Shown here: positions 1 to 64,000 of the stretch, piece by piece
Layout of the letters: every line of letters starts with the position of its first letter
Numbering within the stretch: the first letter of the stretch is position 1
Virus record (IMG/VR): IMGVR_UViG_3300043540_000091
Coordinates: 64,001 to 128,000 of that record
Direction: 5' to 3' (one strand)
DNA from: a virus
Length of the DNA stretch: 64,000 bases
Position numbers and translations under genes: made by a program
Notes under the pieces: model-generated
The model's database searches: none
Told to the model about the DNA's origin: nothing
The model's input: only the letters and a program-made list of their open reading frames with translations

Positions 1-223
1 GAGCGGCATCAGCGGCAGGAGCAGCGTCAGCGGCAGGCGCGGCGTCAGCTGCAGGTGCAGCTTCAGCGGGAGGTGCGTCCTGAGCAGGTGCAGCGTCGGC
101 ATCCTTATCCTTGCCTTCTTCGTCCTTCTTCAAGGGCGCAGATTTAGCAAGAACGTCCGCCTTGGCGAGAGCTTCGTCTACCGAGGCGAGTAGGTTGTCG
201 ACGTCCTGATCAGTCCAGTTCAT
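1..223 (-). CDS. 5' part of an acidic, Ala/Pro-rich protein, probable capsid scaffolding protein (runs off the window)
   Basis: Not in the ORF track. ATG at 223 with RBS AAGGAAGG. Reads MNWTDQDVDNLLASVDEALAKADVLAKSAPLKKDEEGKDKDADAAPAQDAPPAEAAPAADAAPAADAA. Lies downstream of the protease in the head module. Confidence 0.5.
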   Translation of the reverse strand, partial: MNWTDQDVDNLLASVDEALAKADVLAKSAPLKKDEEGKDKDADAAPAQDAPPAEAAPAADAAPAADAAPAADAA

Positions 224-252
224 GTTCCACCCTTCCTTTCACCAGAGTCCGA

Positions 253-702
253 TTACTGGCTCTGAGTGAGAGGATTGATTTCGTTGCTGCGGATCGTAGC
301 AACGGTGTTCGGAGCAGCGGCGTAAGCAACATCGTGACCAGCAGCCGAAGCAGGCAAGTTTGCCTTGACGTCCGACTTGATGATCATCTTCATGCCCAAC
401 TTGCTCATCGCAGCGGCCATGCGAGCTTTCAACTCAGCCGAAGCATCGGTCGTTTGGTCGCTGTCTTGCAGCAACTGAGCGATGTGAGGGCTGTATGAAG
501 CCTGGGCAAGGCCCAAACCATCGACACGACCGGCGTTGCCGTCAGTCACGATCTTAGCCGAAGCGATCTCGGTGCTCGAAACAATGAGAAGCATCGGGAA
601 GCCGTTGGCGTCCTGTGCATCCGAGATAGTAGCACTCGGAAGCTGGAGCTGAAGTCGTTGCTTCAGTTCTATCATAGTGGCCTGAGCCTTGAATACAGAC
701 AT
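253..702 (-). CDS. hypothetical protein, head module (149 aa)
   Basis: ORF with strong RBS (TAGGAGG) upstream of the ATG; co-oriented with head genes. Confidence 0.7.
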   Translation of the reverse strand: MSVFKAQATMIELKQRLQLQLPSATISDAQDANGFPMLLIVSSTEIASAKIVTDGNAGRVDGLGLAQASYSPHIAQLLQDSDQTTDASAELKARMAAAMSKLGMKMIIKSDVKANLPASAAGHDVAYAAAPNTVATIRSNEINPLTQSQ

Positions 703-877
703 TGCATGTCCTCCTAGTAGGTTTGTTCACACGCACAAATGCAACTTATCCATTAGGTAAGTTGGACCTGGACTTAGTTGACCAAATTGATTAACTTATT
801 GAATTGGTTAAGGAAAAGATTTTTAAGAAACCTATGTTAAAACAGGCCTTTATGACATCAACTGTGATTTTCTTTAA

Positions 878-1333
878 TTAAAACGAGTACTTAGTGTACT
901 TTAGGCATACGCCCTTGGATGCGACAGGCGCATTACCAAAGACTATATGAGAGGAGGCACCGTTCGACTTCTCGATCGAAGCTTCCACGGCCTTGAGACC
1001 GCGCTTCTTGGCCCATGACATGGCCGCATCCTTGACCTTGCGATCGACGGAACCGCCGAAGTCCATGCGGATCAGACCATTGTCATATACTGAGGTCATC
1101 ACTTCGTTCTTCTTAAGCTCGCGGACGGCGCGGAAGTGATTTATGGCCTTGTGGACTGTGTCCTTGACCTGCTGTTGCTGCGCGACTACCGGCGTATGGC
1201 GGCCAAACTGCTTCAACCACTTGTAAAAACGATATCGCAACTTCGGAGGAAGCATCTTTTCCAGCTTGGAGAACGCGATGTCATGCGTCAGCTCGGCGGA
1301 AAGGGTATCTACGTCTATCTTGCTCATACTCAT
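878..1333 (-). CDS. hypothetical head-module protein (151 aa)
   Basis: ATGA overlap with the giant ORF; preceded by the CCTAATCT motif. Confidence 0.7.
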   Translation of the reverse strand: MSMSKIDVDTLSAELTHDIAFSKLEKMLPPKLRYRFYKWLKQFGRHTPVVAQQQQVKDTVHKAINHFRAVRELKKNEVMTSVYDNGLIRMDFGGSVDRKVKDAAMSWAKKRGLKAVEASIEKSNGASSHIVFGNAPVASKGVCLKYTKYSF

Positions 1334-4300
1334 CTTAGATTAGGTTTCTTCTTGCGCTTAGGACGTTGGTCCGGCGCGTTCAGTTTAAGAACCCAGCACT
1401 TCGTCGACAGCTTGCTTGCGTTGAGTTCGCCAAGCAGACTGCTCGAGTAACGAGGGTAGTCGGTATAGTCGCACTCCTCGAACCCATACTTGCGCGGACC
1501 TTCTTCGTAGATCTTACGGAAGCCCGACATCTTAGCCTTGGTATTCTTGTTGTCCCAGAACTCACGATTATAGTCCGAGTTGGACAAGTAACCTCTCAGC
1601 TCAGCTCCATGCATGTACAGATTCTTGATGCCATGCGCCTTGGCGTTCTCGATGACTGCCTGCATAGATGCGTCGGCCCAGTCGTCCAGGTGCCGCGCGA
1701 TCGTCTTCGAGTATTGCTTCATCTCATCCGCAGTGATGTGTTGTCCGTTGATGTGAGAACCCTCCGGCATCGACTCGATCAAGGCGTTCAGGTTTGACCG
1801 GAACTTCTGGGCAAAGTCAGACTGATATTCTTCAACAACCCAAGATCCCTTGTCCTGATCGGTATCGACGCGTGACCAGGATACGAGGTGAGGAGTCGTC
1901 GGATGGAGGCCGATCGAGTTCTCGGCGGCGTCCACTCCGTTGGCGTCCATGAGAAGGTGCTGATACAAGGCCCACAGCTTGGGGTCTTTCGACAGCTCGC
2001 GTTCCTTCTCCTCGGAGTTGTTGACTTGAACGACGAGGTTTGGCTTCTGATCTTCGCCGCGATGACGTTGAAGTGGAGACTTCCAGTCGGAGAACGTGAT
2101 GTGGTACTTGGACGCGTTGTCGTCGAGCTGACGAGCTGCTTCAACGAAGCGCTCCGGCATGACCGGCTTATTGTTCGCGGCCATGAAGACGTCCTTGACA
2201 GACTTAGGAAGGTTCTTCTCCTGCTGAGGATACTTTCGCTTGAACTCAACCCAAGACATACCTTCTGCCGGTATGAATCCCATCACTTCGCGCATCTTCT
2301 CGTAGTCACCGCTCTTGACGTTCAGAGTCTTGACTGCCAAAGAGCCATCCACGTTCGGAACATCCTTTGGAGTTACGACCGGCTGAGCCCTGAACAGCTT
2401 ACCACCGTGAGTGGGGTTCACGAAGGCTGGATTGAACGGAGCTTCGTGCGTTATGTACGCGCCGTACTCCTTCTCAGACTGGCTCATGACCTTGGCCAGC
2501 CGCGCTTCGCTGATGTTCGGATGCTTGAGAAGTTGAGACGACAGTCCCATGCCTATGGATTCGCTGAATCTCGCATGGTTTGCCTGAGCGTTGGTGGATA
2601 CTTGATCCGCTATGCGATCTACAGACGACTGAGGTACGCTCGGGTTTTCTAGCATCTTGTTCATCGCCGCTTCCATAGCTTCCGGATTGGTGACGAACAT
2701 GGCACAGACTCTGCCTGAGACCTCTTCGTTGATGTGAGGAGATCTGATCACCGGTTCGAGGCGATTAGCGATGTTTGAGCCTTCGTATGATCCAGAATCT
2801 TTGCTGATTGCGAACAGGTCGGTTCCCATGATCTTCTTGTGATCACGGACGTACATCTTCAACGTCTCTTCTCCGCCAGCTCCGTTGGTAACAGCTTCCT
2901 TGAAGAGACTCTGAGCGATGGAGTGATCCTTCGTTCCTACCATGATGTCCTGTACGTCGCCGCGAGTCATGTGTCGTGCCATGGACTTTATGGCAGTCTT
3001 CATGCTGTTCTGGTAGGCATCGCCCTGGACCTTGCCGTCGACATGCATCCGCACGTACATGTCCATGAGTTGCTTGCCGTAGGCAGCACGGTCGTCGCTG
3101 CTCATCTTGTTCATCCACTGCGAAGATTCGACCATGAAGGCTTGGTGCATCGAGCCTTCACCTGTCTTGGAATCTTCGATGCCGCGCAGATCGACGCTTG
3201 CAAGAGCTTCCTTAGGGATGGAGGATCTCTTCGAGAGAGCGAACATGGCGTCGGGACGAGACTGAAACATGGACTTCCAGTCCTGATCCTCGAGCTGTTC
3301 GGCCTTGGATACGATGTTGGTCAGGATACCAAAGGTCTCTTCTGGCGCGGTGAGTTTCTTGCCTGCCGCTTCGTCGAGAGAATGGAACTCCTTGAGCATG
3401 TCGAACGTCTTCATCGCTTGGTTTCTGCCAAGCTTGATGTTGGCCGAAGCTATGTTCTCGGCGATACCCTTTATAGCTTGATGATTGTACCTGACGCTAT
3501 CTCCGTATCCAAGCTTAGCTGTCTCATCTCTGAGAGATGCGGCTATCTTCTGGACACTTTCGTGTATCACGTCGACCATCTGGTCGATCTTCTCGAGCTT
3601 ACCTCCTACTCCAGACAGATCAGACGTAAACGTCGAGTTGGCCACGACGTTCGAGAAGATCTTGAGCTTGTTCAAGATAGCTTCACGGTGCTCCATTCCT
3701 AAGTGAGGAGCGCCAGGTGCAGCAAGGTTCGGATCTTTGAGCAGATCTTGGACGGAGTTCAGCCGAGAATGGGCCACGTCTACGAGATTGCCTTCCAAGG
3801 CGTTATACACGCTCTCGGCGACGTCTCGGAACTCGGCGTCAGTCAGTGATCTTCCAAGCTTAACCGAGTCTTCCATCTGAACGTACTTGTTCTTGTTCAG
3901 AGTGATCATCAGTTGAGCGTTTCCTTCAGGCAACGGAGTAGTCATGGCCCTTGAGACCAAGATAGAAGCGTTGTTGCCGGTTAGCTTCGACGCGTTCTTT
4001 GCCAACATCTCAAGCTTAACGCCGGACTGAGCCATCTCCATGAACCTGGGATTGTTGACGATGGACGACATGTTCAGTGGATTGAACTGATTGTATGCAG
4101 CCCTATCATTCGGGAGAGAGGCTAGCAGATCGATCGACCTTTCCTCGTCCGTATGAGACTGCGCCACGGCCATCTTGTACAAGAGACTGTTCGCGTGAAG
4201 AGCTACCGCTGGGTTAAGGGCGGCCTTCTTGGTGTAATTCACCACGAAGTCGTTCTTGACCTTATCTTCTTCAGACGAAGTCGTGGAAGCGTTGAACGTG

Positions 4301-7300
4301 TGTGACAGGGAGCTGATGAACTTGACCGTATCTTCGTTATGCTTGCGCGTCTTGCCCTCAGCTCGCTCTTGAGCAAGCTTTGCCTCGAAGGTCTTGGCCA
4401 TCTCGACGACGGTCTTTGGCTCTGTAGAGTTGCTGAACTGAGTGGAGATGCCAGCGATCTCGGAAGATGACAGTTTGCCAGGAGACTTCACTGCACGAGC
4501 GATGAACTCCATGCCCTTGTCTGAGAGATTACCTTCCTGAGCCATCGTGACAAGGGTATTGAAGTCCTTGGAATCCATAACCTGACGCTCGAACGCGCTC
4601 TTGGTCTTCTCTCCTACCAGGTCCTTGCGGCTGAGAGCGTTGATCGCTCTGTACATAGACTCATTCTTGACCTGATCTGACGGGTAACTTCTCGAGGACA
4701 GATGATCTAGGACGTCCTTCGAGATCCTGTCCATGTCCTTGTCGGTAAGCTCTTTCACGTTTGACGGACTCGTGAATGCATTTCTGATGATGTTCGACAG
4801 GTCGTCGGGAGACTTATCGATAGACAAGTCCATCAGCTTGCGCAAGCGACTAGAATACTCGCTGAACGCGTTGTCTGACATGGAAGTAGAACGACCGCCA
4901 GTGTGGGCTTCTGGGTTTAGCAGGTACTGGTTGAGACTTCGAGAGATGTCGCTCACGTCATCAGGACTAAGGTCCGGCTTCGACAACCATCCGTCGAGGG
5001 CGGTTCTCTTGACGGCGTTGTTGGGTATGGCCAACACGTCTGCCAAGCTTCCAGTCTGAGCTATCTCTGATACCTTCTCGGGAGAGATCAGGTCCTTCTG
5101 CAGCGCGAGCTTGCGCAGCTGCGCTCCGGACTCACCAGGCATGTCAGCCAAGAAGTCCATGTTGACGCCGCCGGTGTGTTTCAAGGTCTGGAAGGCATCG
5201 CTTCCTATGCCGTAGTAGTTCTTGGTATTGTTCAGTAACTTGGCCCAGTTCCCAGCTACCTGATTGTCATCGTCGTTGGGTATGGTCGCCATACGATTGG
5301 CGATCTCATTCATTATACCCTGCGCTCGTTCCTTGCTGGCTTGGCCATTGTGAAGACTTTGACTCTGGCTTCTTACTCTCTGGCCGAACATCTTTGACGC
5401 GAGATCGTTTCTTCCAGTGGCGAGGGCGTGATCTATCATACCCTCGCGAGTTAGGATACTCTTGGAGACCGAATTCATGATATCTTCATCTGACAAGTGT
5501 CCCTGCATCTCTGCCGGAGTTCCGATCAGTTGCTTGGCAAGATTCAGATGAGATACGTCCAAAGAGTTCAGACGATGAACGGCGGCGTTCTGAGCCCGTG
5601 ACTCTCCCTCGTGATTGAATCCACCAAGGACAGCGTTGCCGAAGAGATCCGGTCGATGTTCTGATACGTTCTTGATGTTCTCAGCAAGAACCTCGTCGCG
5701 ATGTTCTGCAGGCAGCATCTTGAGTGCGCGGTCCCATATCTCGGCAGGTGCCTTCGTGTGAATGATGGACTTCGCGGCTTCTTGAGAGCCCGAGTTCAGG
5801 ATCTCTGAGTACCGTGCCTTCTGGTCTGCTTCAGGAAGTTGGTCGTAACGCTTCAGCTCATCGCCCTCCCCGATGGCATCCATCAGGTCCTTGTTCTTGG
5901 CGATATCATGGAAGGTATCGAGAGACAGGTTCTTGGATCTGAAGATGGGCGCGATCACATGCGCAGGCTCAAGATCTTTCGGCCTTCCGTGTCTGTCATA
6001 GATCTTGGGAGGCTTTGCTGCGTATTCTTTGGCCTTAAGATATGCGCTATCTAGGAACGAAGGATCGGCTTTCTTGAGATCGATGTGACTGGACAGATTC
6101 TGCATCATGGCTGGGTTGGACAAGACAGCTTCTTGCGCATTCTTGTCGCCAGATTGGGCAAGCTCAGCTACCGCTCGAATCAACCGGCTGTCATCGTCAT
6201 TGTGTTGCTCATGAAGAACATTGTACGGAGAAGCGTAGAACTCCTTGTTCTTGCCGATCTTCTTCTTGAAGGCCGTTGAGATGTCCTTGGCATGCTTTTC
6301 ACGTATCTCTGGAGACACACGCGAGTCCATTGCCATACTGAGCTTGCTGTGAAGTACTGTTTCTGGACGTTCCTTAGTCTTCTTGGCGATGTCTTCGAGA
6401 TCAGCGCCAGCATACTTCTGGTGCGCGGCCTTGAAGATCTCGTCCTGCTGTTCCTTCGGCATCTTGTCGAAGTGACTCTTGAAGTCATCGTCGTGATATA
6501 CTTCAGAGATCGACGTCTTGCCAGAAGAGAGCCTTTCTCGGACCTGCTGATCGGCAACTAGAGGATGCAGGCGAGCCGCGTCCTGGACAGTACGAGCCTT
6601 GCGTTTAAGAGCTTCCTGCACGACCGACATGTCTGCCTTGTCATGATTAAGCGCTTGCACGGCCACGTCTTGGTTCTTATGATTTACAATCTCCTTGAGC
6701 ACGTCCGGCGGTACCTGCTTGGCGGACAAGATGTTTCTTGCCGCGTCGGTACTCTTGTCGGAACCGTTCCATGACGCGCGAACATCAGACTCATCGGCAA
6801 GCTCATGGTGAATGGCATCTTGAGAACCCTTCTGGATGAGTGCCTTTACCTGTTCCTTGGTTATCGACGGGTTCCTTAGAAGATTCGAGATCTTTGACTT
6901 GTTATCATAGTCGTTCGGCTTTTTTACACGACGAATGAACGCGTCGATTGATTCCTTAGGAAGGTTCGGATGCTGAAGAGCTTCGCGTCTAGCGTCCTTG
7001 TTGGTAGCATACTTAGCAAGCAGAGCCGGATCGACGTTGTTGTGCTCGAGGATATCTCCGATCGCGTCGTGGCGGGAGTAGTCATGTTCCTTGGGAGTGG
7101 ATTCAAGCAACTGGTGGATCTTGTTGAGGTGTGCGCGTGACAGGTCCTCTCGCGCCCGTACCAGCCTACCAAGATGCGATGCGTTATCCGGAGTCGGTGA
7201 GTACTCGTCGACTCCATGGTACTTATTGGCATGGATCGAGTCAATGGTCCTGTCGAGAGTCTCCGGCGTGTGGCGCTTCGAGTTTATGAGGCCCTCGAGT

Positions 7301-7842
7301 CCGTACTCCCCGATGCCTTCCTGAGCTTCGGGATTCTGAGATCCTTCCTTCCAGTGCTGCATGTAATAGTCTGGAGGCAGCTGTTCGTAGGTGTGCGGGA
7401 TAGCTCCGGCCTTGAACGCCTTGTCAGACATGGTACGAAGCTCATCTTCGTTCATGATTCCAGAGTTCGCAAGATCTTCATGAGAAGAAGAGTTCGGATG
7501 GTCGGGATGGAAGGTCCGTGATAGATAGTCCTTCTTGATGTGAAGCGGAGTGTTCGGATGCTTCATCAAGTTGTCTGCCCATTCATAGCTGTACGGCTCT
7601 GCCTCGCCCGACTCATCGAGCGTATGGCTGTCCATCATGTGGTTGTACAACTTCTCGATGCTGGCAGATGACAAGTTCGGATGCTGCGTAAGCTCATCCA
7701 TGAGAGGCTCGTTCTCGAACTTCTCAGCGTCGGGCAAGGAGATGTACTTCTCGACATGAGAATGCAGAGTGTCAGCTGGCGTATCAGGTGCCAGATGCGG
7801 AGTGTCGACTGTATCTTCTACTTCATCATCATGGTCCGACAT
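1330..7842 (-). CDS. giant 2170-aa probable internal virion/polyvalent protein with helical HPNxP repeats and a C-terminal GNAT-like domain
   Basis: Repeated H-P/N-N-x-P/S units (HPNLSS, HPNTPL, HNNVDP, HPNLPK, NPSITK, NPSVPQ, HPNISE). C-terminal WSRVD..WVVEEYQSDF and ENAKAHGIKNLYM..IYEEGPRKYGFEE. Head-module location. Confidence 0.6.
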   Translation of the reverse strand: MSDHDDEVEDTVDTPHLAPDTPADTLHSHVEKYISLPDAEKFENEPLMDELTQHPNLSSASIEKLYNHMMDSHTLDESGEAEPYSYEWADNLMKHPNTPLHIKKDYLSRTFHPDHPNSSSHEDLANSGIMNEDELRTMSDKAFKAGAIPHTYEQLPPDYYMQHWKEGSQNPEAQEGIGEYGLEGLINSKRHTPETLDRTIDSIHANKYHGVDEYSPTPDNASHLGRLVRAREDLSRAHLNKIHQLLESTPKEHDYSRHDAIGDILEHNNVDPALLAKYATNKDARREALQHPNLPKESIDAFIRRVKKPNDYDNKSKISNLLRNPSITKEQVKALIQKGSQDAIHHELADESDVRASWNGSDKSTDAARNILSAKQVPPDVLKEIVNHKNQDVAVQALNHDKADMSVVQEALKRKARTVQDAARLHPLVADQQVRERLSSGKTSISEVYHDDDFKSHFDKMPKEQQDEIFKAAHQKYAGADLEDIAKKTKERPETVLHSKLSMAMDSRVSPEIREKHAKDISTAFKKKIGKNKEFYASPYNVLHEQHNDDDSRLIRAVAELAQSGDKNAQEAVLSNPAMMQNLSSHIDLKKADPSFLDSAYLKAKEYAAKPPKIYDRHGRPKDLEPAHVIAPIFRSKNLSLDTFHDIAKNKDLMDAIGEGDELKRYDQLPEADQKARYSEILNSGSQEAAKSIIHTKAPAEIWDRALKMLPAEHRDEVLAENIKNVSEHRPDLFGNAVLGGFNHEGESRAQNAAVHRLNSLDVSHLNLAKQLIGTPAEMQGHLSDEDIMNSVSKSILTREGMIDHALATGRNDLASKMFGQRVRSQSQSLHNGQASKERAQGIMNEIANRMATIPNDDDNQVAGNWAKLLNNTKNYYGIGSDAFQTLKHTGGVNMDFLADMPGESGAQLRKLALQKDLISPEKVSEIAQTGSLADVLAIPNNAVKRTALDGWLSKPDLSPDDVSDISRSLNQYLLNPEAHTGGRSTSMSDNAFSEYSSRLRKLMDLSIDKSPDDLSNIIRNAFTSPSNVKELTDKDMDRISKDVLDHLSSRSYPSDQVKNESMYRAINALSRKDLVGEKTKSAFERQVMDSKDFNTLVTMAQEGNLSDKGMEFIARAVKSPGKLSSSEIAGISTQFSNSTEPKTVVEMAKTFEAKLAQERAEGKTRKHNEDTVKFISSLSHTFNASTTSSEEDKVKNDFVVNYTKKAALNPAVALHANSLLYKMAVAQSHTDEERSIDLLASLPNDRAAYNQFNPLNMSSIVNNPRFMEMAQSGVKLEMLAKNASKLTGNNASILVSRAMTTPLPEGNAQLMITLNKNKYVQMEDSVKLGRSLTDAEFRDVAESVYNALEGNLVDVAHSRLNSVQDLLKDPNLAAPGAPHLGMEHREAILNKLKIFSNVVANSTFTSDLSGVGGKLEKIDQMVDVIHESVQKIAASLRDETAKLGYGDSVRYNHQAIKGIAENIASANIKLGRNQAMKTFDMLKEFHSLDEAAGKKLTAPEETFGILTNIVSKAEQLEDQDWKSMFQSRPDAMFALSKRSSIPKEALASVDLRGIEDSKTGEGSMHQAFMVESSQWMNKMSSDDRAAYGKQLMDMYVRMHVDGKVQGDAYQNSMKTAIKSMARHMTRGDVQDIMVGTKDHSIAQSLFKEAVTNGAGGEETLKMYVRDHKKIMGTDLFAISKDSGSYEGSNIANRLEPVIRSPHINEEVSGRVCAMFVTNPEAMEAAMNKMLENPSVPQSSVDRIADQVSTNAQANHARFSESIGMGLSSQLLKHPNISEARLAKVMSQSEKEYGAYITHEAPFNPAFVNPTHGGKLFRAQPVVTPKDVPNVDGSLAVKTLNVKSGDYEKMREVMGFIPAEGMSWVEFKRKYPQQEKNLPKSVKDVFMAANNKPVMPERFVEAARQLDDNASKYHITFSDWKSPLQRHRGEDQKPNLVVQVNNSEEKERELSKDPKLWALYQHLLMDANGVDAAENSIGLHPTTPHLVSWSRVDTDQDKGSWVVEEYQSDFAQKFRSNLNALIESMPEGSHINGQHITADEMKQYSKTIARHLDDWADASMQAVIENAKAHGIKNLYMHGAELRGYLSNSDYNREFWDNKNTKAKMSGFRKIYEEGPRKYGFEECDYTDYPRYSSSLLGELNASKLSTKCWVLKLNAPDQRPKRKKKPNLR
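1337..1344 (-). promoter_or_regulatory. putative late promoter box CCTAATCT
   Basis: One of six identical minus-strand copies seen directly upstream of structural, lysis or head-module genes. Confidence 0.55.
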
Positions 7843-8450
7843 TACTCATCTCCGTACTTCAGCCAGTACATCATCTTGCGAGTCCATTCCTTATCCTCGG
7901 CCTGATGAAGACGGGCATTCTCGATATCTTGGTCATACTTCTTGCTCGCCAGCTTCTGGTTACGCTCTCGCTCGGCCTGCTGCTTGTTGATCATGTCAAG
8001 AACACCTGAACTTAGACTGACGTTAACTGGTTTGGCCGGTGCTTGCTCTGCAAGAGGCGGCGTTGACACGATCGGGAGAGCTTCCTGGATGTCAGTCTTC
8101 CGTGCGACCTTGATGTCACCGCGCTTGATCGCTGCGAACAGCGCGTCCTTGGTCTCTTGATCGATCAGATCGCCGTTCAGCATGCAGGTATGGCCATCAG
8201 AGGTGATCTCAACCACGTCGCCATTGTCCATGACGTAGCGCAACAGGTTGACAGTTGCCTTCTTCGGCTGCTCGATGGTCAGGTGAGATGACTTCTGGAC
8301 GACCTGGATCATGCGCTGATAGCTATTCTGGAATAAGTCTGGGAGTTTGCCGTTGGTGTTATCGACGACGAAGTCCAGAACGCGACCATCCGTGCGGATC
8401 TCGGCCAACGGAACGTCAGAATAATCAGATTTTATGACAAAGATCTTCAT
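7842..8450 (-). CDS. hypothetical protein (202 aa)
   Basis: Translationally coupled to both neighbours (ATGA and TAATG overlaps). Confidence 0.75.
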   Translation of the reverse strand: MKIFVIKSDYSDVPLAEIRTDGRVLDFVVDNTNGKLPDLFQNSYQRMIQVVQKSSHLTIEQPKKATVNLLRYVMDNGDVVEITSDGHTCMLNGDLIDQETKDALFAAIKRGDIKVARKTDIQEALPIVSTPPLAEQAPAKPVNVSLSSGVLDMINKQQAERERNQKLASKKYDQDIENARLHQAEDKEWTRKMMYWLKYGDE

Positions 8451-10198
8451 ACTGCAGCCTTCTTCTTCTGTTCAGCATGCTCCGCATCGCGAGCTGCTCC
8501 AAAGGTTGGGCGGACTGCATTGTTCACGATGCTGCGCATGTGATCGATCGGCATGTCAGGCCTATCGGCGACCTTCTGGTACATCATGAGTCGGCCAACC
8601 GCGTGCTTTATGGTAATTGGATGATGCCCTTGATCCATCATCCTGCCAGCGAGTTTCTTCGGATCAATCCCCTTGATCCACTTGACTGCTTCCGGATGTA
8701 CCGGCTGACTGTCGCGCAGGTACCACGGCTTCATAGCTGGATCATAGTCGAACGAAGCGTCGTTGTCAATGTTTACCAGGTGTCCTTTAGGATGAATCAA
8801 CGTGTTACCGGAGTTCCGATCAGTGTCAGCGCCGAGGATACTGTCCATGATGGCCATTTTATGAACCGAACCGTCCTTGTTGGCGTTCTTCAAGACCGAG
8901 GCGATCTTCTCATCGGTCATGGTGTACGGAGTCTTAGCTCCGTCTATGATCTCCATGGCTTGATGATGCCGCTGAGATGCCTTATCGCCGTCTATTTCCT
9001 TAACTCCAGCAACAGGATGCTTGAAGTAGTTCGTGACAGGGACGTGCTTGCCCATGCCGAAGACGTCGTTGGCCAGCTCATAGTAGTGGGTTGAGTTTTC
9101 TGCGGCCTTGCTATGGTCAGGATGTTTTACCAGTACGTTCTGTCCGGCGTCGTTGCGATGCTTGGTGATGAGATTCGCGTAGTTCTCATGCCCTGGCGTA
9201 AAATCGGTGCCGCCGTGCTTACGCTTGGGATCAAAGTACAGCCCTTCCATCAGCTTCTTCTGTGCTTCTGACTGATTCTTGTTCGGACTGTGCGAAGCTC
9301 CGACGCGGATAAGCTTGATGGACGGCTTCGACTTCTTGAGCGCAAGCTCCTCGGCAAGATCCGTGAAGTGGTGGATGTAATCATCCGACACTTCCGGAAG
9401 AGCTGCCTTAAGAACTTCCTTCAACGGGCGCTTACGGTCCCAGTCGCGAACGATCGCCTTGACTCGGTTACGCTGGAATCCGGTGATATGTTCCTTGGTG
9501 AGCGCTGCGCCGCCGGTCAGCTGACCTGGCGCGACATTGCCCATACCGGCAGTGAGTGCCTTGTTCAGATCCTCGAGGGCCTTGTGCAGGTCCAGGACCG
9601 GATCATGAGGCATGAACGATTCATCCAGTACCGGCGATTCGAATTTCATAAGGTCTGCTATGTCCGAAGATATCTTCCGTATCGACTTTGCGACACTCTT
9701 CGTCTTAGGGTCATCATAAAGACCGGCAATGGCCATCTTGTTGCAGCTGCGGAGAGTGATGGCAACGCGACGGCCAACCGATTCCTTAAGAATATAGTCT
9801 TCACGTTCTAGAGTAGCTCCTTCTATGCTGAAGCCGACCAAAAGCCGCTCATCCTTTGCCGCGTAATAGCGGATCATAGCGGCGACGGCTACCGCACCTG
9901 GATGCTCTTGATCCTCAAACAACTCGCCTATGATATACACGAATGGTTTTTTCGAAAAGTCCCAGTAAGCTCTTTGTCGATCGTTCTCGCAATCTTTCTT
10001 TTCCATTATCTTCTTGGCATAGATAACAGCGCCGACGATATCTTCAGCTTTATTTGAATGCTCGAAGTTCAGAACGCCTTTACCATCTATAAGATCCGAG
10101 ATGTCGTGGTTCTCTACTATTAATAACTCACCGCTTGAGTCGATATGCTCGGATGTTGCTATGCCGTCTATCTTAAGATTCACGACGCGTACTCCCAC
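8447..10198 (-). CDS. prohead maturation protease fused to a C-terminal PI3/4-kinase/HipA-like kinase domain
   Basis: N-terminal IDGIATSEHIDSSGE..VLNFEH..VGFSIEG (herpes/HK97-fold prohead protease motifs). C-terminal VLVK..YYELANDVFGMGKHVPVT..DSILGADTDRNSGNTLI..LVNIDNDASF. Confidence 0.75.
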   Translation of the reverse strand: MGVRVVNLKIDGIATSEHIDSSGELLIVENHDISDLIDGKGVLNFEHSNKAEDIVGAVIYAKKIMEKKDCENDRQRAYWDFSKKPFVYIIGELFEDQEHPGAVAVAAMIRYYAAKDERLLVGFSIEGATLEREDYILKESVGRRVAITLRSCNKMAIAGLYDDPKTKSVAKSIRKISSDIADLMKFESPVLDESFMPHDPVLDLHKALEDLNKALTAGMGNVAPGQLTGGAALTKEHITGFQRNRVKAIVRDWDRKRPLKEVLKAALPEVSDDYIHHFTDLAEELALKKSKPSIKLIRVGASHSPNKNQSEAQKKLMEGLYFDPKRKHGGTDFTPGHENYANLITKHRNDAGQNVLVKHPDHSKAAENSTHYYELANDVFGMGKHVPVTNYFKHPVAGVKEIDGDKASQRHHQAMEIIDGAKTPYTMTDEKIASVLKNANKDGSVHKMAIMDSILGADTDRNSGNTLIHPKGHLVNIDNDASFDYDPAMKPWYLRDSQPVHPEAVKWIKGIDPKKLAGRMMDQGHHPITIKHAVGRLMMYQKVADRPDMPIDHMRSIVNNAVRPTFGAARDAEHAEQKKKAAV

Positions 10199-10968
10199 TT
10201 ATATCCCTTATATGAAGAGTACTTACCCGCAAGGCACCGATACACTGAACTCTTTATGAAACCAGCGGCTTCAGCGGCCTTGGCGGTGCTGAAGAAGAGC
10301 GCGGGGCCGCCTTCCAGACTGACAGCCTTAAGTTTGGACCCACGGGAGAACTTCGGAGATAAACGTGTTGATCTAGACTTAAGATGTAATAATTTAAGTC
10401 CTGTAGGAGTTCTCGTTAAGGAAGGCTGAGGATATTCTGTTTCCGGCGCAAACTTCCACCGACTACCTGCATGAGACCATTCCTTACCATTGCAGCACTT
10501 GGAGATCGATACCCGACAATATCCATCGGCCTGAGCCATCCCCATGTTTGGGTAACAGACTTCGATACCTGTCACGAGGTCCAGCCTGACTACTCGACGC
10601 GCGTTTGGTTGTCGGCATCTGAAGCCTGTGTTGGACTGCTTTATCTTGAGTTTAATGTCTTCAGACAAAGTCTTGTACTTTGATCCGCCTGATTCAAGGT
10701 TGTATCCATTCGGCACTATAGACTTATGCTGAGCGATATGGAACCTCTCTAGGTCATCAAGAGCTTCTGGAAATGGAGCTGACGCCAGAATTGCCACCTC
10801 AAAGTTATCCTTGCCATACTTCTGGATGGCCTTATGAAGCAAGAACTTCCTAGTCTGACTCGCGTAGCAGTGTTCGGCCCATCGGCGTTCAATACCTTGA
10901 GAAGTTTGGCCGACGTACTTCTTGCCGTTGACCTTGTTTGTTATTAGATAAACGATGCCGCAGTTCAT
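10180..10968 (-). CDS. GIY-YIG homing endonuclease with NUMOD-like DNA-binding repeats
   Basis: GIVYLITNKVNGKKYVGQT..RWAEH..GYNL. Two NUMOD1-like units (SISKCCNG..GSRWKF; SVYRCLAG..KGYKWEY). Confidence 0.9.
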   Translation of the reverse strand: MNCGIVYLITNKVNGKKYVGQTSQGIERRWAEHCYASQTRKFLLHKAIQKYGKDNFEVAILASAPFPEALDDLERFHIAQHKSIVPNGYNLESGGSKYKTLSEDIKLKIKQSNTGFRCRQPNARRVVRLDLVTGIEVCYPNMGMAQADGYCRVSISKCCNGKEWSHAGSRWKFAPETEYPQPSLTRTPTGLKLLHLKSRSTRLSPKFSRGSKLKAVSLEGGPALFFSTAKAAEAAGFIKSSVYRCLAGKYSSYKGYKWEYAS

Positions 10969-10975
10969 ATCTCAC

Positions 10976-10983
10976 AGATTAGG
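10976..10983 (-). promoter_or_regulatory. putative late promoter box CCTAATCT
   Basis: Exact motif 7 nt upstream of the GIY-YIG ATG. Confidence 0.5.
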
Positions 10984-11887
10984 GTTCGTGTTTGCAACCA
11001 AGGGTACAAGTGTTACCGCTACTCTTTGAGAGTACATGCTCCTTCTCGTGCTCGATGTTGATCTCTAAGTATTCGTCATAACTGATGAAATTTGGCATCG
11101 GCGTGTCGGCGGAGGTCGGCTCTTCAGACTTGCGAACGCTCCAGTAGTCCTCATAGTAGTCATAGCCGATCGCCTTGAAGACGATCGTGCCGGACTTATC
11201 GTACCCGAAGTTCGGAGGAACGAAGGCCATGATGTGTCGGCAGTGAGGATGAAGAGGCGACTGGTGCGGCGTCTTGCCGTCCCATTCCTTAGGTTTGAAG
11301 TACCCTTCTCGGACCTGCGACAACCGATATGGTTTGGGGACCTGCAGATTGGACCGGTCATGGTACATGGACTTGCAGTACTTGCAGATCTTATGGTCGG
11401 CGATGCCGAGAAACACGACGGTCGGATCTTTCACCTTGATGTCAGACGCCAACCTCGTGATACCCTCGCGAGAGGCGTAGGCTTGAACGATGTGAGCCTC
11501 GTTCGCCACTAACATGTCAACGTATTCTCCGGCCTTGTCGAAGTGATTTCTGATATACCGGATCGCTTCCGATGGAGTCTTTGCCTTGGCTACGTCGGCC
11601 AAGATATGATTCTTCACCTTCAGCTGCTGGGAGTCGAGGTAGTCGGACGTGATCTCGGCGAGATTCTTGATGTTCGAGACGTTTGGCTTTGCGTCGGGAC
11701 CGTATAGCATCTTCAAGGTGTACATGTAGATGCCTTCGATCGTGTGAAGAGGATCGGTCCGCTTCACGACCTCGAAGTAGATCTTCGGCCCTTTGAAGAG
11801 CTTGCCGAGAAGACCTGCCTTGGTACTCTCGAAGAGAGACTCGATGCGGCTGATGATTAAGCGGCGCTGGGCGTCGGTGAGCTTCAC
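10979..11887 (-). CDS. MuF/SPP1 gp7-like head morphogenesis protein
   Basis: DHKICKYC...PLHPHCRH motif; position immediately after the portal. Confidence 0.75.
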   Translation of the reverse strand: MKLTDAQRRLIISRIESLFESTKAGLLGKLFKGPKIYFEVVKRTDPLHTIEGIYMYTLKMLYGPDAKPNVSNIKNLAEITSDYLDSQQLKVKNHILADVAKAKTPSEAIRYIRNHFDKAGEYVDMLVANEAHIVQAYASREGITRLASDIKVKDPTVVFLGIADHKICKYCKSMYHDRSNLQVPKPYRLSQVREGYFKPKEWDGKTPHQSPLHPHCRHIMAFVPPNFGYDKSGTIVFKAIGYDYYEDYWSVRKSEEPTSADTPMPNFISYDEYLEINIEHEKEHVLSKSSGNTCTLGCKHEP

Positions 11888-14065
11888 CTACTCTCCCTTC
11901 TTGTCGTCCTTGATCACCTTGGACATGTCGGCGACGGCCTTCTTCGCTTCCTTGCGCCAGCGCTCCATGTGAGCGTCGACAAGGTCGTTGTGTCTGCGAA
12001 GCAACTTTCTCGAGATCGAGTTGTGATTGTTCTTGATGGCCTTCTCCAAGACGACATAGTTTGCGGCAGCCCACTGAATGTTCTTGGTTGAGATCTCCTT
12101 GATCTGATCAAGAGGCTTCTCTGCCTTGGACGTCTGTTCCGGCGGTGGATTGGAGTCTCCCGAATCTTGGTTAGAATCACCGGAGTCACCCGAATCTGGG
12201 TTACCCTCGTCTTCTCCTCCCTCTTCGGGACCTCCCGCTGAGGTTTGCATGGCCTGCTGCTGTACCATCATCTCCTGCTGCATGGCGATCTGAGCCTTCT
12301 GAAGCACGATCTGTTGTTGCTGGAACCAGAACGGATCACGGATGTACTGATAGCGAGGATCTTGTGCTGCGCCCTTCTGCTTGAAGAGATTCTCTAGGAT
12401 CACGCCGACCGGCACGTACTTATCAAGGACGGCCTGCATCTGCGGGTTCAGAGGGAAGTCGCCGCCAAGCTCGGCGGGGACCGGATTCTTCTCCACCTGC
12501 TTCATGACCTCGTTGTAGGTCATATGGACGGCCATGTCCTGCTGGAGTCGAGTGTTCTCCTTCTCGGGAGAGTCCTTCTCGAGACCTGTCATAACGATCT
12601 GGTGAGTCTTTGCAAGCTCGGAGTCGACGAACGGGAGGATGTGACTGTTGAGGAAATCCTGGATGTCCTGCAGCAACGGGCGCAAACCCACGTCGCGAGC
12701 AGCTGTGAGCTTCCATTCGTTGTCAGACTCGGAGAGGGCCTGAGTGTTCGTGCCGCGAGCAAGGTGCGCGTAGCCAGGAAGCTCTTCAGGAGACATCTGG
12801 AATGACGACAGGATCACACGAGCGTTGTTGTCCATGAGGTACTGGAACTCGGCGTCGCGGCCAGAATTATCGATCGGCTGCCATGAGAGTTCATCGTCAG
12901 TTCCGACGCCGAACACCGGCATGCGCCATGCGTTCTGGACAGAGTTGATGGACTGGTGGAACTGCAAGCGGATGCGCTGTACTGCCGCCTCATCGACGGA
13001 GTCAGACTTGAAGATTAACATTCCCTTTGCTGCGCGACCGTGCTGGAAGTACAGCTTGTTGTGCACCGTGATGTTGATATGAGTCGTGATGGCGTTCAAG
13101 GCCTGATCGATTGGAGTTAGCGGATAGCCAGAGAACTCGACGTTGGTAGTCGGGTACAGATTGTAGACCACCATCTCATCTTCTGTGAAGGCCTGAGATG
13201 GTTTACCTTCGATCACCTGAACGTAGCGGTATTCATCTTTCTTGTACTTCTCGATGTCGATCTTCTTGTTCTTCAGCTCAGACAATAGGCGGATGGCTTC
13301 AGTCCGAAGCGACTGGTCTTGCTCCTTCTTGGGCATGACCTTGTACATGGTACCAGCGTCGGATGCACGCCACGCGTACAGCTCGCTCTTACCGGTCTTG
13401 ATGTTGCGTTTCCAAACTCGTTCACATGCGAAGCGTCCGTACGCTAAGCCATCGCGAGTGATCAGCTTCAGGAACTGACTGAGGTTCACCTGGTTCAACT
13501 CATCGTCGAGAGCGCCATGGCCACAGCGCCACAGTATCTTCTTGGCACCGTCGATACGCTCTTGGATTTGCTTTGCTTCTTCCTCTGAGCGCTTGCGGTT
13601 CTTGTCCATTTCCTGGAACTCGAAACCCATGGAGAATCGATCGGTGCGAGGACGACCGAACGAGCCGATCATGTTAGAGCGTGCTTGTAAGATCTGGTTG
13701 ACAAGCTCGTCGCCGCCAGGACCTGTGATGCGTTTCAAGATATGGTCAGGAGTAAGGTTGGATTTTAGTCGATAGAAGCCCATCCCCGTCGCATAGTTTG
13801 CGCGTGGATCGACCTCGAACGCCATCCGGTCTACGCCGTCAGGCTGAGAAGCTATACGTTCGTTCTGTTGCCGGATGGACTTTAGGATGAGGCCAAGTAC
13901 AGAGTTACCTTCCGCCTTCTCGAACGGTTCGCCCTTGTCGGCTGCGGCATTCTGCGCCTCCCGATCTGCCTCTTCCTTCTTCAAGAGGTTATACGAGTTC
14001 ATGTCCAGCGCAACTATCTGCTGGACATGCTTAGCCGGTTTTGGACCGCTCTTATCTTTGGCCAC
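11888..14065 (-). CDS. portal protein
   Basis: DGLAYGRFACE, GYPLTPIDQA, YFQHGRAAKGML, DAEFQYL..ILSSFQMSPEEL, GLRPLL..IQDFLN, MTYNEV (HK97/Herelle-type portal pattern); follows TerL. Confidence 0.88.
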   Translation of the reverse strand: MAKDKSGPKPAKHVQQIVALDMNSYNLLKKEEADREAQNAAADKGEPFEKAEGNSVLGLILKSIRQQNERIASQPDGVDRMAFEVDPRANYATGMGFYRLKSNLTPDHILKRITGPGGDELVNQILQARSNMIGSFGRPRTDRFSMGFEFQEMDKNRKRSEEEAKQIQERIDGAKKILWRCGHGALDDELNQVNLSQFLKLITRDGLAYGRFACERVWKRNIKTGKSELYAWRASDAGTMYKVMPKKEQDQSLRTEAIRLLSELKNKKIDIEKYKKDEYRYVQVIEGKPSQAFTEDEMVVYNLYPTTNVEFSGYPLTPIDQALNAITTHINITVHNKLYFQHGRAAKGMLIFKSDSVDEAAVQRIRLQFHQSINSVQNAWRMPVFGVGTDDELSWQPIDNSGRDAEFQYLMDNNARVILSSFQMSPEELPGYAHLARGTNTQALSESDNEWKLTAARDVGLRPLLQDIQDFLNSHILPFVDSELAKTHQIVMTGLEKDSPEKENTRLQQDMAVHMTYNEVMKQVEKNPVPAELGGDFPLNPQMQAVLDKYVPVGVILENLFKQKGAAQDPRYQYIRDPFWFQQQQIVLQKAQIAMQQEMMVQQQAMQTSAGGPEEGGEDEGNPDSGDSGDSNQDSGDSNPPPEQTSKAEKPLDQIKEISTKNIQWAAANYVVLEKAIKNNHNSISRKLLRRHNDLVDAHMERWRKEAKKAVADMSKVIKDDKKGE

Positions 14066-14069
14066 TCAG

Positions 14070-15044
14070 TTACTCCACCGTGAAGAACTTGATCGTGCAA
14101 CTGTTCACTGACAGGTTCTTTACCTGGCAGGCATACGCGTCTCCCCATTTCTGGTGCACGCCACGCAGCATTGGGTTACCAGCCTCGATGGGCTGGAGGA
14201 CGTTCAGATCGTCTGTCTGACCGTTGAACCGAATCGAACACACCTGATCCACCTCACAGTAGATCATACGCTTAACTCCGGTGTAGAACACGATCGAGCC
14301 AGGAACATACATAAGGCCGGTCTCTTCCGGAATAGCGGCGGTAGACACGAAGTCGATCGCGGTCGGAGTCGAGTTCAGGACCGTGTAGGTCCGCTGGGAA
14401 ACCTGGCTGAAGGTACCGTTGATCTGGAACTGCATTCCAGGCCGGATTGTATCGTCCGCGAAGAACTGTACGTCGGAGCCTACCGACGCAACGGTTTCAG
14501 CAACGGCCTCGAAGGGTTCGCCAACCTGACGAACGCACGAGACCTTGGTACCATTGACTCCAATAACCTTCCAGATACCTGAATTTATTGGATTAAACTG
14601 AAAAGGTCCAGTGTCATACGTGTTGTCGCCATTGATCTTCATGATGTCGCCGACGACGATGGGAAGCGTTGCGCCGGTGAAGTCAAAGACGGCCACAGAC
14701 TGGTTGTTCACGGTCACGGTGCACTGGCCGAGACCGGCGGCTGCGCGTGGCGTACGGAAGGCATATGGTCCGGAGGCAACTTCGAGGCGATAGACGCTGT
14801 CCTGGGCGCTGACTTGGGTAATCTGGACCATGGAAGATATGAGAAGACCGGTGGACACCGTGTTCTGGACGATGGTGAATACTTCTCCAGGCGCGAGAGT
14901 CTTCGAGTCGCCTGACGGGTTCTTACAAGCAATGGCTTCAAGCCTGCGACGGTGATCAAACGCCCGTTCGTGCGGATTGTCCGTCACTGAGGGATCTGAA
15001 TAACACAGTAGCTGGTTGATAAGATTGAGGATATGGTCATTCAT
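14070..15044 (-). CDS. hypothetical beta-rich virion protein (324 aa)
   Basis: ORF between TerL and portal; preceded by the CCTAATCT box. Confidence 0.65.
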   Translation of the reverse strand: MNDHILNLINQLLCYSDPSVTDNPHERAFDHRRRLEAIACKNPSGDSKTLAPGEVFTIVQNTVSTGLLISSMVQITQVSAQDSVYRLEVASGPYAFRTPRAAAGLGQCTVTVNNQSVAVFDFTGATLPIVVGDIMKINGDNTYDTGPFQFNPINSGIWKVIGVNGTKVSCVRQVGEPFEAVAETVASVGSDVQFFADDTIRPGMQFQINGTFSQVSQRTYTVLNSTPTAIDFVSTAAIPEETGLMYVPGSIVFYTGVKRMIYCEVDQVCSIRFNGQTDDLNVLQPIEAGNPMLRGVHQKWGDAYACQVKNLSVNSCTIKFFTVE

Positions 15045-15074
15045 CGTCTACCGCCTATACTCCAAGTACTTGAA

Positions 15075-15082
15075 AGATTAGG
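15075..15082 (-). promoter_or_regulatory. putative late promoter box CCTAATCT
   Basis: Exact motif overlapping the TerL stop, upstream of the 324-aa gene and the portal. Confidence 0.55.
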
Positions 15083-16961
15083 TATCTTCATCGTCAGCTC
15101 CGAAGTCCCAGATCACGTTTCCGTCCGCAGACTTGCCCTGCGGGGCACCCTTGTCCGCCGTGGCTAAATTTCGCACCTTCTGAGTCATCCAGTCCTCGAA
15201 TCTGTTGTCCTTGCCGAACTCCGACATCTTAGGCATGGTATCCTGACTCGGGGATACCGCGCTACCCTTCGGACGGAACAGGTTCTGGGCCTGATAACGT
15301 ACGGTGTCCGCGATATCTGCGTATTCCCCGTCATCTGGATCTTTGGTTATGTTTCCTAGGGTATCCAGCTTGAAGCAATGCTCGGCGAACATCTTGATGA
15401 ACAGCTCGGTGCGCTCATGTTTGATCACCTTCAGCGACCTCTGGCCGCCAGCATTGATGATCTGACCGCGAACGGCCTCGATGCCGCCGCGAACGTCCTT
15501 GACGAAGTCTTGGCATGGCATTCGGCGCTTCTTGAACTCCTTGATGAACATGGGCTCAGATGTATCCGCGAACCACTTTACGACTCGGTACATGTCGCGG
15601 ACGGATATCGCGAGGTCGATCATCTGCTGGAACTCAAGTCCTGGAACCGAGTATGCGTCGATCAACCACCACTCGTTCTGGATCTTCGCGCTGACGGATA
15701 TGGCGAAGGCGTGCGTCGTACCCCAGTCGACACCGGCGTAGAACTTGATATCGCGCTGCAACATGAGAGTGACGAGATCGTTCAGCGTAGCGTAACCTGG
15801 CATCTTCTCGCCGGTATAATGCTCCCACGCCTGGGCCAGAGAGTAGGTGTTGGCGGTACCGTCGTCCTTGTCAAGGAAACGTGGATACACCATCCCTTGC
15901 GAAGATGGTTTCCAGCACATCAGCTGTGCTTCTGCCAGATCAGGATCGTCGTTCGAGAAGAACTGAGAGATCGTGAAGTCGATCGGCTTCCAGAGTCCGC
16001 CCTTGTCGTTCTCCGACCGGTGAGCGAGCCGTCCGCGACAGACCGGTAGCAAGGGACACTTCGCGCATCCTCCCATGGCCTCGATCTCGTCATATGCGTC
16101 CTTCTCTCGATCGGCCAAGGATTCAAACTGGTCCTTGGTTATCGTCTTGAGCGGGAGGTTCTTGGCGACGTACACGGTCTCCTTAGGAAGATCAGGTCGA
16201 TGACGCTCAGGCTGGCACTTCTCCGTGATGTCTATGATGTTCCATCGGAAGATCCTATATCCATACTTACGCGCCTTGTCCATCTCTTTCGAGAACAGGC
16301 CGCCTGGGAACTTCATCGTAGAAGTCTTGATGGTTACTGGATGCTGACCGTTGAACACTCCAGGGATGAATCGAGCTTCCTTGTACGCGCGTTGCTGTTC
16401 CTTGGAGCGAATCGTGTCGATCTCGTCGATCGTGAAGATATTCGTATGAGCGCTGTTCGCTCCAGTGATGGTACACACGATGATCTTCATGTACGCGGTT
16501 CGTTCCGTTGGCAAACCTTCGTCAAACTTCAGCGAGATTTCCTTGGCGTTCTGGGCGTCGAGAGTGATCTTGTGGTAATCGAGGTACGGCTTGATCTTCT
16601 GGATGAAGCTCTCGATGTATGTCTGCGCAGCCGTAGCCTGTGGCACGATCGCGGCCATGTGAGCGATGGAAGCTCCGAACTGCGCCATCATGATGATTGC
16701 GAAGACAGCTTCCGACAAAGTCTTGTAAGATTCACGAGAAGAGATGACTATCGTATCGGGCGATAGATTGGCCTGGTTCGCCTCGTACATTTTGTATGTC
16801 TCGTAGATCCAATGTATCGGACTGGAGTTACTGTCCGGATCTACCCACGAGTCTGGGAACTCGAGGTCGAGGAAGTTATGAATCCACTGCTTCACATGCT
16901 CAGGCGTAGTGAATCGAACAAGGAACGTCTTTGCTAAGTTCTCGTCGATCTTAACGGCCAT
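15078..16961 (-). CDS. terL: terminase large subunit
   Basis: Walker A variant SSRESYKT, Walker B FTIDEID, nuclease GVDWGTTH and C-terminal DIADTVRY; adjacent to the portal. Confidence 0.88.
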   Translation of the reverse strand: MAVKIDENLAKTFLVRFTTPEHVKQWIHNFLDLEFPDSWVDPDSNSSPIHWIYETYKMYEANQANLSPDTIVISSRESYKTLSEAVFAIIMMAQFGASIAHMAAIVPQATAAQTYIESFIQKIKPYLDYHKITLDAQNAKEISLKFDEGLPTERTAYMKIIVCTITGANSAHTNIFTIDEIDTIRSKEQQRAYKEARFIPGVFNGQHPVTIKTSTMKFPGGLFSKEMDKARKYGYRIFRWNIIDITEKCQPERHRPDLPKETVYVAKNLPLKTITKDQFESLADREKDAYDEIEAMGGCAKCPLLPVCRGRLAHRSENDKGGLWKPIDFTISQFFSNDDPDLAEAQLMCWKPSSQGMVYPRFLDKDDGTANTYSLAQAWEHYTGEKMPGYATLNDLVTLMLQRDIKFYAGVDWGTTHAFAISVSAKIQNEWWLIDAYSVPGLEFQQMIDLAISVRDMYRVVKWFADTSEPMFIKEFKKRRMPCQDFVKDVRGGIEAVRGQIINAGGQRSLKVIKHERTELFIKMFAEHCFKLDTLGNITKDPDDGEYADIADTVRYQAQNLFRPKGSAVSPSQDTMPKMSEFGKDNRFEDWMTQKVRNLATADKGAPQGKSADGNVIWDFGADDEDT

Positions 16962-17364
16962 GAAGCGGCGTCCTCATAAGGCCTGCGGACTCGAGATCCG
17001 CATCCGTCAGGGACGCAAGCTGAACATCGTTCTTGGTGAGGAGAAGTATGGCCTTATCCTTGCCATGACCTCTCAAGTAGTCCCTGATATGGTTGAAAGT
17101 ATCGTACCGAAGCATGCGCTCATCCGCGACCTTGATCCACACGATGTCGCCGAGGCGATTGAAGTCCACCAGCTCGAGCTGGCTGCGGACGTCCAGTGAT
17201 GTATTCCGGTCCAGCCGAGCGACATCGGCGCGAAGCTTGGCGATCTCGAGGGCGGCGTCCTTCAACGTGATGCGATACACGTTGTTGAGGCCCATGATCG
17301 AGCACAGTTTGTCGTGCAGCCACAGTTTGATCTGAAAGATGGTGACCTTAAGACTTTGCATCAC
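16951..17364 (-). CDS. hypothetical protein (137 aa)
   Basis: Coupled ORF; C-terminal LTDADLESAGLMR resembles the end of ORF 52084-52422. Confidence 0.65.
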   Translation of the reverse strand: MMQSLKVTIFQIKLWLHDKLCSIMGLNNVYRITLKDAALEIAKLRADVARLDRNTSLDVRSQLELVDFNRLGDIVWIKVADERMLRYDTFNHIRDYLRGHGKDKAILLLTKNDVQLASLTDADLESAGLMRTPLHGR

Positions 17365-17998
17365 TCACCGCTTTCTTCTTCTTGGCGTCTGACATGATCT
17401 TGAGTACCGCAGCCGCGTCTTCAGGAGACAGATCGCTCGTTCCCGTGTTCACGTTTACGTTGAAGTTCTGGGTATTCTCTGTCTTAGTCTTGATGACTCG
17501 ATCCTGTCCCGTGATCTTTAACAGGCCTTCCGTGACCTTGAGCAAACCTTGCAAGGATTCGATGTTTATGACGCCGTCGAGGTCCTTCTCGTCGCCCGAC
17601 TGGATGAACTTCTTGAGCTTGTCGCTATGCTTGCGCCGAGCGGCGGCCAGCATGTCGGTCATGAGTTCAGTCGTTTCCATCTGGGCCTTTAGGACCTTGG
17701 TCTTGATCTTGTCCTGAAGCTCGCTGCAGTAGTCGTCGCGCTTCTGAGTCCACTTGTACCTGACCTGGGCATCGAGGATACCTCCAAGAGGAAAAGCCTT
17801 GTTTATACGCTGGATCTCGCGAGCGTCAGATCCATTGAGAAATAGTTCAAACATCCGTGCGCTCGCATCCGGTGACAGCGGATGTCCACCTGCAGCTAAG
17901 TACTCAGTAAGAACTGTCAGATCCTCCGGTGAGAGGTCTGTATTGGCGTACGCTACGTACTCTTCTGGTCTATAAAGCTGCAAGGACTTCTCTGCCAT
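17348..17998 (-). CDS. putative terminase small subunit
   Basis: HTH-like N-terminus then helical region, upstream of TerL. Start reassigned to ATG 17998 (MAEKS), 6 nt after a TGGTATTAT box. Confidence 0.5.
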   Translation of the reverse strand: MAEKSLQLYRPEEYVAYANTDLSPEDLTVLTEYLAAGGHPLSPDASARMFELFLNGSDAREIQRINKAFPLGGILDAQVRYKWTQKRDDYCSELQDKIKTKVLKAQMETTELMTDMLAAARRKHSDKLKKFIQSGDEKDLDGVINIESLQGLLKVTEGLLKITGQDRVIKTKTENTQNFNVNVNTGTSDLSPEDAAAVLKIMSDAKKKKAVSDAKS

Positions 17999-18004
17999 GC
18001 CAGT

Positions 18005-18013
18005 ATAATACCA
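18005..18013 (-). promoter_or_regulatory. extended -10 promoter TGGTATTAT (leaderless geometry)
   Basis: TGnTAnnnT 6 nt before the ATG at 17998; no RBS. Confidence 0.55.
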
Positions 18014-18016
18014 CAC

Positions 18017-18346
18017 TTAGTGGGTAGCGCTATCGAAGACTCTCTTCTTGTTGACCTTGACTACGACTCTGGTCTCGTCCCATAGGATGGTCCTTACCCA
18101 TACGAGGATATTCTTGAACAGTTCCTTCTCGAACTTGGTTTCCTTGTACTTCGGAGACTCGCACTCGAGGGTGACGGCCTTGTTCTCCGGATCAACCTTG
18201 GCTACAACCCTGGCTATCTGCTTGCTTAGCCTGGGCCAGCTGATCAGCTGAAGCTTCTGGGCCTCATGGATGCCGCCGGTACGGACGGTCATCGCCTTCA
18301 GGTGCATGAGCTGTTCCATGACGTTCGTTTCATTGACGCCGCTCAT
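18017..18346 (-). CDS. hypothetical protein
   Basis: ATG at 18346 forms an ATGA overlap with the upstream nuclease stop. Confidence 0.65.
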   Translation of the reverse strand: MSGVNETNVMEQLMHLKAMTVRTGGIHEAQKLQLISWPRLSKQIARVVAKVDPENKAVTLECESPKYKETKFEKELFKNILVWVRTILWDETRVVVKVNKKRVFDSATH

Positions 18347-19416
18347 ATGTTGCCGTTCCTCAAGGTCGGGCACATGTCGTACACCTTCTTGAGAACTTCC
18401 TCTTGTATATCCTTCGGGACCTGATTGATCTCGAAGAACTCGCTCGAGAACTTGATGAACGATGCTGGCACGCCTTCCGACTCTTTCACCGACACTTTTA
18501 CCGATTCATCGGTATAGGTGGAGCTTGCCTTGATGCCTCCTGGCAGCTGGCGCTCCGTCTTCTTGACGAAGTCCTTCGTTCCTGTGATGTGAACGTAAAC
18601 TCGGTTGGCCTTGATCTTCTTGACGACCTCTTCAACCTTGGCGATCTGCTCGGCGGCGCTTGGACCTTCCTCGATCGACAACTTCGTGAACGGAGACCAG
18701 ACTTCCCACGGAGTCTCCTGGAAGTAGATCTCGCCGGTGCTCAAGGTCATCACATGGATACCCTTCACGGTACCAACATCTGACTTGTTGAGATGTCGTG
18801 GTGTTCCGAAGTAGTAGATGTTGTCACCAAGACGCTGGCAGAGATGAATATGACCAGAGAAGAACTGCAGGTCCTTCGGGTAGCGATCGATCTTGAAACC
18901 GTGCGGCGCGTAGTATCCTGACTCAAACTGCGCTCCGTCAAACTCAGCGTGGCAGAAGATCTTCCGTGCGCCCTTGTTGTAGAGTTCCATCACCTTTGAG
19001 TAGAACTTCTCCTCGTTCCGGATGAATCCAATGATTCCGACCGTGTCCGTGAGCATTGAACCTTCAGCTCCTGTAACGACAGTGTAGTCGCCGTGGACGT
19101 CCAAGGCGTTGGCGGTCTCCTGCTGGTTCATGTCATGATTGCCGACGATCGACTCAGACGGATAACCAAGGTTGACAAGGATGTACTTGTACGCCCAGGT
19201 CCAGAACTGTTCGATCAATACTTCCTTCACGCCGAACTTGTCGTACAGATCTCCCATGAAGATCGGTACGGCCTTCTTGCCGGTTGTGGCGGAGATATGA
19301 AGAACGCCTGCGACGAGCCACTTGATGAACGCAGTAGCCTCGGCTATGTTGCCCTCGTCTACGTGCATGTCACCTACCGGAACCAGGATCTCTGGCTTGA
19401 ATGGTCTCTCGATCAC
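18343..19416 (-). CDS. Mre11/SbcD (T4 gp47)-like metallophosphoesterase nuclease
   Basis: GDMH, MGDLYD, VGNHD, FCH, SGHIH, YFGTP motifs. Confidence 0.8.
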   Translation of the reverse strand: MIERPFKPEILVPVGDMHVDEGNIAEATAFIKWLVAGVLHISATTGKKAVPIFMGDLYDKFGVKEVLIEQFWTWAYKYILVNLGYPSESIVGNHDMNQQETANALDVHGDYTVVTGAEGSMLTDTVGIIGFIRNEEKFYSKVMELYNKGARKIFCHAEFDGAQFESGYYAPHGFKIDRYPKDLQFFSGHIHLCQRLGDNIYYFGTPRHLNKSDVGTVKGIHVMTLSTGEIYFQETPWEVWSPFTKLSIEEGPSAAEQIAKVEEVVKKIKANRVYVHITGTKDFVKKTERQLPGGIKASSTYTDESVKVSVKESEGVPASFIKFSSEFFEINQVPKDIQEEVLKKVYDMCPTLRNGNI

Positions 19417-19700
19417 TCGGCCTTCCTGTATCCAAAAACATACGCTTCAGGGCACAGAACGAACATGACGTCGCCGTAGCGGTACAGGCTGAGCTTCTGG
19501 AATGCGGCCTCTCCCTTGAGGAGTGCCTTGTCGCCAGCCTTCAGTTGAACTCCATCAAGAATGTAGTCCATCATTAGCTCGGCCTCGATGACCTCGACGC
19601 GAGCGACTGCCCGAGCGATACCTCCGGTAAGCTCGACGTCGACCTTCTTTGCTTCAAACGGTTTTAGGGCGAGTTCGCCCTTCTTCGTTCCCGTGACCAT
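19413..19700 (-). CDS. divergent GroES/Cpn10-like co-chaperonin
   Basis: About 95 aa. LALKP..TGGI mobile-loop motif, LKAGDKALL, and YGDVMFVLCPEAYVFG match the GroES layout. GroEL is encoded about 4.5 kb away. Confidence 0.6.
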   Translation of the reverse strand: MVTGTKKGELALKPFEAKKVDVELTGGIARAVARVEVIEAELMMDYILDGVQLKAGDKALLKGEAAFQKLSLYRYGDVMFVLCPEAYVFGYRKAE

Positions 19701-20722
19701 CAATCCTCCGTTATGATACCGTACATCTCGCCATGCTTCATGACGAGGACCTTCTTCTCAATCAGTTTAAGCCGCTCCAGCTGAACTGTCAACTTGGTGC
19801 GCAGCTCCTTGTTCTCGACCTTGTCGATCTCACTGTCAGGATCTCCTACGGTCTCGGACATCGGCCTGGAACCTTCTGAACTATAGTCTAGGCTCGCTAC
19901 GCTCGTGGTCGCGGCCTCAAGCTCAGCGATGTAGGACGCCGTGACTCCATTGAAGCTCTCGTTCACGAACTTCACCAGCTCTTCCTCAGTGATGTTCTCA
20001 TTGTTCTTTCGAGCCATCCGGACTCGGTACAAAATCCTGCGATCCTTCGGCGACAGCTTGATCAAGGTCGAGCTGTAATCTTCCGACATGTTCAGTCCCA
20101 TGCGCCCGATAGCCGTAGACCGGAATACGGTCTTGTATGGAGGTACGAAGTTATCGATCGCCTCGAGAAGTCCCTTTCCGGAATCTTGGATAAGGTCCAT
20201 GTACTCTACGTGGTTATGAGGCACGTTCGACCAGAAGCGCTTGGCCCAGTGAATCGCCAACGGAAGATTGTTCTCGCAGAGAAGTTGCCGATGCTGAAGG
20301 ATGGCTTCGTAGGTCTTCTGAAGACGCGCACGCGATCTGCCGTTGTAGTGGTTGACGCCGTTCTTGTCCTTATCCAGTACCCACTTGGCAAACAGATAGT
20401 TGATCCGGAAACGATGAAGCTTGCGCGGATTGCCCTCCTTGAGGATGGGGAACATTCGGTCGGAGAACGTATCTTGGCGTTCCCTGAAGTACGGCCTGAC
20501 GGACAGCTTGTTCTTCTTGTTGTTGAGGATGAAATTCATGAACTTCTTGTAAGAAACGTGACCAGACTGGCTTGCGAGCAGGATTCTCTTGAACTCATTC
20601 TCGAGTCTGAAAAGCTCGTTGAGGAGCTGGCGCTGCGACTTGCCGTTAACCTCTTCGTTCTCGCGGAGCATATCGTCCATCTCGCTGACGAACTTGCGGA
20701 AAAGATTAACTCCTTCGCTCAT
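19700..20722 (-). CDS. sigma70-family RNA polymerase sigma factor (ends before the region 4.2 HTH)
   Basis: Region 2: LCENNLPLAIHWAKRF..YMDLIQDSGKGLLEAIDNF. Region 3: VASLD. Terminates after the 4.1-like LKLIEKKVLVMKHG. Confidence 0.8.
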   Translation of the reverse strand: MSEGVNLFRKFVSEMDDMLRENEEVNGKSQRQLLNELFRLENEFKRILLASQSGHVSYKKFMNFILNNKKNKLSVRPYFRERQDTFSDRMFPILKEGNPRKLHRFRINYLFAKWVLDKDKNGVNHYNGRSRARLQKTYEAILQHRQLLCENNLPLAIHWAKRFWSNVPHNHVEYMDLIQDSGKGLLEAIDNFVPPYKTVFRSTAIGRMGLNMSEDYSSTLIKLSPKDRRILYRVRMARKNNENITEEELVKFVNESFNGVTASYIAELEAATTSVASLDYSSEGSRPMSETVGDPDSEIDKVENKELRTKLTVQLERLKLIEKKVLVMKHGEMYGIITED

Positions 20723-22215
20723 ATACGATGCTCCACGACGTCTCCCATCGAGTTATAGATCACGACGCGTTCGTTCGCGTGGCGTTCCATCATCTTGGAA
20801 CCGACGACTCTGAAGTCAGCGACGAAGAGATCCTTCTTGGCGTCAGTGATCCGTGTTCCTCGACCTATCCCCTGCTTGACCTTGGTCTCCGATGTCCCTC
20901 CCTGGAGATATACCAGAGATCCTGTTGGTTTAGTGTCGACGCCGGTGCTGATGGCACTCGTTCCGATCAGAAGCTTGGTCTCGCCACGGTTGAACCTGTC
21001 GACCATCGCATCGACGTCCGGCTTCCATTGCTCGCGCGGGAAGTTATCCTTGAGGTTGACTCCGTCGACGACCTCTCTGTCTGGGATGCCACCATGAGCA
21101 AACTCGTACGGTATGGTCAGATATGGCTTAAGGGCTAGGAACTGATTGAACTCCTCGAGCAGGATGATCGTTTGACGGTTCGATATGGTGACGGACTTCT
21201 GCGCGAACTCAGCCGCGAGCTTGTTGACATGTGGATTCAGGTGAAGCTGATTACGAACCTCGGTCTTGCCATCACGCGAGCCGGTAGGACCAAAGGCTGG
21301 TACCTCGAACATATGGAAGTACGGTCGTGCCAGGAAGCCCTGGTCGACGAGTTTCTTGAACTCCTTGCGATACACGACCGGTCCCGTGATGCCCTTGAGA
21401 AGCATGTCGGTCCCATCGTTTCGCATCTGCGTCGCGGACACGAAGAACCTGGCCGGAACATCTCTCAGAAGACCTAGCGCGACGCGCTCCATCGTGTCAG
21501 CCGGTGTGGTATGAGACTCGTCCCATACGAACTGCTGAGTCTTCACGAAGAAGTCCCACTCCTCCGTGTTCGGCTCGATGTTGGTGAGTGCCTGACCGGT
21601 GCAGACAGTGAACAGCTTGCCGAGGTCGTGGCGGCCTGCGCCGTACTTCCCGACGTACCGACCTCCGAACAGGTGAACCATCTCCTTGTGAAGCTGGTTC
21701 GTGATGGTCTTGCTCGGAGTGATCACCGTGGTCGGAACCGGATTGCGCTTGCAGATCTCCTCGATGATCCGACTCTTGCCGGAACCTGTCGGAAGCTCGA
21801 CCGCCGCCGGTCCGTACTTGGCATTGTCGAAGAGGGCGTCTACCGACTCTTCCTGGTAATACCGCGCCTTGAAGTCTGGGACGTGAGCCCACGGCAGCGA
21901 GAAGCTTGCCTGTGGTATATTGAGACTTTGGTCTAGGTCCCAGCCGAAGGTTAGCTTGAAGTCGCGCCAGAGGCCAGCGTACGTGTACGGTGTCCCAGAT
22001 TGATCCAGCATCATGAGGGTACGCTTCTGTCTCAGTTTGAGTTCCTCGATCTTGGCCGCGTGGCCGTCAGGATCTCGGCGCTTCCACTGGTAGTTCATTC
22101 GAGTCTTCTGGAGCTGATACTTGACGTCGTTGTCGACGTACTCGAGGAAGGTACGGACCTTGGTCGAGTCTTCTGGAAGTCGTATTACGGATGGCGCGGC
22201 GAATGATATGCCCAT
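20719..22215 (-). CDS. superfamily 2 DExH helicase (UvsW/ResIII-like)
   Basis: YQEESV, LPTGSGKS, WDESH, SAT, TGVD, QGIGRGTR motifs. Start reassigned to ATG 22215 because the longer ORF overlaps a real opposite-strand gene. Confidence 0.88.
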   Translation of the reverse strand: MGISFAAPSVIRLPEDSTKVRTFLEYVDNDVKYQLQKTRMNYQWKRRDPDGHAAKIEELKLRQKRTLMMLDQSGTPYTYAGLWRDFKLTFGWDLDQSLNIPQASFSLPWAHVPDFKARYYQEESVDALFDNAKYGPAAVELPTGSGKSRIIEEICKRNPVPTTVITPSKTITNQLHKEMVHLFGGRYVGKYGAGRHDLGKLFTVCTGQALTNIEPNTEEWDFFVKTQQFVWDESHTTPADTMERVALGLLRDVPARFFVSATQMRNDGTDMLLKGITGPVVYRKEFKKLVDQGFLARPYFHMFEVPAFGPTGSRDGKTEVRNQLHLNPHVNKLAAEFAQKSVTISNRQTIILLEEFNQFLALKPYLTIPYEFAHGGIPDREVVDGVNLKDNFPREQWKPDVDAMVDRFNRGETKLLIGTSAISTGVDTKPTGSLVYLQGGTSETKVKQGIGRGTRITDAKKDLFVADFRVVGSKMMERHANERVVIYNSMGDVVEHRI

Positions 22216-22221
22216 GCTCGG

Positions 22222-22266
22222 ATGATACCACGATATGTTTGATTTACGAAAGAGTCGTGGTATAGT
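22222..22266. promoter_or_regulatory. divergent promoter pair at the strand switch (TGGTATCAT minus 22222-22230; TGGTATAGT plus 22258-22266)
   Basis: Two extended -10 boxes in opposite orientation in the short gap where gene orientation flips. Confidence 0.65.
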
Positions 22267-22287
22267 TGATCTCATCAGAGGTGTCCT

Positions 22288-22701
22288 GTGAAGAAGAAAC
22301 CCAAGATATCCGAAACATTCCTTGGTTCGGTCGAAGATGCCATGGCCTACGGCGTCTACGAAGCCATCATGCTCTACCACATCCGCTGGTGGATGAAGAC
22401 CAACAAGGAGAACGGCGTAAACATCTTCCCAGACAAGAACGGCGTCCTTCGGTACTGGACCTACAACACCAGGAAGGCCATGATGAAGTGGTTTCCGTAC
22501 TGGAGCGAGTCCCAGATCCGCCGAATCCATGAGTCCTTGGTCCAACAGGGCGTGATCCTGGTCGGACGCTTCAACAAGAACCCGTTCGACACGACCAACT
22601 GGTACACCCTAAACGACGATTCGAGCAGAGTTCAGGCAGGCACCTCCGTCTCCAACGACAACGACAACGACAAGTTCACCGACGTGGAGGAACTGGAGTG
22701 A
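22288..22701 (+). CDS. phage replication initiator-like winged-helix protein
   Basis: YGVYEAIMLYHIRWW..WTYNT..FPYWSESQIRR..L..QG..G.FNK..DTTNWYTL is typical of the phage replisome-organizer N-terminal domain. Followed by iterons and DnaB. Confidence 0.75.
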   Translation: MKKKPKISETFLGSVEDAMAYGVYEAIMLYHIRWWMKTNKENGVNIFPDKNGVLRYWTYNTRKAMMKWFPYWSESQIRRIHESLVQQGVILVGRFNKNPFDTTNWYTLNDDSSRVQAGTSVSNDNDNDKFTDVEELE

Positions 22702-22865
22702 CGAATCTATCCTTCCGGACTGACGAAATCGTACATCGCGTTGACCGTCACGTCGACTGCCGAAATCGTACATCATTGACTGACGAAATCGTCCCTCAAT
22801 GTTTGCCGAAATCGTACTTCCTTCTATATACACATATATACCAGGTATTAAAACAGGTATTCACG
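22696..22865 (+). repeat. iteron array plus AT-rich tract: candidate replication origin
   Basis: 17-bp repeats G(A/T)(C/T)TG(A/C)CGAAATCGT(A/C)C at 22718, 22755, 22778 and 22801, a degenerate copy at 22696, then an AT-rich tract at 22818-22865 with two CAGGTATT copies. Confidence 0.75.
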
Positions 22866-22893
22866 AAAGGCATCTTTTCGGGAGGGGAAACAC

Positions 22894-24207
22894 TTGGCTG
22901 AAAATCGTGATGATAGACTCCCTCGAGAAGCCCAGCTTGCCGTGATCGGTCACTGCATGCGTAGTCCAGACTTCTACCTTCGAGTGTCTCCCACTCTCCC
23001 CGCGAACTACTTCGTCGACCTGATCGCTCGAAACATCTACGCGTACGTTGGGCAGCTCTACGAGAACAACGCCCGCGCCATCTCTGGGCTTGAACTCAGG
23101 ACCTACGTCAAGCAGTACCAGTCAGATCCACAGTCCTTCGAGCGTTATTCCAAGTACATCGCCGAGGCCGAGATGTACTCGGCTGACTTCACTACTGGCC
23201 GACTCATGGGCCTGCTCCAGAGGCAGCGTGCTCACTACGAGTACCAGTCCGGCATGATCGATCTCTCCAAGAAGGTGGGCGCTGGCAAGAAGGAAGAGGC
23301 GATGGAGGTCATCAAGAAGTTGGCCGAACTCGACAAGTCTTCGCTCATGAGCCAGCCTTCATCGGAAGAGAACCTCTTGGCGCTGGACGAGGAAGAGCGT
23401 AAGTGGGAAGAATCGCTCAAGAATCGCGTTCCTCTCATCTCTCCAAAGGTCAACGGCAAGTTCATGCTCATGCCTGGTATCACCCTCATCGGCGGCGTGA
23501 CCAAGTCCGGTAAGTCGACCATCCTTGCCAATCTCGTACCGGCGATCCTGAACCACTTCCAGGACAAGAAGATCTTCATCATCTCGAACGAGGATGACAT
23601 GAACCGGATCAGTTCGCGCATCGCGTGCTGCGTGCTGGGCGTTCCGATCCGCAAGTTCATGAACGATCCTTCGAGCCTTCCGCCGGAGACGGTCGCGCAG
23701 GTGAAGCAGCTCAAGAGATCCGTCGCGTCGCGCATCGTCGTGGCGTCCATGCCGCACTACGACACCTCGAACATGGAGACTGTTCAGGGCCTGCTGGAAG
23801 AAGTAAAGGCTGACGCAAAGGCTGGTAAGTACTCGGCAATCCTGCTTGACTACTATCAGATCGTCGCGAACTCGAAGAAGTTCCAGAACGTGGAGTATGT
23901 CGGCATCGCGAAGAAGTTTGGAGGCTGGCTCAAGGGCTGGGCCGCCGACATCCCGATCCCCATGATCCTGTTCGCGCAGCTTAAGCCGACCGCCGACCGC
24001 GAGGATATGCCGTTCTCTCAGCGAGTCCAGGGCGATACACACATAGCGAACCACGTTCACGCTGGTCTTGAGATCGTACGTGAGACGGACGATCGCGGCG
24101 ACATCACCAAGATCGTGTGCCAGCTCTCGCGTCACGGCGACAACCTGGGCACTGTCGGGACCTTCCGGTACAACGGCGGCCAGTTGATGTACCAGGACAA
24201 GCCTTAA
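22894..24207 (+). CDS. dnaB: DnaB-like (SF4) replicative helicase
   Basis: GGVTKSGKST Walker A, ISNE, ILLDYYQ, LFAQL, and SRHG arginine-finger region. Confidence 0.82.
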   Translation: MAENRDDRLPREAQLAVIGHCMRSPDFYLRVSPTLPANYFVDLIARNIYAYVGQLYENNARAISGLELRTYVKQYQSDPQSFERYSKYIAEAEMYSADFTTGRLMGLLQRQRAHYEYQSGMIDLSKKVGAGKKEEAMEVIKKLAELDKSSLMSQPSSEENLLALDEEERKWEESLKNRVPLISPKVNGKFMLMPGITLIGGVTKSGKSTILANLVPAILNHFQDKKIFIISNEDDMNRISSRIACCVLGVPIRKFMNDPSSLPPETVAQVKQLKRSVASRIVVASMPHYDTSNMETVQGLLEEVKADAKAGKYSAILLDYYQIVANSKKFQNVEYVGIAKKFGGWLKGWAADIPIPMILFAQLKPTADREDMPFSQRVQGDTHIANHVHAGLEIVRETDDRGDITKIVCQLSRHGDNLGTVGTFRYNGGQLMYQDKP

Positions 24208-24210
24208 TCG

Positions 24211-24219
24211 TGGTATCAT
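24211..24219 (+). promoter_or_regulatory. extended -10 promoter TGGTATCAT upstream of groEL
   Basis: Motif followed by a GGAGG RBS and ATG 24237. Confidence 0.6.
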
Positions 24220-24236
24220 AGTTACGGAGGACACTT

Positions 24237-26018
24237 ATGTCACTTTTCCACGTCAACAAGCCAAAGTCTGCACCGAAGGTCATGATCCCGTCGAGCGAAC
24301 GACTCACCAACGAGGTGGTCGACACCCTCAGCATGATGGCTTCGATGGCCGGACAGACCTTAGGTCCAGGTGGACGTCAGGTCCTGATCGAGCGTCAAGA
24401 GATAAACATGAAGCCGATCGTCACCAAGGACGGCGTTACGGTGATCAAGAACCTTGGATTCGACGATCCCGTCCGCCAGCTGATCCTCGAGGCTGCACGC
24501 GACGCGGCGATCCGTACCGCTAACGAGGCCGGAGATGGCACTACGACGGCCACGGTGCTGTCCAGCGCGATATGCCGGTCAACCATCGAGGTAGTCAAGA
24601 ATAACCCAAGGATGAGCCCACAGCGCATCGTACGCGAGATGCAGCGCATGGTCCCAGACATCATCCGCAAGATCGAGTCGTACCGCATCGACGTGACCGG
24701 CGAGAACTATACCAACGTCCTGACCAGAGTTGCGACACTGTCCGCCAACGGCGACGCTGAGCTGGCCGCCAAGATCATCGAAGGTAACGACATGGTCGGC
24801 GAAGAAGGTGACATGACCATCGTCGAGATGTCAGGACCTTCCAAGTACGTGCTCGAGCGCATCAGCGGCTACACCATCGAGCGCGGATACGAGGAGTCCT
24901 GCCGGACCTTCTCCAACGGCTTCATCAACGACAAGACTGGGACCATGGTCGTGCTGGAACGTCCCGTATTCCTGCTGTACGACGGCTTCGTGAACGACTT
25001 CATGCAGATCTACGACGCGCTTCAGAACCTGTACAAGGCCATGAAGGATGAGAAGCGCACGGAGATGAACGTGGTCATCGTCGCTCACGGCTTCTCGGAT
25101 CAGGCTCTAGGTGATCTTCACACCAACTGGAACCACTCTGCCTCGACTCTCAAGGCGTTCCCGATGATGACGCCCGAGAAGGCCATCCTGAACTGGCGCT
25201 CAACCTTCCTGTACGATCTTCAGGCCTATACTGGCACTCCCGTGTTCAATCCGGTTGACCGCCCTTTGGCCGACATGAACGCAACTGGGGTACTGGCCAT
25301 CAGTCGAGTCAAGCGATTCGAGTGCAGCCGGTTCAAGGCCATGGTATTCGCAGACGAGGACGAGACTTCGATCTCGATCCGCGTCGAAGAACTGAAGGAA
25401 CACCGCAAGAATCCAGAGTCAGACTACGAACTGAACGACCTCAACGTCCGCATCGGTAAGTTGACCAGCGGCATCGTCCGCCTCAACATCTACGGTCCTT
25501 CGGCTGGTGAGACTCGCGAGAAGCGCGACCGTGCCGAAGACGCTTGGATGGCGATCAAGGGCGCGATCAAGCACGGCGCGGTCCCTGGCGGAGGATTCGT
25601 CCTCGTCAAGCTGGCTGCGTTCCTTCAGGTCACAGCCAATGAGATGAAGCGTGGAGCAAGACAGTACGCCGTCCAGATCCTGGGAGAGGCATTGCTCGAG
25701 CCGGTTCGTCTCCTGTACCGCAACTACGGGTACAACAACGAAGAGATCGAGAGACATATCATCGACATGCTGGCAAACGAAGAGCAGACCTTCGACATCT
25801 CTGAAGAACTGTTCGTACCCAAAGCAGATCTGCTTGACAGCCTGCCTGCGGTAGCCGAAGCTATAAGAAACAGCGTGTCCATCTCGGCACTTCTCGGTAC
25901 GATCGGCGGCATCGTCGCCTTCCGGCGCGACAGTCAGACGGACAAGGAAGAAGAGAGACTGGTTCGCCAATTCGAGACCGCCATCGGCGAGAGAGGATCG
26001 TTGAATGCAGGCCAGTAG
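24237..26018 (+). CDS. groEL: phage-encoded GroEL-like chaperonin
   Basis: TLGPGGRQV, VTKDGVTV, AGDGTTTATVL, SANGD, RIGKLTSG, EKRDRAEDA, GAVPGGG. No GGM tail. Confidence 0.95.
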   Translation: MSLFHVNKPKSAPKVMIPSSERLTNEVVDTLSMMASMAGQTLGPGGRQVLIERQEINMKPIVTKDGVTVIKNLGFDDPVRQLILEAARDAAIRTANEAGDGTTTATVLSSAICRSTIEVVKNNPRMSPQRIVREMQRMVPDIIRKIESYRIDVTGENYTNVLTRVATLSANGDAELAAKIIEGNDMVGEEGDMTIVEMSGPSKYVLERISGYTIERGYEESCRTFSNGFINDKTGTMVVLERPVFLLYDGFVNDFMQIYDALQNLYKAMKDEKRTEMNVVIVAHGFSDQALGDLHTNWNHSASTLKAFPMMTPEKAILNWRSTFLYDLQAYTGTPVFNPVDRPLADMNATGVLAISRVKRFECSRFKAMVFADEDETSISIRVEELKEHRKNPESDYELNDLNVRIGKLTSGIVRLNIYGPSAGETREKRDRAEDAWMAIKGAIKHGAVPGGGFVLVKLAAFLQVTANEMKRGARQYAVQILGEALLEPVRLLYRNYGYNNEEIERHIIDMLANEEQTFDISEELFVPKADLLDSLPAVAEAIRNSVSISALLGTIGGIVAFRRDSQTDKEEERLVRQFETAIGERGSLNAGQ

Positions 26019-26268
26019 AGTTCTCCTAGCTCTATCCATGATCGTCAACATGTATCTGTCGTACTCACTGTACCGCGCGAATGAAACGAACGAGTTGATG
26101 TTCAGCGGACTTACGATGATAGCTAAGGCCGCGAAGACTGGCAAGGCAGAGGCATTCAAGTCCGGATGCATGTCGGCGGTCGTGAGCGCACTGCATCTTG
26201 ACACGGAAGATCCGCTCTATGAGCAATGGTGCTCGATGATGGGCGCTAAGTACTCAGTAGCGAAGTAG
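26005..26268 (+). CDS. small hypothetical protein with hydrophobic N-terminus
   Basis: Overlaps the groEL stop; RBS-like GAGG upstream. Confidence 0.55.
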   Translation: MQASRVLLALSMIVNMYLSYSLYRANETNELMFSGLTMIAKAAKTGKAEAFKSGCMSAVVSALHLDTEDPLYEQWCSMMGAKYSVAK

Positions 26269-26269
26269 T

Positions 26270-26548
26270 ATGGCATGGTTCACGTACCGGTGTCCGGAAC
26301 ACGGAGAGTTCAAGATGTCGCTCCAGAAGAGGGAGCAGACACAGGCATGTCCGACGTGCGGATCTCGGTCAGTACCAATGTTAAAAACCAGCGGAAGCGT
26401 GTCCATCGTCGAACGGCTGGACAACGGTATCATGGGCCGTGCAGTGGAACGTCTACACAACATCGAAGAGATCATGAACGATCGCGCGGACAAGCATTCA
26501 AAAGAGTTCGAGCAACGGAACGGCGGAGCAGGTGAAGACAATGATTGA
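26270..26548 (+). CDS. FmdB-like zinc-ribbon protein
   Basis: MAWFTYRCPEHG..ACPTCGS pattern. Confidence 0.7.
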   Translation: MAWFTYRCPEHGEFKMSLQKREQTQACPTCGSRSVPMLKTSGSVSIVERLDNGIMGRAVERLHNIEEIMNDRADKHSKEFEQRNGGAGEDND

Positions 26549-27539
26549 CGTCAGCTTCGGCATCCCTGGCTACATGCAAGAATACTGGGAACGCCACGAC
26601 CATGACGACTTCACTCATATCGGCTTGTCCAGCGGCATGCGGTACAACTTCGCCAAGACCAACCCGTACCTCGAGTCCTCTATCCTGCAGCTTCACGACG
26701 ATGTCGGAAACGCTGAGGTTGAAGGATACAGAGTCGTCATCGGTAACGGAGCTTCTCAGATCGTGTCTGCGGTAGCGTACGCAGCCCAGAAGATCAACCT
26801 GAATGAGATCCTTCTCGAAGCGCCGTACTGGGGTAGACTCCAGTTCCTGCTGAACTCCGGAGTACACTCGGCTGGCTTCATGGGACCGGCAGTCAAATCT
26901 CATAAAGCGCTAATCACCTCTCCGTGGTTCAAGTTCGCGGTCAGCCCGAACAATCCGGATGGTCGACTTCAAGAGCCGGAAGGTTCACTGCCGCACTTCC
27001 TGAGCGTGGTCGACATGTGCTACTACTGGCCTCAGTACGTTGACAAGGTGGAGAAGAAGGCTCACGACGTGATGATCTTCGGACTATCGAAGGCTACCGG
27101 CCATGCCGGTACTCGGCTTGGATGGGCTCTCGTAAAGGATCAGAACTTCGCGAGCTTGATGCGTGAATATATCGAAGAATCTACCTGCGGAGTGTCGAAC
27201 GACGCGCAGGAACGCGCCAGGACAATACTGTGGCACTCCCATCGCACGAATCATGCTCCGTTTCAGTTTGCAAAGACTGAACTCGCCGAGCGTTGGGAAG
27301 CGTTCGCTCAGGCTGCCAAGCAGTCGGGTAAGGTCAATGTACTCAACGCGAACGGAATGTTCGCCTGGTGCGAGTATACCGGCGGCGGGGAGTCGGCTGC
27401 AGACGAGATGCTGAAGGTGTACGGACTTAAGGTCATGCCTGGAACCTACTTCGGATCGTCACCTTCCAAGTTCAGGGTAAATCTTGGCTGTGACAAGGAA
27501 ATCTTTAACAAGATGCTTGGAGCACTCCGTGGAAGCTAG
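26541..27539 (+). CDS. PLP-dependent enzyme of the TAA1 (tryptophan aminotransferase)/alliinase family
   Basis: Colinear motifs G.P...QEYW, [61 protein letters not shown] (PLP lysine in SK), [16 protein letters not shown], FRVNL. Confidence 0.88.
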   Translation: [332 protein letters not shown]

Positions 27540-29226
27540 GCTGCTGTGGCTGGAGGTCGAGGGGTTCAGGTCGTTCAAGCGAAAGGTTCGCTTCAACTTT
27601 CCCGACGGCGATGCCGTCATACTTATCAATGGCCGCTGGGTTAACTCTTCGACCAGATCTGGCTCGGGAAAGACGAGCATCATAGAGGCGATTGCCTACC
27701 TATTAGACCTTACGGATGCGTCCCAGGCTTCGCTTAAGAACTGGGACTCCAAGAAGATGATCGTCCGTGGCGGCTTCCGTATCGGCACGTCAACGGTTCA
27801 AGTGACGAGAGATCCGAAACTGTCTCTCATCATAGACAACGAGCCGTACAACAGCCTTACCAAGGGCGCGAGCGCCAAGTTGGAGGAACTGCTTGGCGGG
27901 AACGCCGAGATCCTCAAATCCATCACGTATCGCAAGCAGCGCAAACCAGGCAAGATAATCAACGCGACCGACTCCAAGATCAAGGAGTTCTTGACCGAAC
28001 CTCTGAAGCTCGGTCCGGTTGAGGCTGCCGCAGAGCAGCTTACTCAGCAGGTCACCAAGCTCACTCAAGAGATCGAGCTTCTCAAGCGCGACGAGGCTAC
28101 CTTATCCGGATTTGTCGCTTCCGGCGGAGTATCCGAAGAGGAGGCTTCCAGGGCAAGGACGGCATACGATCAGGCCAAGGCGCAGTACGAGGCGATTGCT
28201 TCTCAAGCGAACGTGTCGCAGCAGCTGATGGCCGACTCGCAACGCCTATCAGAAGAGATCCGCGCGGTGAACAGCCTGATATCCCAGGTCAATCTTAAGA
28301 AGGCCGAGAACCAGCGCATCAAGATCAGTGTGGTCGACCTCAACGCAGAGATCGAAACCCTGAAGAGAAGTTCCTGTCCTACCTGCCGACGCGAGTGGGA
28401 CCAGGCGCAGGACCTTCTGAACCAGAAGAACGCTCAGGTAGACCAGCTGATCTTCCAGCTTCGATCCAACATCGAGTACATCGGTAACTCCGAGCCGATG
28501 ATTGCCAACTTACCGAATCTGCAGGCAATGCTACAGGACGTTCAACGGAAGATCGGAGAGATGTCAGCTCCGATGAGCATGGCGCAGCAGACTCTATCAG
28601 CCGCCACGTCCGCCCTGAACTCCCTCCAGTACAGACAGAGGACGTTCCTTGAGCAGTCGGGCAAGCTGGAACAGGTAAGGTCTAAGATCGTCACGAGCCA
28701 AAGAGAGCTTCTCATCGCGGAGACGTCGTCCAAACTGATTGGTCGCAGCGGATTCCTAGGGTCTATCTTTGACGAGATCCTGGCGGACATCGAGGTAAGA
28801 ACCAATGACATGCTGCAGCACTTCCCTAACGCTGAACAGTTCACGGTCCAGGTAAGCTCAACCAAGCTAGTCAAGACTAAAGGGACCACTAAGAAGGAGA
28901 TCTCCGTAACAATCTCCAGGGCAGGAACCGACGTTGGCTACGATGACCTGTCCGGCGGCCAGCAGTCGGCCATAGAACTTTGCACCGATCTCGCGTACGC
29001 CGAAGCGGTTCGCGCACGCTCCGGATGCGCTCCTCGCTGGACTTGTCTGGATGAGGTGATGGACGGTCTGGGCTCCTCAGAGAAGGCCGCCGTCGTTGAG
29101 ATGATCCGCAAGAGGATCAAAGGTCTTGTACTCATGATCGAACATGCTACCGAGATAAAGGAGTCGTTCGATCAGACCATAAATATCGAGTACGACGGAA
29201 GAGAGTCGTATGTCGCAAGCCTCTAG
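27529..29226 (+). CDS. Rad50/SbcC (T4 gp46)-like ABC ATPase
   Basis: EGFRSF, GSGKTS, coiled coil with CPTC zinc hook, LSGGQ, LDEVMDGL, IEH. Likely GTG start at 27529. Confidence 0.9.
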   Translation: MEARLLWLEVEGFRSFKRKVRFNFPDGDAVILINGRWVNSSTRSGSGKTSIIEAIAYLLDLTDASQASLKNWDSKKMIVRGGFRIGTSTVQVTRDPKLSLIIDNEPYNSLTKGASAKLEELLGGNAEILKSITYRKQRKPGKIINATDSKIKEFLTEPLKLGPVEAAAEQLTQQVTKLTQEIELLKRDEATLSGFVASGGVSEEEASRARTAYDQAKAQYEAIASQANVSQQLMADSQRLSEEIRAVNSLISQVNLKKAENQRIKISVVDLNAEIETLKRSSCPTCRREWDQAQDLLNQKNAQVDQLIFQLRSNIEYIGNSEPMIANLPNLQAMLQDVQRKIGEMSAPMSMAQQTLSAATSALNSLQYRQRTFLEQSGKLEQVRSKIVTSQRELLIAETSSKLIGRSGFLGSIFDEILADIEVRTNDMLQHFPNAEQFTVQVSSTKLVKTKGTTKKEISVTISRAGTDVGYDDLSGGQQSAIELCTDLAYAEAVRARSGCAPRWTCLDEVMDGLGSSEKAAVVEMIRKRIKGLVLMIEHATEIKESFDQTINIEYDGRESYVASL

Positions 29227-29647
29227 CTTCGAGTTCAAGGAGTTTATCCCCAAGGAGCTGTACAGGCGGTACTTCGACGTCGCTGCCAAAGGTGGGAAGC
29301 TGTTCGTCTGCGTAATACAAGATGAGGCCCAGGTCAATACGATCTACCTTGAACGTCCACGCGAATCGGACGGACCGAACGTGGAGGGTATAGCTCGGGT
29401 GTTCTTTGACGTCGGGCATGTGAAGCGATACTGCTCGCAGATAGCCATGGTCGAGAACTTACATCCGGATACGGTTAAGCGATGGGAAGTTCAATTCGAC
29501 GAGCTTATCGAGTACATCCTCACCTTTGACGAGCGCCGTCGCGCGGCAGGGCGTAAAAGTATCGCCGCCATCGCGTCTGCGTTCTACGGAGAAAAGTTTG
29601 TACAAATCGACACGGTATGGACATCAAACAAAGAAGTTATGGTATAG
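29210..29647 (+). CDS. hypothetical protein (145 aa)
   Basis: Coupled ORF in the operon. Confidence 0.65.
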   Translation: MSQASSFEFKEFIPKELYRRYFDVAAKGGKLFVCVIQDEAQVNTIYLERPRESDGPNVEGIARVFFDVGHVKRYCSQIAMVENLHPDTVKRWEVQFDELIEYILTFDERRRAAGRKSIAAIASAFYGEKFVQIDTVWTSNKEVMV

Positions 29648-29648
29648 T
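29640..29648 (+). promoter_or_regulatory. extended -10 promoter TGGTATAGT
   Basis: Followed by an AGGAGG RBS and ATG 29666. Confidence 0.6.
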
Positions 29649-29665
29649 CCAAGCAGGAGGTATCC

Positions 29666-29974
29666 ATGAGCAAACAGTCCGCTAAAGGCGCGAAGAGCGC
29701 TGAGTCAGTCGAAAAGGCCGAGAAAGTTCCGGCAGAGATCCAGAAGTTGACAGAACTTCGAACTAATTATGAGAATAATCTCAACCAGACGCAACAACAG
29801 ATTGCACAGTTGAGTCAGACTCTCAACATGCTCAATGCCAAAGTCGAGCAGTTGAAAGGAGCGATCTTCAGCTTGCAAGAGTTGGAGCAACAACTTACCG
29901 GTAAACCGGACGCTGCCGCAGAAGCTCCCAAGGCTGAAGAAACCAAGGAAGTTGCCGATGGCTCGCAAGGCTAG
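29666..29974 (+). CDS. coiled-coil hypothetical protein
   Basis: Strong RBS; heptad-rich sequence. Confidence 0.7.
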   Translation: MSKQSAKGAKSAESVEKAEKVPAEIQKLTELRTNYENNLNQTQQQIAQLSQTLNMLNAKVEQLKGAIFSLQELEQQLTGKPDAAAEAPKAEETKEVADGSQG

Positions 29975-30254
29975 ACGCGGACCGAAGTCACTCTTTGACA
30001 AGATCAAAGAGATCGATGCCGAGTTCCCAGAAGGTCTGATCACGGCCACAGACGAGATGCTCAACCAGCGTCTTGCTGCGCTTGCCAAAGAACAGACCGC
30101 GATCGAAGAAGAGCGTGCTGCGGATACCGACCTCAAGTCGCTTCAAGAACAAGCGAAGCACGCTGCTTCCGGATACAACGAACGCACTCAGGCCGTAAAG
30201 CTGAAGCGCCGTTATGTGTACGGAATCCTAAAGGAGCGCGGTAAGGCACCGTGA
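29958..30254 (+). CDS. hypothetical helical protein
   Basis: ATG at 29958; GTGA overlap with the next gene. Confidence 0.65.
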   Translation: MARKARRGPKSLFDKIKEIDAEFPEGLITATDEMLNQRLAALAKEQTAIEEERAADTDLKSLQEQAKHAASGYNERTQAVKLKRRYVYGILKERGKAP

Positions 30255-30886
30255 AGACCTTAGGCCTGGATATCAGCTCAACTAAGACTGGGTACGCCGT
30301 CGTAACTGACGGCGTTCTCACGTTACACGGCCTGATCCCTGGCATCAAGCCTGATCGCCCAGGACAGCCGGAAGACTTTACCTTCATAGAACGCGCTCAG
30401 CATATGGCCAACGAGATCTTCAAGGTCATAACTGCTACGTGGCCTGACATGATCTTCATCGAGCAGACGAACCTTGGCAACTCGCGCACGGACCAGAAGC
30501 TTCTAGAGTTTGTCCATTTCGCTGTCCTATCAAAGATCATCGAGCTGAAGCGTCAGGGCAGCACCAGATACGTTGACACATCCCAATGGCGCTCAGTCCT
30601 TCAGATCAAGCTCAACAAAGACCAAAGGCTCAACAACAAGCTCGTCAAGCTTGGCAAGAAGAGAGGAAAGGTTACCTTCAAACACCTCTCTGTGGAATGG
30701 GCCAACTCGACCTATGGCTTACAACTCCTTAAGAAGGATCATGACGTCGCCGACGCTATCGCCCTCGCGACCTATGGCCAGAAGAAGGCCTCCGAACCTA
30801 CCACTGCGGCTCACGACGTAGATAAGATCTTGCGTGATAGCGAACTTGTGGTATCATCAGGACATGAACAAGACGCCAAACAATAA
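30251..30886 (+). CDS. RuvC-like Holliday junction resolvase
   Basis: LGLDISSTKTGYAV, IFIEQ, DVADAIALA motifs. Confidence 0.82.
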   Translation: MKTLGLDISSTKTGYAVVTDGVLTLHGLIPGIKPDRPGQPEDFTFIERAQHMANEIFKVITATWPDMIFIEQTNLGNSRTDQKLLEFVHFAVLSKIIELKRQGSTRYVDTSQWRSVLQIKLNKDQRLNNKLVKLGKKRGKVTFKHLSVEWANSTYGLQLLKKDHDVADAIALATYGQKKASEPTTAAHDVDKILRDSELVVSSGHEQDAKQ

Positions 30887-31706
30887 CTTCCTTGAAGAAG
30901 AGATCGAGTACGAGGAAGTTCCAGAATCAGAGATCTCTCCCGAGGATGAAGTCCTCGAGGAAATCGAAGAAGAGATCGAAGTTGCCGACAGAGTAGCTCG
31001 CGAGACGATGAAGGCTCTCACCGAAGCTGAATCTCGCATCGAGCAGGCCAATCTGTACAAGGCCGTCCTCAACACGAGTCTGTTCGCCAAGGGTTCAGCC
31101 CGTCCGGAGATCATCAAGAGAGTCGAGAAGGAGTTCAAGGCGTTCGTCATGTATCGCTTGGAAGTTCTGCTCGGCATCAAAGCCGAAGGCGGTGTCTCAG
31201 GCACGTCGCAGCAGTCTGCGGTCGCAGTCAACATGCCGTTCTCTCAGTCTGAAGTCGCCGCTCTCAAGGACATCGCTCGCAAGCTGGTAGCTAAGCAAGC
31301 TCCACCGCCAGCTGTGCAGCAGGCAGCCGTTCCTGTAGTAACTCCCGTCGCAGCTCAGGAACAGGTTCCGGTCGGTCAGGTCGGCGAAGAACAGGAAGAG
31401 GCATACGAAGAGCCTCAACGTCCCGTCCGCATGGTCAAGAGAGTTGTAAAGCGCACCGTCAACGGGCAGCAACAAGCTCCTGCCAAGAAGCCTCGTCGCC
31501 CACGTTCCAACAACGTCAGTGAAGTTACCGGCCAAGATCTCTCTCAGGCGAGAAGCGAAGCTCGTCCACCGGTACCAATGCCTTCTGCATCGATGATGAA
31601 CGCCATGAACGCTGATCTTGCTGAAAAGAACGCCCGTGGCGGCGTTGCTGCCACGCAAGGCGCTCTGACTGGGCATCTTAAAACCTTAATTAACGGAAAC
31701 GGATAG
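30864..31706 (+). CDS. hypothetical protein with acidic N-terminus and low-complexity C-terminus
   Basis: Start reassigned to ATG 30864, 6 nt after TGGTATCAT (30849-30857). Confidence 0.7.
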   Translation: MNKTPNNNFLEEEIEYEEVPESEISPEDEVLEEIEEEIEVADRVARETMKALTEAESRIEQANLYKAVLNTSLFAKGSARPEIIKRVEKEFKAFVMYRLEVLLGIKAEGGVSGTSQQSAVAVNMPFSQSEVAALKDIARKLVAKQAPPPAVQQAAVPVVTPVAAQEQVPVGQVGEEQEEAYEEPQRPVRMVKRVVKRTVNGQQQAPAKKPRRPRSNNVSEVTGQDLSQARSEARPPVPMPSASMMNAMNADLAEKNARGGVAATQGALTGHLKTLINGNG

Positions 31707-31714
31707 GAGAATAA

Positions 31715-32401
31715 ATGAACGCACTGAACAAGATCGCAGAGATGGAAGCAAAGCTGGCCGCCCTCGAGAAGATCGCCATGGGCATGCCGAAGATGGTTCA
31801 AGACTTCCAACGTCTTTCCGACGACGTGAAGCAGATCACGAAGGCCTGCGAGAACCTGATCACGGTCATCAACAAGCGGACCGGAGATCTTGCTCAGGTG
31901 GACAACATCATAATCACCCGACAGATGGCGCTCGAGCAGTCGCTCGCGTCGCTCTCAAAAACCGCCGCTGCGATGGTAGCAGAGTTGTCCGAGACTAAAG
32001 TCCTGAATCAAGAAGCTGTCATGCTGAGAATGAGAAAGTCCGACGAAGAGCTTGACAAGCAACGCGTCGAGAAGATGATCGAGCAGAAGGTCCTCAAGGA
32101 AGCTGAAACTATCACGAACGACTCGTTTATCGTGGTATCTCAAGAGTTTACATACGCCGATGGGAAGGTTGACGTGGTAGCGGAGTTCCGTTCATACGAC
32201 ATGACCAACCCAGAACTCGACGAGGACACCAAGAAAAACTACGTCGGCAAGCGTAAAAATGATACCGTCGAACTTAATCTTGAAGACGGTGTTTTAAGAA
32301 CCACCGTCCTTCAGGTCTACGACTATGTCCAGGTCTACGCCGAATCAAATGGCGAAGATCAAGCGAAGGATGAGTCGCAACCTCAGGCAAACCAACAATA
32401 G
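31715..32401 (+). CDS. coiled-coil protein with a possible FKBP/trigger-factor-like C-terminal domain
   Basis: AGGAG RBS. C-terminal ITNDSFIVVSQEFTYADGKV..YVGKRKNDTVEL..TTVLQVYD loosely follows the FKBP-fold pattern. Confidence 0.4.
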   Translation: MNALNKIAEMEAKLAALEKIAMGMPKMVQDFQRLSDDVKQITKACENLITVINKRTGDLAQVDNIIITRQMALEQSLASLSKTAAAMVAELSETKVLNQEAVMLRMRKSDEELDKQRVEKMIEQKVLKEAETITNDSFIVVSQEFTYADGKVDVVAEFRSYDMTNPELDEDTKKNYVGKRKNDTVELNLEDGVLRTTVLQVYDYVQVYAESNGEDQAKDESQPQANQQ

Positions 32402-33706
32402 GTGTTAAAGATGCCCAAGGATAAGAAGCCGAAGTCTGAGGAGAAAACCTCCAGGCTTACCGGTCAGGCCCTTCTAAACGCCATTGCCGCAGACATCAAG
32501 AATACCGCAGAGCAGCTCGACACTGAGCCTGCAATGCTCACCTGGGCTCAGTATCGCGCCAACGGTGGGTACTTCGGGTACCAGAAGATGTACTCTGCTG
32601 GCGGCGGATATAACGCCATCAAGAAGCTCTTCTTCGAGAAGGACATGCCCAAGGACCGCGCGTCCGTAGGTGAGGTCCGCGAGCTGCGTAAGCAGTATCT
32701 CGCCACTGAACGTCGTCTCGAGAGCCGAGAGATGTTCCTCGAGAGGCTCGAGACCATGCTCGAGAACCTCAAGCCGCTCAAGATCACTCCATACAGACCG
32801 AAGGACTCGTACAAGCCCGTAAAGCGTGTGGTGAACCTCCTTCTGTCGGATCTACACTTCGGATCTGACATCGAGACGCGTGAAACTGGCATTGGATGGG
32901 GTAAGACGGAAGAAGCTCGCTGCTTCGCGCACATCGTCAAGAACGTGTGCAGCTACAAGCGTCACTATCGCCCTGAGACCAAGCTGTGCGTATCGATTGC
33001 TGGCGACGTGATCGAGAATGAGCTGCACGACAAGTCATCCGCCGCACCTCTGCACGAGCAGGTCTGCCGCGCGATCCATCTATTGACACAAGGCATTGCT
33101 CGGTTCTCTGAGAACTTCCCTGAGGTCGAGGTATACTACTCGGTCGGTAACCATGGCCGCGACATGTCGATCCACCACGGTCGCGCAACTTCTCAGAAGT
33201 GGAACGCTATCGAGACGACTATCTACTACGCTGTCAAGAAGGCCTGCGGTCACATGAAGAACGTGAAGTTCACGCAGCCTCTTACTCCTTGGGTAACGTA
33301 CGATGCCCTCGGCCATAAGGTATACGTCACTCACGGAGACACCAACCTCAACGTGGGTAACCCTGGTAACACCATCTCGATCCGCCAACTAGAGACTCAG
33401 ATCAATCGTCTGAACTCCTCTTTAAAGGACGACGAGAAGTATGCGGTGTTTGCAGTCGGCCACGTACATCTGGCACTGAGCACTCAACTGCCGAACGGAG
33501 CGCACCTGTTCATGAACGGACCTCTGGTCCCGCCGAACTCGTTCGCACAGACGTTCAGTATCATGCGATCCCCTCAGAACCAGGTCATGTGGGAGACCAC
33601 AGAAGCGTTTGCCGTAGGAGATCAGCGGTTTATTAACGCCGCCGGTGCCGAAACCAACACTTCTCTCGACAAGATCATCCAGCCGTTCACTGAAATTGAC
33701 GTATAA
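32402..33706 (+). CDS. calcineurin-like metallophosphoesterase
   Basis: LSDLHFG, AGDVIEN, GNHGR, THGD, GHVH motifs. Confidence 0.85.
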   Translation: MLKMPKDKKPKSEEKTSRLTGQALLNAIAADIKNTAEQLDTEPAMLTWAQYRANGGYFGYQKMYSAGGGYNAIKKLFFEKDMPKDRASVGEVRELRKQYLATERRLESREMFLERLETMLENLKPLKITPYRPKDSYKPVKRVVNLLLSDLHFGSDIETRETGIGWGKTEEARCFAHIVKNVCSYKRHYRPETKLCVSIAGDVIENELHDKSSAAPLHEQVCRAIHLLTQGIARFSENFPEVEVYYSVGNHGRDMSIHHGRATSQKWNAIETTIYYAVKKACGHMKNVKFTQPLTPWVTYDALGHKVYVTHGDTNLNVGNPGNTISIRQLETQINRLNSSLKDDEKYAVFAVGHVHLALSTQLPNGAHLFMNGPLVPPNSFAQTFSIMRSPQNQVMWETTEAFAVGDQRFINAAGAETNTSLDKIIQPFTEIDV

Positions 33707-33723
33707 TACGTCAGAGGAGCTTC

Positions 33724-34041
33724 GTGAGCAGGTCTCACGGCGACAGAGGCGACCAGGCTAACAAGCTTCGGGCGCTGAAGAAGCAGGTCGAATCCCTTAA
33801 GCGGGAGAACTCAGGACTCCAGAAGGAGTTGCGCAAGGCGAACCAACGCGTCGCTGAGCTACTGAACTTCGCGCTTGAGGAAGAACCTGACGCTCCTTTT
33901 AAGAAGGGAGAGGGCTTAACCTGCACTAATCCAAGCTGTAGCAAGGGTGTCTACGCAGAACATCGGTATCCGGTGCGCGGAGGCGAGAAGGTCTACCTGG
34001 TGTGTAACCTGTGCAAGGATCGTAAGCCCGTTAAGGGATGA
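33724..34041 (+). CDS. coiled-coil plus zinc-ribbon protein
   Basis: CTNPSC...CNLC. Preceded by TATAAT (33702) and a GAGGAG RBS. Confidence 0.7.
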   Translation: MSRSHGDRGDQANKLRALKKQVESLKRENSGLQKELRKANQRVAELLNFALEEEPDAPFKKGEGLTCTNPSCSKGVYAEHRYPVRGGEKVYLVCNLCKDRKPVKG

Positions 34042-34412
34042 TCTGGACAAGTAACGATAACCCAGCGTATCTTCGCGCGGTCTATGAGATCGAAACCACC
34101 AGGGCCGACATCGCTCGGATGGAACTCGAGCTTATGAGATTGAATGAGAACCGTGCCTCCGTGTATGCTCAGATCGAGCTGATCGAGTCGAACCTTGACT
34201 ACATCCACAAGTACGCAAAGGTTGTAGGCCTGAGGGAGTATTCAAACCTGAAGGCCATACTGAAGCACGAGACCTCCGCGTTCGTATACGCTAAGAATCA
34301 GATCCTTCACGTCGAGAAGGTCCTCGAGTCCTTCAAGGACGGGCTGACTAGACTTCAATCTAGGTTACCATCCTTCCAGACTAAGGTCTTGGAGTTCAAG
34401 CGAGATGAATAA
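34038..34412 (+). CDS. hypothetical coiled-coil protein
   Basis: Coupled ORF. Confidence 0.65.
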   Translation: MIWTSNDNPAYLRAVYEIETTRADIARMELELMRLNENRASVYAQIELIESNLDYIHKYAKVVGLREYSNLKAILKHETSAFVYAKNQILHVEKVLESFKDGLTRLQSRLPSFQTKVLEFKRDE

Positions 34413-34623
34413 GCAGGATCTCTCGACCAAGGTCTTGCGCGAGCGGGACTTCATAAACTCCCCGAAGCATGACAACTCCCTCAGGAAGTTCGTAGACGAG
34501 CATCCTGACGGCGCGAAGGACTCGGTCATCTGCAAGGCCCTCTGCATGACTCAGAAAGAACTTGAAGAAACGTATCAATGTGCTATCCTCAAGCTTAAAG
34601 AAGGCTTGAACACGGATGAATGA
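34405..34623 (+). CDS. small HTH protein, possibly sigma region-4-like
   Basis: DSVICKALCMTQKELEETYQCAILKLK resembles the region 4.2 pattern EIA..L.IS...V.....RA..KLR. Confidence 0.45.
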   Translation: MNKQDLSTKVLRERDFINSPKHDNSLRKFVDEHPDGAKDSVICKALCMTQKELEETYQCAILKLKEGLNTDE

Positions 34624-37600
34624 TAGACGTTTCAAACAACTGATCAACCCGCACTCACACTCTGACCATAGCCTTGACGGTGCTGCGACTGTAAAGCAGA
34701 TCGTCAAACGCAATGCTGAGCTTGGTGCTACCCACGTAGCGTTGACCGAGCACGGCAGCATGAACAGTGCGATGGACCTGTACACCAAGGCCAAGGACGC
34801 CGGTCTCAAGCCAATCATCGGCATGGAAGCTTACATGGTCAACCCATTCCACGATGAGTACGTCGAGCTGTACCGCGCGGCGTTCAAGGCCGGTAAATGG
34901 AAGCCGCGCAACATCAAGGAAGACAACTACGAGGCCATAGAGCGAGCGATCCAACGTACGGCCATGAATCAATACCTGCACGTCACCATCCACTTCAAGG
35001 ATGCGTGGGCATATCGGTACTTCTGTGGCTTGTCCGAAGCGATGTATTCTCGCGCCGTCAAGAAGTATGACGAGCTGAAGCCCATGATCACTCTCGACGA
35101 GCTTCGAGGTGCTAGGGGCCATATCACGATAGGTTCCTCGTGTATGAAGGGACCTATCCAGAACTTCATGCTGCCGTCCCGTGACGGAATGATTCAGCCG
35201 AACCAAGCGCATGCCGAATGGATGTACCAGCAGCTCCGCGAGATTGCTGGACCGGACGGCTTCTTCGTCGAGGTATTCCCTCACACCGTCACGCATGATT
35301 GGCAGAAGGCTGAGAAGGATGATACCGGCACCATCGTGAAGCCTGGTTACTTCAAGCCTCATGAGTGTACCTGTCACGCTCCCGAAGGAGATCTCCAGAA
35401 GCCTCTCAACAAATACGCGATCGACCTTGCCAAGAAGTACGGCGACAAAATCATTATATCGCTTGACAGTCATTTCGCGACGGAGGACCAGAAGGTCATC
35501 CAGGACGCAAAGCTTGGCAATGGCGAAGAGAGCTGGCGCTTCCATAACTCGTACCACATCATGTCCACGGATGAGGCTGCAGCCATCCTGAAGGGTACCT
35601 TGGGAGTGTCCGACCGCGACATCGAGGAGTGGGTTGACAACTCGTACGCCTTCGCGTCGAACTTCAACGATTTCAAGCTGGAGACATCCAAGGACCGCTG
35701 GGTTCTGGCCGGTGACGGCGAACGATTCCTGGGACATCTAAAGTCCACGATAGACAAGTGGGGACGGATGGACTGGAACGACCAGGAGATGGTCGCTCAG
35801 CTCAAGCGTGAGATCCAGATATTGGCGTTCAACGGTAAGCTGAACCTACTCTCGTATGTCGAGACTATCGAGGATATCTCCAACTTCTGTCGAGAGAACG
35901 ACGTCCTCATGAACGTGCGGGGATCAGCTGGCGGATCACTGTTGATGTACGTCATCGGAGTGTCTGGTATCAACCCGCTACCACACAAGTTGTCCTTCGG
36001 ACGTTTTCTTACGGAAGGCCGCATCAAGGCGAACACCCTCCCAGACGTCGACATGGACGTCTCGGATCAGGAGAAGGTGATCGAGTATCTGAAGTCCAAG
36101 TACGGCAAGAACGTGTGCCGACTCTCAACGGATCTTCTTCTGCGGGTTAAATCGTCCATCAAGGATGCTGAACGGTCCATCTTTGGCCGCGTCCGCCCTG
36201 AAACCGAGCACTTATGCAGTAGGGCTATTCCATCCACTCCTCAAGGCAAGGACGATTACGAGTTCGTATTCGGCAAGGAAGGAACGACCGGCGAAGGTTT
36301 ATACAACACCAACATGCAGCTGCGCAGGTACGCCGACGAGAACCCTCAGGTCTGGTCGGTCGTGACGGAGATGCTGGGAATCCAGCGTAACAAGTCAACC
36401 CATGCGTGCGGATTCATCATCGCGGATCGTCCCATCACGGACTACATGCCGATCATCAAGGTGAACGACGAGTGGGTAACTGGCTTCAGTCCTAAGACGG
36501 CTGAGGCTGCTGGTCTGGTCAAGTTTGATCTTCTCGGGTTGAACACCCTTCGAGACATCAGGCTCGCGGTCAAGTCCATCAAGGAACGCACGGGGATGGT
36601 CATCGATCCATTCCATCTGCCCTTCTGCGCGAAGTCGGCCATGAACTTCCAGCTCGGTAAGACCGAAGGAGTCTTCCAGTTTGACACTCCAACGGTCAGA
36701 CCTCTTCAGACTCAGATCTTCAAGGCCGATCAGATGCGAACGGTCGTCGATATCTGCGAAGCAAACGCCGGTATCACGTCGCTCGGTCGTCCAGGTACAC
36801 TAGACGCGCCATCGGGAGATGGAAGAACTCTGGCCGAAGTGTACGTGGCCTGCGCGAACGGCGAACCTGTGAAGTATGTTCACCCTGATCTCGAACCGAT
36901 CCTCAAGAACACGTTCGGTATTCAGCTCTATCAGGAGCAGACGATCCAGATCTTCAAGGATATCGGAGGCATGGACGACACGGAAGCCGACGAGGTTCGT
37001 CGCGGTATCGGTAAGAAGATCGAGAAGGTTCTCATGGCGGCAACCGCCAAGCTTAAGGACGGCGCTCTCAAGCGCGGCTGGACGGAAGATCAAGTCAACT
37101 TGCTCATCGAACAGATTAAGGCTTCGGCTAACTATTCGTTCAACAAGTCGCACGCCGTGTCATATGCCTATGTCGCGTATGCATGCATGTGGCTCAAGAC
37201 GAACTATCCGCTCGACTGGTGGAAGGCGATCCTGTCTAACTCGACCAAGGACGAGATGGCCACGAAGTTCTGGCGGCACGTCAAAGATTTCACGACGCTT
37301 CCCGACATCAACATGTCAAAGGATGACTACGAGATCTCCGGTGACCGCATCATAGCTCCGTTTTCGATCCTTACTGGTGTGGGGGAGAAGTCTTACCAGG
37401 ACCTCATGAAGCATAAGCCGTATGAATCCCTGGAGTACTTCGTTCGATCTCACTTTCCTACCAAGGAAGAGGAGGACGAGAAGAAGCGCAAGGCCAAGAT
37501 GCGCAAGCAGGCCAAGGCGACTGGATCTAACATGCTGGAAGAAGATCGCGCCGATCGGAAGTCTGCGGTGAACGCAGGTATTGCTCGGAAGCTGATCGCA

Positions 37601-38293
37601 GCCGGTGTACTAGACTCCCTGTTCGAGCCTGGAATGATCATCGAAGAGAAGCTGATGAAGTTCGAGGAAGTTCGTGGCAGAGTTCGCGGCAAGAAGCCGG
37701 AGGTTGTCCCTGATGAGTTCGAGCGTATCTCAAATCTCGGTAAATACCTGCTGCGCAAGCAGCTGATCCAGATCTATTCAGAAGATCTGCGACCGATCAT
37801 GCTGCCGGTGCGAGGCTGTCGCGAGCTTCCGATCAGGTTCCAAGGTGCAAAGGGCTGGTTTACCCAGGACGGGTTCCCGATACTTGATGGAAACATGCTT
37901 GAATACTTCAAGACCAAGCATGAGGCTAAGATCGGGGTAGCGAACATCGTTCGGCAATTTGACATGCTTCTCGCTGATGGGGTTGACAACTGGCACCAAC
38001 CTGCTATAGTAGGAGACATCGAACGTCGCTTCTACGTGTTGGCATACGTCATCTCGGAGAAGTCGTTCCCGTACAAGAACAAGACCAAGTATGCGAATAG
38101 AATGGTCCTTGACGTGAACGGGGTCTTCACGGAAGAGATGCTCTGGCCAGGTAGGGACCAGTCAGAAGCGGAGATGGGATTCAAGGGAGCGCCGGTGCTG
38201 GCATCCTTCTACATCTCAACGCGCGGAGTGCAGCTTGGAAGCATTCACCCGCTGCTCGCCGAAGGGGATCTTGAGAAGTATGACATGGCTTAA
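34616..38293 (+). CDS. dnaE: DNA polymerase III alpha subunit (family C)
   Basis: PHP HSHSDHSLDG/ALTEHG/DSH, RGSAGGSL, PDVDMD, HACG, KFDLLGL, YQEQ, FNKSHA motifs. Confidence 0.97.
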   Translation: MNDRRFKQLINPHSHSDHSLDGAATVKQIVKRNAELGATHVALTEHGSMNSAMDLYTKAKDAGLKPIIGMEAYMVNPFHDEYVELYRAAFKAGKWKPRNIKEDNYEAIERAIQRTAMNQYLHVTIHFKDAWAYRYFCGLSEAMYSRAVKKYDELKPMITLDELRGARGHITIGSSCMKGPIQNFMLPSRDGMIQPNQAHAEWMYQQLREIAGPDGFFVEVFPHTVTHDWQKAEKDDTGTIVKPGYFKPHECTCHAPEGDLQKPLNKYAIDLAKKYGDKIIISLDSHFATEDQKVIQDAKLGNGEESWRFHNSYHIMSTDEAAAILKGTLGVSDRDIEEWVDNSYAFASNFNDFKLETSKDRWVLAGDGERFLGHLKSTIDKWGRMDWNDQEMVAQLKREIQILAFNGKLNLLSYVETIEDISNFCRENDVLMNVRGSAGGSLLMYVIGVSGINPLPHKLSFGRFLTEGRIKANTLPDVDMDVSDQEKVIEYLKSKYGKNVCRLSTDLLLRVKSSIKDAERSIFGRVRPETEHLCSRAIPSTPQGKDDYEFVFGKEGTTGEGLYNTNMQLRRYADENPQVWSVVTEMLGIQRNKSTHACGFIIADRPITDYMPIIKVNDEWVTGFSPKTAEAAGLVKFDLLGLNTLRDIRLAVKSIKERTGMVIDPFHLPFCAKSAMNFQLGKTEGVFQFDTPTVRPLQTQIFKADQMRTVVDICEANAGITSLGRPGTLDAPSGDGRTLAEVYVACANGEPVKYVHPDLEPILKNTFGIQLYQEQTIQIFKDIGGMDDTEADEVRRGIGKKIEKVLMAATAKLKDGALKRGWTEDQVNLLIEQIKASANYSFNKSHAVSYAYVAYACMWLKTNYPLDWWKAILSNSTKDEMATKFWRHVKDFTTLPDINMSKDDYEISGDRIIAPFSILTGVGEKSYQDLMKHKPYESLEYFVRSHFPTKEEEDEKKRKAKMRKQAKATGSNMLEEDRADRKSAVNAGIARKLIAAGVLDSLFEPGMIIEEKLMKFEEVRGRVRGKKPEVVPDEFERISNLGKYLLRKQLIQIYSEDLRPIMLPVRGCRELPIRFQGAKGWFTQDGFPILDGNMLEYFKTKHEAKIGVANIVRQFDMLLADGVDNWHQPAIVGDIERRFYVLAYVISEKSFPYKNKTKYANRMVLDVNGVFTEEMLWPGRDQSEAEMGFKGAPVLASFYISTRGVQLGSIHPLLAEGDLEKYDMA

Positions 38294-38296
38294 TTG

Positions 38297-38305
38297 TGGT
38301 ATAAT
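38297..38305 (+). promoter_or_regulatory. extended -10 promoter TGGTATAAT
   Basis: Perfect TGnTATAAT followed by GGAGGT and ATG 38321. Confidence 0.7.
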
Positions 38306-38320
38306 CCCAGTGGAGGTAGT

Positions 38321-39085
38321 ATGAACAAGTTAAAAGAACTGTACACTAAGATCCTTGACGTGATCGCTGACACCGAGATCGATGCAAGTGCGACTGATCC
38401 GCGCGTTCGCGCAGGAGTCGAGGCTAAGGTCCGTAACGCCAAGCAAGACCTTGAGCGAGTCAAGCGGGAATACAAGGATGCCCTGATCGGCCATGTGGTC
38501 GTCATCGGAGTGAACGGTTCGTCTGCTACTGAGTTCGCAGCATCAGCAGAGAAGGCTGGCGCAATCGCCGTTGACTTCAACTTCATCGTCGACAAGACGG
38601 CAGAAAACCTATCGAAACGCGCCATCGGCAGCGAGTTCACCTCGGAAGCTCTGTTCAAGCTGATCGACGAACTGTCAAAGGTTCGACTGGAATACGATAT
38701 GATCCAACTTCCCACTCCGCGCGTCGACGCATACGCCGATGGCATCTACAACGCTCCGCTGCGTGAGGCCATCGCCAAGCTGTTCTCAAAGAATTACGGA
38801 TCAAGCCTTCAGTCGGCAGTTACTCGCCGCCTGATCGGAGATAAGGGACTTGACGCCAAGTTCACCGGCAAGAAGTTGCCCGTGATCGTCTACAACCTGG
38901 ATCAGGATATGGACGTTCGTTTCATCCCCGCGCCCGTGACCATCATTACCTCGAACGGTAAGGTTACGGACAACGGCGTAAAGAAGAAGCTCGCCGAAGT
39001 CAAGGCGATGCTCAGTGATAAGCAAGAAGAGACCAACGATTCCCAAACCAATGGCCAAAGTGCCCAAACAGAGGAGGAGTTATGA
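38321..39085 (+). CDS. hypothetical protein (possible degenerate P-loop fold)
   Basis: Start reassigned from the RBS. VVVIGVNGSSAT lacks the Walker lysine. Confidence 0.65.
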   Translation: MNKLKELYTKILDVIADTEIDASATDPRVRAGVEAKVRNAKQDLERVKREYKDALIGHVVVIGVNGSSATEFAASAEKAGAIAVDFNFIVDKTAENLSKRAIGSEFTSEALFKLIDELSKVRLEYDMIQLPTPRVDAYADGIYNAPLREAIAKLFSKNYGSSLQSAVTRRLIGDKGLDAKFTGKKLPVIVYNLDQDMDVRFIPAPVTIITSNGKVTDNGVKKKLAEVKAMLSDKQEETNDSQTNGQSAQTEEEL

Positions 39086-40299
39086 ATCAAGAGGTCGAGT
39101 TAGGCAAGGCAGTATATGGCCGGTCCGGTGGTGGTAGCCACGGCTGGTTCCATATCGAAGACAACAAGGACAACGTGTATCGTGTCCTTCCGCCAATGAA
39201 GAGTCTCGCACGCGAGGGCAAGTACGCCAAGTACTACTCGACGCATCGCGGATTCCGTGGCACTGACAATAAACAGAAGCCATTCCTGTGCGTCGAGGAA
39301 GGTAAGTGGGACAATAAGACCAAGACGAAGGCCATCACGATCCACTGTCCGGTGTGCGACTGGGTTCAAGCTGTTGAAGCTCAGATCGCAAACTACAAGG
39401 CGCAAGGCGCGACCGACGAGCAGATCCGTGAGTATCGCAACAAGTACGTGTTCCCGTTCCAGGCAGAGCGCAAGTACTACCTGAACGTCGTGAACATGGA
39501 AGGTAAGATCGGCGTACTGCCCATCGGCTCAAATATGTTCAAGTCCTTGGAAGCTCTGGCTATGGAACAGCAGAAGACTCGCCGCGACATAACCGGCATG
39601 GAAGGCTTCTTCATCAACTTCAAGAAGCAGACCAAGTTCAAAGGTGATCGCGATGCGATCCATACCGCTTCGCTCTATATGGCACCTCAGCCTGACATGA
39701 GCTATCGTCCGATCGTTCATGTGATCGACAACGCGTTCGCTCAACGTCTGGGACCTGAAGCAGCAGACCTTGGTCAGCTCTTCAAGACTCTCGAGATCGA
39801 GCAACTCTCGCAGCTCGTCGCTCTCGATGGCGAAGCACGCGCCAAGTATGTGGACAGCCTGTTCCCCAAAGAACAGGTCGCTCCGATTGTGTCCGCTCCT
39901 GTATCCGCTCCTGTATCCGCTCCCGTCTCTGCTCCGGCACCTGCTGGCGCAATCCCTGGAATGCAGTTCAACCCAGGCTCGCTGCCTCCTCCGGCGCAGC
40001 AGTTCGGACAACCTGCTCCGGCAGCTCCAGCCGCTCCTGTGGCACAAGCTCCGGCAGCTCCGATGTCCTTCACTCCTCCGGCGAATGCGATGCCTGCTCC
40101 TGCCATGCCAGGGCCTGCCATGCCAGGGCCTGCTCCTGCTCCGGCACAGGTGACCTTCACTCCTCCTGCTAACGTGGCCGCTCCTGCTAACGCCGGATTC
40201 TCAGGCTTCAATCAGCAGCCTGCAGGTGGAAGTCAGCAGCCGATCAGTCAGTTGGATGACGCACAGTTCGCCAACATGGTTCGTCCGCTGAAAGGATAG
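39082..40299 (+). CDS. gp32-like single-stranded DNA-binding protein with long Pro/Ala-rich tail
   Basis: YRVLPP, H..C..CPVC, ERKYYLNVV motifs; sits upstream of the UvsY-like and RecA genes. Confidence 0.75.
   Translation: MNQEVELGKAVYGRSGGGSHGWFHIEDNKDNVYRVLPPMKSLAREGKYAKYYSTHRGFRGTDNKQKPFLCVEEGKWDNKTKTKAITIHCPVCDWVQAVEAQIANYKAQGATDEQIREYRNKYVFPFQAERKYYLNVVNMEGKIGVLPIGSNMFKSLEALAMEQQKTRRDITGMEGFFINFKKQTKFKGDRDAIHTASLYMAPQPDMSYRPIVHVIDNAFAQRLGPEAADLGQLFKTLEIEQLSQLVALDGEARAKYVDSLFPKEQVAPIVSAPVSAPVSAPVSAPAPAGAIPGMQFNPGSLPPPAQQFGQPAPAAPAAPVAQAPAAPMSFTPPANAMPAPAMPGPAMPGPAPAPAQVTFTPPANVAAPANAGFSGFNQQPAGGSQQPISQLDDAQFANMVRPLKG
39889..39936 (+). repeat. 12-bp tandem repeat x4 (VSAP)
   Basis: GT(G/A/C)TC(C/T)GCTCC(T/C/G) x4. 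A 15-bp GCCATGCCAGGGCCT x2 also occurs near 40102. Confidence 0.85.
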
Positions 40300-40301
40300 T
40301 C

Positions 40302-40871
40302 ATGAACACGCCTGAGGCGAGTATGCTGGCGGTACCGAGAGGTACCCCAGGCAAAACTCCTCTCGAGCTGGACATGAGAACGATCTACGAAGCTGAACGT
40401 CGGCTTCCGGAAATCGCTCTCGTGTCTAATGCTACCAAGATGGAGCTTGCAGCTCTGTACAACAATGCGGCGAACGAGGTAGGTAAGTACCTCGGCTGGA
40501 TCGAGTACGAGCTTCTCAAGGCTAAGAAGGTTCACACGGCCAACCGATCAAACGTGATCATGGGCGTGGCTATCGAAGAGGCTAAGAGATTAAAAGAACT
40601 TGGAATCAAGATGAACGAGGATATCCGCGAGGCGCTCATCTCAAAGGATGAAGCATGCTCTCAGTCGCAGGACATCGTCGATTCCCTACTCTCGGTCAAG
40701 GTATGGCTGGAAGAGAAGAAGTGGTCGTTCATCAGGTCCTTCAATAGTATCAGCGAGCAGGCGCAGGGCAAGAGTGCTCAGCCTACTCCTAACTTCGTTG
40801 GAACCATTGGTCAAACCTATAACCTGCCTCAGGCCAACTTCATGGGCCGAGACGAAAGGAAGAAGGAATAA
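40302..40871 (+). CDS. putative UvsY-like recombination mediator
   Basis: All-helical, with NEDIREALISKDE pattern; position between SSB and RecA. Confidence 0.45.
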   Translation: MNTPEASMLAVPRGTPGKTPLELDMRTIYEAERRLPEIALVSNATKMELAALYNNAANEVGKYLGWIEYELLKAKKVHTANRSNVIMGVAIEEAKRLKELGIKMNEDIREALISKDEACSQSQDIVDSLLSVKVWLEEKKWSFIRSFNSISEQAQGKSAQPTPNFVGTIGQTYNLPQANFMGRDERKKE

Positions 40872-41953
40872 TGGGCAAACACCTATCAAAACTTCGCGCT
40901 CTGGAAGGGGCTGTCAGTACCTCTACCGGCGACGAAGCAGTTCTAAACTGTCTGCGTACACCAAGTCCCTCGGTTAACTGGGCCATGGCTCAGCCTGGAT
41001 TCGGACTGCCGTATGGCTGCGGCATGGTTCTGTACGGACCTCCCAAGGGCGGTAAGTCGGTCTTCATCAACGGCATCATCGGTCAGATGCACAAGGACGA
41101 TCCTGACTTCATCGCGATCAAGTTCGACACTGAGCTTCGTTCTCAGTTCACCGTCACGCAGGCTGCCTTGAAGAAGTTTGGTATCGATCCAGACCGCTTC
41201 ATCGTGTACGACACCAACGTACCGAAGGACATCTTCGATCGCATCGAGCGCGATATAGCCGCCGCCTGCCAAGATGGCGAGAAGATCAAGCTCATCATCA
41301 TCGACTCCATGTCCGGAATCTCTGGTCGCCGGTCTCTGAACGCTGACTCTGTCGATACTCAACAGATCGGAGATCAGGCCGCTACTATCAAGGACGGTCT
41401 GCAACGTATCATGCCGACCATCCGTAAGTATGGCATCGCACTGATCTGCACCGCGCACATCCGCGCGGAGATGGACATGGCAGAGCAGATGCGTGGCAAG
41501 AAGGTCAAGATGAACGCTGCCTGGGCTGCCAAGCACACGTTCGAGTACTTCTGCTACATCGAGCCGAACCAGTCTAAGACCGGAAAGGTCACGCTGGCTG
41601 GCGAGACGTTCACCGATCCTGAACTGGTTGACTTCATGGACCGAGACATGAAGACCGGCCACAAGGTTCGCCTGCGCGTGGAGGACAGTTCGTTCCCGTA
41701 CGGAGGTCGCACCGCAGAGTTCACTCTGGACTTCGACAAAGGCATTGTGAATCAGTACGAGGAGATCTATACCCTTGCCAAGAACTATGGCCTGATCACG
41801 ACCAGCGGAGCTTGGTACCATGCAGAAGGCGAGAAGTTCAACGGTCTCATCAAGTGCCTTGAGGCTATCCGAGACAACCAAGAGCTTCAGACGTCGTTGC
41901 TGACCAAGGTCAAGCAGATCGACTTCAAGCGCATCAAGGGGATCGTAGACTGA
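40871..41953 (+). CDS. recA: RecA/UvsX-like recombinase
   Basis: TPSPSVNWA..GLPYG..YGPPKGGKS, FDTE, IIIDS, GAWY motifs. Confidence 0.88.
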   Translation: MGKHLSKLRALEGAVSTSTGDEAVLNCLRTPSPSVNWAMAQPGFGLPYGCGMVLYGPPKGGKSVFINGIIGQMHKDDPDFIAIKFDTELRSQFTVTQAALKKFGIDPDRFIVYDTNVPKDIFDRIERDIAAACQDGEKIKLIIIDSMSGISGRRSLNADSVDTQQIGDQAATIKDGLQRIMPTIRKYGIALICTAHIRAEMDMAEQMRGKKVKMNAAWAAKHTFEYFCYIEPNQSKTGKVTLAGETFTDPELVDFMDRDMKTGHKVRLRVEDSSFPYGGRTAEFTLDFDKGIVNQYEEIYTLAKNYGLITTSGAWYHAEGEKFNGLIKCLEAIRDNQELQTSLLTKVKQIDFKRIKGIVD

Positions 41954-42924
41954 GAGAGCGGATCATAGAGCTTATCCAAGAGTCCGGACACGGGTTCGTT
42001 GAGAAGCGAAACACCATCCGGACTACCTGTCCTTTATGCGGCAGGGAGGATAAGTTCTCCATTCTTAAGCACAACGGCTCGTGCGTATGTTATCGAGGAT
42101 CTTGCGATTTTGGTCGCAGATGGTTCGACGACTGGGTATCGCTCACGTTCAACATCCCGCTGCGCGTGGCGCGAGAGAAGATCAAGAACGAGGCCATCGA
42201 TCCGGACAAGATCGCTCAGGAGAAGATCGACTTCACTCCGCGCGATATGGATGACGTGGAAGACTCGCTCGATGAGATTCAGTTCCCCGTGTTCCACATG
42301 ACTCCGATCACGTCGGAGCAGGCCAAACCTGGAGCAGCCTACCTGGAAGGTCGCGGCATCCCGCTCGAAGTGGCCGCGCGATATGATATCGCCTACTCTT
42401 CTCTTGAGCGCAGGGTTTACTTCCCTGTCAAGATGGGAGGTAGATACTACGGATATCAAGGACGAGCGATAGACAAGGTTGAAGAATCGATGCGCCTGCG
42501 CAGCAATGACGGATTCCGCAGGGACGTCCTTGTTATGTTTGCAGACAACCTGGAAGATTCGGACTTTGCAATCATAGCCGAAGGTCCGGTCGACGCGATC
42601 AAGTTCGACAAGGTCGGCGGGAACATATCGACCATGGGCAAGGTCGTTACCGACAAGCAGCTGGAAGCGATATACTCGTACGGCGTCAAAGAACTTTACC
42701 TGGCGCTCGACGACGACGCGGCTGCAGAGATGAACGAGATTGCGGCCAAGACTCACCTCAAGGTGTACCGCGTCCTCGTGCCGGACTCATGTCGAGCACG
42801 GTGCGAAGTGGCTGGTCGAAAGGCCGACTTCGGAGAATGCACCTTTGAAGAAGCTGAGCAGGCATTCAAGGAAGCAGTGCCTATGGACTCCAATACGATA
42901 CTGATGTATATACCCAAGGAGTAA
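41950..42924 (+). CDS. DNA primase (zinc-binding domain plus TOPRIM), probable CTG start
   Basis: The open frame upstream of the tracked start encodes CPLC..CVCYRGSC. Also AYLEGRGI, YQGRAI, IAEGPVDA, LALDDDA. CTG at 41950 overlaps the recA TGA, with an AAGGGGA RBS. Confidence 0.85.
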   Translation: MRERIIELIQESGHGFVEKRNTIRTTCPLCGREDKFSILKHNGSCVCYRGSCDFGRRWFDDWVSLTFNIPLRVAREKIKNEAIDPDKIAQEKIDFTPRDMDDVEDSLDEIQFPVFHMTPITSEQAKPGAAYLEGRGIPLEVAARYDIAYSSLERRVYFPVKMGGRYYGYQGRAIDKVEESMRLRSNDGFRRDVLVMFADNLEDSDFAIIAEGPVDAIKFDKVGGNISTMGKVVTDKQLEAIYSYGVKELYLALDDDAAAEMNEIAAKTHLKVYRVLVPDSCRARCEVAGRKADFGECTFEEAEQAFKEAVPMDSNTILMYIPKE

Positions 42925-42925
42925 G

Positions 42926-43633
42926 ATGAGCAAACGCAATAACGTCATCGAAAACTTTGAGGCATGCTACCTGCACGAGAACTGCGCACGTCGCGCGTTC
43001 GCGAACGAAGAAGCGATCAAGCGACTGACAAGCAGTCCTGACTTCGAGCGCTGCGTTAAGTACATCGCAAACATCTCATTCAACAGGAACAAGGTAGCCC
43101 TTCTCAGGCACGGATTCGATCACGAGGACATGATCAACGTAGCTCGCATTCTGGCCATGCAGTTCATCAACAACGAGTTCAAGGGAGAAACCAAGAAGGA
43201 CACGTACAACGTCCTGATGCGCTTCATCAGCCAGAAGATGGAGACATTCATGCTGTTCTTCAACCGTAAGTTCAGGATAAACGAGAGGTACTCCGACGTT
43301 GGAATTGATGATGTGACCGACATAGAAGCCTACATGGGTACTCCTGAGGTTAACGATCAGTGCGACGACGACAGCAAGGTCATGCACAAGATAGCCCTCC
43401 TTCGCGCAGAGGTCAACAAGTTCAAGACTCAGGTCATGAGACTCAGACTCAGCAGCGACATCGGCGCTCACGCGGATCGTCTCGCTGAGATCGCCACATC
43501 AAAGTCGGTGGAGTACGCCGTTCGACGCAAGGCTCGCAGGGTATGCAAGCAGAATGGCATTGACTATATTGGCTGGGCCAAGGTTCACATCAAAGAGCGT
43601 AACCTGAACGAGTCAGATCTTGCTCTTGAGTAA
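42926..43633 (+). CDS. hypothetical protein, weak sigma region-2-like pattern
   Basis: CVKYIAN..HGFDHEDMINVAR; RBS AAGGAG. Confidence 0.55.
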   Translation: MSKRNNVIENFEACYLHENCARRAFANEEAIKRLTSSPDFERCVKYIANISFNRNKVALLRHGFDHEDMINVARILAMQFINNEFKGETKKDTYNVLMRFISQKMETFMLFFNRKFRINERYSDVGIDDVTDIEAYMGTPEVNDQCDDDSKVMHKIALLRAEVNKFKTQVMRLRLSSDIGAHADRLAEIATSKSVEYAVRRKARRVCKQNGIDYIGWAKVHIKERNLNESDLALE

Positions 43634-43663
43634 ATCTGTGTTATTATGTTATAGAGGTGGAAT

Positions 43664-44179
43664 ATGGACGTGAATCAGATAGCTAAGCAAGTTGGCGCAG
43701 TGGCAATCGCCCTTCTCATCGGAGCTGGCTTTGGAAGGTACAGCCTCCCCGCAAAGGTGGTAACCAAGACAGAAACGGTTACAGTCGAGAAGGAGGTAAT
43801 CAAGAATACTGAGAAGACCATCAAGGACACCAACAAGGATCGTGAACTGATCATCATCGAGACCATCAAGCCTGACGGCACGAAAGTCGTTGAGAAGCAT
43901 TACGTGAATCGAGATCAGATCAAGGAAGATACTACGAAGGTAAACGTCACGACCGATATCAAGAAGACCGACGAGAAGACGTCGACGGTAGTGTCGAACG
44001 GCAAGAACGACTGGAACCTATCCGCCCTTGTTACCACGAGCCACACGGAAGATGACATGTTGAAGGGTAATGTTAGCTACGGAGTTCACGTACAGCGCCG
44101 CATCCTAGGACCGATGAGTATCGGCGCCTTCGGACTCACCAACAAGACCTACGGTATCAGCCTTGGAGTCAGCTTCTGA
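43664..44179 (+). CDS. membrane-anchored protein with beta-rich C-terminus ending in Phe (possible envelope/spanin-like)
   Basis: N-terminal hydrophobic helix, Thr/Lys-rich linker, terminal YGISLGVSF. Preceded by TGTTATTAT and GAGGTG. Confidence 0.55.
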   Translation: MDVNQIAKQVGAVAIALLIGAGFGRYSLPAKVVTKTETVTVEKEVIKNTEKTIKDTNKDRELIIIETIKPDGTKVVEKHYVNRDQIKEDTTKVNVTTDIKKTDEKTSTVVSNGKNDWNLSALVTTSHTEDDMLKGNVSYGVHVQRRILGPMSIGAFGLTNKTYGISLGVSF

Positions 44180-45030
44180 GCCTTGTTAAACGAATCCTCT
44201 ACTTCAAGATCAAGCTTGCCTTGGTAGCCGCAACGGTTTCCCTGGCAGCTACTACGTGCGCGATCAGCGTGCCGCGCACCTACAAGGCGTACATGCGCCA
44301 TAAGGTCGGCAGCCGAGTCGTTGCAGTGACGGTGACGGAGTTCTCAAAGGACAGGGACAACACCGGCGGCGGAACCGGATTCTTAGTCAAAGCACCAAGC
44401 GGTAAGACCTTCATCGTCACCAATCGTCACGTCTGCGATGATTCCAAAGACGGATCGATGTGGGTAACGGTAGACGGGATGACGCAGGATCGTAAGCTGA
44501 AGATCCTCAAGAAGTCGGATCAGGCAGACCTGTGCCTCATGGAACCTATTCCTGGCATCGAAGGTCTCGACATCGGTGATACCCCAGCAGTTGGCGACGA
44601 CGTCATCTATATAGGACACCCTAGACTTCAGGCTAGGACTTATGTTTCAGGCGAGCTGGTCGGTACCAAGATCGAAACTGTGATTCGCGGACAGGTCGGG
44701 AAGGAGATCTCAGAGGCCGAATGCAAGGCGTCCAAGGACTCCTACATCGCTGATACTTATGAGATCTACCTCATCCTTCGCAGGCTCGCGCGGGATGTTA
44801 CGCCGACACAATCTATCGAGAGCCTCTTCAAGACTTCCAACAAGGTTACGGTGTGTTACGAACGTGGGCAGGCCTACGTGACCACTCTCGATGTTTACGG
44901 TGGTGCTTCCGGAAGTCCTATGGTAAACGTATATGGAGAAGTCGTTGGCGTGATCTATGCTGGCGAACAGGGCCAGTGGGGTTACGCCGTAATCTTGGCT
45001 GAACTCAAACAGTTACTGAAAGGAAGGTAA
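44176..45030 (+). CDS. trypsin-like (S1) serine protease with N-terminal signal/anchor
   Basis: GGGTGF, VTNRHV, DLCL, GGASGSP triad motifs. Probable CTG start at 44176 (CTGA overlap, GGAG RBS). Confidence 0.88.
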   Translation: MSLVKRILYFKIKLALVAATVSLAATTCAISVPRTYKAYMRHKVGSRVVAVTVTEFSKDRDNTGGGTGFLVKAPSGKTFIVTNRHVCDDSKDGSMWVTVDGMTQDRKLKILKKSDQADLCLMEPIPGIEGLDIGDTPAVGDDVIYIGHPRLQARTYVSGELVGTKIETVIRGQVGKEISEAECKASKDSYIADTYEIYLILRRLARDVTPTQSIESLFKTSNKVTVCYERGQAYVTTLDVYGGASGSPMVNVYGEVVGVIYAGEQGQWGYAVILAELKQLLKGR

Positions 45031-45031
45031 C

Positions 45032-45742
45032 ATGAAGATCGTAGCAGTCAATGGCTGGACGCATTCTGGCAAAGACACCTTGGCGAACATCCTCGTCGAA
45101 GAATATGGATTCAAACGGATCGGGTTCGCAGATCCTTTGAAGGATACTGTAGCCGAACAGTTCGGCTTCGATCGCGCATCTCTCGATGACCAGAACCAGA
45201 AGAACCTTCCGTTGCTCAACCTTCCGGTCAGCCTGCGCGATGGTTTCACCAAGAACCTCGGCACGTTCATGGTTCGTGAGTTCCGTACGAAGGACGGTAA
45301 GATCTGCAAGACTGGAATCTTCCATGAGATCGACGGAGTCACCGACTTCTATGGCGTTCACGACGACGGTACGATGCAGAAGCTGTACTGGACTCGTCGC
45401 GCATTGTGTATCTTGGAAGGTTCTTCCAAGCGTACTGTTGATCCAGACTACTGGGTTAAGAAGGCTATCGAGCTGGCTCGCAAGAGTGGCATGGAGCGTG
45501 TCGTGATCAGTGACCTTCGGTATCAGAATGAGACCGCAGGCGTGAAGATGTCCCTAGAAGAGGGAGATACTCTTCTTACGGTTCGCGTAAATCGCTTCGA
45601 TGAACACCCTACTAACTCGACAGATCCGTCGGAGCGCGACATGGACACGGCCAAGTTCGACGTTGTGATCGAAAACAAGGGCACATACGAAGAGTACATC
45701 CATAAGGCCCATTCCTTTGCTGCAGATGTGGTGAAGTCATGA
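45032..45742 (+). CDS. deoxynucleoside monophosphate kinase (T4 gp1-like)
   Basis: NGWTHSGKDT, FADPLKD, DYWV, ISDLRYQNE, PSE motifs. Confidence 0.85.
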   Translation: MKIVAVNGWTHSGKDTLANILVEEYGFKRIGFADPLKDTVAEQFGFDRASLDDQNQKNLPLLNLPVSLRDGFTKNLGTFMVREFRTKDGKICKTGIFHEIDGVTDFYGVHDDGTMQKLYWTRRALCILEGSSKRTVDPDYWVKKAIELARKSGMERVVISDLRYQNETAGVKMSLEEGDTLLTVRVNRFDEHPTNSTDPSERDMDTAKFDVVIENKGTYEEYIHKAHSFAADVVKS

Positions 45743-45951
45743 AGCTCAAGACGGTCATCAAGCGACATCCGCGCCTGAGCAACGCCGTCGAGTTCGACGT
45801 GATGAAGGACAACTTCTCGATCGAGTCAGGTTCGGTCGTCAAGGCTACCCTGACAGAGGCATTCGAGGAGGCGAAGCGCCGCGTCGTGGCGATCTTCCCT
45901 CAGATAACGATGGAGGAGTTAGGTGAGCTTCAGCTACCAGATGGTAACTAA
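45739..45951 (+). CDS. hypothetical protein
   Basis: ATGA-coupled ORF. Confidence 0.55.
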   Translation: MKLKTVIKRHPRLSNAVEFDVMKDNFSIESGSVVKATLTEAFEEAKRRVVAIFPQITMEELGELQLPDGN

Positions 45952-46144
45952 GGAGATCAACGAGATCTTCGAGCATACCACTCTCGCTAAGACGGCAGCC
46001 TACGAAGCTGGGCTTCATTCAGGAGCTGGCAATGAGCAACTCTGTGAAGCCAAGATCGCAGATCTCAAGGCTAGGATGAAGGAGATCCAGAGAATGATGA
46101 CTCAGCTCGATCACAAGATCGAGTACATCAAGAATCAGTCCTGA
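45941..46144 (+). CDS. hypothetical coiled-coil protein
   Basis: ATG at 45941, in frame with the tracked ORF. Confidence 0.5.
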   Translation: MVTKEINEIFEHTTLAKTAAYEAGLHSGAGNEQLCEAKIADLKARMKEIQRMMTQLDHKIEYIKNQS

Positions 46145-46386
46145 TGCCGATAGGCGACGTCCTCGATGTCGCACTTCCTGCAGAATCGTCTGTGCCTGTT
46201 GAACATGAGAATCGGCCTATTCCAGCTGTGACTGTACTTGGATCTGATCTCATCAAGCTCGTGAACATACAGCTTGAAGGCAAACCCTTCGTTCAGGTCC
46301 AAGAGATTCTTCGATTGAAGCTCTCGGATTCGTTTGATCAGTATAGCTGCTCGGCCTTCGGGCTCGTCCGCGTCATACCACAGCAT
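46135..46386 (-). CDS. hypothetical protein with C-terminal CxxC
   Basis: Directly follows the M15 gene. Confidence 0.5.
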   Translation of the reverse strand: MLWYDADEPEGRAAILIKRIRELQSKNLLDLNEGFAFKLYVHELDEIRSKYSHSWNRPILMFNRHRRFCRKCDIEDVAYRHQD

Positions 46387-46836
46387 CTACGGAAGGAACC
46401 AACGCTTGCCGGAGGCCGGAGGTTCGTTCTGGAAGTGAACCCAGTTGGTGTTACCTTCCTCGCACCATAGTCCGGCCTGCTCGAGCAACGACTCGTTGAC
46501 CTTAAGCCACGCGGTTATCTTCAGTCCTGGATCTGAGATATCTGCTGCGCGACCGTACAAGTGCCTGGACTTCATGGGCACCTTTGATTGGTCAAACACA
46601 CCGTTCTCGAATGGCTTCTGATGCTTGGTCGCCTTGTCCTTGTAGATCCGAAGGTGATCGTCAATCGTTCTGAGTCCTGATGTAACGGTCCAGTTTGAGA
46701 CAGGGTTCCCAGGTTGTTGCATCAGCCAGTTGATGCGCGGCAGGAGGTCCATCAGCATGTCCTGAACCTTCAGATCCTGGTCTGCAAACTCATATCGATG
46801 ATTTAGAAGGTCTTCCATCGTAACCATATGATACAC
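46387..46836 (-). CDS. peptidase M15-family (Zn D,D/L,D-peptidase), probable endolysin
   Basis: VTSGLRT, SRHLYGRAADI, WVHFQ motifs; preceded by the CCTAATCT box. Confidence 0.85.
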   Translation of the reverse strand: MYHMVTMEDLLNHRYEFADQDLKVQDMLMDLLPRINWLMQQPGNPVSNWTVTSGLRTIDDHLRIYKDKATKHQKPFENGVFDQSKVPMKSRHLYGRAADISDPGLKITAWLKVNESLLEQAGLWCEEGNTNWVHFQNEPPASGKRWFLP

Positions 46837-46857
46837 TTCACCTCACTTTTACCTTGA

Positions 46858-46881
46858 AGATTAGGCTATGCGTGGTATGAT
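46858..46881. promoter_or_regulatory. back-to-back promoters: CCTAATCT (minus, 46858-46865) and TGGTATGAT (plus, 46873-46881)
   Basis: Both motifs lie in the 50-bp divergent gap. Confidence 0.6.
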
Positions 46882-46886
46882 ATGCT

Positions 46887-47156
46887 ATGGGAAAGAAGCT
46901 GAAAAGAATGGGCGACATCATGTTTCTTGTCGAGAAGTTCGTCAGCAAGGCTGCAGGCGAACACGACCTCCAGCGCCATGAGATACTGGCCCTGGTTGAC
47001 AGGCATATAATGTTCCATTATCCTAATGCAAACGAGGAGTTCAATGATGGTACACGACCGTTCGTGTACTTTGGACACCAGGACGGAGTTGAAGATGCTC
47101 TCGAGATTGCTCGCGCTGTGGATCGCCATCGCCGGAAGCGTCGCCGGAGCCGCTGA
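46887..47156 (+). CDS. hypothetical protein
   Basis: ATG 5 nt after the -10 box. Confidence 0.6.
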   Translation: MGKKLKRMGDIMFLVEKFVSKAAGEHDLQRHEILALVDRHIMFHYPNANEEFNDGTRPFVYFGHQDGVEDALEIARAVDRHRRKRRRSR

Positions 47157-47376
47157 CTTCTGTCAAGCTCCCGACGAGATCGGCATATTCCGCGCCGACG
47201 ATCCAGTCCTGGATCGTGTGGATGTTACGTGGGGTACCGAGACATTTCGCAGATACTTCAAGGGCCGCGTCTTGGACGGAAACGAGAATGGCCGGAAGAT
47301 GCACGAATGGGTATTGAGCATAATGGAGGCTAGATGCAGATCTACGACATCGTCACGTATCCAGACGACAGACTAA
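47095..47376 (+). CDS. small protein with signal-peptide-like N-terminus
   Basis: MLSRLLALWIAIAGSVAGA with GGAG upstream; overlaps both neighbours. Confidence 0.4.
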   Translation: MLSRLLALWIAIAGSVAGAADFCQAPDEIGIFRADDPVLDRVDVTWGTETFRRYFKGRVLDGNENGRKMHEWVLSIMEARCRSTTSSRIQTTD

Positions 47377-47810
47377 ATACTCCGTGCGACAAGGTCACTC
47401 AGTTTGGAACGAATGAACTTCGCGAGATCGTTCAGCGCATGCACGCGACCATCAAGCACAAGAAGAGCCTTGGTTTCGGCCTTGCGGCGAACCAGGTTAG
47501 CATCATGCTTCAGATCATCGTCATCAATACGATGTCAAACAACAAGAAGGCTCAAGGGTACCTTGGCGCTCTCATAAATCCAGAGATCATAGAATACACC
47601 GGCGGTATCGAGATGGGTAACGAAGGATGTCTGTCATTTCCGAAGGACCGCTACGACGTTGCTCGGTCCACGAAGGTTAAGGTAAGGTTCCACGACATCG
47701 ATGGCAACGAGATCATTCGCAACTTCTCTGGTCTCAACGCCGTGGTCGTACAGCATGAAGTGGATCATATCAACGGTCTTACAATGGCCGACAGAGCGAA
47801 TGGACTTTAA
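47334..47810 (+). CDS. def: peptide deformylase
   Basis: GFGLAANQV, EGCLSFP, QHEVDHING motifs; short C-terminus. Confidence 0.96.
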   Translation: MQIYDIVTYPDDRLNTPCDKVTQFGTNELREIVQRMHATIKHKKSLGFGLAANQVSIMLQIIVINTMSNNKKAQGYLGALINPEIIEYTGGIEMGNEGCLSFPKDRYDVARSTKVKVRFHDIDGNEIIRNFSGLNAVVVQHEVDHINGLTMADRANGL

Positions 47811-48319
47811 TGGGAACAGCGCTTGATCTAACAGGTAAGAAGTTCGGAAACTTTACGGCAATCGAGCGCTCTAATTCTAGAATCGTTTGCGGTGAAGTTC
47901 TATGGCTATTCCAGTGCGACTGCGGCAATAAAACTGAACATGTTGGGAATCGAGTTAAAAGAGGAGATATAGTTTCCTGTGGATGCTCGCGTCGCGGGAT
48001 TCATGAAGATACCGGCAGAAGGCTTCAAATGGAATCATATAAGCGTGGAGCTAAAGTCCGTGGATTTAAGTTCGATCTTACCGCCGATGAGTTCAATCGG
48101 ATTACATCTGGAAATTGCGAGTATTGTGATGCAGCTCCATCGATACGGACTAGACATGGATATTCTTGCTTGTTCAACGGTATAGACCGTAAAGATCATA
48201 CGCTCGGTTGTTCTATGAACAACTGCGTTCCGTGCTGCATCAAGTGCAATCGAATGAAAGGAACCCTTTCGACCCAAGAGTTCTTAACTCAAATTAAACT
48301 TATTTCGGAGAATCTGTGA
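47810..48319 (+). CDS. HNH-like homing endonuclease
   Basis: DLTGKKFG..WLFQCDCGN..SCGC N-terminus; CEYC..NGIDRKD..NCVPCCIKCNRMKG. AT-richer than its neighbours. Confidence 0.85.
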   Translation: MGTALDLTGKKFGNFTAIERSNSRIVCGEVLWLFQCDCGNKTEHVGNRVKRGDIVSCGCSRRGIHEDTGRRLQMESYKRGAKVRGFKFDLTADEFNRITSGNCEYCDAAPSIRTRHGYSCLFNGIDRKDHTLGCSMNNCVPCCIKCNRMKGTLSTQEFLTQIKLISENL

Positions 48320-49125
48320 AGGACCACGCACTGATCCAAGGCATGCGCAAGGCAGGTAAGCTCGCAGCACTCGTGCTCGAACAGGTCTGCGCTGCGGCCA
48401 AGGAGGGCGTCACGACGAACGAACTCGACAAGCTGGCGCACGACATCACCATCGCCAATGGCGGCACGAACGCTTGCCTCGGCTACAAGGGTTATCCGAA
48501 GTCGATCTGCACATCCGTGAACGAGATGCTCTGCCATGGCGTTCCTAACGATGAGCCTCTCAAGAACGGCGACATCGTCAACATCGACGTGACCGTCAAG
48601 GTCGGTCCGTACCACGGCGACACTTCTCGAACCGTGGCCATAGGAGAGGTCTCTACCGACGCGTACGCTTTGATCTGCGCCGCGCGCGAGGCGATGATGG
48701 CCGGTATCGCGGCGGTAAGGCCGAACGGTTTCACCGGCGACATCGGCAACGCCATCTCTACGTTCATCAAGGGTAACTATCCCCAGTTCACGGTATGTCG
48801 CGACATCGGCGGCCACGGTATCGGACGAGTCTTCCACGACAAGCCGTTCATACCTGGATTCGGAGACCCTCGCACGGGTGAGAAGCTGAAGCTGTGGTCG
48901 TGCATCACGGTAGAGCCGATAGTCCTATGGAACGTGCCGAAGTACGGTTCTCGTCCGATCGCTCCGCACAAGGATCATAAGGAATGTAAGGTCCAGGAGA
49001 TCGTTGGGACCGGCGGCCTTGCGGCACAGTTCGAGCATACGGTACTCATAACGGTGGACGGTCCGGAGATCCTGACGGAGATACCAATCTTACCCATAAG
49101 GCAGGGATTGCTTGAGCGTTACTAG
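48316..49125 (+). CDS. map: methionine aminopeptidase type I
   Basis: GYKGYPKSICTSVNE..CHGVP, GDIVNIDVT..YHGDTSRT, GHGIG..FH, TVEP, AQFEHT motifs. Confidence 0.96.
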   Translation: MKDHALIQGMRKAGKLAALVLEQVCAAAKEGVTTNELDKLAHDITIANGGTNACLGYKGYPKSICTSVNEMLCHGVPNDEPLKNGDIVNIDVTVKVGPYHGDTSRTVAIGEVSTDAYALICAAREAMMAGIAAVRPNGFTGDIGNAISTFIKGNYPQFTVCRDIGGHGIGRVFHDKPFIPGFGDPRTGEKLKLWSCITVEPIVLWNVPKYGSRPIAPHKDHKECKVQEIVGTGGLAAQFEHTVLITVDGPEILTEIPILPIRQGLLERY

Positions 49126-49660
49126 AATCACGAATCTTCTGAACCAGATACTCCAAGGTCCGCTCGGAGGATGCGAGCTGCGCGTTCATGAAGACGATCA
49201 GATGGCAGACTACTGGTACTTCGTCATCGTTCGCAAGGGCCTACAGTACCCTGGATTGTTCTTGAACCTGAATGGACAGATTTCGAGTCAGTTCTTGTTA
49301 GATCCAACCTTGAAGTCTTTGGACGTACAGGCGCTGTTCACGTTCGATAACAGGGCCGGTAGCGCCGACGTGACCTGCCACTTCGTAGGACATGGCAAGT
49401 TACACCTCCCTGGCATAGCGAACAGTTCAGGAATGAAATACGGCTTGGTAGATCTCGAGTTGTCGGTCGCTCAGTACCTCAAGACGCACCTGCCGACCGG
49501 AGCATACCCTATCGTCACGAAGTATGAGATCATGAAATCCAGATGTGACTGCGGAGGCCGCAAGGCTGGCTACCGCGACGATGAGCTTCACGGACATGCT
49601 CAGTGGTGCGATCTTGTAAAGAACCCGTCCGCTGGAATGATGCACGGCAATGGCGACTAA
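49112..49660 (+). CDS. hypothetical protein with C-terminal CxC..H..WC motif
   Basis: Coupled ORF. Confidence 0.55.
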   Translation: MSVTRITNLLNQILQGPLGGCELRVHEDDQMADYWYFVIVRKGLQYPGLFLNLNGQISSQFLLDPTLKSLDVQALFTFDNRAGSADVTCHFVGHGKLHLPGIANSSGMKYGLVDLELSVAQYLKTHLPTGAYPIVTKYEIMKSRCDCGGRKAGYRDDELHGHAQWCDLVKNPSAGMMHGNGD

Positions 49661-50153
49661 GCGTAAGCGCAGGCACTTTAGAATCAGAGGCGAGAAGACT
49701 TACTTCTCCGACGTCGACGAAACCCTCATCCTCATAGATGAGATTCCGGACGGCGTCGATCCGTCTACCCTGGTCAAGATCCGCATGAACAAGAATAAGC
49801 CCGACGCCTGGTGCTGGGGTATGCGACACGAGCGACATATCGAGCTTCTCAGACAGATGGCCGCTCGTGGCTTCGCCATCGTAGTGTGGTCATCTGGAGG
49901 AGAGGCGTGGGCCGATTACATCGTTGACGTACTTGGACTGGATGGTCTGGTCGATGCGACGTGTGGGAAACCTGACTGGTATGCCGACGACAAGACTCCT
50001 GACAACTTCATGAAGGGCCGGATCTATCTCAATCCGTTCAATCCATCCAAGGATCATAGAGGCTGGGTAGTCGATGCCATAAGCGCACATGAAGATCCCA
50101 ATGATCTCTGTGACGTTGACAAGAATCTACCTAAAACGACCAAGTCAGAGTAA
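49650..50153 (+). CDS. HAD-superfamily phosphatase
   Basis: FSDVDETLI, WSSGG, KP..YADD motifs. Confidence 0.8.
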   Translation: MATKRKRRHFRIRGEKTYFSDVDETLILIDEIPDGVDPSTLVKIRMNKNKPDAWCWGMRHERHIELLRQMAARGFAIVVWSSGGEAWADYIVDVLGLDGLVDATCGKPDWYADDKTPDNFMKGRIYLNPFNPSKDHRGWVVDAISAHEDPNDLCDVDKNLPKTTKSE

Positions 50154-50406
50154 GCTGCTTCTGCATGATGACCTTTATCACGATCGCGGTCGCAGATCCG
50201 TACTTCTCGATCTCTTTCGGCACGTACTTCTTCTCGAGATCCCTCAGGCGCTTGTCGACCTCAGGCTTCAGCCCTGACTGGATGTAAGCTCCGTCGAGAG
50301 ATGTTCGCGCGGCATCCATGTACCTGTCGTGGGACTTCTGGTCGTTGGACGTAGCTCCGTTGATGGCAAGCCCGAACGCCAGAAAGAATCCTGCTACTTG
50401 GCCCAT
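50131..50406 (-). CDS. small secreted/membrane hypothetical protein
   Basis: Hydrophobic N-terminus; follows the subtilase; ends in WSF. Confidence 0.5.
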   Translation of the reverse strand: MGQVAGFFLAFGLAINGATSNDQKSHDRYMDAARTSLDGAYIQSGLKPEVDKRLRDLEKKYVPKEIEKYGSATAIVIKVIMQKQLTLTWSF

Positions 50407-51215
50407 CCGCCAGCCTTCTTGACGAGTAACCTTCCGTAGTGGCTCTTCCTCATGATGTACAGGTGGTTGGCGAGCTTCCCAGTCATGGTCGCGGCGGCCT
50501 GTGAAGTTCCAGTCATATATCCGTAGAGTCCGCCAGGAAGAGTTGACAGGACGTCGTTACCGATCTCCTTGTACAGAAGGACCTTGGACTCATCGCTGCT
50601 GGTGTTCGACGATGGAAGCGTCTTCTCTCCATCGGCGTACGTCGCGGTCACTGCCACGATTCGAGAGTCGCACATGGCAGGCCAGTACTTGTGAGTGATG
50701 ACGTCGGACCTTTCGTTGCCAGCTGCCGCGACCACTATGATACCCTTGTCAAGAGCTTCCTTGAGAACCGCGCACTCCTCGTCGCTTCTGGCGATACCGC
50801 CGCCGGAGTAGTTGATGATGTCGACGTTCAGCTCGACGGCCTTCTTGAATGACTTGATCGTGTTCTTGAGGTTGTCCGCGTCGAGGCCCTTCGAGTTGTA
50901 GTACTTCATGATATACAGGCACGTCGGAGCCGTTCCAGCGAATTTCGTGACTATTCCGGCGATGTGAGTCCCGTGACCATGCTCGTCGCTCACGTCTAGG
51001 TTGTCGACTTCCTTACCGTCGACGACCTTCTTGGTTACGAAGTTCCAAGATCCGCATACCTTCGGTGTAAGCTTAAGCTGCTCCCAATTTGACTTCATGT
51101 CAATGCCGGTGTCAACGATTGCGATCTTGACCATATCTGGATCTTCGACCGGTTTCGGTTCGTCCGCTGCGAACGCGTGAGCGCCTATGAGCAGTGAAAG
51201 GATGATCTTCTTCAT
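50394..51215 (-). CDS. secreted subtilisin-like (S8) serine protease
   Basis: Signal MKKIILSLLIGAHAFA; IAIVDTGI, HGHGTHIAG, AAAGNE, GTSQAA motifs. Start reassigned to 51215. Confidence 0.92.
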   Translation of the reverse strand: MKKIILSLLIGAHAFAADEPKPVEDPDMVKIAIVDTGIDMKSNWEQLKLTPKVCGSWNFVTKKVVDGKEVDNLDVSDEHGHGTHIAGIVTKFAGTAPTCLYIMKYYNSKGLDADNLKNTIKSFKKAVELNVDIINYSGGGIARSDEECAVLKEALDKGIIVVAAAGNERSDVITHKYWPAMCDSRIVAVTATYADGEKTLPSSNTSSDESKVLLYKEIGNDVLSTLPGGLYGYMTGTSQAAATMTGKLANHLYIMRKSHYGRLLVKKAGGWAK

Positions 51216-51221
51216 GTATAT

Positions 51222-51280
51222 ATTGTCCACCATAAACAGAATGAAGTCAACTTGACACTCGACCAAGGTAGTGCTAAGAT
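51222..51280. promoter_or_regulatory. divergent sigma70-type promoters (minus TTGACT-17-GACAAT; plus TTGACA-17-TAAGAT)
   Basis: Both have 17-bp spacing. The minus-strand one is 6 nt from the subtilase ATG. Confidence 0.65.
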
Positions 51281-51297
51281 CTCAGCTGGAGGTATCT

Positions 51298-51621
51298 ATG
51301 ATCGACAATAAGACTTTTGACACTGCAGGCCGTCTCCGCTCATGCCAACTCTTCATCCGAAACGACCATCTACCGAGCCGCCACTTCGAGATCGTGATTA
51401 AGGAGATGAGATCGTCTCAAGGTGGTGCGGATGCCGTCGTGGTGGATCAACTCAAGACAAATAAGCCTCAGGAAGTACACGCGTTCCTTGGCAAATATGG
51501 GGTTCCGAGCGCTGAGATCAAATTGGCTGCAAACGAGATGGAGAAGAACGATCACAACGCCGCCTCGTTCGGATTCTTCGGCAGCTTCATCTACTCGTTC
51601 GACGATGGGATCATGCAATGA
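51298..51621 (+). CDS. hypothetical protein
   Basis: GGAGGT RBS before ATG 51298. Confidence 0.7.
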   Translation: MIDNKTFDTAGRLRSCQLFIRNDHLPSRHFEIVIKEMRSSQGGADAVVVDQLKTNKPQEVHAFLGKYGVPSAEIKLAANEMEKNDHNAASFGFFGSFIYSFDDGIMQ

Positions 51622-51842
51622 TCTCCGACAAGCGACCGACGATATCACCGTTCGAGAGGTTCGTCCTGACGTTCATGCCGTCTTACTTCGCGACGGACTA
51701 CAACTCTGGAATAACCGTCCACTACAAGAAGCTCTTCGGGAAGATGTACATCCTCTCCGAGATCACCGATAGTCCAGATCCGCTTGACGAAGATCCCGAG
51801 AAGGTGTATACACAAGATAAACCGTCCCAGGAGGGAACATGA
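51618..51842 (+). CDS. hypothetical protein
   Basis: ATGA-coupled. Confidence 0.55.
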   Translation: MISDKRPTISPFERFVLTFMPSYFATDYNSGITVHYKKLFGKMYILSEITDSPDPLDEDPEKVYTQDKPSQEGT

Positions 51843-52087
51843 ACGAATCAAACGTACTGACATCGCAGGAACAGCGCGTTGCTGAGTTGGCAGGCAAAGG
51901 TCTGTCGAACCGTCAGATCGGCGCTGAGTTAAACATCACCGAGAAGACCGTCAAGTTTCACTTGACCAACGTCTACAGGAAGCTCGGCGTGACTCGCTAC
52001 CAGCTGATCGGTAATCCCAACGTCACGGCGGCAGCAGTCCTCGCCTCCGAGACGCAGGTAGAGAATTCTCAGTCGAACTCCTTATGA
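51839..52087 (+). CDS. stand-alone LuxR/GerE-type HTH regulator
   Basis: LTSQEQRVAELAGKGLSNRQIGAELNITEKTVKFHLTNVYRKLGV. Confidence 0.93.
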   Translation: MNESNVLTSQEQRVAELAGKGLSNRQIGAELNITEKTVKFHLTNVYRKLGVTRYQLIGNPNVTAAAVLASETQVENSQSNSL

Positions 52088-52422
52088 CCGACGACTCGCT
52101 GAGCGATCTGGTAGCCAAGTTCTCCAAGAGAGCGGAAGATCTCGAGTGGCAGCTTAGACAGATCGCGGACCAGGTCTCTGAAGCTGAGAAGGCCGCCTAT
52201 GAGCGCGGCCTGATGGCGAACCTGGACGCGAGGACGGGCTCGCTCGAAGGTAAGACCATCGTCGTGAAGGTTCCGTCAGGTGATGTGGAAGATACCTGCA
52301 GAAGCCTCAGATACGTGCAGCGCAAGATGAACTGCAGGTTTATCGTTCTTGCCGATTACGTTGACATGAAGGAACTGAGCGACGTGGATCTTCGTGCTGT
52401 TGGACTGAAGAGGATCGACTAG
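52084..52422 (+). CDS. hypothetical protein
   Basis: Coupled ORF; C-terminal LSDVDLRAVGLKR. Confidence 0.65.
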   Translation: MTDDSLSDLVAKFSKRAEDLEWQLRQIADQVSEAEKAAYERGLMANLDARTGSLEGKTIVVKVPSGDVEDTCRSLRYVQRKMNCRFIVLADYVDMKELSDVDLRAVGLKRID

Positions 52423-52442
52423 TTTATGGTATAGTAAGATCG

Positions 52443-53015
52443 ATGTCTGTGAAGGTGTCTGGACACGATCTTAAGACCATGGCCCTGTGTTGGCTGCGCT
52501 TCGAGCGGCAGTTCAATCTCATCTGCACCGAAGATCCGTTCAGGAACGCCGACGCGATCGGGACTGACACGTCGCAGCAGTGCAGGAAGATGATAGAGAT
52601 CGAGACCAAGATCTCCATCGCGGATCTTCGCGCCGACAATAACAAGCGCGTAAAACATGAGCGGATGGGCAAGCTTTACCGCAAGGAGCCCATCCTAGAC
52701 CTCTGGGAGAAGGAAACGGATCACACTCAGTTCCCGAGCCAGTTCTACTTTCTGCTCCCGCGCGAGCTGAAGGAGAAGGCGCTCGAGGTCATAGGAGAAA
52801 TGTATCCACACGCCGGACTCATGGTGGTCAACGAGAACCTCTTCAAGGCTGGGTTCTACAGCAGGGGCTCGATCGTCGTCATAAAGCGTGCACCTGTACT
52901 ACACAAGCTGCTGATATCGAAGGAGATCAAGAACTACTTCGCCAACCGACAGGCGAGCGAGATATGCAAACTGAGACTTGACGATCTCAAGGACAAGTGG
53001 GAGAATAAGAAATGA
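52443..53015 (+). CDS. PD-(D/E)XK nuclease-fold protein (MmcB-like)
   Basis: NADAIG..IEIETKISIADLRAD..K..QFYF motifs. ATG is 7 nt after TGGTATAGT (52427-52435). Confidence 0.7.
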   Translation: MSVKVSGHDLKTMALCWLRFERQFNLICTEDPFRNADAIGTDTSQQCRKMIEIETKISIADLRADNNKRVKHERMGKLYRKEPILDLWEKETDHTQFPSQFYFLLPRELKEKALEVIGEMYPHAGLMVVNENLFKAGFYSRGSIVVIKRAPVLHKLLISKEIKNYFANRQASEICKLRLDDLKDKWENKK

Positions 53016-53563
53016 TCTTGAAGTATACGTACTCGTATTCTGGTACCAAGGGCACGTTCCACGTCGGACTCAAGGAAGGCGTCGTTACTCATTCGCTCAG
53101 CGCACACGCCATGTCACAGATCGCCGCTCAGGAAGGTGGACTACTGAGCTGGCTTCGCCGTACGCTCATAAGTGAGCACCTCGGGCAGCAGCACTTCGAG
53201 CTTGTAAACGTGACTCCGGAGAAGATCAAGGAACGCGGCGTCATGTCTCCGGACGATGCCAAGGAACTGTACGATCTCGCGCGTTACGACGAGGAAGTCA
53301 ACAAGGCAGCATCGTTGGTAGCAGAAGCCATCAGGCAGGATTTCTTGGACAGTATCAAGAACTCCGTCGAGCCGATGACCGTGGCGTCGATGAAGAAGTA
53401 CGTCGAGAAGTACGTCGAGAAGTTCTTCAAGCCCGACTTCAACGTACAGGTGCAGGTAAACAAGGAAGATCCGTCGAAGATCGACGTGAGCTTCACGGTC
53501 CCTATCATATCTATCGAGTTTGAACTAGGAGGAATGGCGGATGGAAGTCAGAATCGGACCTAA
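53012..53563 (+). CDS. hypothetical protein
   Basis: Coupled ORF; contains a 12-bp tandem duplication (KYVEKYVEK). Confidence 0.6.
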   Translation: MILKYTYSYSGTKGTFHVGLKEGVVTHSLSAHAMSQIAAQEGGLLSWLRRTLISEHLGQQHFELVNVTPEKIKERGVMSPDDAKELYDLARYDEEVNKAASLVAEAIRQDFLDSIKNSVEPMTVASMKKYVEKYVEKFFKPDFNVQVQVNKEDPSKIDVSFTVPIISIEFELGGMADGSQNRT

Positions 53564-53807
53564 GTCAGTTCGTTCGGATCTACCTGTTGGATACGTACCA
53601 AGCGGCGTGCTTGATCAGATCAAGTTGGCCGACTCAGGTCAGCTTGGCAAGCAGGTCTTAAACTTCGACGTGCGCCTGACCAAGCCAAGCTCTGACGGCG
53701 ACGCGCACTTCAAGCGTGTGTTCGTCATCAACGGTCACTGCCGCTTCAAGCTGTACACACTGATCGACGTTGTCCGGTACAAGCTCGTGCGGATGCTTGG
53801 CCTGTGA
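53541..53807 (+). CDS. hypothetical protein
   Basis: AGGAGG RBS. Confidence 0.55.
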   Translation: MEVRIGPKSVRSDLPVGYVPSGVLDQIKLADSGQLGKQVLNFDVRLTKPSSDGDAHFKRVFVINGHCRFKLYTLIDVVRYKLVRMLGL

Positions 53808-53995
53808 GCGATCCACGCAGGGAAGCCTACCTCGAGAGTGAGATCCGGCGGCTTCAGGAAGCCAAGCTGACTGCGCTTAAGAACGTGCGCGTGACGACCG
53901 GTTCAGGGAAGGTCACCATTCTTGACCATTTCTTAGAGATGGATAAGAAGCAGGAGAAATTCGAGTCAGAACTCGAGACTCTGCTAGAGGGTTAG
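53804..53995 (+). CDS. hypothetical protein
   Basis: GTGA-coupled; last plus-strand gene before the convergent tail block. Confidence 0.5.
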   Translation: MSDPRREAYLESEIRRLQEAKLTALKNVRVTTGSGKVTILDHFLEMDKKQEKFESELETLLEG

Positions 53996-54487
53996 TTGAG
54001 GCTTACCCAAGTTGAGCCGTCGTACAACCTCAACTTGTTAGTACTAGTGTTATAATAGACACTTCCGGCGGTTGCCGTAGGGTCAGAAGTTCCAGTTGGA
54101 AGTCGTAGATACAGGGCGTCTAAAGTTATATGACCGCGAGTGCCTCCGATAGACGGAGATCCTACCGTAAGATTGATGTTGCCAGAATTTCTACTGTTAC
54201 TTCCAAGCCCGCCGTTTCCGGTCATGAGATTGATCGCGCCTGTGTCTCCAGAGAATGGTCCTGTATTGCCGGTTGATAGATTCAATGCTTTGCAGTAGTT
54301 CTCATCGCGATATCGCCTGATGGAACAGTCGCTTCGACGGCGTATGGGGTAGTCGACGACGTTATACCCAAGTTGCCTTGAGCCAGAGTTAGGTTGCCGT
54401 TACTTGCCAGACGCATCGACTCTGTTAAAGCCGGATCTTCGTCTCGTCTACCGCGTTCGCGCCAAGGAACTGTTTACTTAGATTCAC
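53992..54487 (-). pseudogene. collapsed, frameshifted third paralog of the MNILKQF fibre family
   Basis: GTG at 54487 reads MNLSKQFLGANAVDETKIRL*, compared with MNILKQFIGADQVDDTKILL in the intact genes. It continues in other frames as TESMRLASNGNLTLAQG.. and then the 97-aa LSTGNTG..YYNTSTNKLRLYDGSTW ORF. Confidence 0.7.
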
Positions 54488-54498
54488 TGCCTACCGCC

Positions 54499-56388
54499 TT
54501 AGTATTCGTACTGCACCACGACGATGTTCGAAGAAGTCAGAGCAGAAGGTCCGCCCGTAGCGATGTCGTTCAAGAACGTGATGCGGGTATTGCCGCCTGC
54601 GCCGCCGGTGTAGTTCACCGAGTAATCATCGCCAGCACCTTCGATCAGCATACCGTTACCGCCCTTGACCATGAACATGATCGAGTCGGTCTTGGCCACA
54701 TGCGCGAGATCGATGTACTGGTTCGTGATGTCGGTTGCCGACAATGCAATGCGCTCTTTAGCCCACGTTCCACCGGCATCACCGAAGGAGAGGTTGCCAG
54801 CACCGTCTGTCTTAAGCGCTTGACCAGCTGTTCCGTCAGCGGCAGGCAAGATGAACGAGACGTTAGATGGAATCGTGGCAGGAGCTACGATATCGATCCA
54901 TGTCTCATTATTGCCAGCCATGAAACGCAGAGGCATCGGCTGTAAACCATTCGCCGAGATGAGTCGGAACGCAGTGTAGGCTATAATGTCGACCATTCCA
55001 CCGATGACATTAACCTGACCATACAGCCCTGCGCCATCGTTACCGGCGATGAGGCTGATCGTACCTGCCTGCACTCCGGTAGTCGTATTGCCCGTAGTAA
55101 GAGTAATCGCGCCGGAAGCTGCAGCGCTCGCGACAGATCCAGTGGTCAGGTTGATGTCACCAGAAGAGTATGCTCCAGTGGCCTTAGTCGAGTTACCAGT
55201 GTTGATGAGTACAGGTCCGCTACCTTCGTAAGCTTGACCAGTCAAGATCTGTACTTGGCCGGACACTTCGCCGTCTTGAGCCTGATCTGCGTTGCCTGAT
55301 CCGATAGTCACAGCACCGGAGTTGCCGCCGCCGACTGCGGACCCAGAGTAGATCTGAATGATACCGGTGTTACCCGTTCCGGCATTGTCGCCGGAGTAGA
55401 TGTTGACCGCACCGGAGTTGCCTGAACCAGCGCCGACCGCGCCGGAGCCTAAGAATACGTAGCCAGAGTTGCCGCTCGCTGCGTCGTTCTGAATAAGACC
55501 AGAGCGAAGAGTAAGGTTACCGGTATCGCCGGTTGCGCTAGAAGGTGCGCCATCGCCAGACTTAATGGTGACTGTTCCAGAGCCGGTGTTATTGTTATTG
55601 CCTTGATCCGCTGAGCCGAACAATGCGGCTCCGCCAGTGGCCAAGTTAGAACCACCGCTCAAGAGGGTGAGAGTTCCACCGTTTGAGTTGATCGGCGTAC
55701 CAGCTTGGATGACAAGGTTCATCGTTGAAGAGGGCTGCGTCGTCCATCCGATGTAACGCGTGGCAGAACCTTCGTCGAAGACTAGATCTTGGTTGATCGA
55801 CGTAGCTGTTAAGTTAGACAGAGCCGTATTCGCTCCGGAATCGCCGCTGCTGGAGAGGTCAGCTACTACGCTGTCTGTCCCGATTACAGCTGCATCGCGG
55901 ATCTTCCAGATCTGGTCTGAGTTAGAGCCAGCGCTGTGATCGACGATGATCAAGGTACCTTCAGCGATGGTCGAGCCGGTAGTCCATCCAGCCGGACGAG
56001 TCAGCGCGGTACCTGAGGTATTGAAGGTCCAGAGACCGTTCTCGGTCTGCGTAGACTGACCTGCCAAGAATAACAGCTGACCTGCGGTCAGAGTAACCGA
56101 GTCGAATACGGCAGTGCCTGGGTTAGATACAGTCACATCAGTCGTAACGAGAGCCTTCGGAACGTACGAAGCTACGTCGCGCGCGTTAACGAACGCTTCT
56201 GTAGCCAGATTGCTACCAGAATATTGCGGAAGCGAAGCAAATTCGATAATGTCGGAAGCGTTGACACGAAGTAGGTTGACGTTACCTGAGTTGGCGGCGT
56301 TGCGCGCACGCAAGTACTGAGCGTTCTTCAGTAAAATCTTGGTATCGTCGACCTGATCTGCTCCAATAAACTGCTTTAAAATGTTCAT
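54499..56388 (-). CDS. glycine-rich tail fibre/adhesin-like protein (629 aa)
   Basis: Repeats of SG.(V/I).I.(S/T)G. The first ~180 aa are near-identical to 56472-59021. Confidence 0.75.
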   Translation of the reverse strand: MNILKQFIGADQVDDTKILLKNAQYLRARNAANSGNVNLLRVNASDIIEFASLPQYSGSNLATEAFVNARDVASYVPKALVTTDVTVSNPGTAVFDSVTLTAGQLLFLAGQSTQTENGLWTFNTSGTALTRPAGWTTGSTIAEGTLIIVDHSAGSNSDQIWKIRDAAVIGTDSVVADLSSSGDSGANTALSNLTATSINQDLVFDEGSATRYIGWTTQPSSTMNLVIQAGTPINSNGGTLTLLSGGSNLATGGAALFGSADQGNNNNTGSGTVTIKSGDGAPSSATGDTGNLTLRSGLIQNDAASGNSGYVFLGSGAVGAGSGNSGAVNIYSGDNAGTGNTGIIQIYSGSAVGGGNSGAVTIGSGNADQAQDGEVSGQVQILTGQAYEGSGPVLINTGNSTKATGAYSSGDINLTTGSVASAAASGAITLTTGNTTTGVQAGTISLIAGNDGAGLYGQVNVIGGMVDIIAYTAFRLISANGLQPMPLRFMAGNNETWIDIVAPATIPSNVSFILPAADGTAGQALKTDGAGNLSFGDAGGTWAKERIALSATDITNQYIDLAHVAKTDSIMFMVKGGNGMLIEGAGDDYSVNYTGGAGGNTRITFLNDIATGGPSALTSSNIVVVQYEY

Positions 56389-56417
56389 CTTTATCTCCCT
56401 TTATTACGACATCTGAT

Positions 56418-56425
56418 AGATTAGG
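56418..56425 (-). promoter_or_regulatory. putative late promoter box CCTAATCT
   Basis: Upstream of the 629-aa fibre gene; part of a duplicated block. Confidence 0.5.
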
Positions 56426-56426
56426 A

Positions 56427-56472
56427 TTATGTCCAGTACGTGATGCGGAAGCGGTTTACTGGTGTTAGACAT
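56427..56472 (-). pseudogene. 46-bp remnant of a paralog of the 539-aa fibre gene (start fused to end)
   Basis: Reads MSNTSK.. (compare MSNPSR) and, in another frame, NRFRITYWT* (compare NRFRIVYWT*). Confidence 0.65.
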
Positions 56473-59021
56473 TAGTTACCTACCCTCGCCCAACTAAAGT
56501 AGTTAAATACGTTGCTTGCCGACGTGGACGGCGTTGTTCCATCGTTACCTGCCTTGACAGTGATGGTGTCGCCAGCGTTGCAGGAGATAATATCAGACAC
56601 TAAGTTGGCTAATGGCTTGGAGACTGAGGAAGTAAAATAATTCTGTCCCTGCGAGACTGCCGATCCGTTCTTAAGAATCTGAACCGTAATCGATTGGTTT
56701 GCAGCCGTAGTTGCGGCGGTGTGATACAGACTGGCAGTGAACATGTACTTCCCGCTCACAGGAACGGTTAGCGTTCCCGCCGAGTAGGCGCCATGCGAAT
56801 CGAAATCCTTAGTCGTGTACGTGATAGCGGAAGGCGAGGCGCTAGTTCCTGGTGTGCTTGAACTTGCGTAATACCTTCCATTCACACTCTCAGTTGCTGC
56901 TATTACTGAAGGACCAGACGTTCTCTTTACGCTAAAAACTCCGTTAGCCATTGTAGTGTTGGCAATAGAATTAGTAGTGCGAGCCTGTACGTCAATCGTA
57001 TCTCCGGCATTTAGAAAATAAGCATCCACTCTAGCAACAATAGTTTGGGCGTTACCAGTTCCTATAGTATTACTAATTGCACTATTCCCAGTAACAATTA
57101 CTGAACCATTTCTACGAATATTTAAAACTCCCATTGATGTAAATGTTCCTGATGGAATCACAATAGATCCGCCAGAATATATATCGTAATAACCAGATAC
57201 AGGTACAGTGTACGTTGTAGTATCGTTAAAACCGCCATGAGTGTCAGTAACTTTTCCAATCCAATTTATTGTAGTGGGACTGTCGCTTGTAATAGTAGTT
57301 GCTGTTTCTTGAGCTAAAAATGCAATTACACGAGTATCTGTGTCATTCGAGGCCACGACTGGGTTAGTATAACAAATGTGATAGGCAATATTGGCGTTTA
57401 TGGGGCGGGTTTCGTTTGCGGAAGCCTGCGCAGTTCCCCCAGAAGCTGCCGCAGCTTGGCTAGTATTGGCGCCTATGTAACCGCCTACTGGGCTTCCTGC
57501 ATACACATAATCAGTAACGGCTTGCTGACCATTAGTAGATTTATTTATTCCGTGGTTATGTGTTTGGAATGCATGACCTTGTACGGAACCGGGATTGTCC
57601 CCAGCATTTCCCCCTGTGTTCATGGCCGTGCGAGAAGCAGCATCTGGGTCACGTCCGGTGCTATTATTTGTTCCCCTTAAGAAACGCCCACGAAAATCGG
57701 GAAGATTGAAGGTGGTGGAATTGTCGCCGTACCCGAATGTCACTCCGATAGCTGCAAAAAGTTCAGCATATTGTGTTCTGCTTACAGCGGCACCATTGCA
57801 ATATAAATATCCAGGGGGAGGGGTCAGAGACCCTGTAGCGATTATCTGACCTACAACTCCGAACTGAGCAACAAGTGTTGGTTGAGGGCCACAGAAGAAG
57901 TCGTCAAAATAAAGAGTGACAGCGCCAGAGGTAGAGTTGGCGTTGAATACAACGACTCTATATTGCGTGCTTGAGGAGTTGGTCTGGAAGGTAGCAACAG
58001 CAGTTCCTACGCCCGCACTTTGAGTCATGCTCCAGACGCCAGCAGGCATGATCCAGCCGGATGCTCCGCCAGTCGTCACGTCGTAAAGTGCAATGCCAAA
58101 CGAGTTTGAGCTTGTCCCTGACCAGTTCGCATTGGACGGGTTCGTTACGGCTTTATAGTTGAACTTGACCGTGAGAACCTTGGATTGGTCGGACGTGTCG
58201 ATGGTAAACGCAGGAGAGGCTAGGAAGTTACCGGCTGTAGTCGCGGCACTGGATGCGTAAGAATATGAGTAAGAACCAGAGAGTTGGCCAGAGCTAACGA
58301 CAGAACCGCTCAGGTTACCAGAAGCGCCAGATCCAAACGTAGGTGAACCAGACGGGAACGCAGAGGTAAGAGAGACGTTGCCGAGAACCCAATTGCCGAC
58401 CGTGTTACTCTCGAAGTCTCCACCGTTATCTGTACCGTTGATGATGCCGAGATAGTTCTTGGCGCCAGATCCACCACCGCCACTCGCAAGGTCAGATACG
58501 ACGTTGTCCGTGCCGATTACAGCTGCGTTGCGGATCTTCCAGATCTGATCTGAATGAGCGCCTGCGCTGTGATCGACGACGATGAGGGTACCTTCAGCAA
58601 CCGTCGCGCTGGTTGTCCATCCGGCAGGCCGAGTAAGGGCCGAACCTGAACCGTTGAATATCCATAGGCCGTTCTCGGTCTGCGTCGCTTGCCCGGTCAA
58701 GAACAAGAGTTGGCCAGACGTCAGCGTGACGCCGTCGAACACGGCAGTGCCTGGGTTGGAGATCGTGATGTTAGACGTCTCCAAGGCCTTCGGAACGTAC
58801 GAGGCTACTCCGCGAGCATTTACGAACGCTTCGGTCGCGAGATTCGATCCGGAGTGCTGAGGTAGCGATGCGAACTCGATGATGTCAGACGTGTTAACGC
58901 GAAGGAGATTGACGTTGCCGGAGTTCGCGGCATTGCGGCCATGTAAATATTGAGCATTACGAAGCAATATCTTCGTGTCATCGACCTGATCTGCTCCAAT
59001 AAACTGCTTTAAAATGTTCAT
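56472..59021 (-). CDS. tail fibre protein with tail-collar domain and C1q-like C-terminal domains (849 aa)
   Basis: Collar motif PPGYLYCNGAAVSRTQYAELFAAIG..FNLPDFRGRFLRG. Two YTVPVSG.Y..LNAGDTI-type modules. Confidence 0.8.
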   Translation of the reverse strand: MNILKQFIGADQVDDTKILLRNAQYLHGRNAANSGNVNLLRVNTSDIIEFASLPQHSGSNLATEAFVNARGVASYVPKALETSNITISNPGTAVFDGVTLTSGQLLFLTGQATQTENGLWIFNGSGSALTRPAGWTTSATVAEGTLIVVDHSAGAHSDQIWKIRNAAVIGTDNVVSDLASGGGGSGAKNYLGIINGTDNGGDFESNTVGNWVLGNVSLTSAFPSGSPTFGSGASGNLSGSVVSSGQLSGSYSYSYASSAATTAGNFLASPAFTIDTSDQSKVLTVKFNYKAVTNPSNANWSGTSSNSFGIALYDVTTGGASGWIMPAGVWSMTQSAGVGTAVATFQTNSSSTQYRVVVFNANSTSGAVTLYFDDFFCGPQPTLVAQFGVVGQIIATGSLTPPPGYLYCNGAAVSRTQYAELFAAIGVTFGYGDNSTTFNLPDFRGRFLRGTNNSTGRDPDAASRTAMNTGGNAGDNPGSVQGHAFQTHNHGINKSTNGQQAVTDYVYAGSPVGGYIGANTSQAAAASGGTAQASANETRPINANIAYHICYTNPVVASNDTDTRVIAFLAQETATTITSDSPTTINWIGKVTDTHGGFNDTTTYTVPVSGYYDIYSGGSIVIPSGTFTSMGVLNIRRNGSVIVTGNSAISNTIGTGNAQTIVARVDAYFLNAGDTIDVQARTTNSIANTTMANGVFSVKRTSGPSVIAATESVNGRYYASSSTPGTSASPSAITYTTKDFDSHGAYSAGTLTVPVSGKYMFTASLYHTAATTAANQSITVQILKNGSAVSQGQNYFTSSVSKPLANLVSDIISCNAGDTITVKAGNDGTTPSTSASNVFNYFSWARVGN

Positions 59022-59047
59022 GTCATTTCCTTAATACGATGCCTGAT

Positions 59048-59055
59048 AGATTAGG
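59048..59055 (-). promoter_or_regulatory. putative late promoter box CCTAATCT
   Basis: Upstream of the 849-aa fibre gene. Confidence 0.5.
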
Positions 59056-59056
59056 A

Positions 59057-60676
59057 TTATGTCCAGTAGACTATGCGGAAGCGATTGCCTGCGACTAGGG
59101 TACCAGCCAAAGGTCCTGCACTCCAGCTCAAAACTGCTCCGGATACAGTGTATTCGACCGAGTACTCCTGCGTACCGCCGCCGTCTAATATATCCAGCAT
59201 CGTTTTAGAGGGAGTCGCAGGTGTGGCACCTAAGATCAGCTGATTAGCACTCGCTTCGCCGGACGTCAAGGTGCGGTATTCTACGGTCGGAGCAGCTGAG
59301 CTAGCCGCAGCCCATCCGCCCTTACCAGTCGTCTGATCGACGAGCTGCCAGACGTACCCGTTAGACGCAGAGGCCAGCGATTGGTCCTGAATCTTGAGCG
59401 CTCTGGAGTTGACGATTACGTCGCCGCGATTGCCTATGTTCGCGTTACCGGTCGTGATGTTGATATTACCGGTTTGTTCGGTAGCGAAGTTGAAGTAGTT
59501 GCCGGTGAACAAGTTGAGGTCCGCAGACGGAATACCTCGACCGGTACCTACCCAGACTGCTCCAGCAGCGCCGCCGCCGTTGGCGTCTTGAGACTGCAAC
59601 CCGACCGGGATAGACAGTAAGTTATTGTCGGTTCCAACAAGCGCCAGCTGCGTACCGCCCTTGATACCGGCGGACCAGTATCCAAGAACGCCCTTGGTGT
59701 TACTCGAACCATCTACCGCCCACAAGAACTGGTTGTACAAGTTAGCCCATGGCTTGCTTCCAGATCCAAGTGATCTTACTAACGCGGTGTCGGCTACTAA
59801 GCTCTGATTGATCGATGTCGGGTTGGTTAAGTTCGACAAAGCACTGTTCGCGAAAGATCCACCTGGAGCTGTGCTGAAGTTCAAGTTCGAGTCTGGTACA
59901 GACCACGTTCTGGTTGTACCGGTGGTTATGCCGGACACCTCGAAAGAAAGCTTCTTGGTGATATCTCCGTCGTCATGAATCCTGAATACGGAATCCGAAA
60001 CGTCGGCTGCCGCAGCAGTCGTCCACGTTAGATTGCCTGACCCATCCGTAGTCAATACCTGATTCGCGCTACCGTCTGCTGCCGGAAGCGTCCAAATCAT
60101 ATCTGCGGAGATCGATGAGGGAGCTACAAACCCGACGCCATACGTATCGGTCGAGTTCAAGAACTTTAACTCTGTCGAGTTCAGAAGATCCATCGCCGGA
60201 GCGGTTACTATAACATGGCCGCGTGTACCGCCGGTAGTCGCGCCGATCTTCAGCCTCAAGTTGCCGGTATCGCCGGTCCCAGAATCTCCAGTCTGAACGA
60301 ATACATCGCCGGACGCATCCGATCCGGCAGTGTTCGCGCTCTCGAGAGCTATCGATCCCATGTATGCGCTAGACAGTTGATTCGCGTCAAGGATCGACGT
60401 TATATACGCTTGGCTCCACGATGTCGCGCTTGAGCCAAGGTTTATACCTATACCGGACGGAACTAAGTCAACCCCGATTGCAGTCGGACCAGTCAGGTTT
60501 GATAGAGTCTGATTCGCCCATATGCCGCCAAAGTCAGACCATGAAGATCCGTTGTAGTATCTAAGCGAGTTCGCGGTGGAGTTGTAGTATATCTCGCCGG
60601 GACGACCAGATACAGGGTCCGAAGGAAGCCCAGGCCACAACCGTAAGAATTCAAATGACCGCGAAGGATTGCTCAT
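59057..60676 (-). CDS. tail fibre-like protein (539 aa)
   Basis: Modules shared with neighbouring fibres (AN.ALSNLT..SINQ.L; WTLPAADG..QVL.TDG.GNL; YYN...LR.Y.G..W). Confidence 0.72.
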   Translation of the reverse strand: MSNPSRSFEFLRLWPGLPSDPVSGRPGEIYYNSTANSLRYYNGSSWSDFGGIWANQTLSNLTGPTAIGVDLVPSGIGINLGSSATSWSQAYITSILDANQLSSAYMGSIALESANTAGSDASGDVFVQTGDSGTGDTGNLRLKIGATTGGTRGHVIVTAPAMDLLNSTELKFLNSTDTYGVGFVAPSSISADMIWTLPAADGSANQVLTTDGSGNLTWTTAAAADVSDSVFRIHDDGDITKKLSFEVSGITTGTTRTWSVPDSNLNFSTAPGGSFANSALSNLTNPTSINQSLVADTALVRSLGSGSKPWANLYNQFLWAVDGSSNTKGVLGYWSAGIKGGTQLALVGTDNNLLSIPVGLQSQDANGGGAAGAVWVGTGRGIPSADLNLFTGNYFNFATEQTGNINITTGNANIGNRGDVIVNSRALKIQDQSLASASNGYVWQLVDQTTGKGGWAAASSAAPTVEYRTLTSGEASANQLILGATPATPSKTMLDILDGGGTQEYSVEYTVSGAVLSWSAGPLAGTLVAGNRFRIVYWT

Positions 60677-60677
60677 G

Positions 60678-61289
60678 TTAGAACGCCCTTATAATATAAA
60701 GGATAGCCGTGTTGACTGGCCTGGATTCTTTGCCTTTTCTAAAAGTTCCATACGAAGGGTCGGTCAGCGCTGCTCGCCCGGTACAGTTTGACAGAATGCT
60801 TGCTCCAGACGTATTTACGATCACGTAGTTTCCCGCGTGCGTCTGATAACGAGCCGCTTGGACGTTCCCATAGATAACATGCCAATGTCCCTGAATCGAA
60901 TCCGTTTCGTAGCTACCGACCCCAGACGCAGATCCTCCCACGTTTTGGGCACCGCGAGGGCCGAAATCTCTGCTTGCTGCGCCGGTGCCCATATTGTCGA
61001 TCCCGCGCAGAAAGCCGCCTCGATAATCGGGAACATTGAACGCGGTACCTACAAGGCCAGAATTGGTCACGCCATCCTTCTGCTTCGTTCCGTTACCATG
61101 ACCTTGCCCGATTGCTGCATAGAGAGCTTGATACGCAGCTTGCGTATACGGAGATCCGTCGCATAGGAGCCAGCCTACGGGAAGTGTAGTTCCAGCCTGC
61201 GCTGTCCATGGCAATACGGTGCCGATCGGAAGGCCGTATGAAGTCTCCGCTCGACTGTTAACTGTTTGTGACCTGGCGTAGTTCGGCAT
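60678..61289 (-). CDS. tail collar domain protein 3
   Basis: PIGTVL..GWLLCDG..FNVPDYRGGFLRG..ESRPVN. Confidence 0.85.
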   Translation of the reverse strand: MPNYARSQTVNSRAETSYGLPIGTVLPWTAQAGTTLPVGWLLCDGSPYTQAAYQALYAAIGQGHGNGTKQKDGVTNSGLVGTAFNVPDYRGGFLRGIDNMGTGAASRDFGPRGAQNVGGSASGVGSYETDSIQGHWHVIYGNVQAARYQTHAGNYVIVNTSGASILSNCTGRAALTDPSYGTFRKGKESRPVNTAILYIIRAF

Positions 61290-61290
61290 C

Positions 61291-61911
61291 TTAGTAAGCC
61301 CTTATGATGAACAGTACGGCGCTGTTCATAGGACGAGTCTCAGAAGAAACCTGCGGAGTCCCGTGTCCGCTAGTATCTGCAACGATATCTCTCCCAGTAT
61401 TACCAGAATTTGCCGGACCTACTCCACCAACGTGGTTGTAGTTGCCGTGAGCAGATCCGCTAAGCTCGATCGCTCCCCTGGCATCGTGCCAGTGTCCTTG
61501 GAATTGATCAACCTCTTTACTGCCAACTCCTGTTGCAGTTCCTGTACCGCCGTTATTAGCCGCAGTTCTCGTGCGTACGGTCAGGTCATCCGAACCTCTA
61601 GCGCCGGTACCCATATTATCAATGCCGCGAAGGAAGCGACCTCGATAATCAGGCACGTTGAACTTCGCGCCAGCCGGAAGCCCAGAAGCAGCGCCGTTTG
61701 CGGTGAAGGTGCCGTCCCCATGGAAAGTTCCGATGATTGCGTATAATCTTGGATATAAGGATGCCATGTACGGATATCCGTCGCATAGTATGAAGCCGTT
61801 TGGCAGCGATGCAGAAGAGTTTCCAGACCAAGCAAGAACCGTCCCGATCGGCACGATCGAAGTCGAGGATAAGCGGTTATTTAATGTCTGCGTTCCCCCG
61901 TAGTTTGGCAT
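61291..61911 (-). CDS. tail collar domain protein 2
   Basis: PIGTVL..FILCDG..FNVPDYRGRFLRG..ETRPMN. Confidence 0.85.
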   Translation of the reverse strand: MPNYGGTQTLNNRLSSTSIVPIGTVLAWSGNSSASLPNGFILCDGYPYMASLYPRLYAIIGTFHGDGTFTANGAASGLPAGAKFNVPDYRGRFLRGIDNMGTGARGSDDLTVRTRTAANNGGTGTATGVGSKEVDQFQGHWHDARGAIELSGSAHGNYNHVGGVGPANSGNTGRDIVADTSGHGTPQVSSETRPMNSAVLFIIRAY

Positions 61912-62474
61912 CAGAACGCCCTCACATAATATAGCACCGCCGAGTTAACGGCGCGAGTTTCTGACGATACTCGCGGTGCGCCGCTGACACCATCACTTAA
62001 CATATCGCCAAGCCTGGTCGGTCGAGCAGAGACTGGACCGGCGTTGTACAAGTCAGACGATTGGTTATCACAAGAGCTGCCCATGCACCAGAACTCGTGC
62101 CAGTGACCTTGCATGGCGAAGTTCTCGACGCTTCCATTCCCGGCGGCTGTCCCTCCGGCTGCCTGTGCGCTGCGAGGTCCGAAATCTAAACTTGAGCTTA
62201 TAGATCTTCCGTCCATCGTCTGATGTCCACGCTGAAAGCGGCCTCTATAATCAGGGAGATTAAAGTTAGCGCCGGAACCGCCATGCCCGTACTGCATGAT
62301 TGCGAACAACGCTGGATACAGAGTCGTAGAAACGCTCGCGCCATCACAGAGCAGCCAGCCGTCCGGAATCGCAGAGCCAACGAACGCAGCGCTCGGAAGG
62401 ACCGCTCCGATCGGTATATCGAGCTGCCGATCGGCTCCGTTTCTTAATGTTGGACTTCCACCATAGTTCGGCAT
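61911..62474 (-). CDS. tail collar domain protein 1
   Basis: PIGAVL..GWLLCDG..FNLPDYRGRFQRG..ETRAVN. Confidence 0.85.
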   Translation of the reverse strand: MPNYGGSPTLRNGADRQLDIPIGAVLPSAAFVGSAIPDGWLLCDGASVSTTLYPALFAIMQYGHGGSGANFNLPDYRGRFQRGHQTMDGRSISSSLDFGPRSAQAAGGTAAGNGSVENFAMQGHWHEFWCMGSSCDNQSSDLYNAGPVSARPTRLGDMLSDGVSGAPRVSSETRAVNSAVLYYVRAF

Positions 62475-62481
62475 ACTGTCC

Positions 62482-63639
62482 TTAATAGAACATCGTGTCT
62501 ACATCTGTGTTTGGCCCAGTCGCACCGATCGTGTAGCTTATACCGATGCGATTAGTATTCGTTCCGCGTATGAAGTTCCGATACATCCGATTGTTTGTTC
62601 CGCCGAGGGCGACGGCGATATTCGTTCCGACGTCAGTACATGCTGTCATGTCAAAGTTGCATTCCTTGAACGTGCAAGCGTTACTGCTGATCGTAACCAT
62701 CGTTCCGGTGAACGTAGAGTCGGCTGTTAACTGTACGCATTCCATTCCACTGAATGCATTTGAGAAAGTGATCGACGCGCCGTTGACCACGTTTATAGCT
62801 TGAAATGCAGCTGCGGGACTTGATCCTCCGCCGCGACCCAGCAGTTTTGTATTCGCGGGGATTACCTTGGGAGTTGTTATGCTGAAACCTCCCTTGATAA
62901 GGATGATGCCGCCGCCTGCTGCTCCGCACAGCGTGATCGCCTGGTCAAGCTGCGCCTCGTTCTCAACGAAGTTTGTCGGCCACGGAGTGATACCCTCTAC
63001 GATGACTGCTCCGAGAGTCGACGCGGTTCCAGAGGGCCAGCGGATACCGTGAGGTACCCACCAGATGTCCGTGCCGCGACGGATGGCGAGAGGGATGTTG
63101 AAGATCGTTCCGCCGGTAGGACTCTGCTTGATCTTAGGAAGACCAGCCGCGACCGTCGTCTTCAAGAGCCGTAAGCCCACTGTCGTACCGCCGCCGTTGA
63201 CCGCGTTGTTCACGTTGAACAGAGTGCCTTGGTCGATGAGGAGCGAGCTGTTAAGCTCGAAGTAGAGCATGTCGCCATCGGCCATCGGAAGGTTTAGGAA
63301 CGACGTGGGACCGTTAGCACCGGTGGTGCCAGCCATCTTCAGCTGGAAGGACGGGTTGACGGAACCTTCTGAGCCAAGGATTTCGAGGATCGCGTCGTTT
63401 GCCTGCGCGGAGTCGTCGAATCGAATCTCGCTTCCGGACCAGAAGATGTTACCGTTCGAGCGCAAGATGAATGTGGACTTACGAGCGACCTCGACGATCG
63501 CCTGCATCGCGGCCTGCAGCTGAAGCAGAGCGTTAGACTGCGGCTGTGAGGTATCGTCCAGAGGCATCTTCTTATCGACGGCTACCTCTGACAGTTTCGT
63601 ATCGCCCGAGTTCGCGGGACGTTGATCATCGTAGTTCAT
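62482..63639 (-). CDS. tail-associated protein with short beta-helix-like C-terminus
   Basis: LDQAI..GGGIILIKG..IPANTKLLG pattern typical of pectin-lyase-fold N-caps. Confidence 0.55.
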   Translation of the reverse strand: MNYDDQRPANSGDTKLSEVAVDKKMPLDDTSQPQSNALLQLQAAMQAIVEVARKSTFILRSNGNIFWSGSEIRFDDSAQANDAILEILGSEGSVNPSFQLKMAGTTGANGPTSFLNLPMADGDMLYFELNSSLLIDQGTLFNVNNAVNGGGTTVGLRLLKTTVAAGLPKIKQSPTGGTIFNIPLAIRRGTDIWWVPHGIRWPSGTASTLGAVIVEGITPWPTNFVENEAQLDQAITLCGAAGGGIILIKGGFSITTPKVIPANTKLLGRGGGSSPAAAFQAINVVNGASITFSNAFSGMECVQLTADSTFTGTMVTISSNACTFKECNFDMTACTDVGTNIAVALGGTNNRMYRNFIRGTNTNRIGISYTIGATGPNTDVDTMFY

Positions 63640-63845
63640 TATTGAACCTCCAAGACTTTTCTAGCCACTGCGATTCCAAGCGGTGTCGGACGTAGATCTT
63701 CATCTATAAGTTCTAACGCATCAAGCTTGTACCAGGCCCTGCCGAAGCAGTACCATGCCTTGTCGCCAGCACCGGCGGCCTCATGGATCATCATCGCGTC
63801 ATTGCGAGTGACGTCATCGAGAACGTACTCAATCTTCTTTCGCAC
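63639..63845 (-). CDS. hypothetical protein (68 aa)
   Basis: TAATG-coupled to the next gene. Confidence 0.5.
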   Translation of the reverse strand: MRKKIEYVLDDVTRNDAMMIHEAAGAGDKAWYCFGRAWYKLDALELIDEDLRPTPLGIAVARKVLEVQ

Positions 63846-64000
63846 TTTCTATCTCCACGTTCTTTATCTCGACGTCCTTGATGATGGACTCATTCATCTT
63901 CACGGAGGCGTACATCTCCAGTTTCACGATACCAAGACCGCGAGCGTCCACCTTGACTTCGATGGACTGAGTATGTCTCACAGGTTGACCGTTCATGAGG
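63829..64000 (-). CDS. 3' end of a hypothetical protein entering from beyond the window
   Basis: Open frame LMNGQPVRHTQSIEVKVDARG..ESAKED*. Confidence 0.45.
   Translation of the reverse strand, partial: LMNGQPVRHTQSIEVKVDARGLGIVKLEMYASVKMNESIIKDVEIKNVEIESAKED

Follow-up and report, generated by a model that had tools for sequence, protein, structure and literature searches.

A prohead protease that may carry enzyme cargo: a capsid protein N-terminus copy and a PI4KII-like kinase within the maturation protease of an Mx1-like phage

Why should a single gene of a phage head module encode both a maturation protease and a kinase, with a segment resembling a capsid protein between the two? The question arises from a reading frame in a 64,000-nt stretch of viral DNA (the window; positions 64,001 to 128,000 of IMG/VR record IMGVR_UViG_3300043540_000091), the features of which are collected in Table 1. 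The protease-kinase gene is located in the head module between the portal gene and the gene for the major capsid protein (MCP), which lies immediately left of the window (locus L002) on the same strand. All motif strings quoted in the initial annotation are present in the translation of this frame: DLNKALTAG...ALTKE at residues 210-236 (nt 9491-9571), VLVK at residues 355-358, and DTDRNSGN together with IDNDASF at residues 458-483 (nt 8750-8827). The composition of the ORF from three parts, a protease, a copy of the MCP N-terminus and a kinase, is confirmed and not due to chance. The start of the gene is probably the GTG at position 10183, because relatives open with MNLKIDG, GGGAG is located 8 nt upstream of this codon, its GTGA overlaps the stop of the preceding gene, and the database copy of the protein has 578 aa. 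Residue numbers refer throughout to the 583-aa frame and not to the 578-aa frame.

Table 1. Features of the protease-kinase locus in the window (nucleotide positions count from the first letter of the window).
Feature	Residues	Nucleotides	Strand	Basis or remark
Protease-kinase ORF	583 aa as listed; probable 578 aa from GTG 10183	8447..10198	minus	
Prohead serine protease domain	6-165	9704..10183	minus	PHROG, tblastn, invariant His/Ser, BFVD folds
MCP N-terminus copy	203-238 (vs MCP residues 3-38)	9485..9592	minus	BLASTP
Site 1 (candidate)	L211-N-K213, then A214	9557-9568	minus	inside MCP copy; L/K/small in 98/99
Helical linker domain	240-289	9332..9481	minus	conservation and AF2 helices
Site 2 (candidate)	L287-K288-K289-S290	9329..9340	minus	linker/kinase junction
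PI4KII-like kinase domain	296-583	8450..9313	minus	Pfam PF00454, AF2, Foldseek, VIA-align
Lys358	358	9125-9127	minus	V-L-V-K strand
Catalytic loop	D460-R-N-S-G-N465	8804-8821	minus	
Mg-binding Asp motif	I477-D-N-D480	8759-8770	minus	
Portal gene		11888-14065		PF04860

The N-terminal part, which the initial annotation had called a prohead protease, is a prohead serine protease of the Herelle/Mx1 type. The ORF matched the head maturation protease family PHROG 1028 (E 9.3e-4), and tblastn searches recovered the annotated prohead protease of Mx1 (E 6e-63) as well as 64 phage records from Listeria, Staphylococcus, Mammaliicoccus and Enterococcus (E about 1e-4, with 27.5% identity among the matches listed). 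His47 (nt 10058-10060) and Ser124 (nt 9827-9829), both invariant in an alignment of relatives (99/99), are the candidate catalytic residues. Searches of BFVD with the fold returned predicted models (E 1.9e-9 to about 1e-6) that bear the names 'Prohead protease', 'Prohead serine protease' and 'COG3740'; the top rows of a PDB search with the full-length model were all kinases. Pfam peptidase families (S78, S77 or similar) gave no match at E<=0.1 in the window protein and none at E<=0.01 in 30 relatives, so the assignment rests on PHROG, tblastn, the invariant His and Ser, the folds of predicted viral models and the position of the gene. Passages in three reports (PMC3601020, PMC12282133, PMC5618024) describe prohead protease peptides in purified virions of three Herelle-type phages.

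The segment behind the protease domain had been likened to capsid protein N-termini because of its KALTAG..GGAAL string, and BLASTP matched it to the MCP N-terminus of the very same phage, with 20/36 identical residues (E 7e-9). The same pairing of protease and MCP N-terminus recurs in Mx1, in Listeria phage P100 (gp15 vs Cps) and in a third clade (L076/L079). Furthermore, the copy in the protease co-varies with the MCP of its own genome. From 54 loci with both genes, 16 without a gapless motif in one or both proteins and three duplicate pairs were removed, and in the remaining 35 unique pairs the own-genome protease/MCP identity was 15.54/27 vs 13.68 ± 0.22 for shuffled partners; none of 10,000 shuffles reached the observed value, related genomes being treated as independent. 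The AF2 model has low confidence in this region (pLDDT <50 at residues 218-221 and 229-233).

The linker domain that follows is marked by the near-invariant residues W253, P258, L259, K264, P268, Y274, H277 and F278 and by helices at residues 240-251, 259-266 and 272-289 in the AF2 model. Six patterns of the form [LMIVF]-x-K-small occur in the protein, but only those at residues 211 and 287 are kept in 98/99 relatives. At site 2, the Leu is found in 98/99 and K289 in 99/99 sequences, and position 290 is occupied by one of the small residues G, S, N, A or T in 98/99. The LALKKS string, named in the initial annotation as an example of a possible cut site, coincides with site 2. Site 1 matches the MCP maturation site in form. 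The position of the latter was taken from two deposited chains: 9row_B (439 aa) is shifted by 24 relative to the full-length homologue 5lii_P (463 aa) and thus begins directly after the homologous Lys. We take both to be entries of a staphylococcal Herelle-type phage, and 'Gp6.1' of entry 9vel is presumably the capsid protein of SPO1. The form and conservation of the sites at K213 and K289 are compatible with a targeting element that is cut at an MCP-like site. In cargo-free forms, the chain stops six residues past L-K-K and has Phe instead of the small residue, which fits a cut at site 2 in the forms with cargo. Part of the L-K-K conservation may nevertheless be structural, since the motif closes the linker in the cargo-free forms too. 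In case of Mx1, inspection of the sequence revealed no clear L-x-K-small site immediately ahead of the kinase.

For the C-terminal domain, a PI3/4-kinase/HipA-like reading had been suggested, of which the PI3/4-kinase part stands. Pfam PF00454 (PI3_PI4_kinase) matched with 33.9 bits (curated cut-off 27.1; E 4.2e-8; residues 444-528, profile positions 133-214), spanning the catalytic and activation loops, and was found at E<=0.01 in 22 of 30 family members. Structure prediction, which had been recommended as a check, yielded a confident kinase fold (AF2 pLDDT 92.6, pTM 0.91), for which Foldseek returned PI4KIIalpha/beta and VPS34 (E 3e-6 to 4e-5, with a TM of about 0.5 to PI4KII). The best solved match in VIA-align was 4pla_A (PI4KIIalpha; Z 17.7, rmsd 3.8, 248 residues aligned); 4hnd_A reached Z 17.3, and the rows below type II PI4K had Z 12.7 or less, among them ATM, PI4KIIIbeta and VPS34 at Z 10.8-11.8. 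These results support an atypical kinase of the PI3/PI4-kinase superfamily, with type II PI4K as the closest solved fold. The HipA part was rejected, with HipA and HipT at Z 10.1-10.4 and no HipA Pfam family at E<=0.1. A search of the single protein sequence against solved structures returned nothing, and with the family profile no more than marginal matches to PI3K/mTOR loops were obtained (E 0.027). An atlas look-up of the kinase domain led to unnamed clusters only.

Most of the residues expected in an active kinase are conserved. Among 99 aligned sequences, K358 is kept in 93, D460 in 87, R461 in 97, N465 in 90 and D478 in 96. K358, the candidate ATP-binding Lys, sits in strand 354-358 of the model, and D478, the Mg-binding Asp equivalent to that of DFG, aligns with I-D-F-G of PI3Kalpha in the profile search. 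The catalytic loop of the window reads DRN (D-R-N-S-G-N) and not DRHxxN, whereas His is present in 83/99 relatives; because Asn stands in its place, the activity of the window kinase may be reduced. With departures from the consensus at 2 of 38 conserved columns, the window kinase equals the family median. Several divergent members (e.g., P0105, P0109, P0110, P0090 and P0100) have lost both the catalytic loop and the Mg-binding Asp, which suggests that catalysis is not required in every lineage.

Whether relatives exchange the C-terminal domain had also been raised as a check, and they do: a kinase, GGDEF, GNAT or no domain at all was found. The related loci contain 59 complete protease ORFs. 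The kinase is present in 36 of these and missing from 23, which include five bare proteases (<=340 aa) accompanied by the same head genes. GGDEF scored above its cut-off in six loci and GNAT in two proteins (P0106 and P0107). In some relatives, the extra domain is placed between the protease domain and the MCP copy, as is GNAT in L045; a cut at site 1 would then leave it attached to the protease and part it from the MCP-like tag. Six linker-plus-kinase proteins without a protease have N-termini that fall within the end region of the protease and may be truncated gene calls. Myxococcus phage Mx1 is the only cultured phage found with this kinase. The neighbouring ORFs of 2170 aa and 202 aa showed no homology to the extra segments of the long protease forms. 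Since relatives carry other enzymes in place of the kinase, the protease has the appearance of a general vehicle by which enzymes are brought into the phage head.

For the window itself, we see about an even chance that the head-maturation protease of this Mx1-like phage is built as a carrier of enzyme cargo, composed of an MCP-like tag, a linker, two L-x-K-small sites and a PI4KII-like kinase. The protease would enter the procapsid with the MCP-like segment and the linker as a docking or recognition element. Once active, it would trim the MCP after K13 and cut itself after K213 and K289, and a folded kinase of about 33 kDa would be freed inside the shell. Too big to leave, the kinase would stay in the head of the virion, go into the next host together with the DNA and phosphorylate a host target there. 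Retention in the virion has indirect support from the protease peptides described for purified virions of three Herelle-type phages.

The same architecture can be read in other ways. The kinase might act in the producing cell or the procapsid, phosphorylating scaffold, MCP, portal or protease to time assembly or maturation, with the fusion serving localisation only. A place beside the head proteins, the location of the gene within the head module, flanked by those for portal and MCP, and catalytic residues kept in most members would all suit such a role. Head assembly does not appear to require the kinase, however, because kinase-free and bare proteases exist among the relatives (23 and five of the 59), the bare ones next to the same head genes, and the replacement domains GGDEF and GNAT have no obvious assembly role. 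Passages of PMC5512222 describe domains of this kind as typical of conflict effectors. We therefore regard a role in assembly as unlikely. Still less probable, in our view, is a domain that has no catalytic function in this phage and is retained for its fold, in a structural or binding role (e.g., as internal head protein, nucleotide sensor or decoy). This reading would fit DRN in place of the DRH of most relatives and the retention of the domain in several lineages after loss of the catalytic loop, but the window retains K358, D460, R461, N465 and D478, and its two departures from the consensus are what the family shows at its median. Moreover, to our knowledge the His of the DRH triad is missing from type II PI4Ks as well; on the type II PI4K loop, PMC3974213 gives only loop numbers.

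A further reading, to which we attach an equally low probability, treats the fusion as a matter of co-expression: late in infection, the protease would release its kinase into the cytoplasm, for instance against defence systems or superinfection, and the kinase would never be packaged. Two loci (L037 and L048) indeed have the kinase in a separate ORF directly 3' of the protease ORF, although these could be frameshifts, and 71 of 132 further kinase-domain proteins lack a protease of this prohead family according to our own HMMs. On the other hand, the proposed cut sites repeat the maturation site of the MCP, whose processing takes place in the shell, and prohead proteases of this fold are normally activated only within the procapsid, as is the case for those of HK97 and T4.

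Extended to the prohead proteases of a large phage clade, from Herelle-type to Mx1-like, the carrier reading becomes more tentative, and we hold it at somewhat less than even probability: the MCP N-terminus copy would be a portable tag for capsid targeting and cleavage, and the Mx1-like branch a natural cargo loader, in which swappable enzymes (PI4KII-like kinase, GGDEF, GNAT, possibly others) stand behind the tag, are freed in the head and, once injected, reprogram the host or disable its defences. If so, the maturation protease of this clade finds the procapsid and recognises its substrates via a substrate N-terminus that it carries itself, and phages would have a simple modular route for loading enzymes into the head and delivering them to the next host. 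A kinase, a nucleotide cyclase and an acetyltransferase as cargoes would then point to unstudied functions in early host takeover or counter-defence, and the 36-residue tag with its L-x-K site could become a tool for packaging proteins in HK97-fold shells. As Mx1 grows on Myxococcus xanthus, the idea is directly testable there. In the article texts searched, we found no description of a protease-kinase fusion or of an MCP copy in a protease, and the words protease, kinase and capsid are all absent from the Mx1 genome announcement.

The closest relatives show which parts of this arrangement are shared. In gp15 of the Herelle-type phage P100, the protease domain is homologous at 27.5% identity (residues 10-215) and the His and Ser motifs recur, as does an MCP N-terminus copy, but the protein comprises 264 aa and, with only about 20 residues after L-A-K-G, carries no cargo. 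The 'putative prohead protease' of Mx1 (WNM70322.1) is 41% identical over residues 7-290, shares the His and Ser motifs and the MCP N-terminus copy, and has the same kinase at its C-terminal end (28% identity, E 8e-14); in contrast to the window protein, its linker is separated from the kinase by roughly 600-700 additional residues. Type II PI4K, the best structural match of the kinase, belongs to the same superfamily HMM and shares an Asp...Asn catalytic loop and a Mg-binding motif of the I-D-N type. The window kinase differs from it in the low identity (12-17%), in its bacterial host and in its fusion to a protease, and a lipid substrate or membrane insertion found no support. HipA and HipT share a protein-kinase-like fold and a loop of the D-x-H-x-x-N type, at a much weaker structural match.

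Cargo loading into phage heads has precedents. The internal proteins and Alt of T4 possess an N-terminal capsid-targeting sequence that is removed by the prohead protease gp21; as in the system proposed here, non-structural proteins or enzymes enter the procapsid, are detached from their targeting element by the maturation protease and reach the host along with the DNA. In the window, where packaging and delivery would follow the same logic, the cargo is instead fused to the protease, the tag reproduces the N-terminus of the MCP and the predicted cut falls after Lys, not Glu. MuF-toxin fusions likewise place effector enzymes on a head-associated phage carrier for predicted packaging and injection. 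According to passages of Iyer et al. 2017 (PMC5512222), the polyvalent proteins of phages bear effector enzymes (kinase, GNAT and others) that are predicted to be packaged and injected, and their kinases form a Ser/Thr/Tyr-kinase clade without the C-terminal subdomain. The window protein differs from these in having a full bilobal PI4KII-like kinase and a prohead protease as the carrier. Short peptides that recruit proteins to the inside surface of HK97-fold shells are known as well, namely the C-terminal capsid-targeting tail of the HK97 protease gp4 and the cargo-loading peptides of encapsulins. Unlike these, the candidate tag of the window protease is the shell protein's own N-terminus, copied and placed within the polypeptide.

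In the window's protease-kinase ORF, a prohead protease domain is followed by a short segment, a helical linker and a kinase domain. The initial annotation had likened the segment (KALTAG..GGAAL) to the N terminus of major capsid proteins (MCPs), and the phage's own MCP bears this out: protease residues 203–238 (583-aa frame) match MCP residues 3–38 with 20 of 36 identical (E 7e-9). This MCP, 463 aa long and 54% identical to that of Myxococcus phage Mx1, begins with a 13-residue leader ending in L-V-K, followed by TLEAGNYNVAPSQLVQGSALQIE; given the match, the protease carries a copy of the leader and of the beginning of the mature arm. This pairing of protease and MCP N terminus recurs in Mx1 and in Listeria phage P100 (gp15 and Cps). 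It is found also in L076, L079 and L081, a distant third clade in which both proteins share a differing G-G-x-x-P-T-D version. These clade-specific versions show that the two segments vary in concert. Both genes were present in 54 loci, of which 38 had a gapless 27-residue motif in both (35 unique pairs); identities with the own partner were 15.54 versus 13.68 ± 0.22 with shuffled partners, and none of 10,000 shuffles reached the observed value, in a test that treats related genomes as independent and so overstates significance. AF2 confidence for the segment was low, as expected for an extended arm.

Within the MCP, L-V-K-T-L-E is present twice in the N-terminal leader, and residues 307–403, which match PHROG 19622 “esterase/lipase” (E 7.2e-10), probably form an inserted surface domain. 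In the distant clade, a short tail rich in Cys (C-x-x-C ... C-x-x-C) closes the protease right behind the MCP-like segment; it looks like a zinc ribbon and stands where the helical linker sits in other proteases.

Herelle-type MCPs are cut after a lysine. The window's MCP matches the PDB chains 9vel_C “Gp6.1” (E 1.2e-14), 5lii_P (463 aa) and 9row_B (439 aa). The aligned sequence is the same in the latter two but offset by 24, so the shorter deposited chain starts right after the lysine homologous to MCP K13 and protease K213, fitting such a cut. Only two of the six [LMIVF]-x-K-small patterns in the protease-kinase are conserved, each in 98 of 99 sequences: L211-x-K213-A214 (site 1), preceding the MCP-like arm, and L287-K-K289-S290 (site 2), closing the linker. 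At position 290, 98 of 99 sequences have one of the residues G, S, N, A and T. The two unique forms of the window's clade with nothing behind the linker (L020 and L045) end 6 residues after L-K-K, with Phe following the Lys, and P100 gp15 has L-A-K-G about 20 residues before its end. We infer that both sites may serve self-cleavage.

The protease domain itself matched PHROG 1028 “head maturation protease” weakly (residues 10–145, E 9.3e-4), and no Pfam peptidase family matched the window protein (E<=0.1) or 30 relatives (E<=0.01). A tblastn search against 50,697 phage records matched 65, led by the “putative prohead protease” of Mx1 (41.4% over residues 7–290, E 6e-63). The other 64 were Listeria, Staphylococcus, Mammaliicoccus and Enterococcus phages; among those matches listed, identity was 27.5% over residues 10–215, and the genes are annotated as prohead or head-maturation protease. 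N44, H47, S124, E126, G127, T129 and R132 are invariant in the 99-sequence alignment of full-length relatives, and by analogy with HK97-type proteases H47 and S124 are a candidate catalytic pair. The AF2 model of the full protein (pLDDT 86.8) matched the BFVD entries “Prohead protease”, “Prohead serine protease” and “COG3740 phage head maturation protease” (E 1.9e-9 to ~1e-6).

For the C-terminal domain, PI3/4-kinase or HipA-like motifs had been noted initially; the PI3/PI4 part stood, the HipA part did not. Pfam PI3_PI4_kinase (PF00454) scored 33.9 bits (cut-off 27.1) across the catalytic and activation loops and was matched by 22 of 30 relatives at E<=0.01; the family profile loop aligned, marginally (E 0.027), with the catalytic loop and I-D-F-G motif of PI3Kalpha. 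A kinase fold was indeed predicted when the domain was folded alone from 79 aligned sequences (pLDDT 92.6, pTM 0.91). Foldseek placed VPS34 and PI4KIIalpha/beta on top (E 3e-6 to 4e-5, TM <=0.51), and exhaustive comparison with 48,161 chains ranked PI4KIIalpha first (4pla_A; Z 17.7, rmsd 3.8, 248 aligned), far above Fam20 (12.7), CtkA (12.5), actin-fragmin kinase (12.1), ATM (11.8), PI4KIIIbeta (11.0), VPS34 (10.8), HipT (10.4), HipA (10.1–10.2) and MavQ (10.0). This makes the domain PI4KII-like rather than HipA-like.

Conservation in the 99 sequences was high at K358 (93), D460 (87), R461 (97), His at 462 (83), N465 (90), D478 (96) and N479 (90). With D-R-N-S-G-N and I-D-N-D, the window's only catalytic-motif change is the loop His to Asn, a substitution that 3 of 99 sequences show; the window's nearest relative, at 71% identity, keeps the His. 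The window's 2 departures from consensus among 38 conserved kinase columns equal the family median, so its kinase domain is not decaying. Several divergent full-length relatives (P0105, P0109, P0110, P0090 and P0100) keep the domain with the catalytic loop and Mg-binding Asp gone and are probably pseudokinases.

Whether relatives swap the C-terminal domain had also been asked, and they do: kinase, GGDEF, GNAT or no domain may follow. Relatives numbered 185 at E<=1e-3 in a wide protein search; roughly 100 of these are 500–600 aa long, on contigs up to ~175 kb. The 79 IMG/VR loci yielded, with Mx1 and P100 counted, 77 unique protease ORFs, 18 of them cut by a contig end. The kinase is present in 36 complete ORFs (17 short like the window's, 19 with extra segments) and absent from 23 (5 bare, <=340 aa; 5 of 341–620 aa; 13 longer). 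GGDEF scored above cut-off in L036, L040, L055, L057, L058 and L061, and GNAT in P0106 and P0107 (just under it in P0112 and L045); in L045 the extra domain sits upstream of the MCP copy. BFVD matches included an uncultured-phage protein named “PI3K/PI4K catalytic domain-containing protein” (584 aa, E 1.7e-35) and, by model name alone, Nudix and ferritin/DPS domains. Searching with the kinase domain alone gave 303 proteins at E<=1e-3; among the 132 new matches listed, local HMMs assigned 55 to the protease-linker-kinase form, 6 to linker plus kinase and 71 to kinase only, and Pfam found little beyond PF00454 in ten kinase-only proteins. Mx1 is the only cultured phage with this kinase.

Intein splicing domains interrupt long protease-cargo ORFs in L048 (9977–14260; PF14890, 36.9 bits, cut-off 35.8), L043 and L056. 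The kinase is a separate ORF overlapping or abutting the protease ORF end in L037 (12228–13676) and L048 (14263–16278), which could be a gene split, frameshift or assembly error. Mx1 (L001) has a separate “nucleotide cyclase” gene (13130–13861) two genes after its protease-kinase; GGDEF is fused to the protease itself in six related loci.

The IMG/VR record holds 138,678 bases (estimated completeness 86%), of which the window is bases 64001–128000. Three features make 10183 the probable true start of the protease-kinase: relatives begin MNLKIDG, the GTG at this position has GGGAG at 8 nt before it and overlaps the stop codon of the GIY-YIG gene ahead, and the copy in the database has 578 aa. 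Homologues of the GIY-YIG gene occupy the same position in L005, L019, L022, L025, L026 and L072. L004 has none there, and the gene therefore looks like a mobile insertion. The order protease-kinase, 202-aa ORF, 2170-aa ORF is kept across the short-form clade (L004–L022). Neither of these two ORFs had a Pfam match above cut-off or a PHROG match, and on comparison they were unrelated to the extra segments of long protease forms. The scaffold-like protein has two L-A-K-small patterns at its N terminus, resembling the presumed cleavage motif.

Features around the protease-kinase (L002, locus with the MCP just left of the window)
Feature	Position	Strand	Remarks
MCP	L002 1495-2886	-	just outside the window's left edge
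Ala/Pro/Asp-rich repeat protein, 282 aa	window 2-223 into L002 2888-3736	-	probable scaffold; just before MCP; crosses the left edge
Two small ORFs		-	downstream of 2170-aa ORF, before scaffold-like gene
2170-aa ORF	1330-7842	-	downstream of 202-aa ORF
202-aa ORF	7842-8450	-	directly downstream of protease-kinase
Protease-kinase ORF	8447-10198	-	583 aa
GIY-YIG homing endonuclease	10180-10968	-	PF01541, E 1.2e-11; between MuF-like gene and protease-kinase
MuF-like gene, 302 aa	10979-11887	-	weak head-morphogenesis matches; upstream of GIY-YIG gene
Portal	11888-14065	-	PF04860; upstream

We propose that the protease would enter the procapsid with the MCP-like segment and helical linker serving for docking or recognition; these may bind the same partner as the MCP N terminus. 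Once active, it would trim the MCP and cut itself at both L-x-K sites; the kinase, released in the shell and too large to leave, would be delivered with the DNA. Three observations support an accessory, deliverable cargo: phages sharing these head genes can lack the kinase or have another domain in its place, the replacing domains belong to enzyme families typical of conflict effectors (passages of PMC5512222), and purified virions from three Herelle-type phages contain prohead protease peptides (passages of PMC3601020, PMC12282133 and PMC5618024).

Against this full model stand the window's Asn for the loop His, the probable pseudokinase lineages and the extra domain upstream of the MCP copy in some relatives (L045). 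Rival readings are that the domain is a non-catalytic module, that the kinase acts at the assembly stage, or that it is a late cytoplasmic enzyme. On balance, we give the capsid-loaded, self-released, deliverable kinase an even chance of being right.

Proteins are loaded into a head or shell in several known systems: T4 packs enzymes and internal proteins by protease-cleaved tags, MuF and polyvalent carriers bear effector enzymes predicted to be packaged into phage heads, and HK97 and encapsulins use capsid-targeting tails. A literature search of main texts found no description of a protease as carrier, an MCP-copy tag or a PI4KII-like payload, and we regard these as new here. Unlike in the known systems, the prohead protease itself would be the carrier, the tag copies the MCP N terminus and varies in step with it, and one payload among several would be a PI4KII-like kinase.

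What the first reader, a model, noticed from the sequence alone, without database searches (positions are those of the whole stretch)
19413..49125. Near-complete phage-encoded nascent-protein maturation pipeline (Def, Map, FKBP-like, GroEL/GroES)
Seen: peptide deformylase (47334) and Met aminopeptidase (48316) are adjacent apart from an HNH insert. Also present are GroEL (24237), a GroES-like ORF (19413) and a possible FKBP/trigger-factor-like domain (32100-32330). Knowledge: these are the sequential bacterial steps of N-terminal processing and folding. Phage def and chaperonin genes are known individually. Inference: this phage may supplement or replace the host's post-ribosomal processing, possibly to handle very large virion proteins or to control N-degron/fMet signals.
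Basis: partly seen in the sequence, partly recalled or inferred. Interest (0 to 1): 0.7.

Follow-up and report, generated by a model that had tools for sequence, protein, structure and literature searches.

The report
Phage protein-maturation genes, not one module
A large Mx1-like phage carries working-looking copies of the two enzymes that trim new protein ends, its own GroEL chaperonin, a hidden GroES-like partner and an FKBP-like protein, but they are inherited as separate units, not as one pipeline.

Summary
Def (47334-47810), type I MetAP (48316-49125) and GroEL (24237-26018) pass Pfam's cut-offs with their catalytic residues intact.

An HNH endonuclease ORF sits exactly between def and map. 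In three relatives (G001, G004, G018) def abuts map directly.

The two weak calls fail Pfam and PHROGs but hold at fold level.
- The 96-aa ORF models as a GroES/gp31-type barrel with a floppy loop that carries a conserved Gly-Gly motif. Every top fold hit is a Cpn10 protein. A profile-profile match to GroES gives P 6e-5, above 31 controls.
- The 228-aa ORF is a long coiled coil plus a trigger-factor/FKBP-type domain (Z 9.8, rmsd 2.4 Å).

The "pipeline" reading is only partly supported. GroEL, the GroES-like gene and the FKBP-like gene are core genes of this clade. def-map is an accessory cassette 21 kb away: three near-complete relatives have neither gene, Mx1 has only def, and G002 has only map.

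Phage MetAP occurs in at least 79 IMG/VR loci, and GroEL in only 5 of 50 of those records searched.

The parts
19413..19703 (-). 96-aa ORF (likely start ATG at 19700): divergent GroES/T4 gp31-like co-chaperonin candidate, lying between a sigma-factor gene (19700-20722) and an SbcD-like gene (18343-19416)
   Evidence: No Pfam or PHROG hit. A homolog is found in 16 solid of 19 GroEL-bearing relatives. AF2 model: pLDDT 72, all-beta, with residues 18-33 under pLDDT 50 around the conserved G26 G27. The top 10 Foldseek PDB hits are all Cpn10/GroES (E 0.009-0.17). VIA wide: GroES Z 5.8, gp31 Z 4.8, Hsp10 Z 4.7. Atlas structure row 1 is a GroES family, TM 0.56. hhalign against a 35-sequence GroES profile: Prob 64.6, P 6.3e-5, against a maximum score of 16.8 in 30 shuffles.
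24237..26018 (+). GroEL-like group I chaperonin, 593 aa
   Evidence: PF00118 E 9.6e-40. PHROG groEL E 3.6e-80. 40% identical to the annotated GroEL of Myxococcus phage Mx1. Aligned with E. coli GroEL, these residues are invariant: GDGTTT (86-91), D52, D398, GGG 414-416, Y199 and F204. There is no C-terminal GGM tail.
31715..32401 (+). 228-aa protein: long N-terminal coiled coil (residues 3-123), a C-terminal FKBP/trigger-factor PPIase-like domain (about residues 126-205, nt about 32090-32330) and an acidic disordered tail
   Evidence: No Pfam or PHROG hit. AF2 model: pLDDT 71.5 overall and 81-87 in the beta domain. Foldseek: T. maritima trigger factor 3gu0/3gty E 1.8e-4, then TIG1, FKBP13, SlpA, SlyD, FkpA. 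VIA wide: 3gty_X Z 9.8, rmsd 2.4 Å, 78 aa, 26% identity, chain residues 147-229. The family is present in 13 of 19 relatives and in 6 of 6 that are at least 90% complete.
47334..47810 (+). Peptide deformylase, 158 aa, without the C-terminal helix of E. coli Def
   Evidence: PF01327 E 3.2e-45. The motifs GLAAxQ, EGCLS and HExDH are invariant in the alignment with E. coli Def. The protein ends 17 residues after HEVDH, where E. coli Def runs 32 more. GGAGG lies 5 nt before the ATG.
47810..48319 (+). Free-standing HNH endonuclease ORF inserted between def and map
   Evidence: PHROG HNH endonuclease E 2.6e-17 and endonuclease VII E 3.9e-13. Start and stop overlap both neighbours. It is absent between def and map in G001, G004 and G018. 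It has no paralog in the genome.
48316..49125 (+). Type I methionine aminopeptidase (269 aa from the GTG; the database copy starts 9 residues later)
   Evidence: PF00557 E 1e-44. The metal ligands aligned to E. coli D97, D108, H171, E204, E235, plus H79 and H178, are invariant, and also invariant across 29 clade homologs. The closest relatives, 56-87% identical, sit on contigs of 97-170 kb.

Best explanation
The phage holds three separately inherited sets of genes that act on newly made proteins. (1) A core chaperonin pair: a GroEL-like ATPase plus a very divergent GroES/gp31-type lid protein encoded 4.5 kb away on the other strand. By analogy with T4 gp31 and GroEL, this pair probably folds phage proteins such as the capsid protein (inferred). 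(2) An accessory two-gene cassette, def then map, which performs N-terminal methionine excision: Def removes the formyl group and MetAP then removes Met. This probably adds processing capacity, or independence from the host enzymes, while phage proteins are made in bulk (inferred). In this genome a homing-type HNH endonuclease gene has landed between the two genes without breaking either. (3) A core coiled-coil protein with an FKBP/trigger-factor-like domain, whose role is open. Shown here: family membership and intact catalytic residues for Def, MetAP and GroEL; the fold-level calls for the other two proteins; the gene distribution. Inferred: activity, substrates and timing.
For: Pfam and PHROG hits are. 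Catalytic residues are kept against the E. coli proteins. MetAP ligands are invariant in 29 clade homologs at 57-87% identity, which indicates long purifying selection on phage-sized contigs. def abuts map in G001, G004 and G018. The GroES-like evidence is; one clade member (G012/G016) has the loop EEKRSAGGLMLPG, which aligns with GroES ETKSAGGIVLTG. Marine et al. 2017 (PMC5649160, passages read) report three relevant points. The functional co-chaperonin loop is a Gly followed by three small hydrophobic residues. 23% of viral GroES proteins have a polar residue at loop position 2 or 3. Many viral GroEL contigs carry their own GroES. Distribution: the GroES-like gene is in 16 solid of 19 records, the FKBP-like gene in 13 of 19, Map in 6 of 19 and Def in 6 of 19. 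Host MetAP is needed late in the lytic cycle of a Streptococcus phage (PMC6761271, abstract read). Phage PDFs commonly lack the C-terminal helix (PMC3660681, passages read).
Against: No activity, expression or binding data exist. The GroES-like ORF fails PF00166 at Pfam's cut-off. Only 2 of its 16 close relatives reach even E 0.015, and 0 of 150 family representatives match at E<=0.01. Fold scores are modest: Foldseek E > 0.001 and Z 5.8, where the tool notes that Z below 8 can be a common arrangement. The hhalign match covers only 37 columns at 65% probability. The FKBP-like domain has no sequence-level match to trigger factor (hhalign E 0.14 and 0.53), and it lies among replication and recombination genes. 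Def is no more similar among the phages (36-44%; 66% for the closest pair) than to E. coli Def (36-40%). It may therefore have been replaced, or it may simply evolve fast.
Confidence: 0.6

Rival explanations
1. Integrated pipeline: Def, MetAP, the FKBP-like protein, GroEL and the GroES-like protein act in sequence as a phage-owned system. This system replaces the host's handling of nascent chains and evolves as a unit.
For: All five folds or families are present in one genome. Four of the five lie on the same strand in the non-structural gene block 22.9-50.2 kb. G001, G004 and G018 also hold GroEL together with def-map.
Against: The genes are not linked: GroEL and def are 21 kb apart. def and map are missing from G012, G014 and G015 (98-99% complete), which keep GroEL. 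G012 and G014 also keep the GroES-like gene; in G015 it was not found, because GroEL lies at the contig end. Mx1 has Def only and G002 has Map only. GroEL is found in only 5 of 50 Map-bearing viral records. No trigger-factor ribosome-binding domain, Hsp70, Hsp20 or Fmt is encoded.
Confidence: 0.15
2. Counter-measure cassette: def-map supplies isozymes that keep N-terminal processing running when the host's own enzymes are limiting, mutated (MetAP-based phage resistance) or inhibited. The possible inhibitors are natural PDF or MetAP inhibitors in soil communities; that such inhibitors exist is recalled, not checked.
For: A single host MetAP mutation blocks a late step of phage DT1 (PMC6761271, abstract). 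The cassette is accessory and patchy, as counter-defence genes often are. The phage Def lacks the helix that docks E. coli Def on the ribosome (the docking role is taken from passages of PMC3660681).
Against: No inhibitor, defence system or resistant-site change was identified here. All catalytic and ligand residues are canonical, so nothing marks these as resistant variants.
Confidence: 0.12
3. The two fold-level calls are look-alikes with other jobs. The 96-aa ORF is a small beta-barrel protein unrelated to chaperonins. The 228-aa ORF is a DNA- or transcription-associated protein; Gre factors also combine a coiled coil with an FKBP-like domain.
For: Both fail Pfam and PHROG HMMs. The 96-aa ORF lies between a sigma-factor gene and an SbcD-like gene. 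The 228-aa ORF lies between a RuvC-like gene and an exonuclease gene. GreA/Gfh1 chains appear in the Foldseek list at ranks 10, 17, 27 and 31. The fold scores for the 96-aa ORF are middling.
Against: For the 96-aa ORF, every one of the top 10 Foldseek hits and the top 4 VIA hits is a Cpn10-type chain. The floppy loop sits where the GroES mobile loop sits, and the profile match beats 31 of 31 controls. For the 228-aa ORF, the VIA top rows are trigger factor, TIG1, FKBP13, SlpA and SlyD, with no Gre factor in the 50 rows shown. The Gre matches in Foldseek have rmsd 14-18 Å.
Confidence: 0.2
4. def-map is a recent passenger taken from a host and has no adaptive role.
For: The closest named cellular MetAPs are about 48-51% identical (Bdellovibrionales). 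The cassette's occurrence is patchy.
Against: About 30 homologs at 56-87% identity form a group on 97-170 kb contigs, set apart from cellular proteins at 53% identity or less, with all ligands invariant. The tight def-map junction is kept in genomes whose MetAPs are only 51-59% identical. GC content around the cassette matches the rest of the window.
Confidence: 0.05

Closest known systems
Cyanophage S-SSM7 and vibriophage peptide deformylases (Frank et al. 2013, PMC3660681)
   Same: It is a phage-encoded PDF with the three active-site motifs and without the C-terminal alpha-helix (passages read).
   Different: Here def is the first gene of a def-map pair, in a phage related to a myxophage rather than in a cyanophage, and there is no photosystem context.
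T4 gp31 / RB49 CocO and viral GroES-GroEL pairs (Marine et al. 2017, PMC5649160)
   Same: It is a small all-beta lid-type protein with a flexible Gly-containing loop, in a phage that also carries GroEL. Like gp31, it is too divergent for Pfam Cpn10.
   Different: It is not in an operon with GroEL: it lies 4.5 kb away on the opposite strand. It belongs to its own family of at least 582 cluster representatives, none of whose top 150 match Cpn10 at E<=0.01. Binding to GroEL has not been shown.
Phage chaperonins of EL (gp146), OBP and AR9
   Same: It is a phage-encoded GroEL homolog with about 25% identity to E. coli GroEL and intact ATP-site residues.
   Different: Those chaperonins are reported to work without a co-chaperonin (stated for EL in PMC5649160; the rest is recalled). 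This clade keeps a GroES-like gene in nearly every genome.
Vibrio phage V6Aob (PV454620.1)
   Same: It is an isolated phage whose GenBank record annotates both a polypeptide deformylase and a type I methionyl aminopeptidase in one early-gene block.
   Different: In V6Aob the two genes are 13 kb apart, not adjacent. Its MetAP is 34% identical to the window's and its Def 35%.
Trigger factor PPIase domain; SlyD, FkpA and Mip FKBP chaperones
   Same: The fold of residues 126-205 matches (Z 9.8 to T. maritima trigger factor). FkpA and Mip also combine long helices with an FKBP domain.
   Different: There is no PF00254 or PF05697 match, no ribosome-binding domain and no signal peptide, and the active-site residues were not assessed.

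Membership tests
Peptide deformylase (PF01327) | Profile score above Pfam's gathering cut-off | tested here: met
   154 bits against 22.8
Peptide deformylase (PF01327) | Three active-site motifs G-x-G-x-A-A-x-Q, E-G-C-L-S and H-E-x-x-H | tested here: met
   GFGLAANQ, EGCLS and HEVDH align with the E. coli Def motifs and are invariant in the 5-sequence alignment A8
Peptide deformylase, E. coli-type ribosome-docking form | C-terminal alpha-helix after HExxH | tested here: not met
   The protein ends 17 residues after the motif, and all four phage Defs aligned are short. The same is described for other phage PDFs (PMC3660681).
Type I methionine aminopeptidase (PF00557, M24) | Profile score above the cut-off and the five metal ligands (E. 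coli D97, D108, H171, E204, E235; numbering recalled) | tested here: met
   153 bits against 23. All five ligands, plus H79 and H178, are invariant in A9 and in the 29-sequence A7.
Group I chaperonin GroEL (PF00118) | Profile score above the cut-off and the ATP-site residues (GDGTTT, D52, D398, GGG) | tested here: met
   137 bits against 34.3; invariant columns in A10
Group I chaperonin GroEL (PF00118) | Ring oligomer that encloses substrate | not testable with these tools
   A model or experiment on 7 or more subunits is needed
Co-chaperonin Cpn10/GroES (PF00166) | Profile score above Pfam's cut-off | tested here: not met
   No hit for the ORF. No PF00166 in the genome. 2 of 16 relatives match, with best E 0.015. 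0 of 150 family representatives match at E<=0.01.
Co-chaperonin Cpn10/GroES (PF00166) | GroES beta-barrel fold | tested here: met
   The Foldseek top 10 are all Cpn10 (prob 0.85-1.00, E 0.009-0.17). VIA Z 5.8/4.8/4.7 to GroES, gp31 and Hsp10 over 82-88 of 95 residues. Atlas TM 0.56. The scores are modest.
Co-chaperonin Cpn10/GroES (PF00166) | Mobile loop with a conserved Gly followed by small hydrophobic residues | tested here: inconclusive
   Residues 18-33 have pLDDT below 50. G27 is invariant in 16 sequences, followed by I/M/L/F, then A/V/M/G, then mostly R. One member has AGGLMLPG. Polar residues at loop position 2 or 3 occur in 23% of viral GroES (PMC5649160).
Co-chaperonin Cpn10/GroES (PF00166) | Heptamer that binds GroEL with ATP | not testable with these tools
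   The one complex job gave no verdict (see Tried and rejected)
FKBP-type PPIase / trigger factor | PF00254 (FKBP_C) profile match | tested here: not met
   No hit at E<=0.01, and none in the genome at E<=1
FKBP-type PPIase / trigger factor | FKBP fold | tested here: met
   VIA Z 9.8, rmsd 2.4 Å, 78 aa to the trigger-factor PPIase domain. Z 8.1 to TIG1 and Z 7.9 to FKBP13. Foldseek E 1.8e-4.
FKBP-type PPIase / trigger factor | Trigger-factor ribosome-binding N domain (PF05697) | tested here: not met
   None in the genome at E<=1. The N-terminal part is a coiled coil.
FKBP-type PPIase / trigger factor | Aromatic active-site pocket residues | not tested
   No residue-level structural alignment was available
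Free-standing HNH homing endonuclease | HNH family match, and presence/absence polymorphism between conserved neighbour genes | tested here: met
   PHROG E 2.6e-17. The ORF is absent from the def-map junction in 3 relatives. Homing itself was not tested.

The most novel reading that the evidence does not exclude
A clade of roughly 140-170 kb Mx1-like phages makes the maturation of its proteins largely independent of the host. It uses a private chaperonin with a previously unrecognised family of GroES-like lids, a trigger-factor-like PPIase on a coiled-coil stalk and, in some lineages, a mobile def-map cassette for methionine excision. The host's own machinery for these steps would then be a point of conflict between phage and host.
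Probability: 0.15. Interest if true: 0.75.

Novelty: new variant of a known kind. Interest (0 to 1): 0.5.

Why it matters
Phage deformylases and phage chaperonins are known. A phage MetAP joined to def as one cassette was not found in any paper I searched (supplements were closed and subscription journals are not held). MetAP genes do exist in public phage records. If the cassette is active, removal of N-terminal Met becomes a step that phages can bring with them, which links to the finding that a host MetAP mutation can confer phage resistance. The 96-aa family has at least 582 cluster representatives and is invisible to Pfam Cpn10. It may be a large unrecognised group of viral co-chaperonins.

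Tried and rejected
Complex prediction of the phage GroEL (A2) with the 96-aa ORF (A1) gave no verdict: scores 0.24 and 0.21 against a mark of 0.32. It counts neither for nor against binding.

Sequence-only searches that found nothing useful:
- PDB profile searches with A1 and A3 gave no GroES hit.
- The A4 profile hit only coiled coils.
- hhalign of A5 against single GroES and gp31 sequences gave E 0.1 and 0.26.
- hhalign of A4 against E. coli trigger factor gave E 0.14, and against a 31-sequence trigger-factor profile E 0.53.
- BLASTP of the G016 member against GroES gave E 0.022.

Other dead ends:
- Megablast of groEL against the phage collection found no match.
- A single-protein locus search with MetAP found nothing; the alignment A7 was needed.
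- ORF 26005-26268, which overlaps the GroEL 3' end, has no homolog in the relatives, so I dropped it as a co-chaperonin candidate.
- The G009 match to the 96-aa family (E 5.6e-4, with stops inside) fell in a 286-aa ORF and gave tblastn E 7.2. I count it as doubtful.
- Whether Def was replaced or merely evolves fast could not be settled.
- The GroEL scan covered only 50 of the 79 Map loci. Distances between Def and Map were worked out by hand from the coordinates.

Full report
WHAT THE DNA IS. The window is bases 64001-128000 of a 138,678-bp IMG/VR virus record that CheckV rates 86% complete. Its GroEL is 40% identical to the annotated GroEL of Myxococcus phage Mx1, a 169.6-kb myovirus, and no closer phage is in the GenBank phage collection. 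GC content is even (0.50-0.57) across the window, including the def-map region. The whole record has no tRNA or tmRNA gene.

CHECKING THE FIVE PARTS. Three parts pass curated thresholds.
- Def (47334-47810): PF01327, 154 bits.
- MetAP (48316-49125): PF00557, 153 bits.
- GroEL (24237-26018): PF00118, 137 bits; PHROGs agrees.

Aligned with the E. coli proteins, the catalytic residues are kept.
- Def keeps GLAAxQ, EGCLS and HExDH. It ends 17 residues after the last motif, so it lacks the C-terminal helix, as do the Defs of G001, G004 and Mx1. Frank et al. describe the same for other phage PDFs (PMC3660681, passages).
- MetAP keeps the five metal ligands plus H79 and H178 (E. coli numbering, recalled). 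These are also invariant in 29 clade homologs.
- GroEL keeps GDGTTT, D52, D398 and GGG414-416. It lacks the GGM tail.

The ORF between def and map is an HNH endonuclease by PHROGs (E 2.6e-17). Its start overlaps the def stop and its stop overlaps the map start.

THE HNH IS AN INSERT. In G001, G004 and G018, def is followed at once by map. The pair is therefore an ancestral two-gene cassette, and the HNH gene is a later arrival. The HNH has no paralog in this genome.

THE GroES-LIKE ORF. The 96-aa ORF (19413-19703, minus strand) has no Pfam or PHROG hit, and PF00166 is absent from the genome. It is nevertheless conserved. A profile of it finds a homolog in 17 of 19 GroEL-bearing records, of which I count 16 as solid. 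The misses are G015, where GroEL lies at the contig end, and G017, whose GroEL is only 27% identical.

The fold evidence points one way.
- An AlphaFold2 model from 10 sequences (pLDDT 72) is an all-beta barrel. Residues 18-33 are disordered around the conserved G26 G27.
- The ten best Foldseek PDB hits are all Cpn10/GroES chains (E 0.009-0.17), and T4 gp31 is at rank 21.
- An independent all-against-all aligner ranks GroES (Z 5.8), gp31 (4.8), a Cpn-type chain in a ClpP complex (4.8) and human Hsp10 (4.7) first.
- The ESM Atlas's own model finds a GroES family first, at TM 0.56.
- One clade member (G012/G016) has the loop EEKRSAGGLMLPG, which aligns with GroES ETKSAGGIVLTG.

At sequence level the support is weak but above chance. 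The family profile (150 sequences) against a GroES profile of 35 Pseudomonadota sequences gives Prob 64.6, P 6.3e-5 and score 30.8 over 37 in-register columns. A reversed GroES profile scores 9.5, and 30 column shuffles score at most 16.8.

Against the call:
- 0 of 150 family representatives match Cpn10 at E<=0.01.
- The fold scores are below the levels the tools call clear.

I put GroES/gp31-like lid at about 0.65. The family is large, with 582 cluster representatives at E<=0.001.

THE FKBP-LIKE ORF. ORF 31715-32401 has no Pfam or PHROG hit, and PF00254 is not found in the genome even at E<=1. A model from 15 sequences shows a 92-residue helix, a second helix, then a beta domain at residues 127-204 (pLDDT 81-87) and a disordered acidic tail.
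- That domain matches the PPIase domain of T. maritima trigger factor (VIA Z 9.8, rmsd 2.4 Å, 78 residues, 26% identity; Foldseek E 1.8e-4).
- Next come chloroplast TIG1, FKBP13, SlpA, SlyD, E. coli trigger factor and FkpA.
- The Atlas also lists trigger-factor clusters, at low TM of 0.32-0.39.
- Gre factors appear lower in Foldseek, with rmsd 14-18 Å.
- Profile-profile comparison with trigger factor finds nothing.

A folding role is not shown, however. The gene lies among RuvC-like, SbcC-like, exonuclease and DNA polymerase genes. No trigger-factor ribosome-binding domain exists in the genome. I put "acts as a PPIase or chaperone" at about 0.3-0.4.

IS IT ONE SYSTEM? I collected GroEL-bearing relatives (17 IMG/VR loci) and searched these records plus Mx1 and the own genome, 19 in all.
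- Map: 6 of 19 (G000, G001, G002, G004, G010, G011).
- Def: 6 of 19 (G000, G001, G004 and Mx1 strongly; G010 and G011 only weak partial matches of 42.7 and 36.3 bits, 32-36 kb from map).
- Among the six IMG/VR records that are at least 90% complete: G004 has both genes adjacent, G010 has both apart, G002 has Map only, and G012, G014 and G015 have neither.
- Mx1 (a complete genome) has Def only.
- G018 (96% complete), found through its MetAP, also has GroEL and an adjacent def-map.
- By contrast, the GroES-like gene and the FKBP-like gene (13 of 19; 6 of 6 near-complete; not Mx1) are core genes.

Looking outward, a MetAP profile finds 79 distinct viral loci in IMG/VR, many on contigs of 150-460 kb.
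- Def is present in 23 of the 77 records that could be searched (12 of 48 and 11 of 29; two records were not held). It directly abuts map only in G001, G004 and G018. In the others it lies 4 kb to more than 100 kb away (distances worked out by hand).
- GroEL is in 5 of the 50 Map-bearing records searched, and three of these are from this clade.
- In the GenBank phage collection, 27 of 50,697 records match the MetAP. Most are unannotated fragments or bacterial assemblies. Vibrio phage V6Aob is an isolate with both genes annotated, 13 kb apart.

The genome has no Hsp70, Hsp20, Fmt or Trigger_N.

READING. The best account is three separately inherited units: a core chaperonin pair, an accessory def-map cassette for methionine excision, and a core coiled-coil/FKBP-like protein of open function.

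The MetAPs of the clade group at 49-59% identity, against 36-40% to E. coli. Their closest named cellular relatives are Bdellovibrionales proteins at about 48-51%. The Defs are as far from each other (36-44%; 66% for G001-G004) as from E. coli Def, so either fast evolution or replacement is possible.

A sigma-70-like consensus match (TTGACA-17-TATCCT, 46996-47024) precedes the cassette. The late-type motif CCTAATCT (6 copies in the window against 1.2 expected) is not upstream of any of the five genes. The copy at 46858 faces a minus-strand VanY-like gene. These are consensus matches only.

LITERATURE.
- Viral GroEL, GroES and gp31/CocO are well described (PMC5649160, passages).
- Phage PDF is described (PMC3660681, passages). 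Al-Shayeb et al. list PDF among huge-phage translation genes, and that text has no occurrence of 'aminopeptidase', 'chaperon' or 'trigger factor' (PMC7162821).
- A myxophage survey preprint has no occurrence of deformylase, aminopeptidase, chaperonin or GroEL.
- Host MetAP is needed by a Streptococcus phage (PMC6761271, abstract).
- Searches for phage-encoded MetAP, a def-map pair, or a phage FKBP/trigger factor returned no paper on these. Supplements were closed and could hold gene lists that mention them.
- The Mx1 genome announcement (PMC10720576) was seen only in a search listing.

VERDICT. This is a new variant of known kinds, of moderate interest. The two things most worth following are the conserved def-map cassette and the large GroES-like family that Pfam does not see.

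Noticed in passing
window 26270-26548 (+): A 92-aa zinc-ribbon protein (PF09723, E 7e-6, below the cut-off) follows GroEL directly in all five close relatives and is also detectable next to the Mx1 GroEL. It may be a conserved GroEL neighbour of unknown role.
   Followed up: partly
window 26005-26268 (+): An 87-aa ORF overlapping the GroEL 3' end has no homolog in the relatives. It is probably not a gene, or is unique to this genome.
   Followed up: partly
window 44221-45030 (+) and 50394-51266 (-): Two protease genes flank the def-map region: a trypsin-like serine protease (PF13365, E 3.9e-15) and a PHROG 'protease' (E 9.7e-34).
   Followed up: no
window 46387-46836 (-), motif at 46858-46865: A minus-strand VanY/M15-like peptidase ORF (E 4.8e-4, below the cut-off) sits inside the plus-strand block and is preceded by the late-type motif CCTAATCT. 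It could be a late endolysin-type gene.
   Followed up: partly
L044/L045 (G016, G012), positions 1501-1791: This clade member of the 96-aa family carries a near-canonical GroES loop (EEKRSAGGLMLPG) and the ending FVLIPEERIVAI, bridging the family towards GroES.
   Followed up: yes
L030 (Mx1 record), about 1483-1947: The Mx1 homolog of the 96-aa ORF is longer (about 142-154 aa), with a C-terminal extension that looks helical by eye.
   Followed up: no
P0148 and P0224: The 96-aa domain also occurs as the C-terminal half of a 204-aa protein, and nine times in a 1674-aa protein. I left the latter out of alignment A5.
   Followed up: no
G010:100815-101039 and G011:51668-51868: These are short, divergent Def-like matches covering only profile positions 9-89, far from map. 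They may be degraded or repurposed deformylase relatives.
   Followed up: no
window 49650-50153 (+): The gene two places downstream of map has a weak NIF/HAD phosphatase-like match (E 0.0019, below the cut-off).
   Followed up: no
P0044-P0119: The nearest named cellular MetAPs to the phage clade are from Bdellovibrionales MAGs (about 48-51% identity). This is a possible hint about the donor or host group.
   Followed up: no

Follow-up and report, generated by a model that had tools for sequence, protein, structure and literature searches.

A short-form enzyme of the TAA1/alliinase family encoded by an uncultured, distantly Mx1-like phage

The locus and the phage that carries it

The window examined here, i.e., the whole stretch of 64,000 nucleotides that was analysed, is part of a single virus record of 138.7 kb (IMG/VR record IMGVR_UViG_3300043540_000091, of which it covers positions 64,001 to 128,000), whose completeness was estimated by CheckV at 86%. 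Genes for terminase, portal and tail fibre occur within the window, and the phage origin of the enzyme gene described below, proposed in an earlier reading of the window without database searches (hereafter, the sequence-only reading), is borne out by them and by the single virus record in which they lie. The nearest relatives of the DnaE, GroEL and SbcC proteins were found in Myxococcus phage Mx1 (OR576727.2), with identities of 34%, 40% and 27%, respectively, and the record is that of an uncultured large tailed phage, distantly Mx1-like.

The first gene of a conserved block on the plus strand (24237 to 26018) encodes a GroEL-like chaperonin (phrog_5725, 3.6e-80; 40.3% identity to Mx1 GroEL). 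It is followed by the gene of a 92-aa Zn-ribbon protein (26270 to 26548, plus strand; Zn_ribbon_8, 7.2e-06, below the cut-off), an upstream neighbour kept in the group A phages and in Mx1, whose Mx1 homolog was matched with an E value of 1e-10 and whose C terminus is conserved in three related loci (L002, L004 and L040). The gene of interest comes next (26541 to 27539, plus strand), and its 3' end is overlapped by an SbcC/Rad50-like gene (27529 to 29226, plus strand; phrog_77, 7.9e-41), the downstream neighbour kept in synteny, for which GTG 27529, preceded 6 nt upstream by GGAG, is the most probable start codon. The corresponding block of Mx1 (GroEL, a 93-aa ORF homologous to the Zn-ribbon ORF, and a recombination endonuclease) presents the same backbone order; however, unlike in the record studied here, its Zn-ribbon ORF is followed directly by SbcC, and Mx1 gave no tblastn match to the TAA1-like protein. 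Since the Mx1 backbone has GroEL, the Zn-ribbon ORF and SbcC without this intervening gene, the enzyme gene is accessory to the early/replication operon in which this Mx1-like phage carries it.

The frame of the enzyme gene is open on the plus strand from 26532 or 26541 to 27539, encoding 335 amino acids from GTG 26532 or 332 amino acids from ATG 26541. The start region (26525 to 26548, plus strand), as read in the sequence, presents an SD-like stretch (GGAG...AGGTGA), of which AGGTGA lies 5 nt 5' of ATG 26541, and the frame opened by this ATG overlaps the TGA (26546 to 26548) that ends the upstream Zn-ribbon ORF, an arrangement consistent with translational coupling of the two genes. At the other end, it is the TAG at 27537 to 27539 that falls within the overlap with the SbcC/Rad50-like gene. 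The full-length 332-aa ORF that the sequence-only reading had placed in an operon with groEL, a zinc ribbon and rad50, overlapping its neighbours, was thus recovered at the same coordinates.

The enzyme gene has a GC content of 54.6% and a GC3 of 66.7%, and the neighbouring genes range from 54 to 57% and from 62 to 77%, respectively. A chimeric assembly, which the sequence-only reading had considered as a possible source of error, left no sign: positions 25500 to 28500 are spanned unbroken by a contig assembled independently from run X1 (probably that of the source sample), with one mismatch and no joints, and the gene occupies the equivalent place in contigs of separate records (L001 to L004, L023, L040, L042 and L056). 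The 332-aa gene is an intact, true full-length member of its family.

Family, fold and conserved residues

Members of the TAA1/alliinase family, which use PLP, the vitamin B6 cofactor, catalyse the first step of auxin synthesis in plants and the formation of allicin in garlic. The Pfam profile Alliinase_C (PF04864) matched the phage protein with 185.8 bits (E value of 1.4e-54; gathering cut-off of 22), residues 2 to 327 corresponding to profile positions 1 to 357 of 363, and this match is far beyond chance. The generic Aminotran_1_2 profile (PF00155) reached 57 bits on the same protein (E value of 2.4e-15), i.e., about 40 orders of magnitude worse, and no other gene of the PF00155 type occurs in the record. 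The EGF-like N-terminal domain of alliinases in the strict sense (alliin lyase; TAR3/TAR4-type architecture) was not detected by Pfam, with Alliinase_C alone present from residue 2, and the gene can thus be described as a short form. Among the NCBIfam equivalogs, none came near its cut-off (the best reached 38 bits versus the 350 required) and PatB C-S lyase gave a weak match (5.4e-4), while PHROGs returned only a partial match to the unnamed family phrog_5879 (1.6e-07).

The top PDB sequence matches obtained with HMMER were TAA1 (5.8e-34) and garlic alliinase (2.6e-25), and all the motif pairs that the sequence-only reading had quoted as collinear with TAA1 were found in the HMMER alignment to 3bwn_A. 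Furthermore, the structure predicted with AF2 (pLDDT of 93.8) retrieved with Foldseek TAA1 (3bwn; TM of 0.86, E value of 4e-24) and alliinase (TM of 0.85, E value of 1e-21), the next matches, headed by an AspAT (TM of 0.72, E value of 5e-14), being 8 to 10 orders of magnitude weaker. Generic class I/II aminotransferases (AspC, HisC, TyrB and YbdL; PF00155) share with the phage protein the PLP fold type I and the catalytic layout, but their Foldseek values (E value of about 1e-13, TM of about 0.7) are far from those of TAA1. The protein is an Alliinase_C/TAA1-family fold-type-I PLP enzyme, without a generic AspC/HisC identity, as had been anticipated, and TAA1 and alliinase are nearest by both sequence and fold.

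The best match in sequence and fold is represented by the Arabidopsis L-tryptophan:pyruvate aminotransferases TAA1, TAR1 and TAR2 (PDB 3bwn and 3bwo), which belong to the same Pfam family; TAA1 shares with the phage protein the collinear motifs and the lack of an EGF-like N-domain. However, the identity to TAA1 is 26 to 27% over the structural alignment, and the phage protein is about 60 aa shorter, falls in a clan separate from TAA1/TAR, differs at positions 97, 99, 100 and 272-273, is phage-borne and has no YUCCA partner. Garlic alliinase (alliin lyase; PDB 1lk9 and 2hor), a beta-lyase of a plant-specific substrate, has in common with it the family, the fold and five aligned PLP residues, but the identity is 22%, and the phage protein, devoid of the EGF-like domain, measures 332 aa, compared to 427 to 448 aa of the alliinase chains.

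The codons of the SK.TGHAG.R motif (S183 to R192) occupy positions 27087 to 27116 on the plus strand, with K184, the predicted PLP Schiff-base lysine, at 27090 to 27092. This residue aligns with K217 of TAA1, Lys217 being named as the TAA1 PLP lysine in PMC9231625. The other conserved cofactor/substrate residues are encoded between 26952 and 27476 (plus strand) and comprise N138 (26952 to 26954), D158 (27012 to 27014), Y161 (27021 to 27023) and R312 (27474 to 27476). In the comparison with alliinase, N138, D158, Y161, K184 and R192 align with N207, D225, Y228, K251 and R259, which, following the structural work on alliinase, we take to be cofactor ligands, whereas the C-terminal Arg (R312) is presumably carboxylate-binding. 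K184, N138, D158, Y161 and R312 are invariant in two alignments, of 27 relatives (A1) and of 63 diverse relatives (A2), and R192 is conserved in at least 90% of the latter. Likewise, the PLP-binding residues and R312 are conserved in both the short-form and the eukaryotic clans, N138, D158 and Y161 reaching at least 85% in each, and the eukaryotic clan has 54 positions with a conservation of at least 85%, of which 32 show the identical residue at an equal conservation in the short clan. The predicted PLP-binding residues are all retained in the phage protein.

Different from the eukaryotic clan, the short clan features W97 in place of Y, R99 in place of S, F100 in place of Y, and G272-M273 in place of P-A; at position 100, the protein studied here presents an L instead of the short-clan F. 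Some of the switched positions lie next to P95/W97; the alliinase residue aligned with W97 is Tyr165, which presumably stacks against the PLP ring. Because several positions are switched throughout the clan, the substrate pocket may differ from that of TAA1.

Distribution and phylogeny of the short-form clan

Scans with alignment-based queries identified the short-form clan on 31 IMG/VR viral contigs, which represent at least four unrelated phage architectures with a GC content ranging from 30 to 54% among the carrier groups, whereas a scan of viral contigs from a single protein query had returned no loci. The neighbours in groups A to C are GroEL/SbcC/DnaB/DnaE, class II RNR, PD-(D/E)XK nuclease and primase-helicase genes, while in group D the enzyme gene adjoins genes for M15 peptidase, terminase and portal; across the four groups compared, no neighbour family common to all was found. 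One pair of near-identical loci carries an adjacent TnpB/Cas12f-like gene. The closest protein matches (P0003, P0010 and P0012) lie on contigs of 168 to 170 kb. The clan enzymes are compact, about 300 to 350 aa, and some of them derive from a hot-spring sample; the gene is no rarity of one phage, being one among more than 100 clusters.

In a search by motif across 185,579 prokaryotic species genomes, a single short-form enzyme was detected, with a pattern that recovers 108 of the 155 short-clan rows and 54 of the 78 long-clan rows of the tree; since this sensitivity is partial, rarer or divergent cellular copies may escape the scan. When genome contigs were scanned with the A1 patterns, 41 stretches matched, none of which was a relative. 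Neither a megablast match to the locus nor a tblastn match to the protein was obtained among 50,697 phage records, including Mx1, and no cultured carrier is known. The short-form clan has thus been seen almost exclusively on phage contigs, and full-text searches of the main articles yielded no published report of a phage or viral PF04864 or TAA1-like gene.

The tree was computed with FastTree on 233 rows, 155 of the short-form clan and 78 of the eukaryotic clan, after leaving out 26 of the 249 proteins of the P set (23 named plant proteins, to thin the plants, and 3 shorter than 250 aa) and adding 10 proteins from viral loci. The short-form clan, which includes the window protein, is split from the eukaryotic TAA/TAR/alliinase clan with a support of 94; all plant sequences fall inside the eukaryotic clan, and the window protein lies outside the land-plant TAA clade. 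A conserved N-terminal M.EQT.T extension, found in 15 of the 155 short-clan rows and in none of the 78 long-clan rows, was considered as a targeting signal and rejected, as it corresponds to the +1 frame of the C terminus of the upstream Zn-ribbon gene and represents an ORF-calling artefact. Many relatives also carry a conserved C-terminal GSKT extension.

The identity of the window protein to the plant proteins listed is 30 to 35%, and that of the phage clan to plant proteins is 31 to 35%. Where the origin of auxin biosynthesis has been debated, bacterial and archaeal matches of only 25% identity were cited, and such sequences were used to root the tree (PMC4754409). When we rooted the tree with five class-I aminotransferases from G001, the outgroups were not monophyletic and the basal supports ranged from 0 to 65; this outgroup rooting therefore supports no claim on origin or donor. 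The suggestion of the sequence-only reading that the gene could link the family to a prokaryotic or viral origin is therefore retained in part: the 31 to 35% identity to plants exceeds the published 25%, but the phage sequences form a separate clan and the root was not recovered. It might be hypothesized that the short clan, mainly virus-borne, comprises the nearest non-eukaryotic kin of TAA/TAR/alliinase and marks a phage/bacteria-eukaryote route of this family of plants and protists, with its carriers (possibly with Bdellovibrionota/Myxococcota-type hosts) making indole-3-pyruvate or another aromatic 2-oxo acid as an auxin precursor or signal; taken as a whole, we regard this scenario as improbable.

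Proposed activity and its alternatives

In the whole 138.7-kb record, 86% complete, we found no match to YUCCA-like flavin monooxygenases (PF13738 and PF00743) or IpdC-like TPP decarboxylases (PF02776), the partners of the aminotransferase in the plant and the microbial IPyA pathway, respectively, the controls for PF13738, PF00743 and PF02776 being positive in 14/14, 9/14 and 14/14 genomes, respectively; the absence of both genes that had been noticed in the window thus extends to the entire record. A gene of the thymidylate-synthase type/dUMP hydroxymethylase (PF00303) is likewise absent from the record at this completeness. Since the record is only 86% complete, a partner gene could sit in the missing part. 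A host enzyme could stand in for the YUCCA/IpdC partner.

With moderate confidence, we suggest that the compact phage Alliinase_C/TAA1-family enzyme functions in infected cells as a stand-alone aminotransferase, its substrates being free amino acids that are probably aromatic or bulky. The reaction type, the substrate, the dimer and the physiological role that we infer are as follows. The enzyme would be a homodimer, with PLP held as an internal aldimine on K184, as in class-I aminotransferases; an incoming free L-amino acid would take the place of the lysine and leave as its 2-oxo acid, and the amino group would then pass, reversibly, to pyruvate or another 2-oxo acid. The substrate would probably be aromatic or otherwise bulky, by analogy with the promiscuous TAA1, and the candidate reactions include the conversion of Trp to indole-3-pyruvate; both the reversibility and the promiscuity of TAA1 are documented (PMC9231625 and PMC9309667). 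As the gene is not accompanied by any pathway partner, the enzyme would act alone on the host amino-acid/oxo-acid pool during infection, a view supported by the different neighbourhoods in the four phage groups and by the absence of PF13738, PF00743, PF02776 and PF00303. It counts against such a role in the amino-acid pool that it does not explain the repeated siting of the gene among DNA-metabolism genes.

The reaction type cannot be deduced from the sequence alone, because the same Pfam family includes true C-S beta-lyases, the alliinases. Inside infected cells, a lyase of the alliinase or MalY/PatB type would release pyruvate, ammonia and a reactive sulfur species from cystine, cystathionine or an S-substituted cysteine (sulfoxide), and the family and fold shared with garlic alliinase (TM of 0.85, E value of 1e-21; sequence match of 2.6e-25), the retained counterparts of alliinase N207, D225, Y228, K251 and R259, and the weakly matching PatB C-S lyase entry of NCBIfam (5.4e-4) would fit this activity. 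We nevertheless consider it unlikely, as TAA1 outscores alliinase in both sequence and fold and the protein consists of Alliinase_C alone, from profile position 1, without the N-terminal EGF-like domain. To our knowledge, no lyase substrates of this kind are known in prokaryotic hosts.

Whichever the chemistry, the enzyme could serve host takeover or counter-defence, destroying or diverting a metabolite derived from host amino acids, e.g., by depleting Trp/indole or eliminating a precursor of signalling or defence, instead of contributing to phage biosynthesis. The insertion of its accessory gene into a conserved backbone, missing in Mx1, recalls many host-interaction genes, and the spread over unrelated phage groups with GC contents of 30 to 54% and the lack of a pathway partner in the record point in the same direction; yet no defence-related neighbour recurs, the TnpB/Cas12f-like gene being confined to one near-identical pair of loci, and the mechanism would still be that of an aminotransferase or a lyase, differing from the best explanation in purpose alone. 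We regard this role as quite unlikely. The siting among replication genes would be accounted for by a role in phage nucleotide or DNA modification, with the enzyme providing or remodelling the amine or keto group of an amino acid linked to a base. Replication and nucleotide-metabolism genes do surround the gene in groups A to C, and phage DNA hypermodification pathways employ PLP enzymes (PMC8989533). The PLP enzymes described there, M6 gp52 and ViI gp226, resemble the present case in being phage-borne and near DNA-metabolism genes, but they are TrpB-like decarboxylases modelled on the tryptophan-synthase-beta fold and occur with a 5-hmdU kinase (5-HMUDK), aGPT-Pplase and dUMP hydroxymethylase. 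The fold found here is different, PF00303 is absent from the record, the group D gene adjoins M15 peptidase, terminase and portal genes, and no neighbour family is common to all groups; a nucleotide-modification role is thus disfavoured and, in our judgement, highly improbable.

The short clan adds a new class to the auxiliary metabolic genes of phages, and its products, with an identity of 31 to 35% to plant TAAs, provide much closer non-eukaryotic sequences for rooting the TAA tree. Moreover, the compact clan enzymes offer material on how, within this fold, the chemistry of aminotransferases is set apart from that of C-S lyases. Were indole-3-pyruvate the product of the aminotransferase proposed here, phages would join the producers of auxin precursors.

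Family assignment and cofactor pocket

The TAA1-like open reading frame (26532/26541 to 27539, plus strand) encodes a protein of 332 aa, which Pfam assigns to Alliinase_C (E 1.4e-54, 185.8 bits with a cut-off of 22, residues 2 to 327), far ahead of Aminotran_1_2 (just 2.4e-15). NCBIfam returned 18 weak aminotransferase-type matches, none near the cut-off (best 38 bits versus 350), and PHROGs gave no family except for a partial match to one unnamed family. The PDB sequence search yielded three distinct matches only, TAA1 (5.8e-34) plus two entries for garlic alliinase (near 3e-25), and the five TAA1 motif pairs given in the sequence-only reading all recur in the same order when HMMER aligns the protein to PDB chain 3bwn_A. 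Furthermore, the AlphaFold2 model built from 27 relatives (pLDDT 93.8, pTM 0.92) retrieved TAA1 first (TM 0.86, E 4e-24) and alliinase second (TM 0.85, E 1e-21) in Foldseek, with ordinary class-I aminotransferases 8 to 10 orders of magnitude weaker (E about 5e-14, TM about 0.7). Given the Alliinase_C match and the sequence and fold ranks of TAA1 and alliinase, Pfam, NCBIfam, PDB and Foldseek all speak against its being one of the ordinary bacterial class I/II aminotransferases, and the proposed homology to the TAA1/alliinase family is supported.

Lys217, the PLP lysine of TAA1 according to an excerpt of PMC9231625, aligned with K184 of the window protein (HMMER). In 63 diverse relatives of the compact branch that holds this protein (the short-form clan), G7, H52, G70, P136, N138, P139, D158, Y161, W163, K184, G194, R251, G272 and R312 are invariant. 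K251 of garlic alliinase also aligned with K184, and its cofactor-binding residues N207, D225, Y228 and R259 correspond to N138, D158, Y161 and R192. Judged from these residues, the enzyme looks catalytically competent. The eukaryotic TAA/TAR/alliinase branch (the long-form clan) has 54 positions conserved at 85% or more, and 32 of them, including all cofactor ligands, keep the same residue at equal conservation in the short-form clan, which argues for the same basic chemistry. However, clan-wide switches (short versus eukaryotic) occur at W97 versus Y, R99 versus S, G272-M273 versus P-A, and F100 (L in the window protein) versus Y. Since W97 aligns with alliinase Tyr165, presumably the residue stacking on the PLP ring, these switches indicate that the substrate should not be copied from TAA1.

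Phage backbone and gene neighborhood

The carrier of the gene is a phage. The assembly is a virus record made up of a single contig of 138,678 bases (86% complete by CheckV), and the window encodes terminase large subunit, portal, tail-fibre proteins, SbcD, DNA helicase, DnaB-like helicase, GroEL, SbcC, RuvC-like resolvase, exonuclease, DnaE-type polymerase, RecA-like protein, Toprim protein, dNMP kinase and two serine proteases (a trypsin-like peptidase, 44221-45030, plus strand, and an S8 subtilase, 50394-51266, minus strand). The unrelated viral contig L033 likewise has a subtilase gene (7184-7936), placed immediately upstream of its TAA1-like gene. Two adjacent large proteins (54499-56388 and 56472-59021, both minus strand) share an N-terminal segment (residues about 77 to 190) matching the "head decoration" family phrog_2647, and the second runs on into tail-fibre or collar domains.

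As the sequence-only reading had described, the gene sits in an operon with overlapping neighbors, downstream of GroEL. An SD-like AGGTGA precedes ATG 26541, and at that point the upstream 92-aa Zn-ribbon ORF (26270-26548, plus strand) has not yet reached its TGA stop (26546-26548); the TAG (27537-27539) is overlapped by the SbcC/Rad50-like gene (27529-29226, plus strand; likely start GTG 27529, with GGAG 6 nt upstream). The SbcD-like gene (18343-19416, minus strand; phrog_100, 8.8e-23) and the SbcC-like gene are not adjacent but separated by about 8 kb, on opposite strands.

Among named phages, Myxococcus phage Mx1 comes closest (DnaE 34% over 95% of the query, GroEL 40%, SbcC 27%). In it, GroEL, a 93-aa ORF homologous to the Zn-ribbon protein (E 1e-10) and a recombination endonuclease follow each other with nothing between; thus, the TAA1-like gene is an accessory gene in a conserved backbone, to which the Zn-ribbon protein belongs rather than to the TAA1-like gene. 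Zn-ribbon homologues occur in the related contigs L002 (9730-10005), L004 (9736-9999) and L040 (1343-1591), and in the Mx1 locus L092 (6833-7114, minus strand). The C-terminal stretch of this protein (around ...VERLHNIEEIMN.RADKH...) is very strongly conserved, being kept from the window to contigs with 33 to 51% GC and recognizable in Mx1. Many database relatives (P0002, P0003, P0005, P0007, P0008, P0010, P0011, P0013, P0015, P0019, P0021, P0023, P0024 and P0121; also L004 9941-9999) share an N-terminal extension, M.EQT.T..., that is in fact the +1 frame of the conserved 3' end of the Zn-ribbon gene, so those ORFs have been called too long; the extension reveals that they have the same upstream neighbor.

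A chimeric assembly is rejected. A separately assembled contig of run X1, a metagenome labelled hot springs and possibly the source sample, spans 25500-28500 unbroken, free of joints and with a single mismatch (T>C at 26863); the same gene occupies the same position in viral contigs L001-L004 and L023 and metagenome contigs L040, L042 and L056; and its GC and GC3 are in line with those of its neighbors. The mismatch (C in X1, T in the window) falls in a second codon position (V108A), and most close relatives have A in that column.

Distribution and phylogeny

Of 2346 candidates in a word-indexed search, 1024 proteins were listed at E <= 0.001; the closest among the matches listed were unnamed metagenomic proteins (36 to 64% identity, several on 168- to 171-kb contigs), followed by plant TAA/TAR proteins (30 to 35%). 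Exhaustive searching of 1.84 billion representatives gave 882 proteins at E <= 1e-3, 510 at <= 1e-10 and 111 at <= 1e-30. Alignment-based scans of IMG/VR (14 + 26 loci) gave 31 distinct viral contigs with 30 to 50% GC, in at least four architectures by neighbor clustering. In group A (the window, L001-L004 and L023), the order GroEL, Zn-ribbon, TAA1-like gene, SbcC recurs. Group B features class II ribonucleotide reductase, DUF3310, M78-type peptidase, PD-(D/E)XK nuclease and primase-helicase; in group C, the gene is near a DnaB-like helicase; and in group D, terminase large subunit and a P22-like portal come after an M15 peptidase that is encoded on the opposite strand. This clustering found no neighbor family common to all groups. 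Viral contigs L035 and L036, which are nearly identical, have a TnpB/Cas12f-like gene (9075-10160; Cas12f1-like TNB domain, 4.6e-16) immediately downstream of their TAA1-like gene, a hint that the locus is mobile. GenBank phage records held no homologue, and a literature search of main texts found no report of a phage or viral family member.

Patterns derived from the alignment with 27 relatives retrieved no relative from GTDB species genomes. Our own motif pattern (sensitivity 108 of 155 short-clan rows) matched one stretch in 185,579 species genomes, on the 8.8-kb contig L039 of a Bdellovibrionales MAG, the sole cellular-looking carrier found (gene at 6660-7700, minus strand; cellular-looking neighbors, namely GDPD and a beta-helix protein). 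The encoded protein shares 31% identity with the window protein and 74% with P0069 from another Bdellovibrionia MAG; it and P0069 branch deeply together and carry a YYWPHY motif resembling that of plants. The MAG with L039 was the only one of 301 genomes from that class with PF04864, which was absent from all 14 control genomes. Metagenome contig L045 carries a relative (35% identity over residues 42 to 326) beside integrase and transposase genes. On the evidence gathered, phages are overwhelmingly the carriers of the short form, and Bdellovibrionia account for a small branch. Weak hints at the host come from the group A backbone, nearest to a Myxococcus phage, the group D terminase, whose closest match (30%) comes from a Silvanigrella aquatica phage, and the cellular homologues, seen in Bdellovibrionia MAGs only.

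The FastTree phylogeny (233 rows) splits with support 94 into the long-form clan (78 rows, 370 to 590 aa) and the short-form clan (155 rows, 290 to 375 aa plus two of 435 to 441 aa). The former contains all named plant proteins, protist sequences (Tetraselmis, Stenamoeba, Picozoa and MMETSP), and one protein whose label names a Bacillota MAG as its source; in the latter are the window protein, all ten proteins from viral loci, which are spread through the clan, and a few MAG-labelled proteins. The window protein thus does not fall within the plant TAA clade. In a reduced tree (91 rows, five class-I aminotransferases as outgroup), eukaryotic sequences stay together, the outgroups are not monophyletic, with four of five beside the eukaryotic clan (SH-aLRT 86), and supports at basal short-clan nodes are 0 to 65. 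From these trees, the phage genes are neither recent captures from plants nor, demonstrably, ancestors of the plant genes. An excerpt of PMC9309667 places the Trp-aminotransferase clade "almost exclusively in plants", and one of PMC10015382 describes two plant clades and algal homologues; PMC4754409 cites closest non-plant eukaryote homologues at 30 to 31% identity, and bacterial and archaeal ones at 25% (E 2e-8 and 9e-7), and argues that rooting the tree requires such sequences.

Possible role

The record (86% complete) lacks genes of the Pyr_redox_3, FMO-like, TPP_enzyme_N and Thymidylat_synt types, and PF00155 is represented in it by this gene alone. The enzyme might act as a C-S lyase, deplete a metabolite or take part in DNA modification; against the last, the known phage hypermodification PLP enzymes have another fold and are accompanied by a defined gene set, according to an excerpt of PMC8989533. 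TAA1 works reversibly and accepts various aromatic amino acids (excerpts of PMC9231625 and PMC9309667). Because of the shared ligands, the lack of partner genes in the record, the contrast with hypermodification enzymes and these properties of TAA1, we favor a stand-alone reversible aminotransferase, which would work on free amino acids and oxo acids from the pool of the host.

The observation of a TAA1/alliinase-family gene in this phage is thus borne out by Pfam, PDB and Foldseek. The gene adds a new, compact, mainly viral form to a known enzyme family; its interest, real though moderate, would grow with a substrate in hand.
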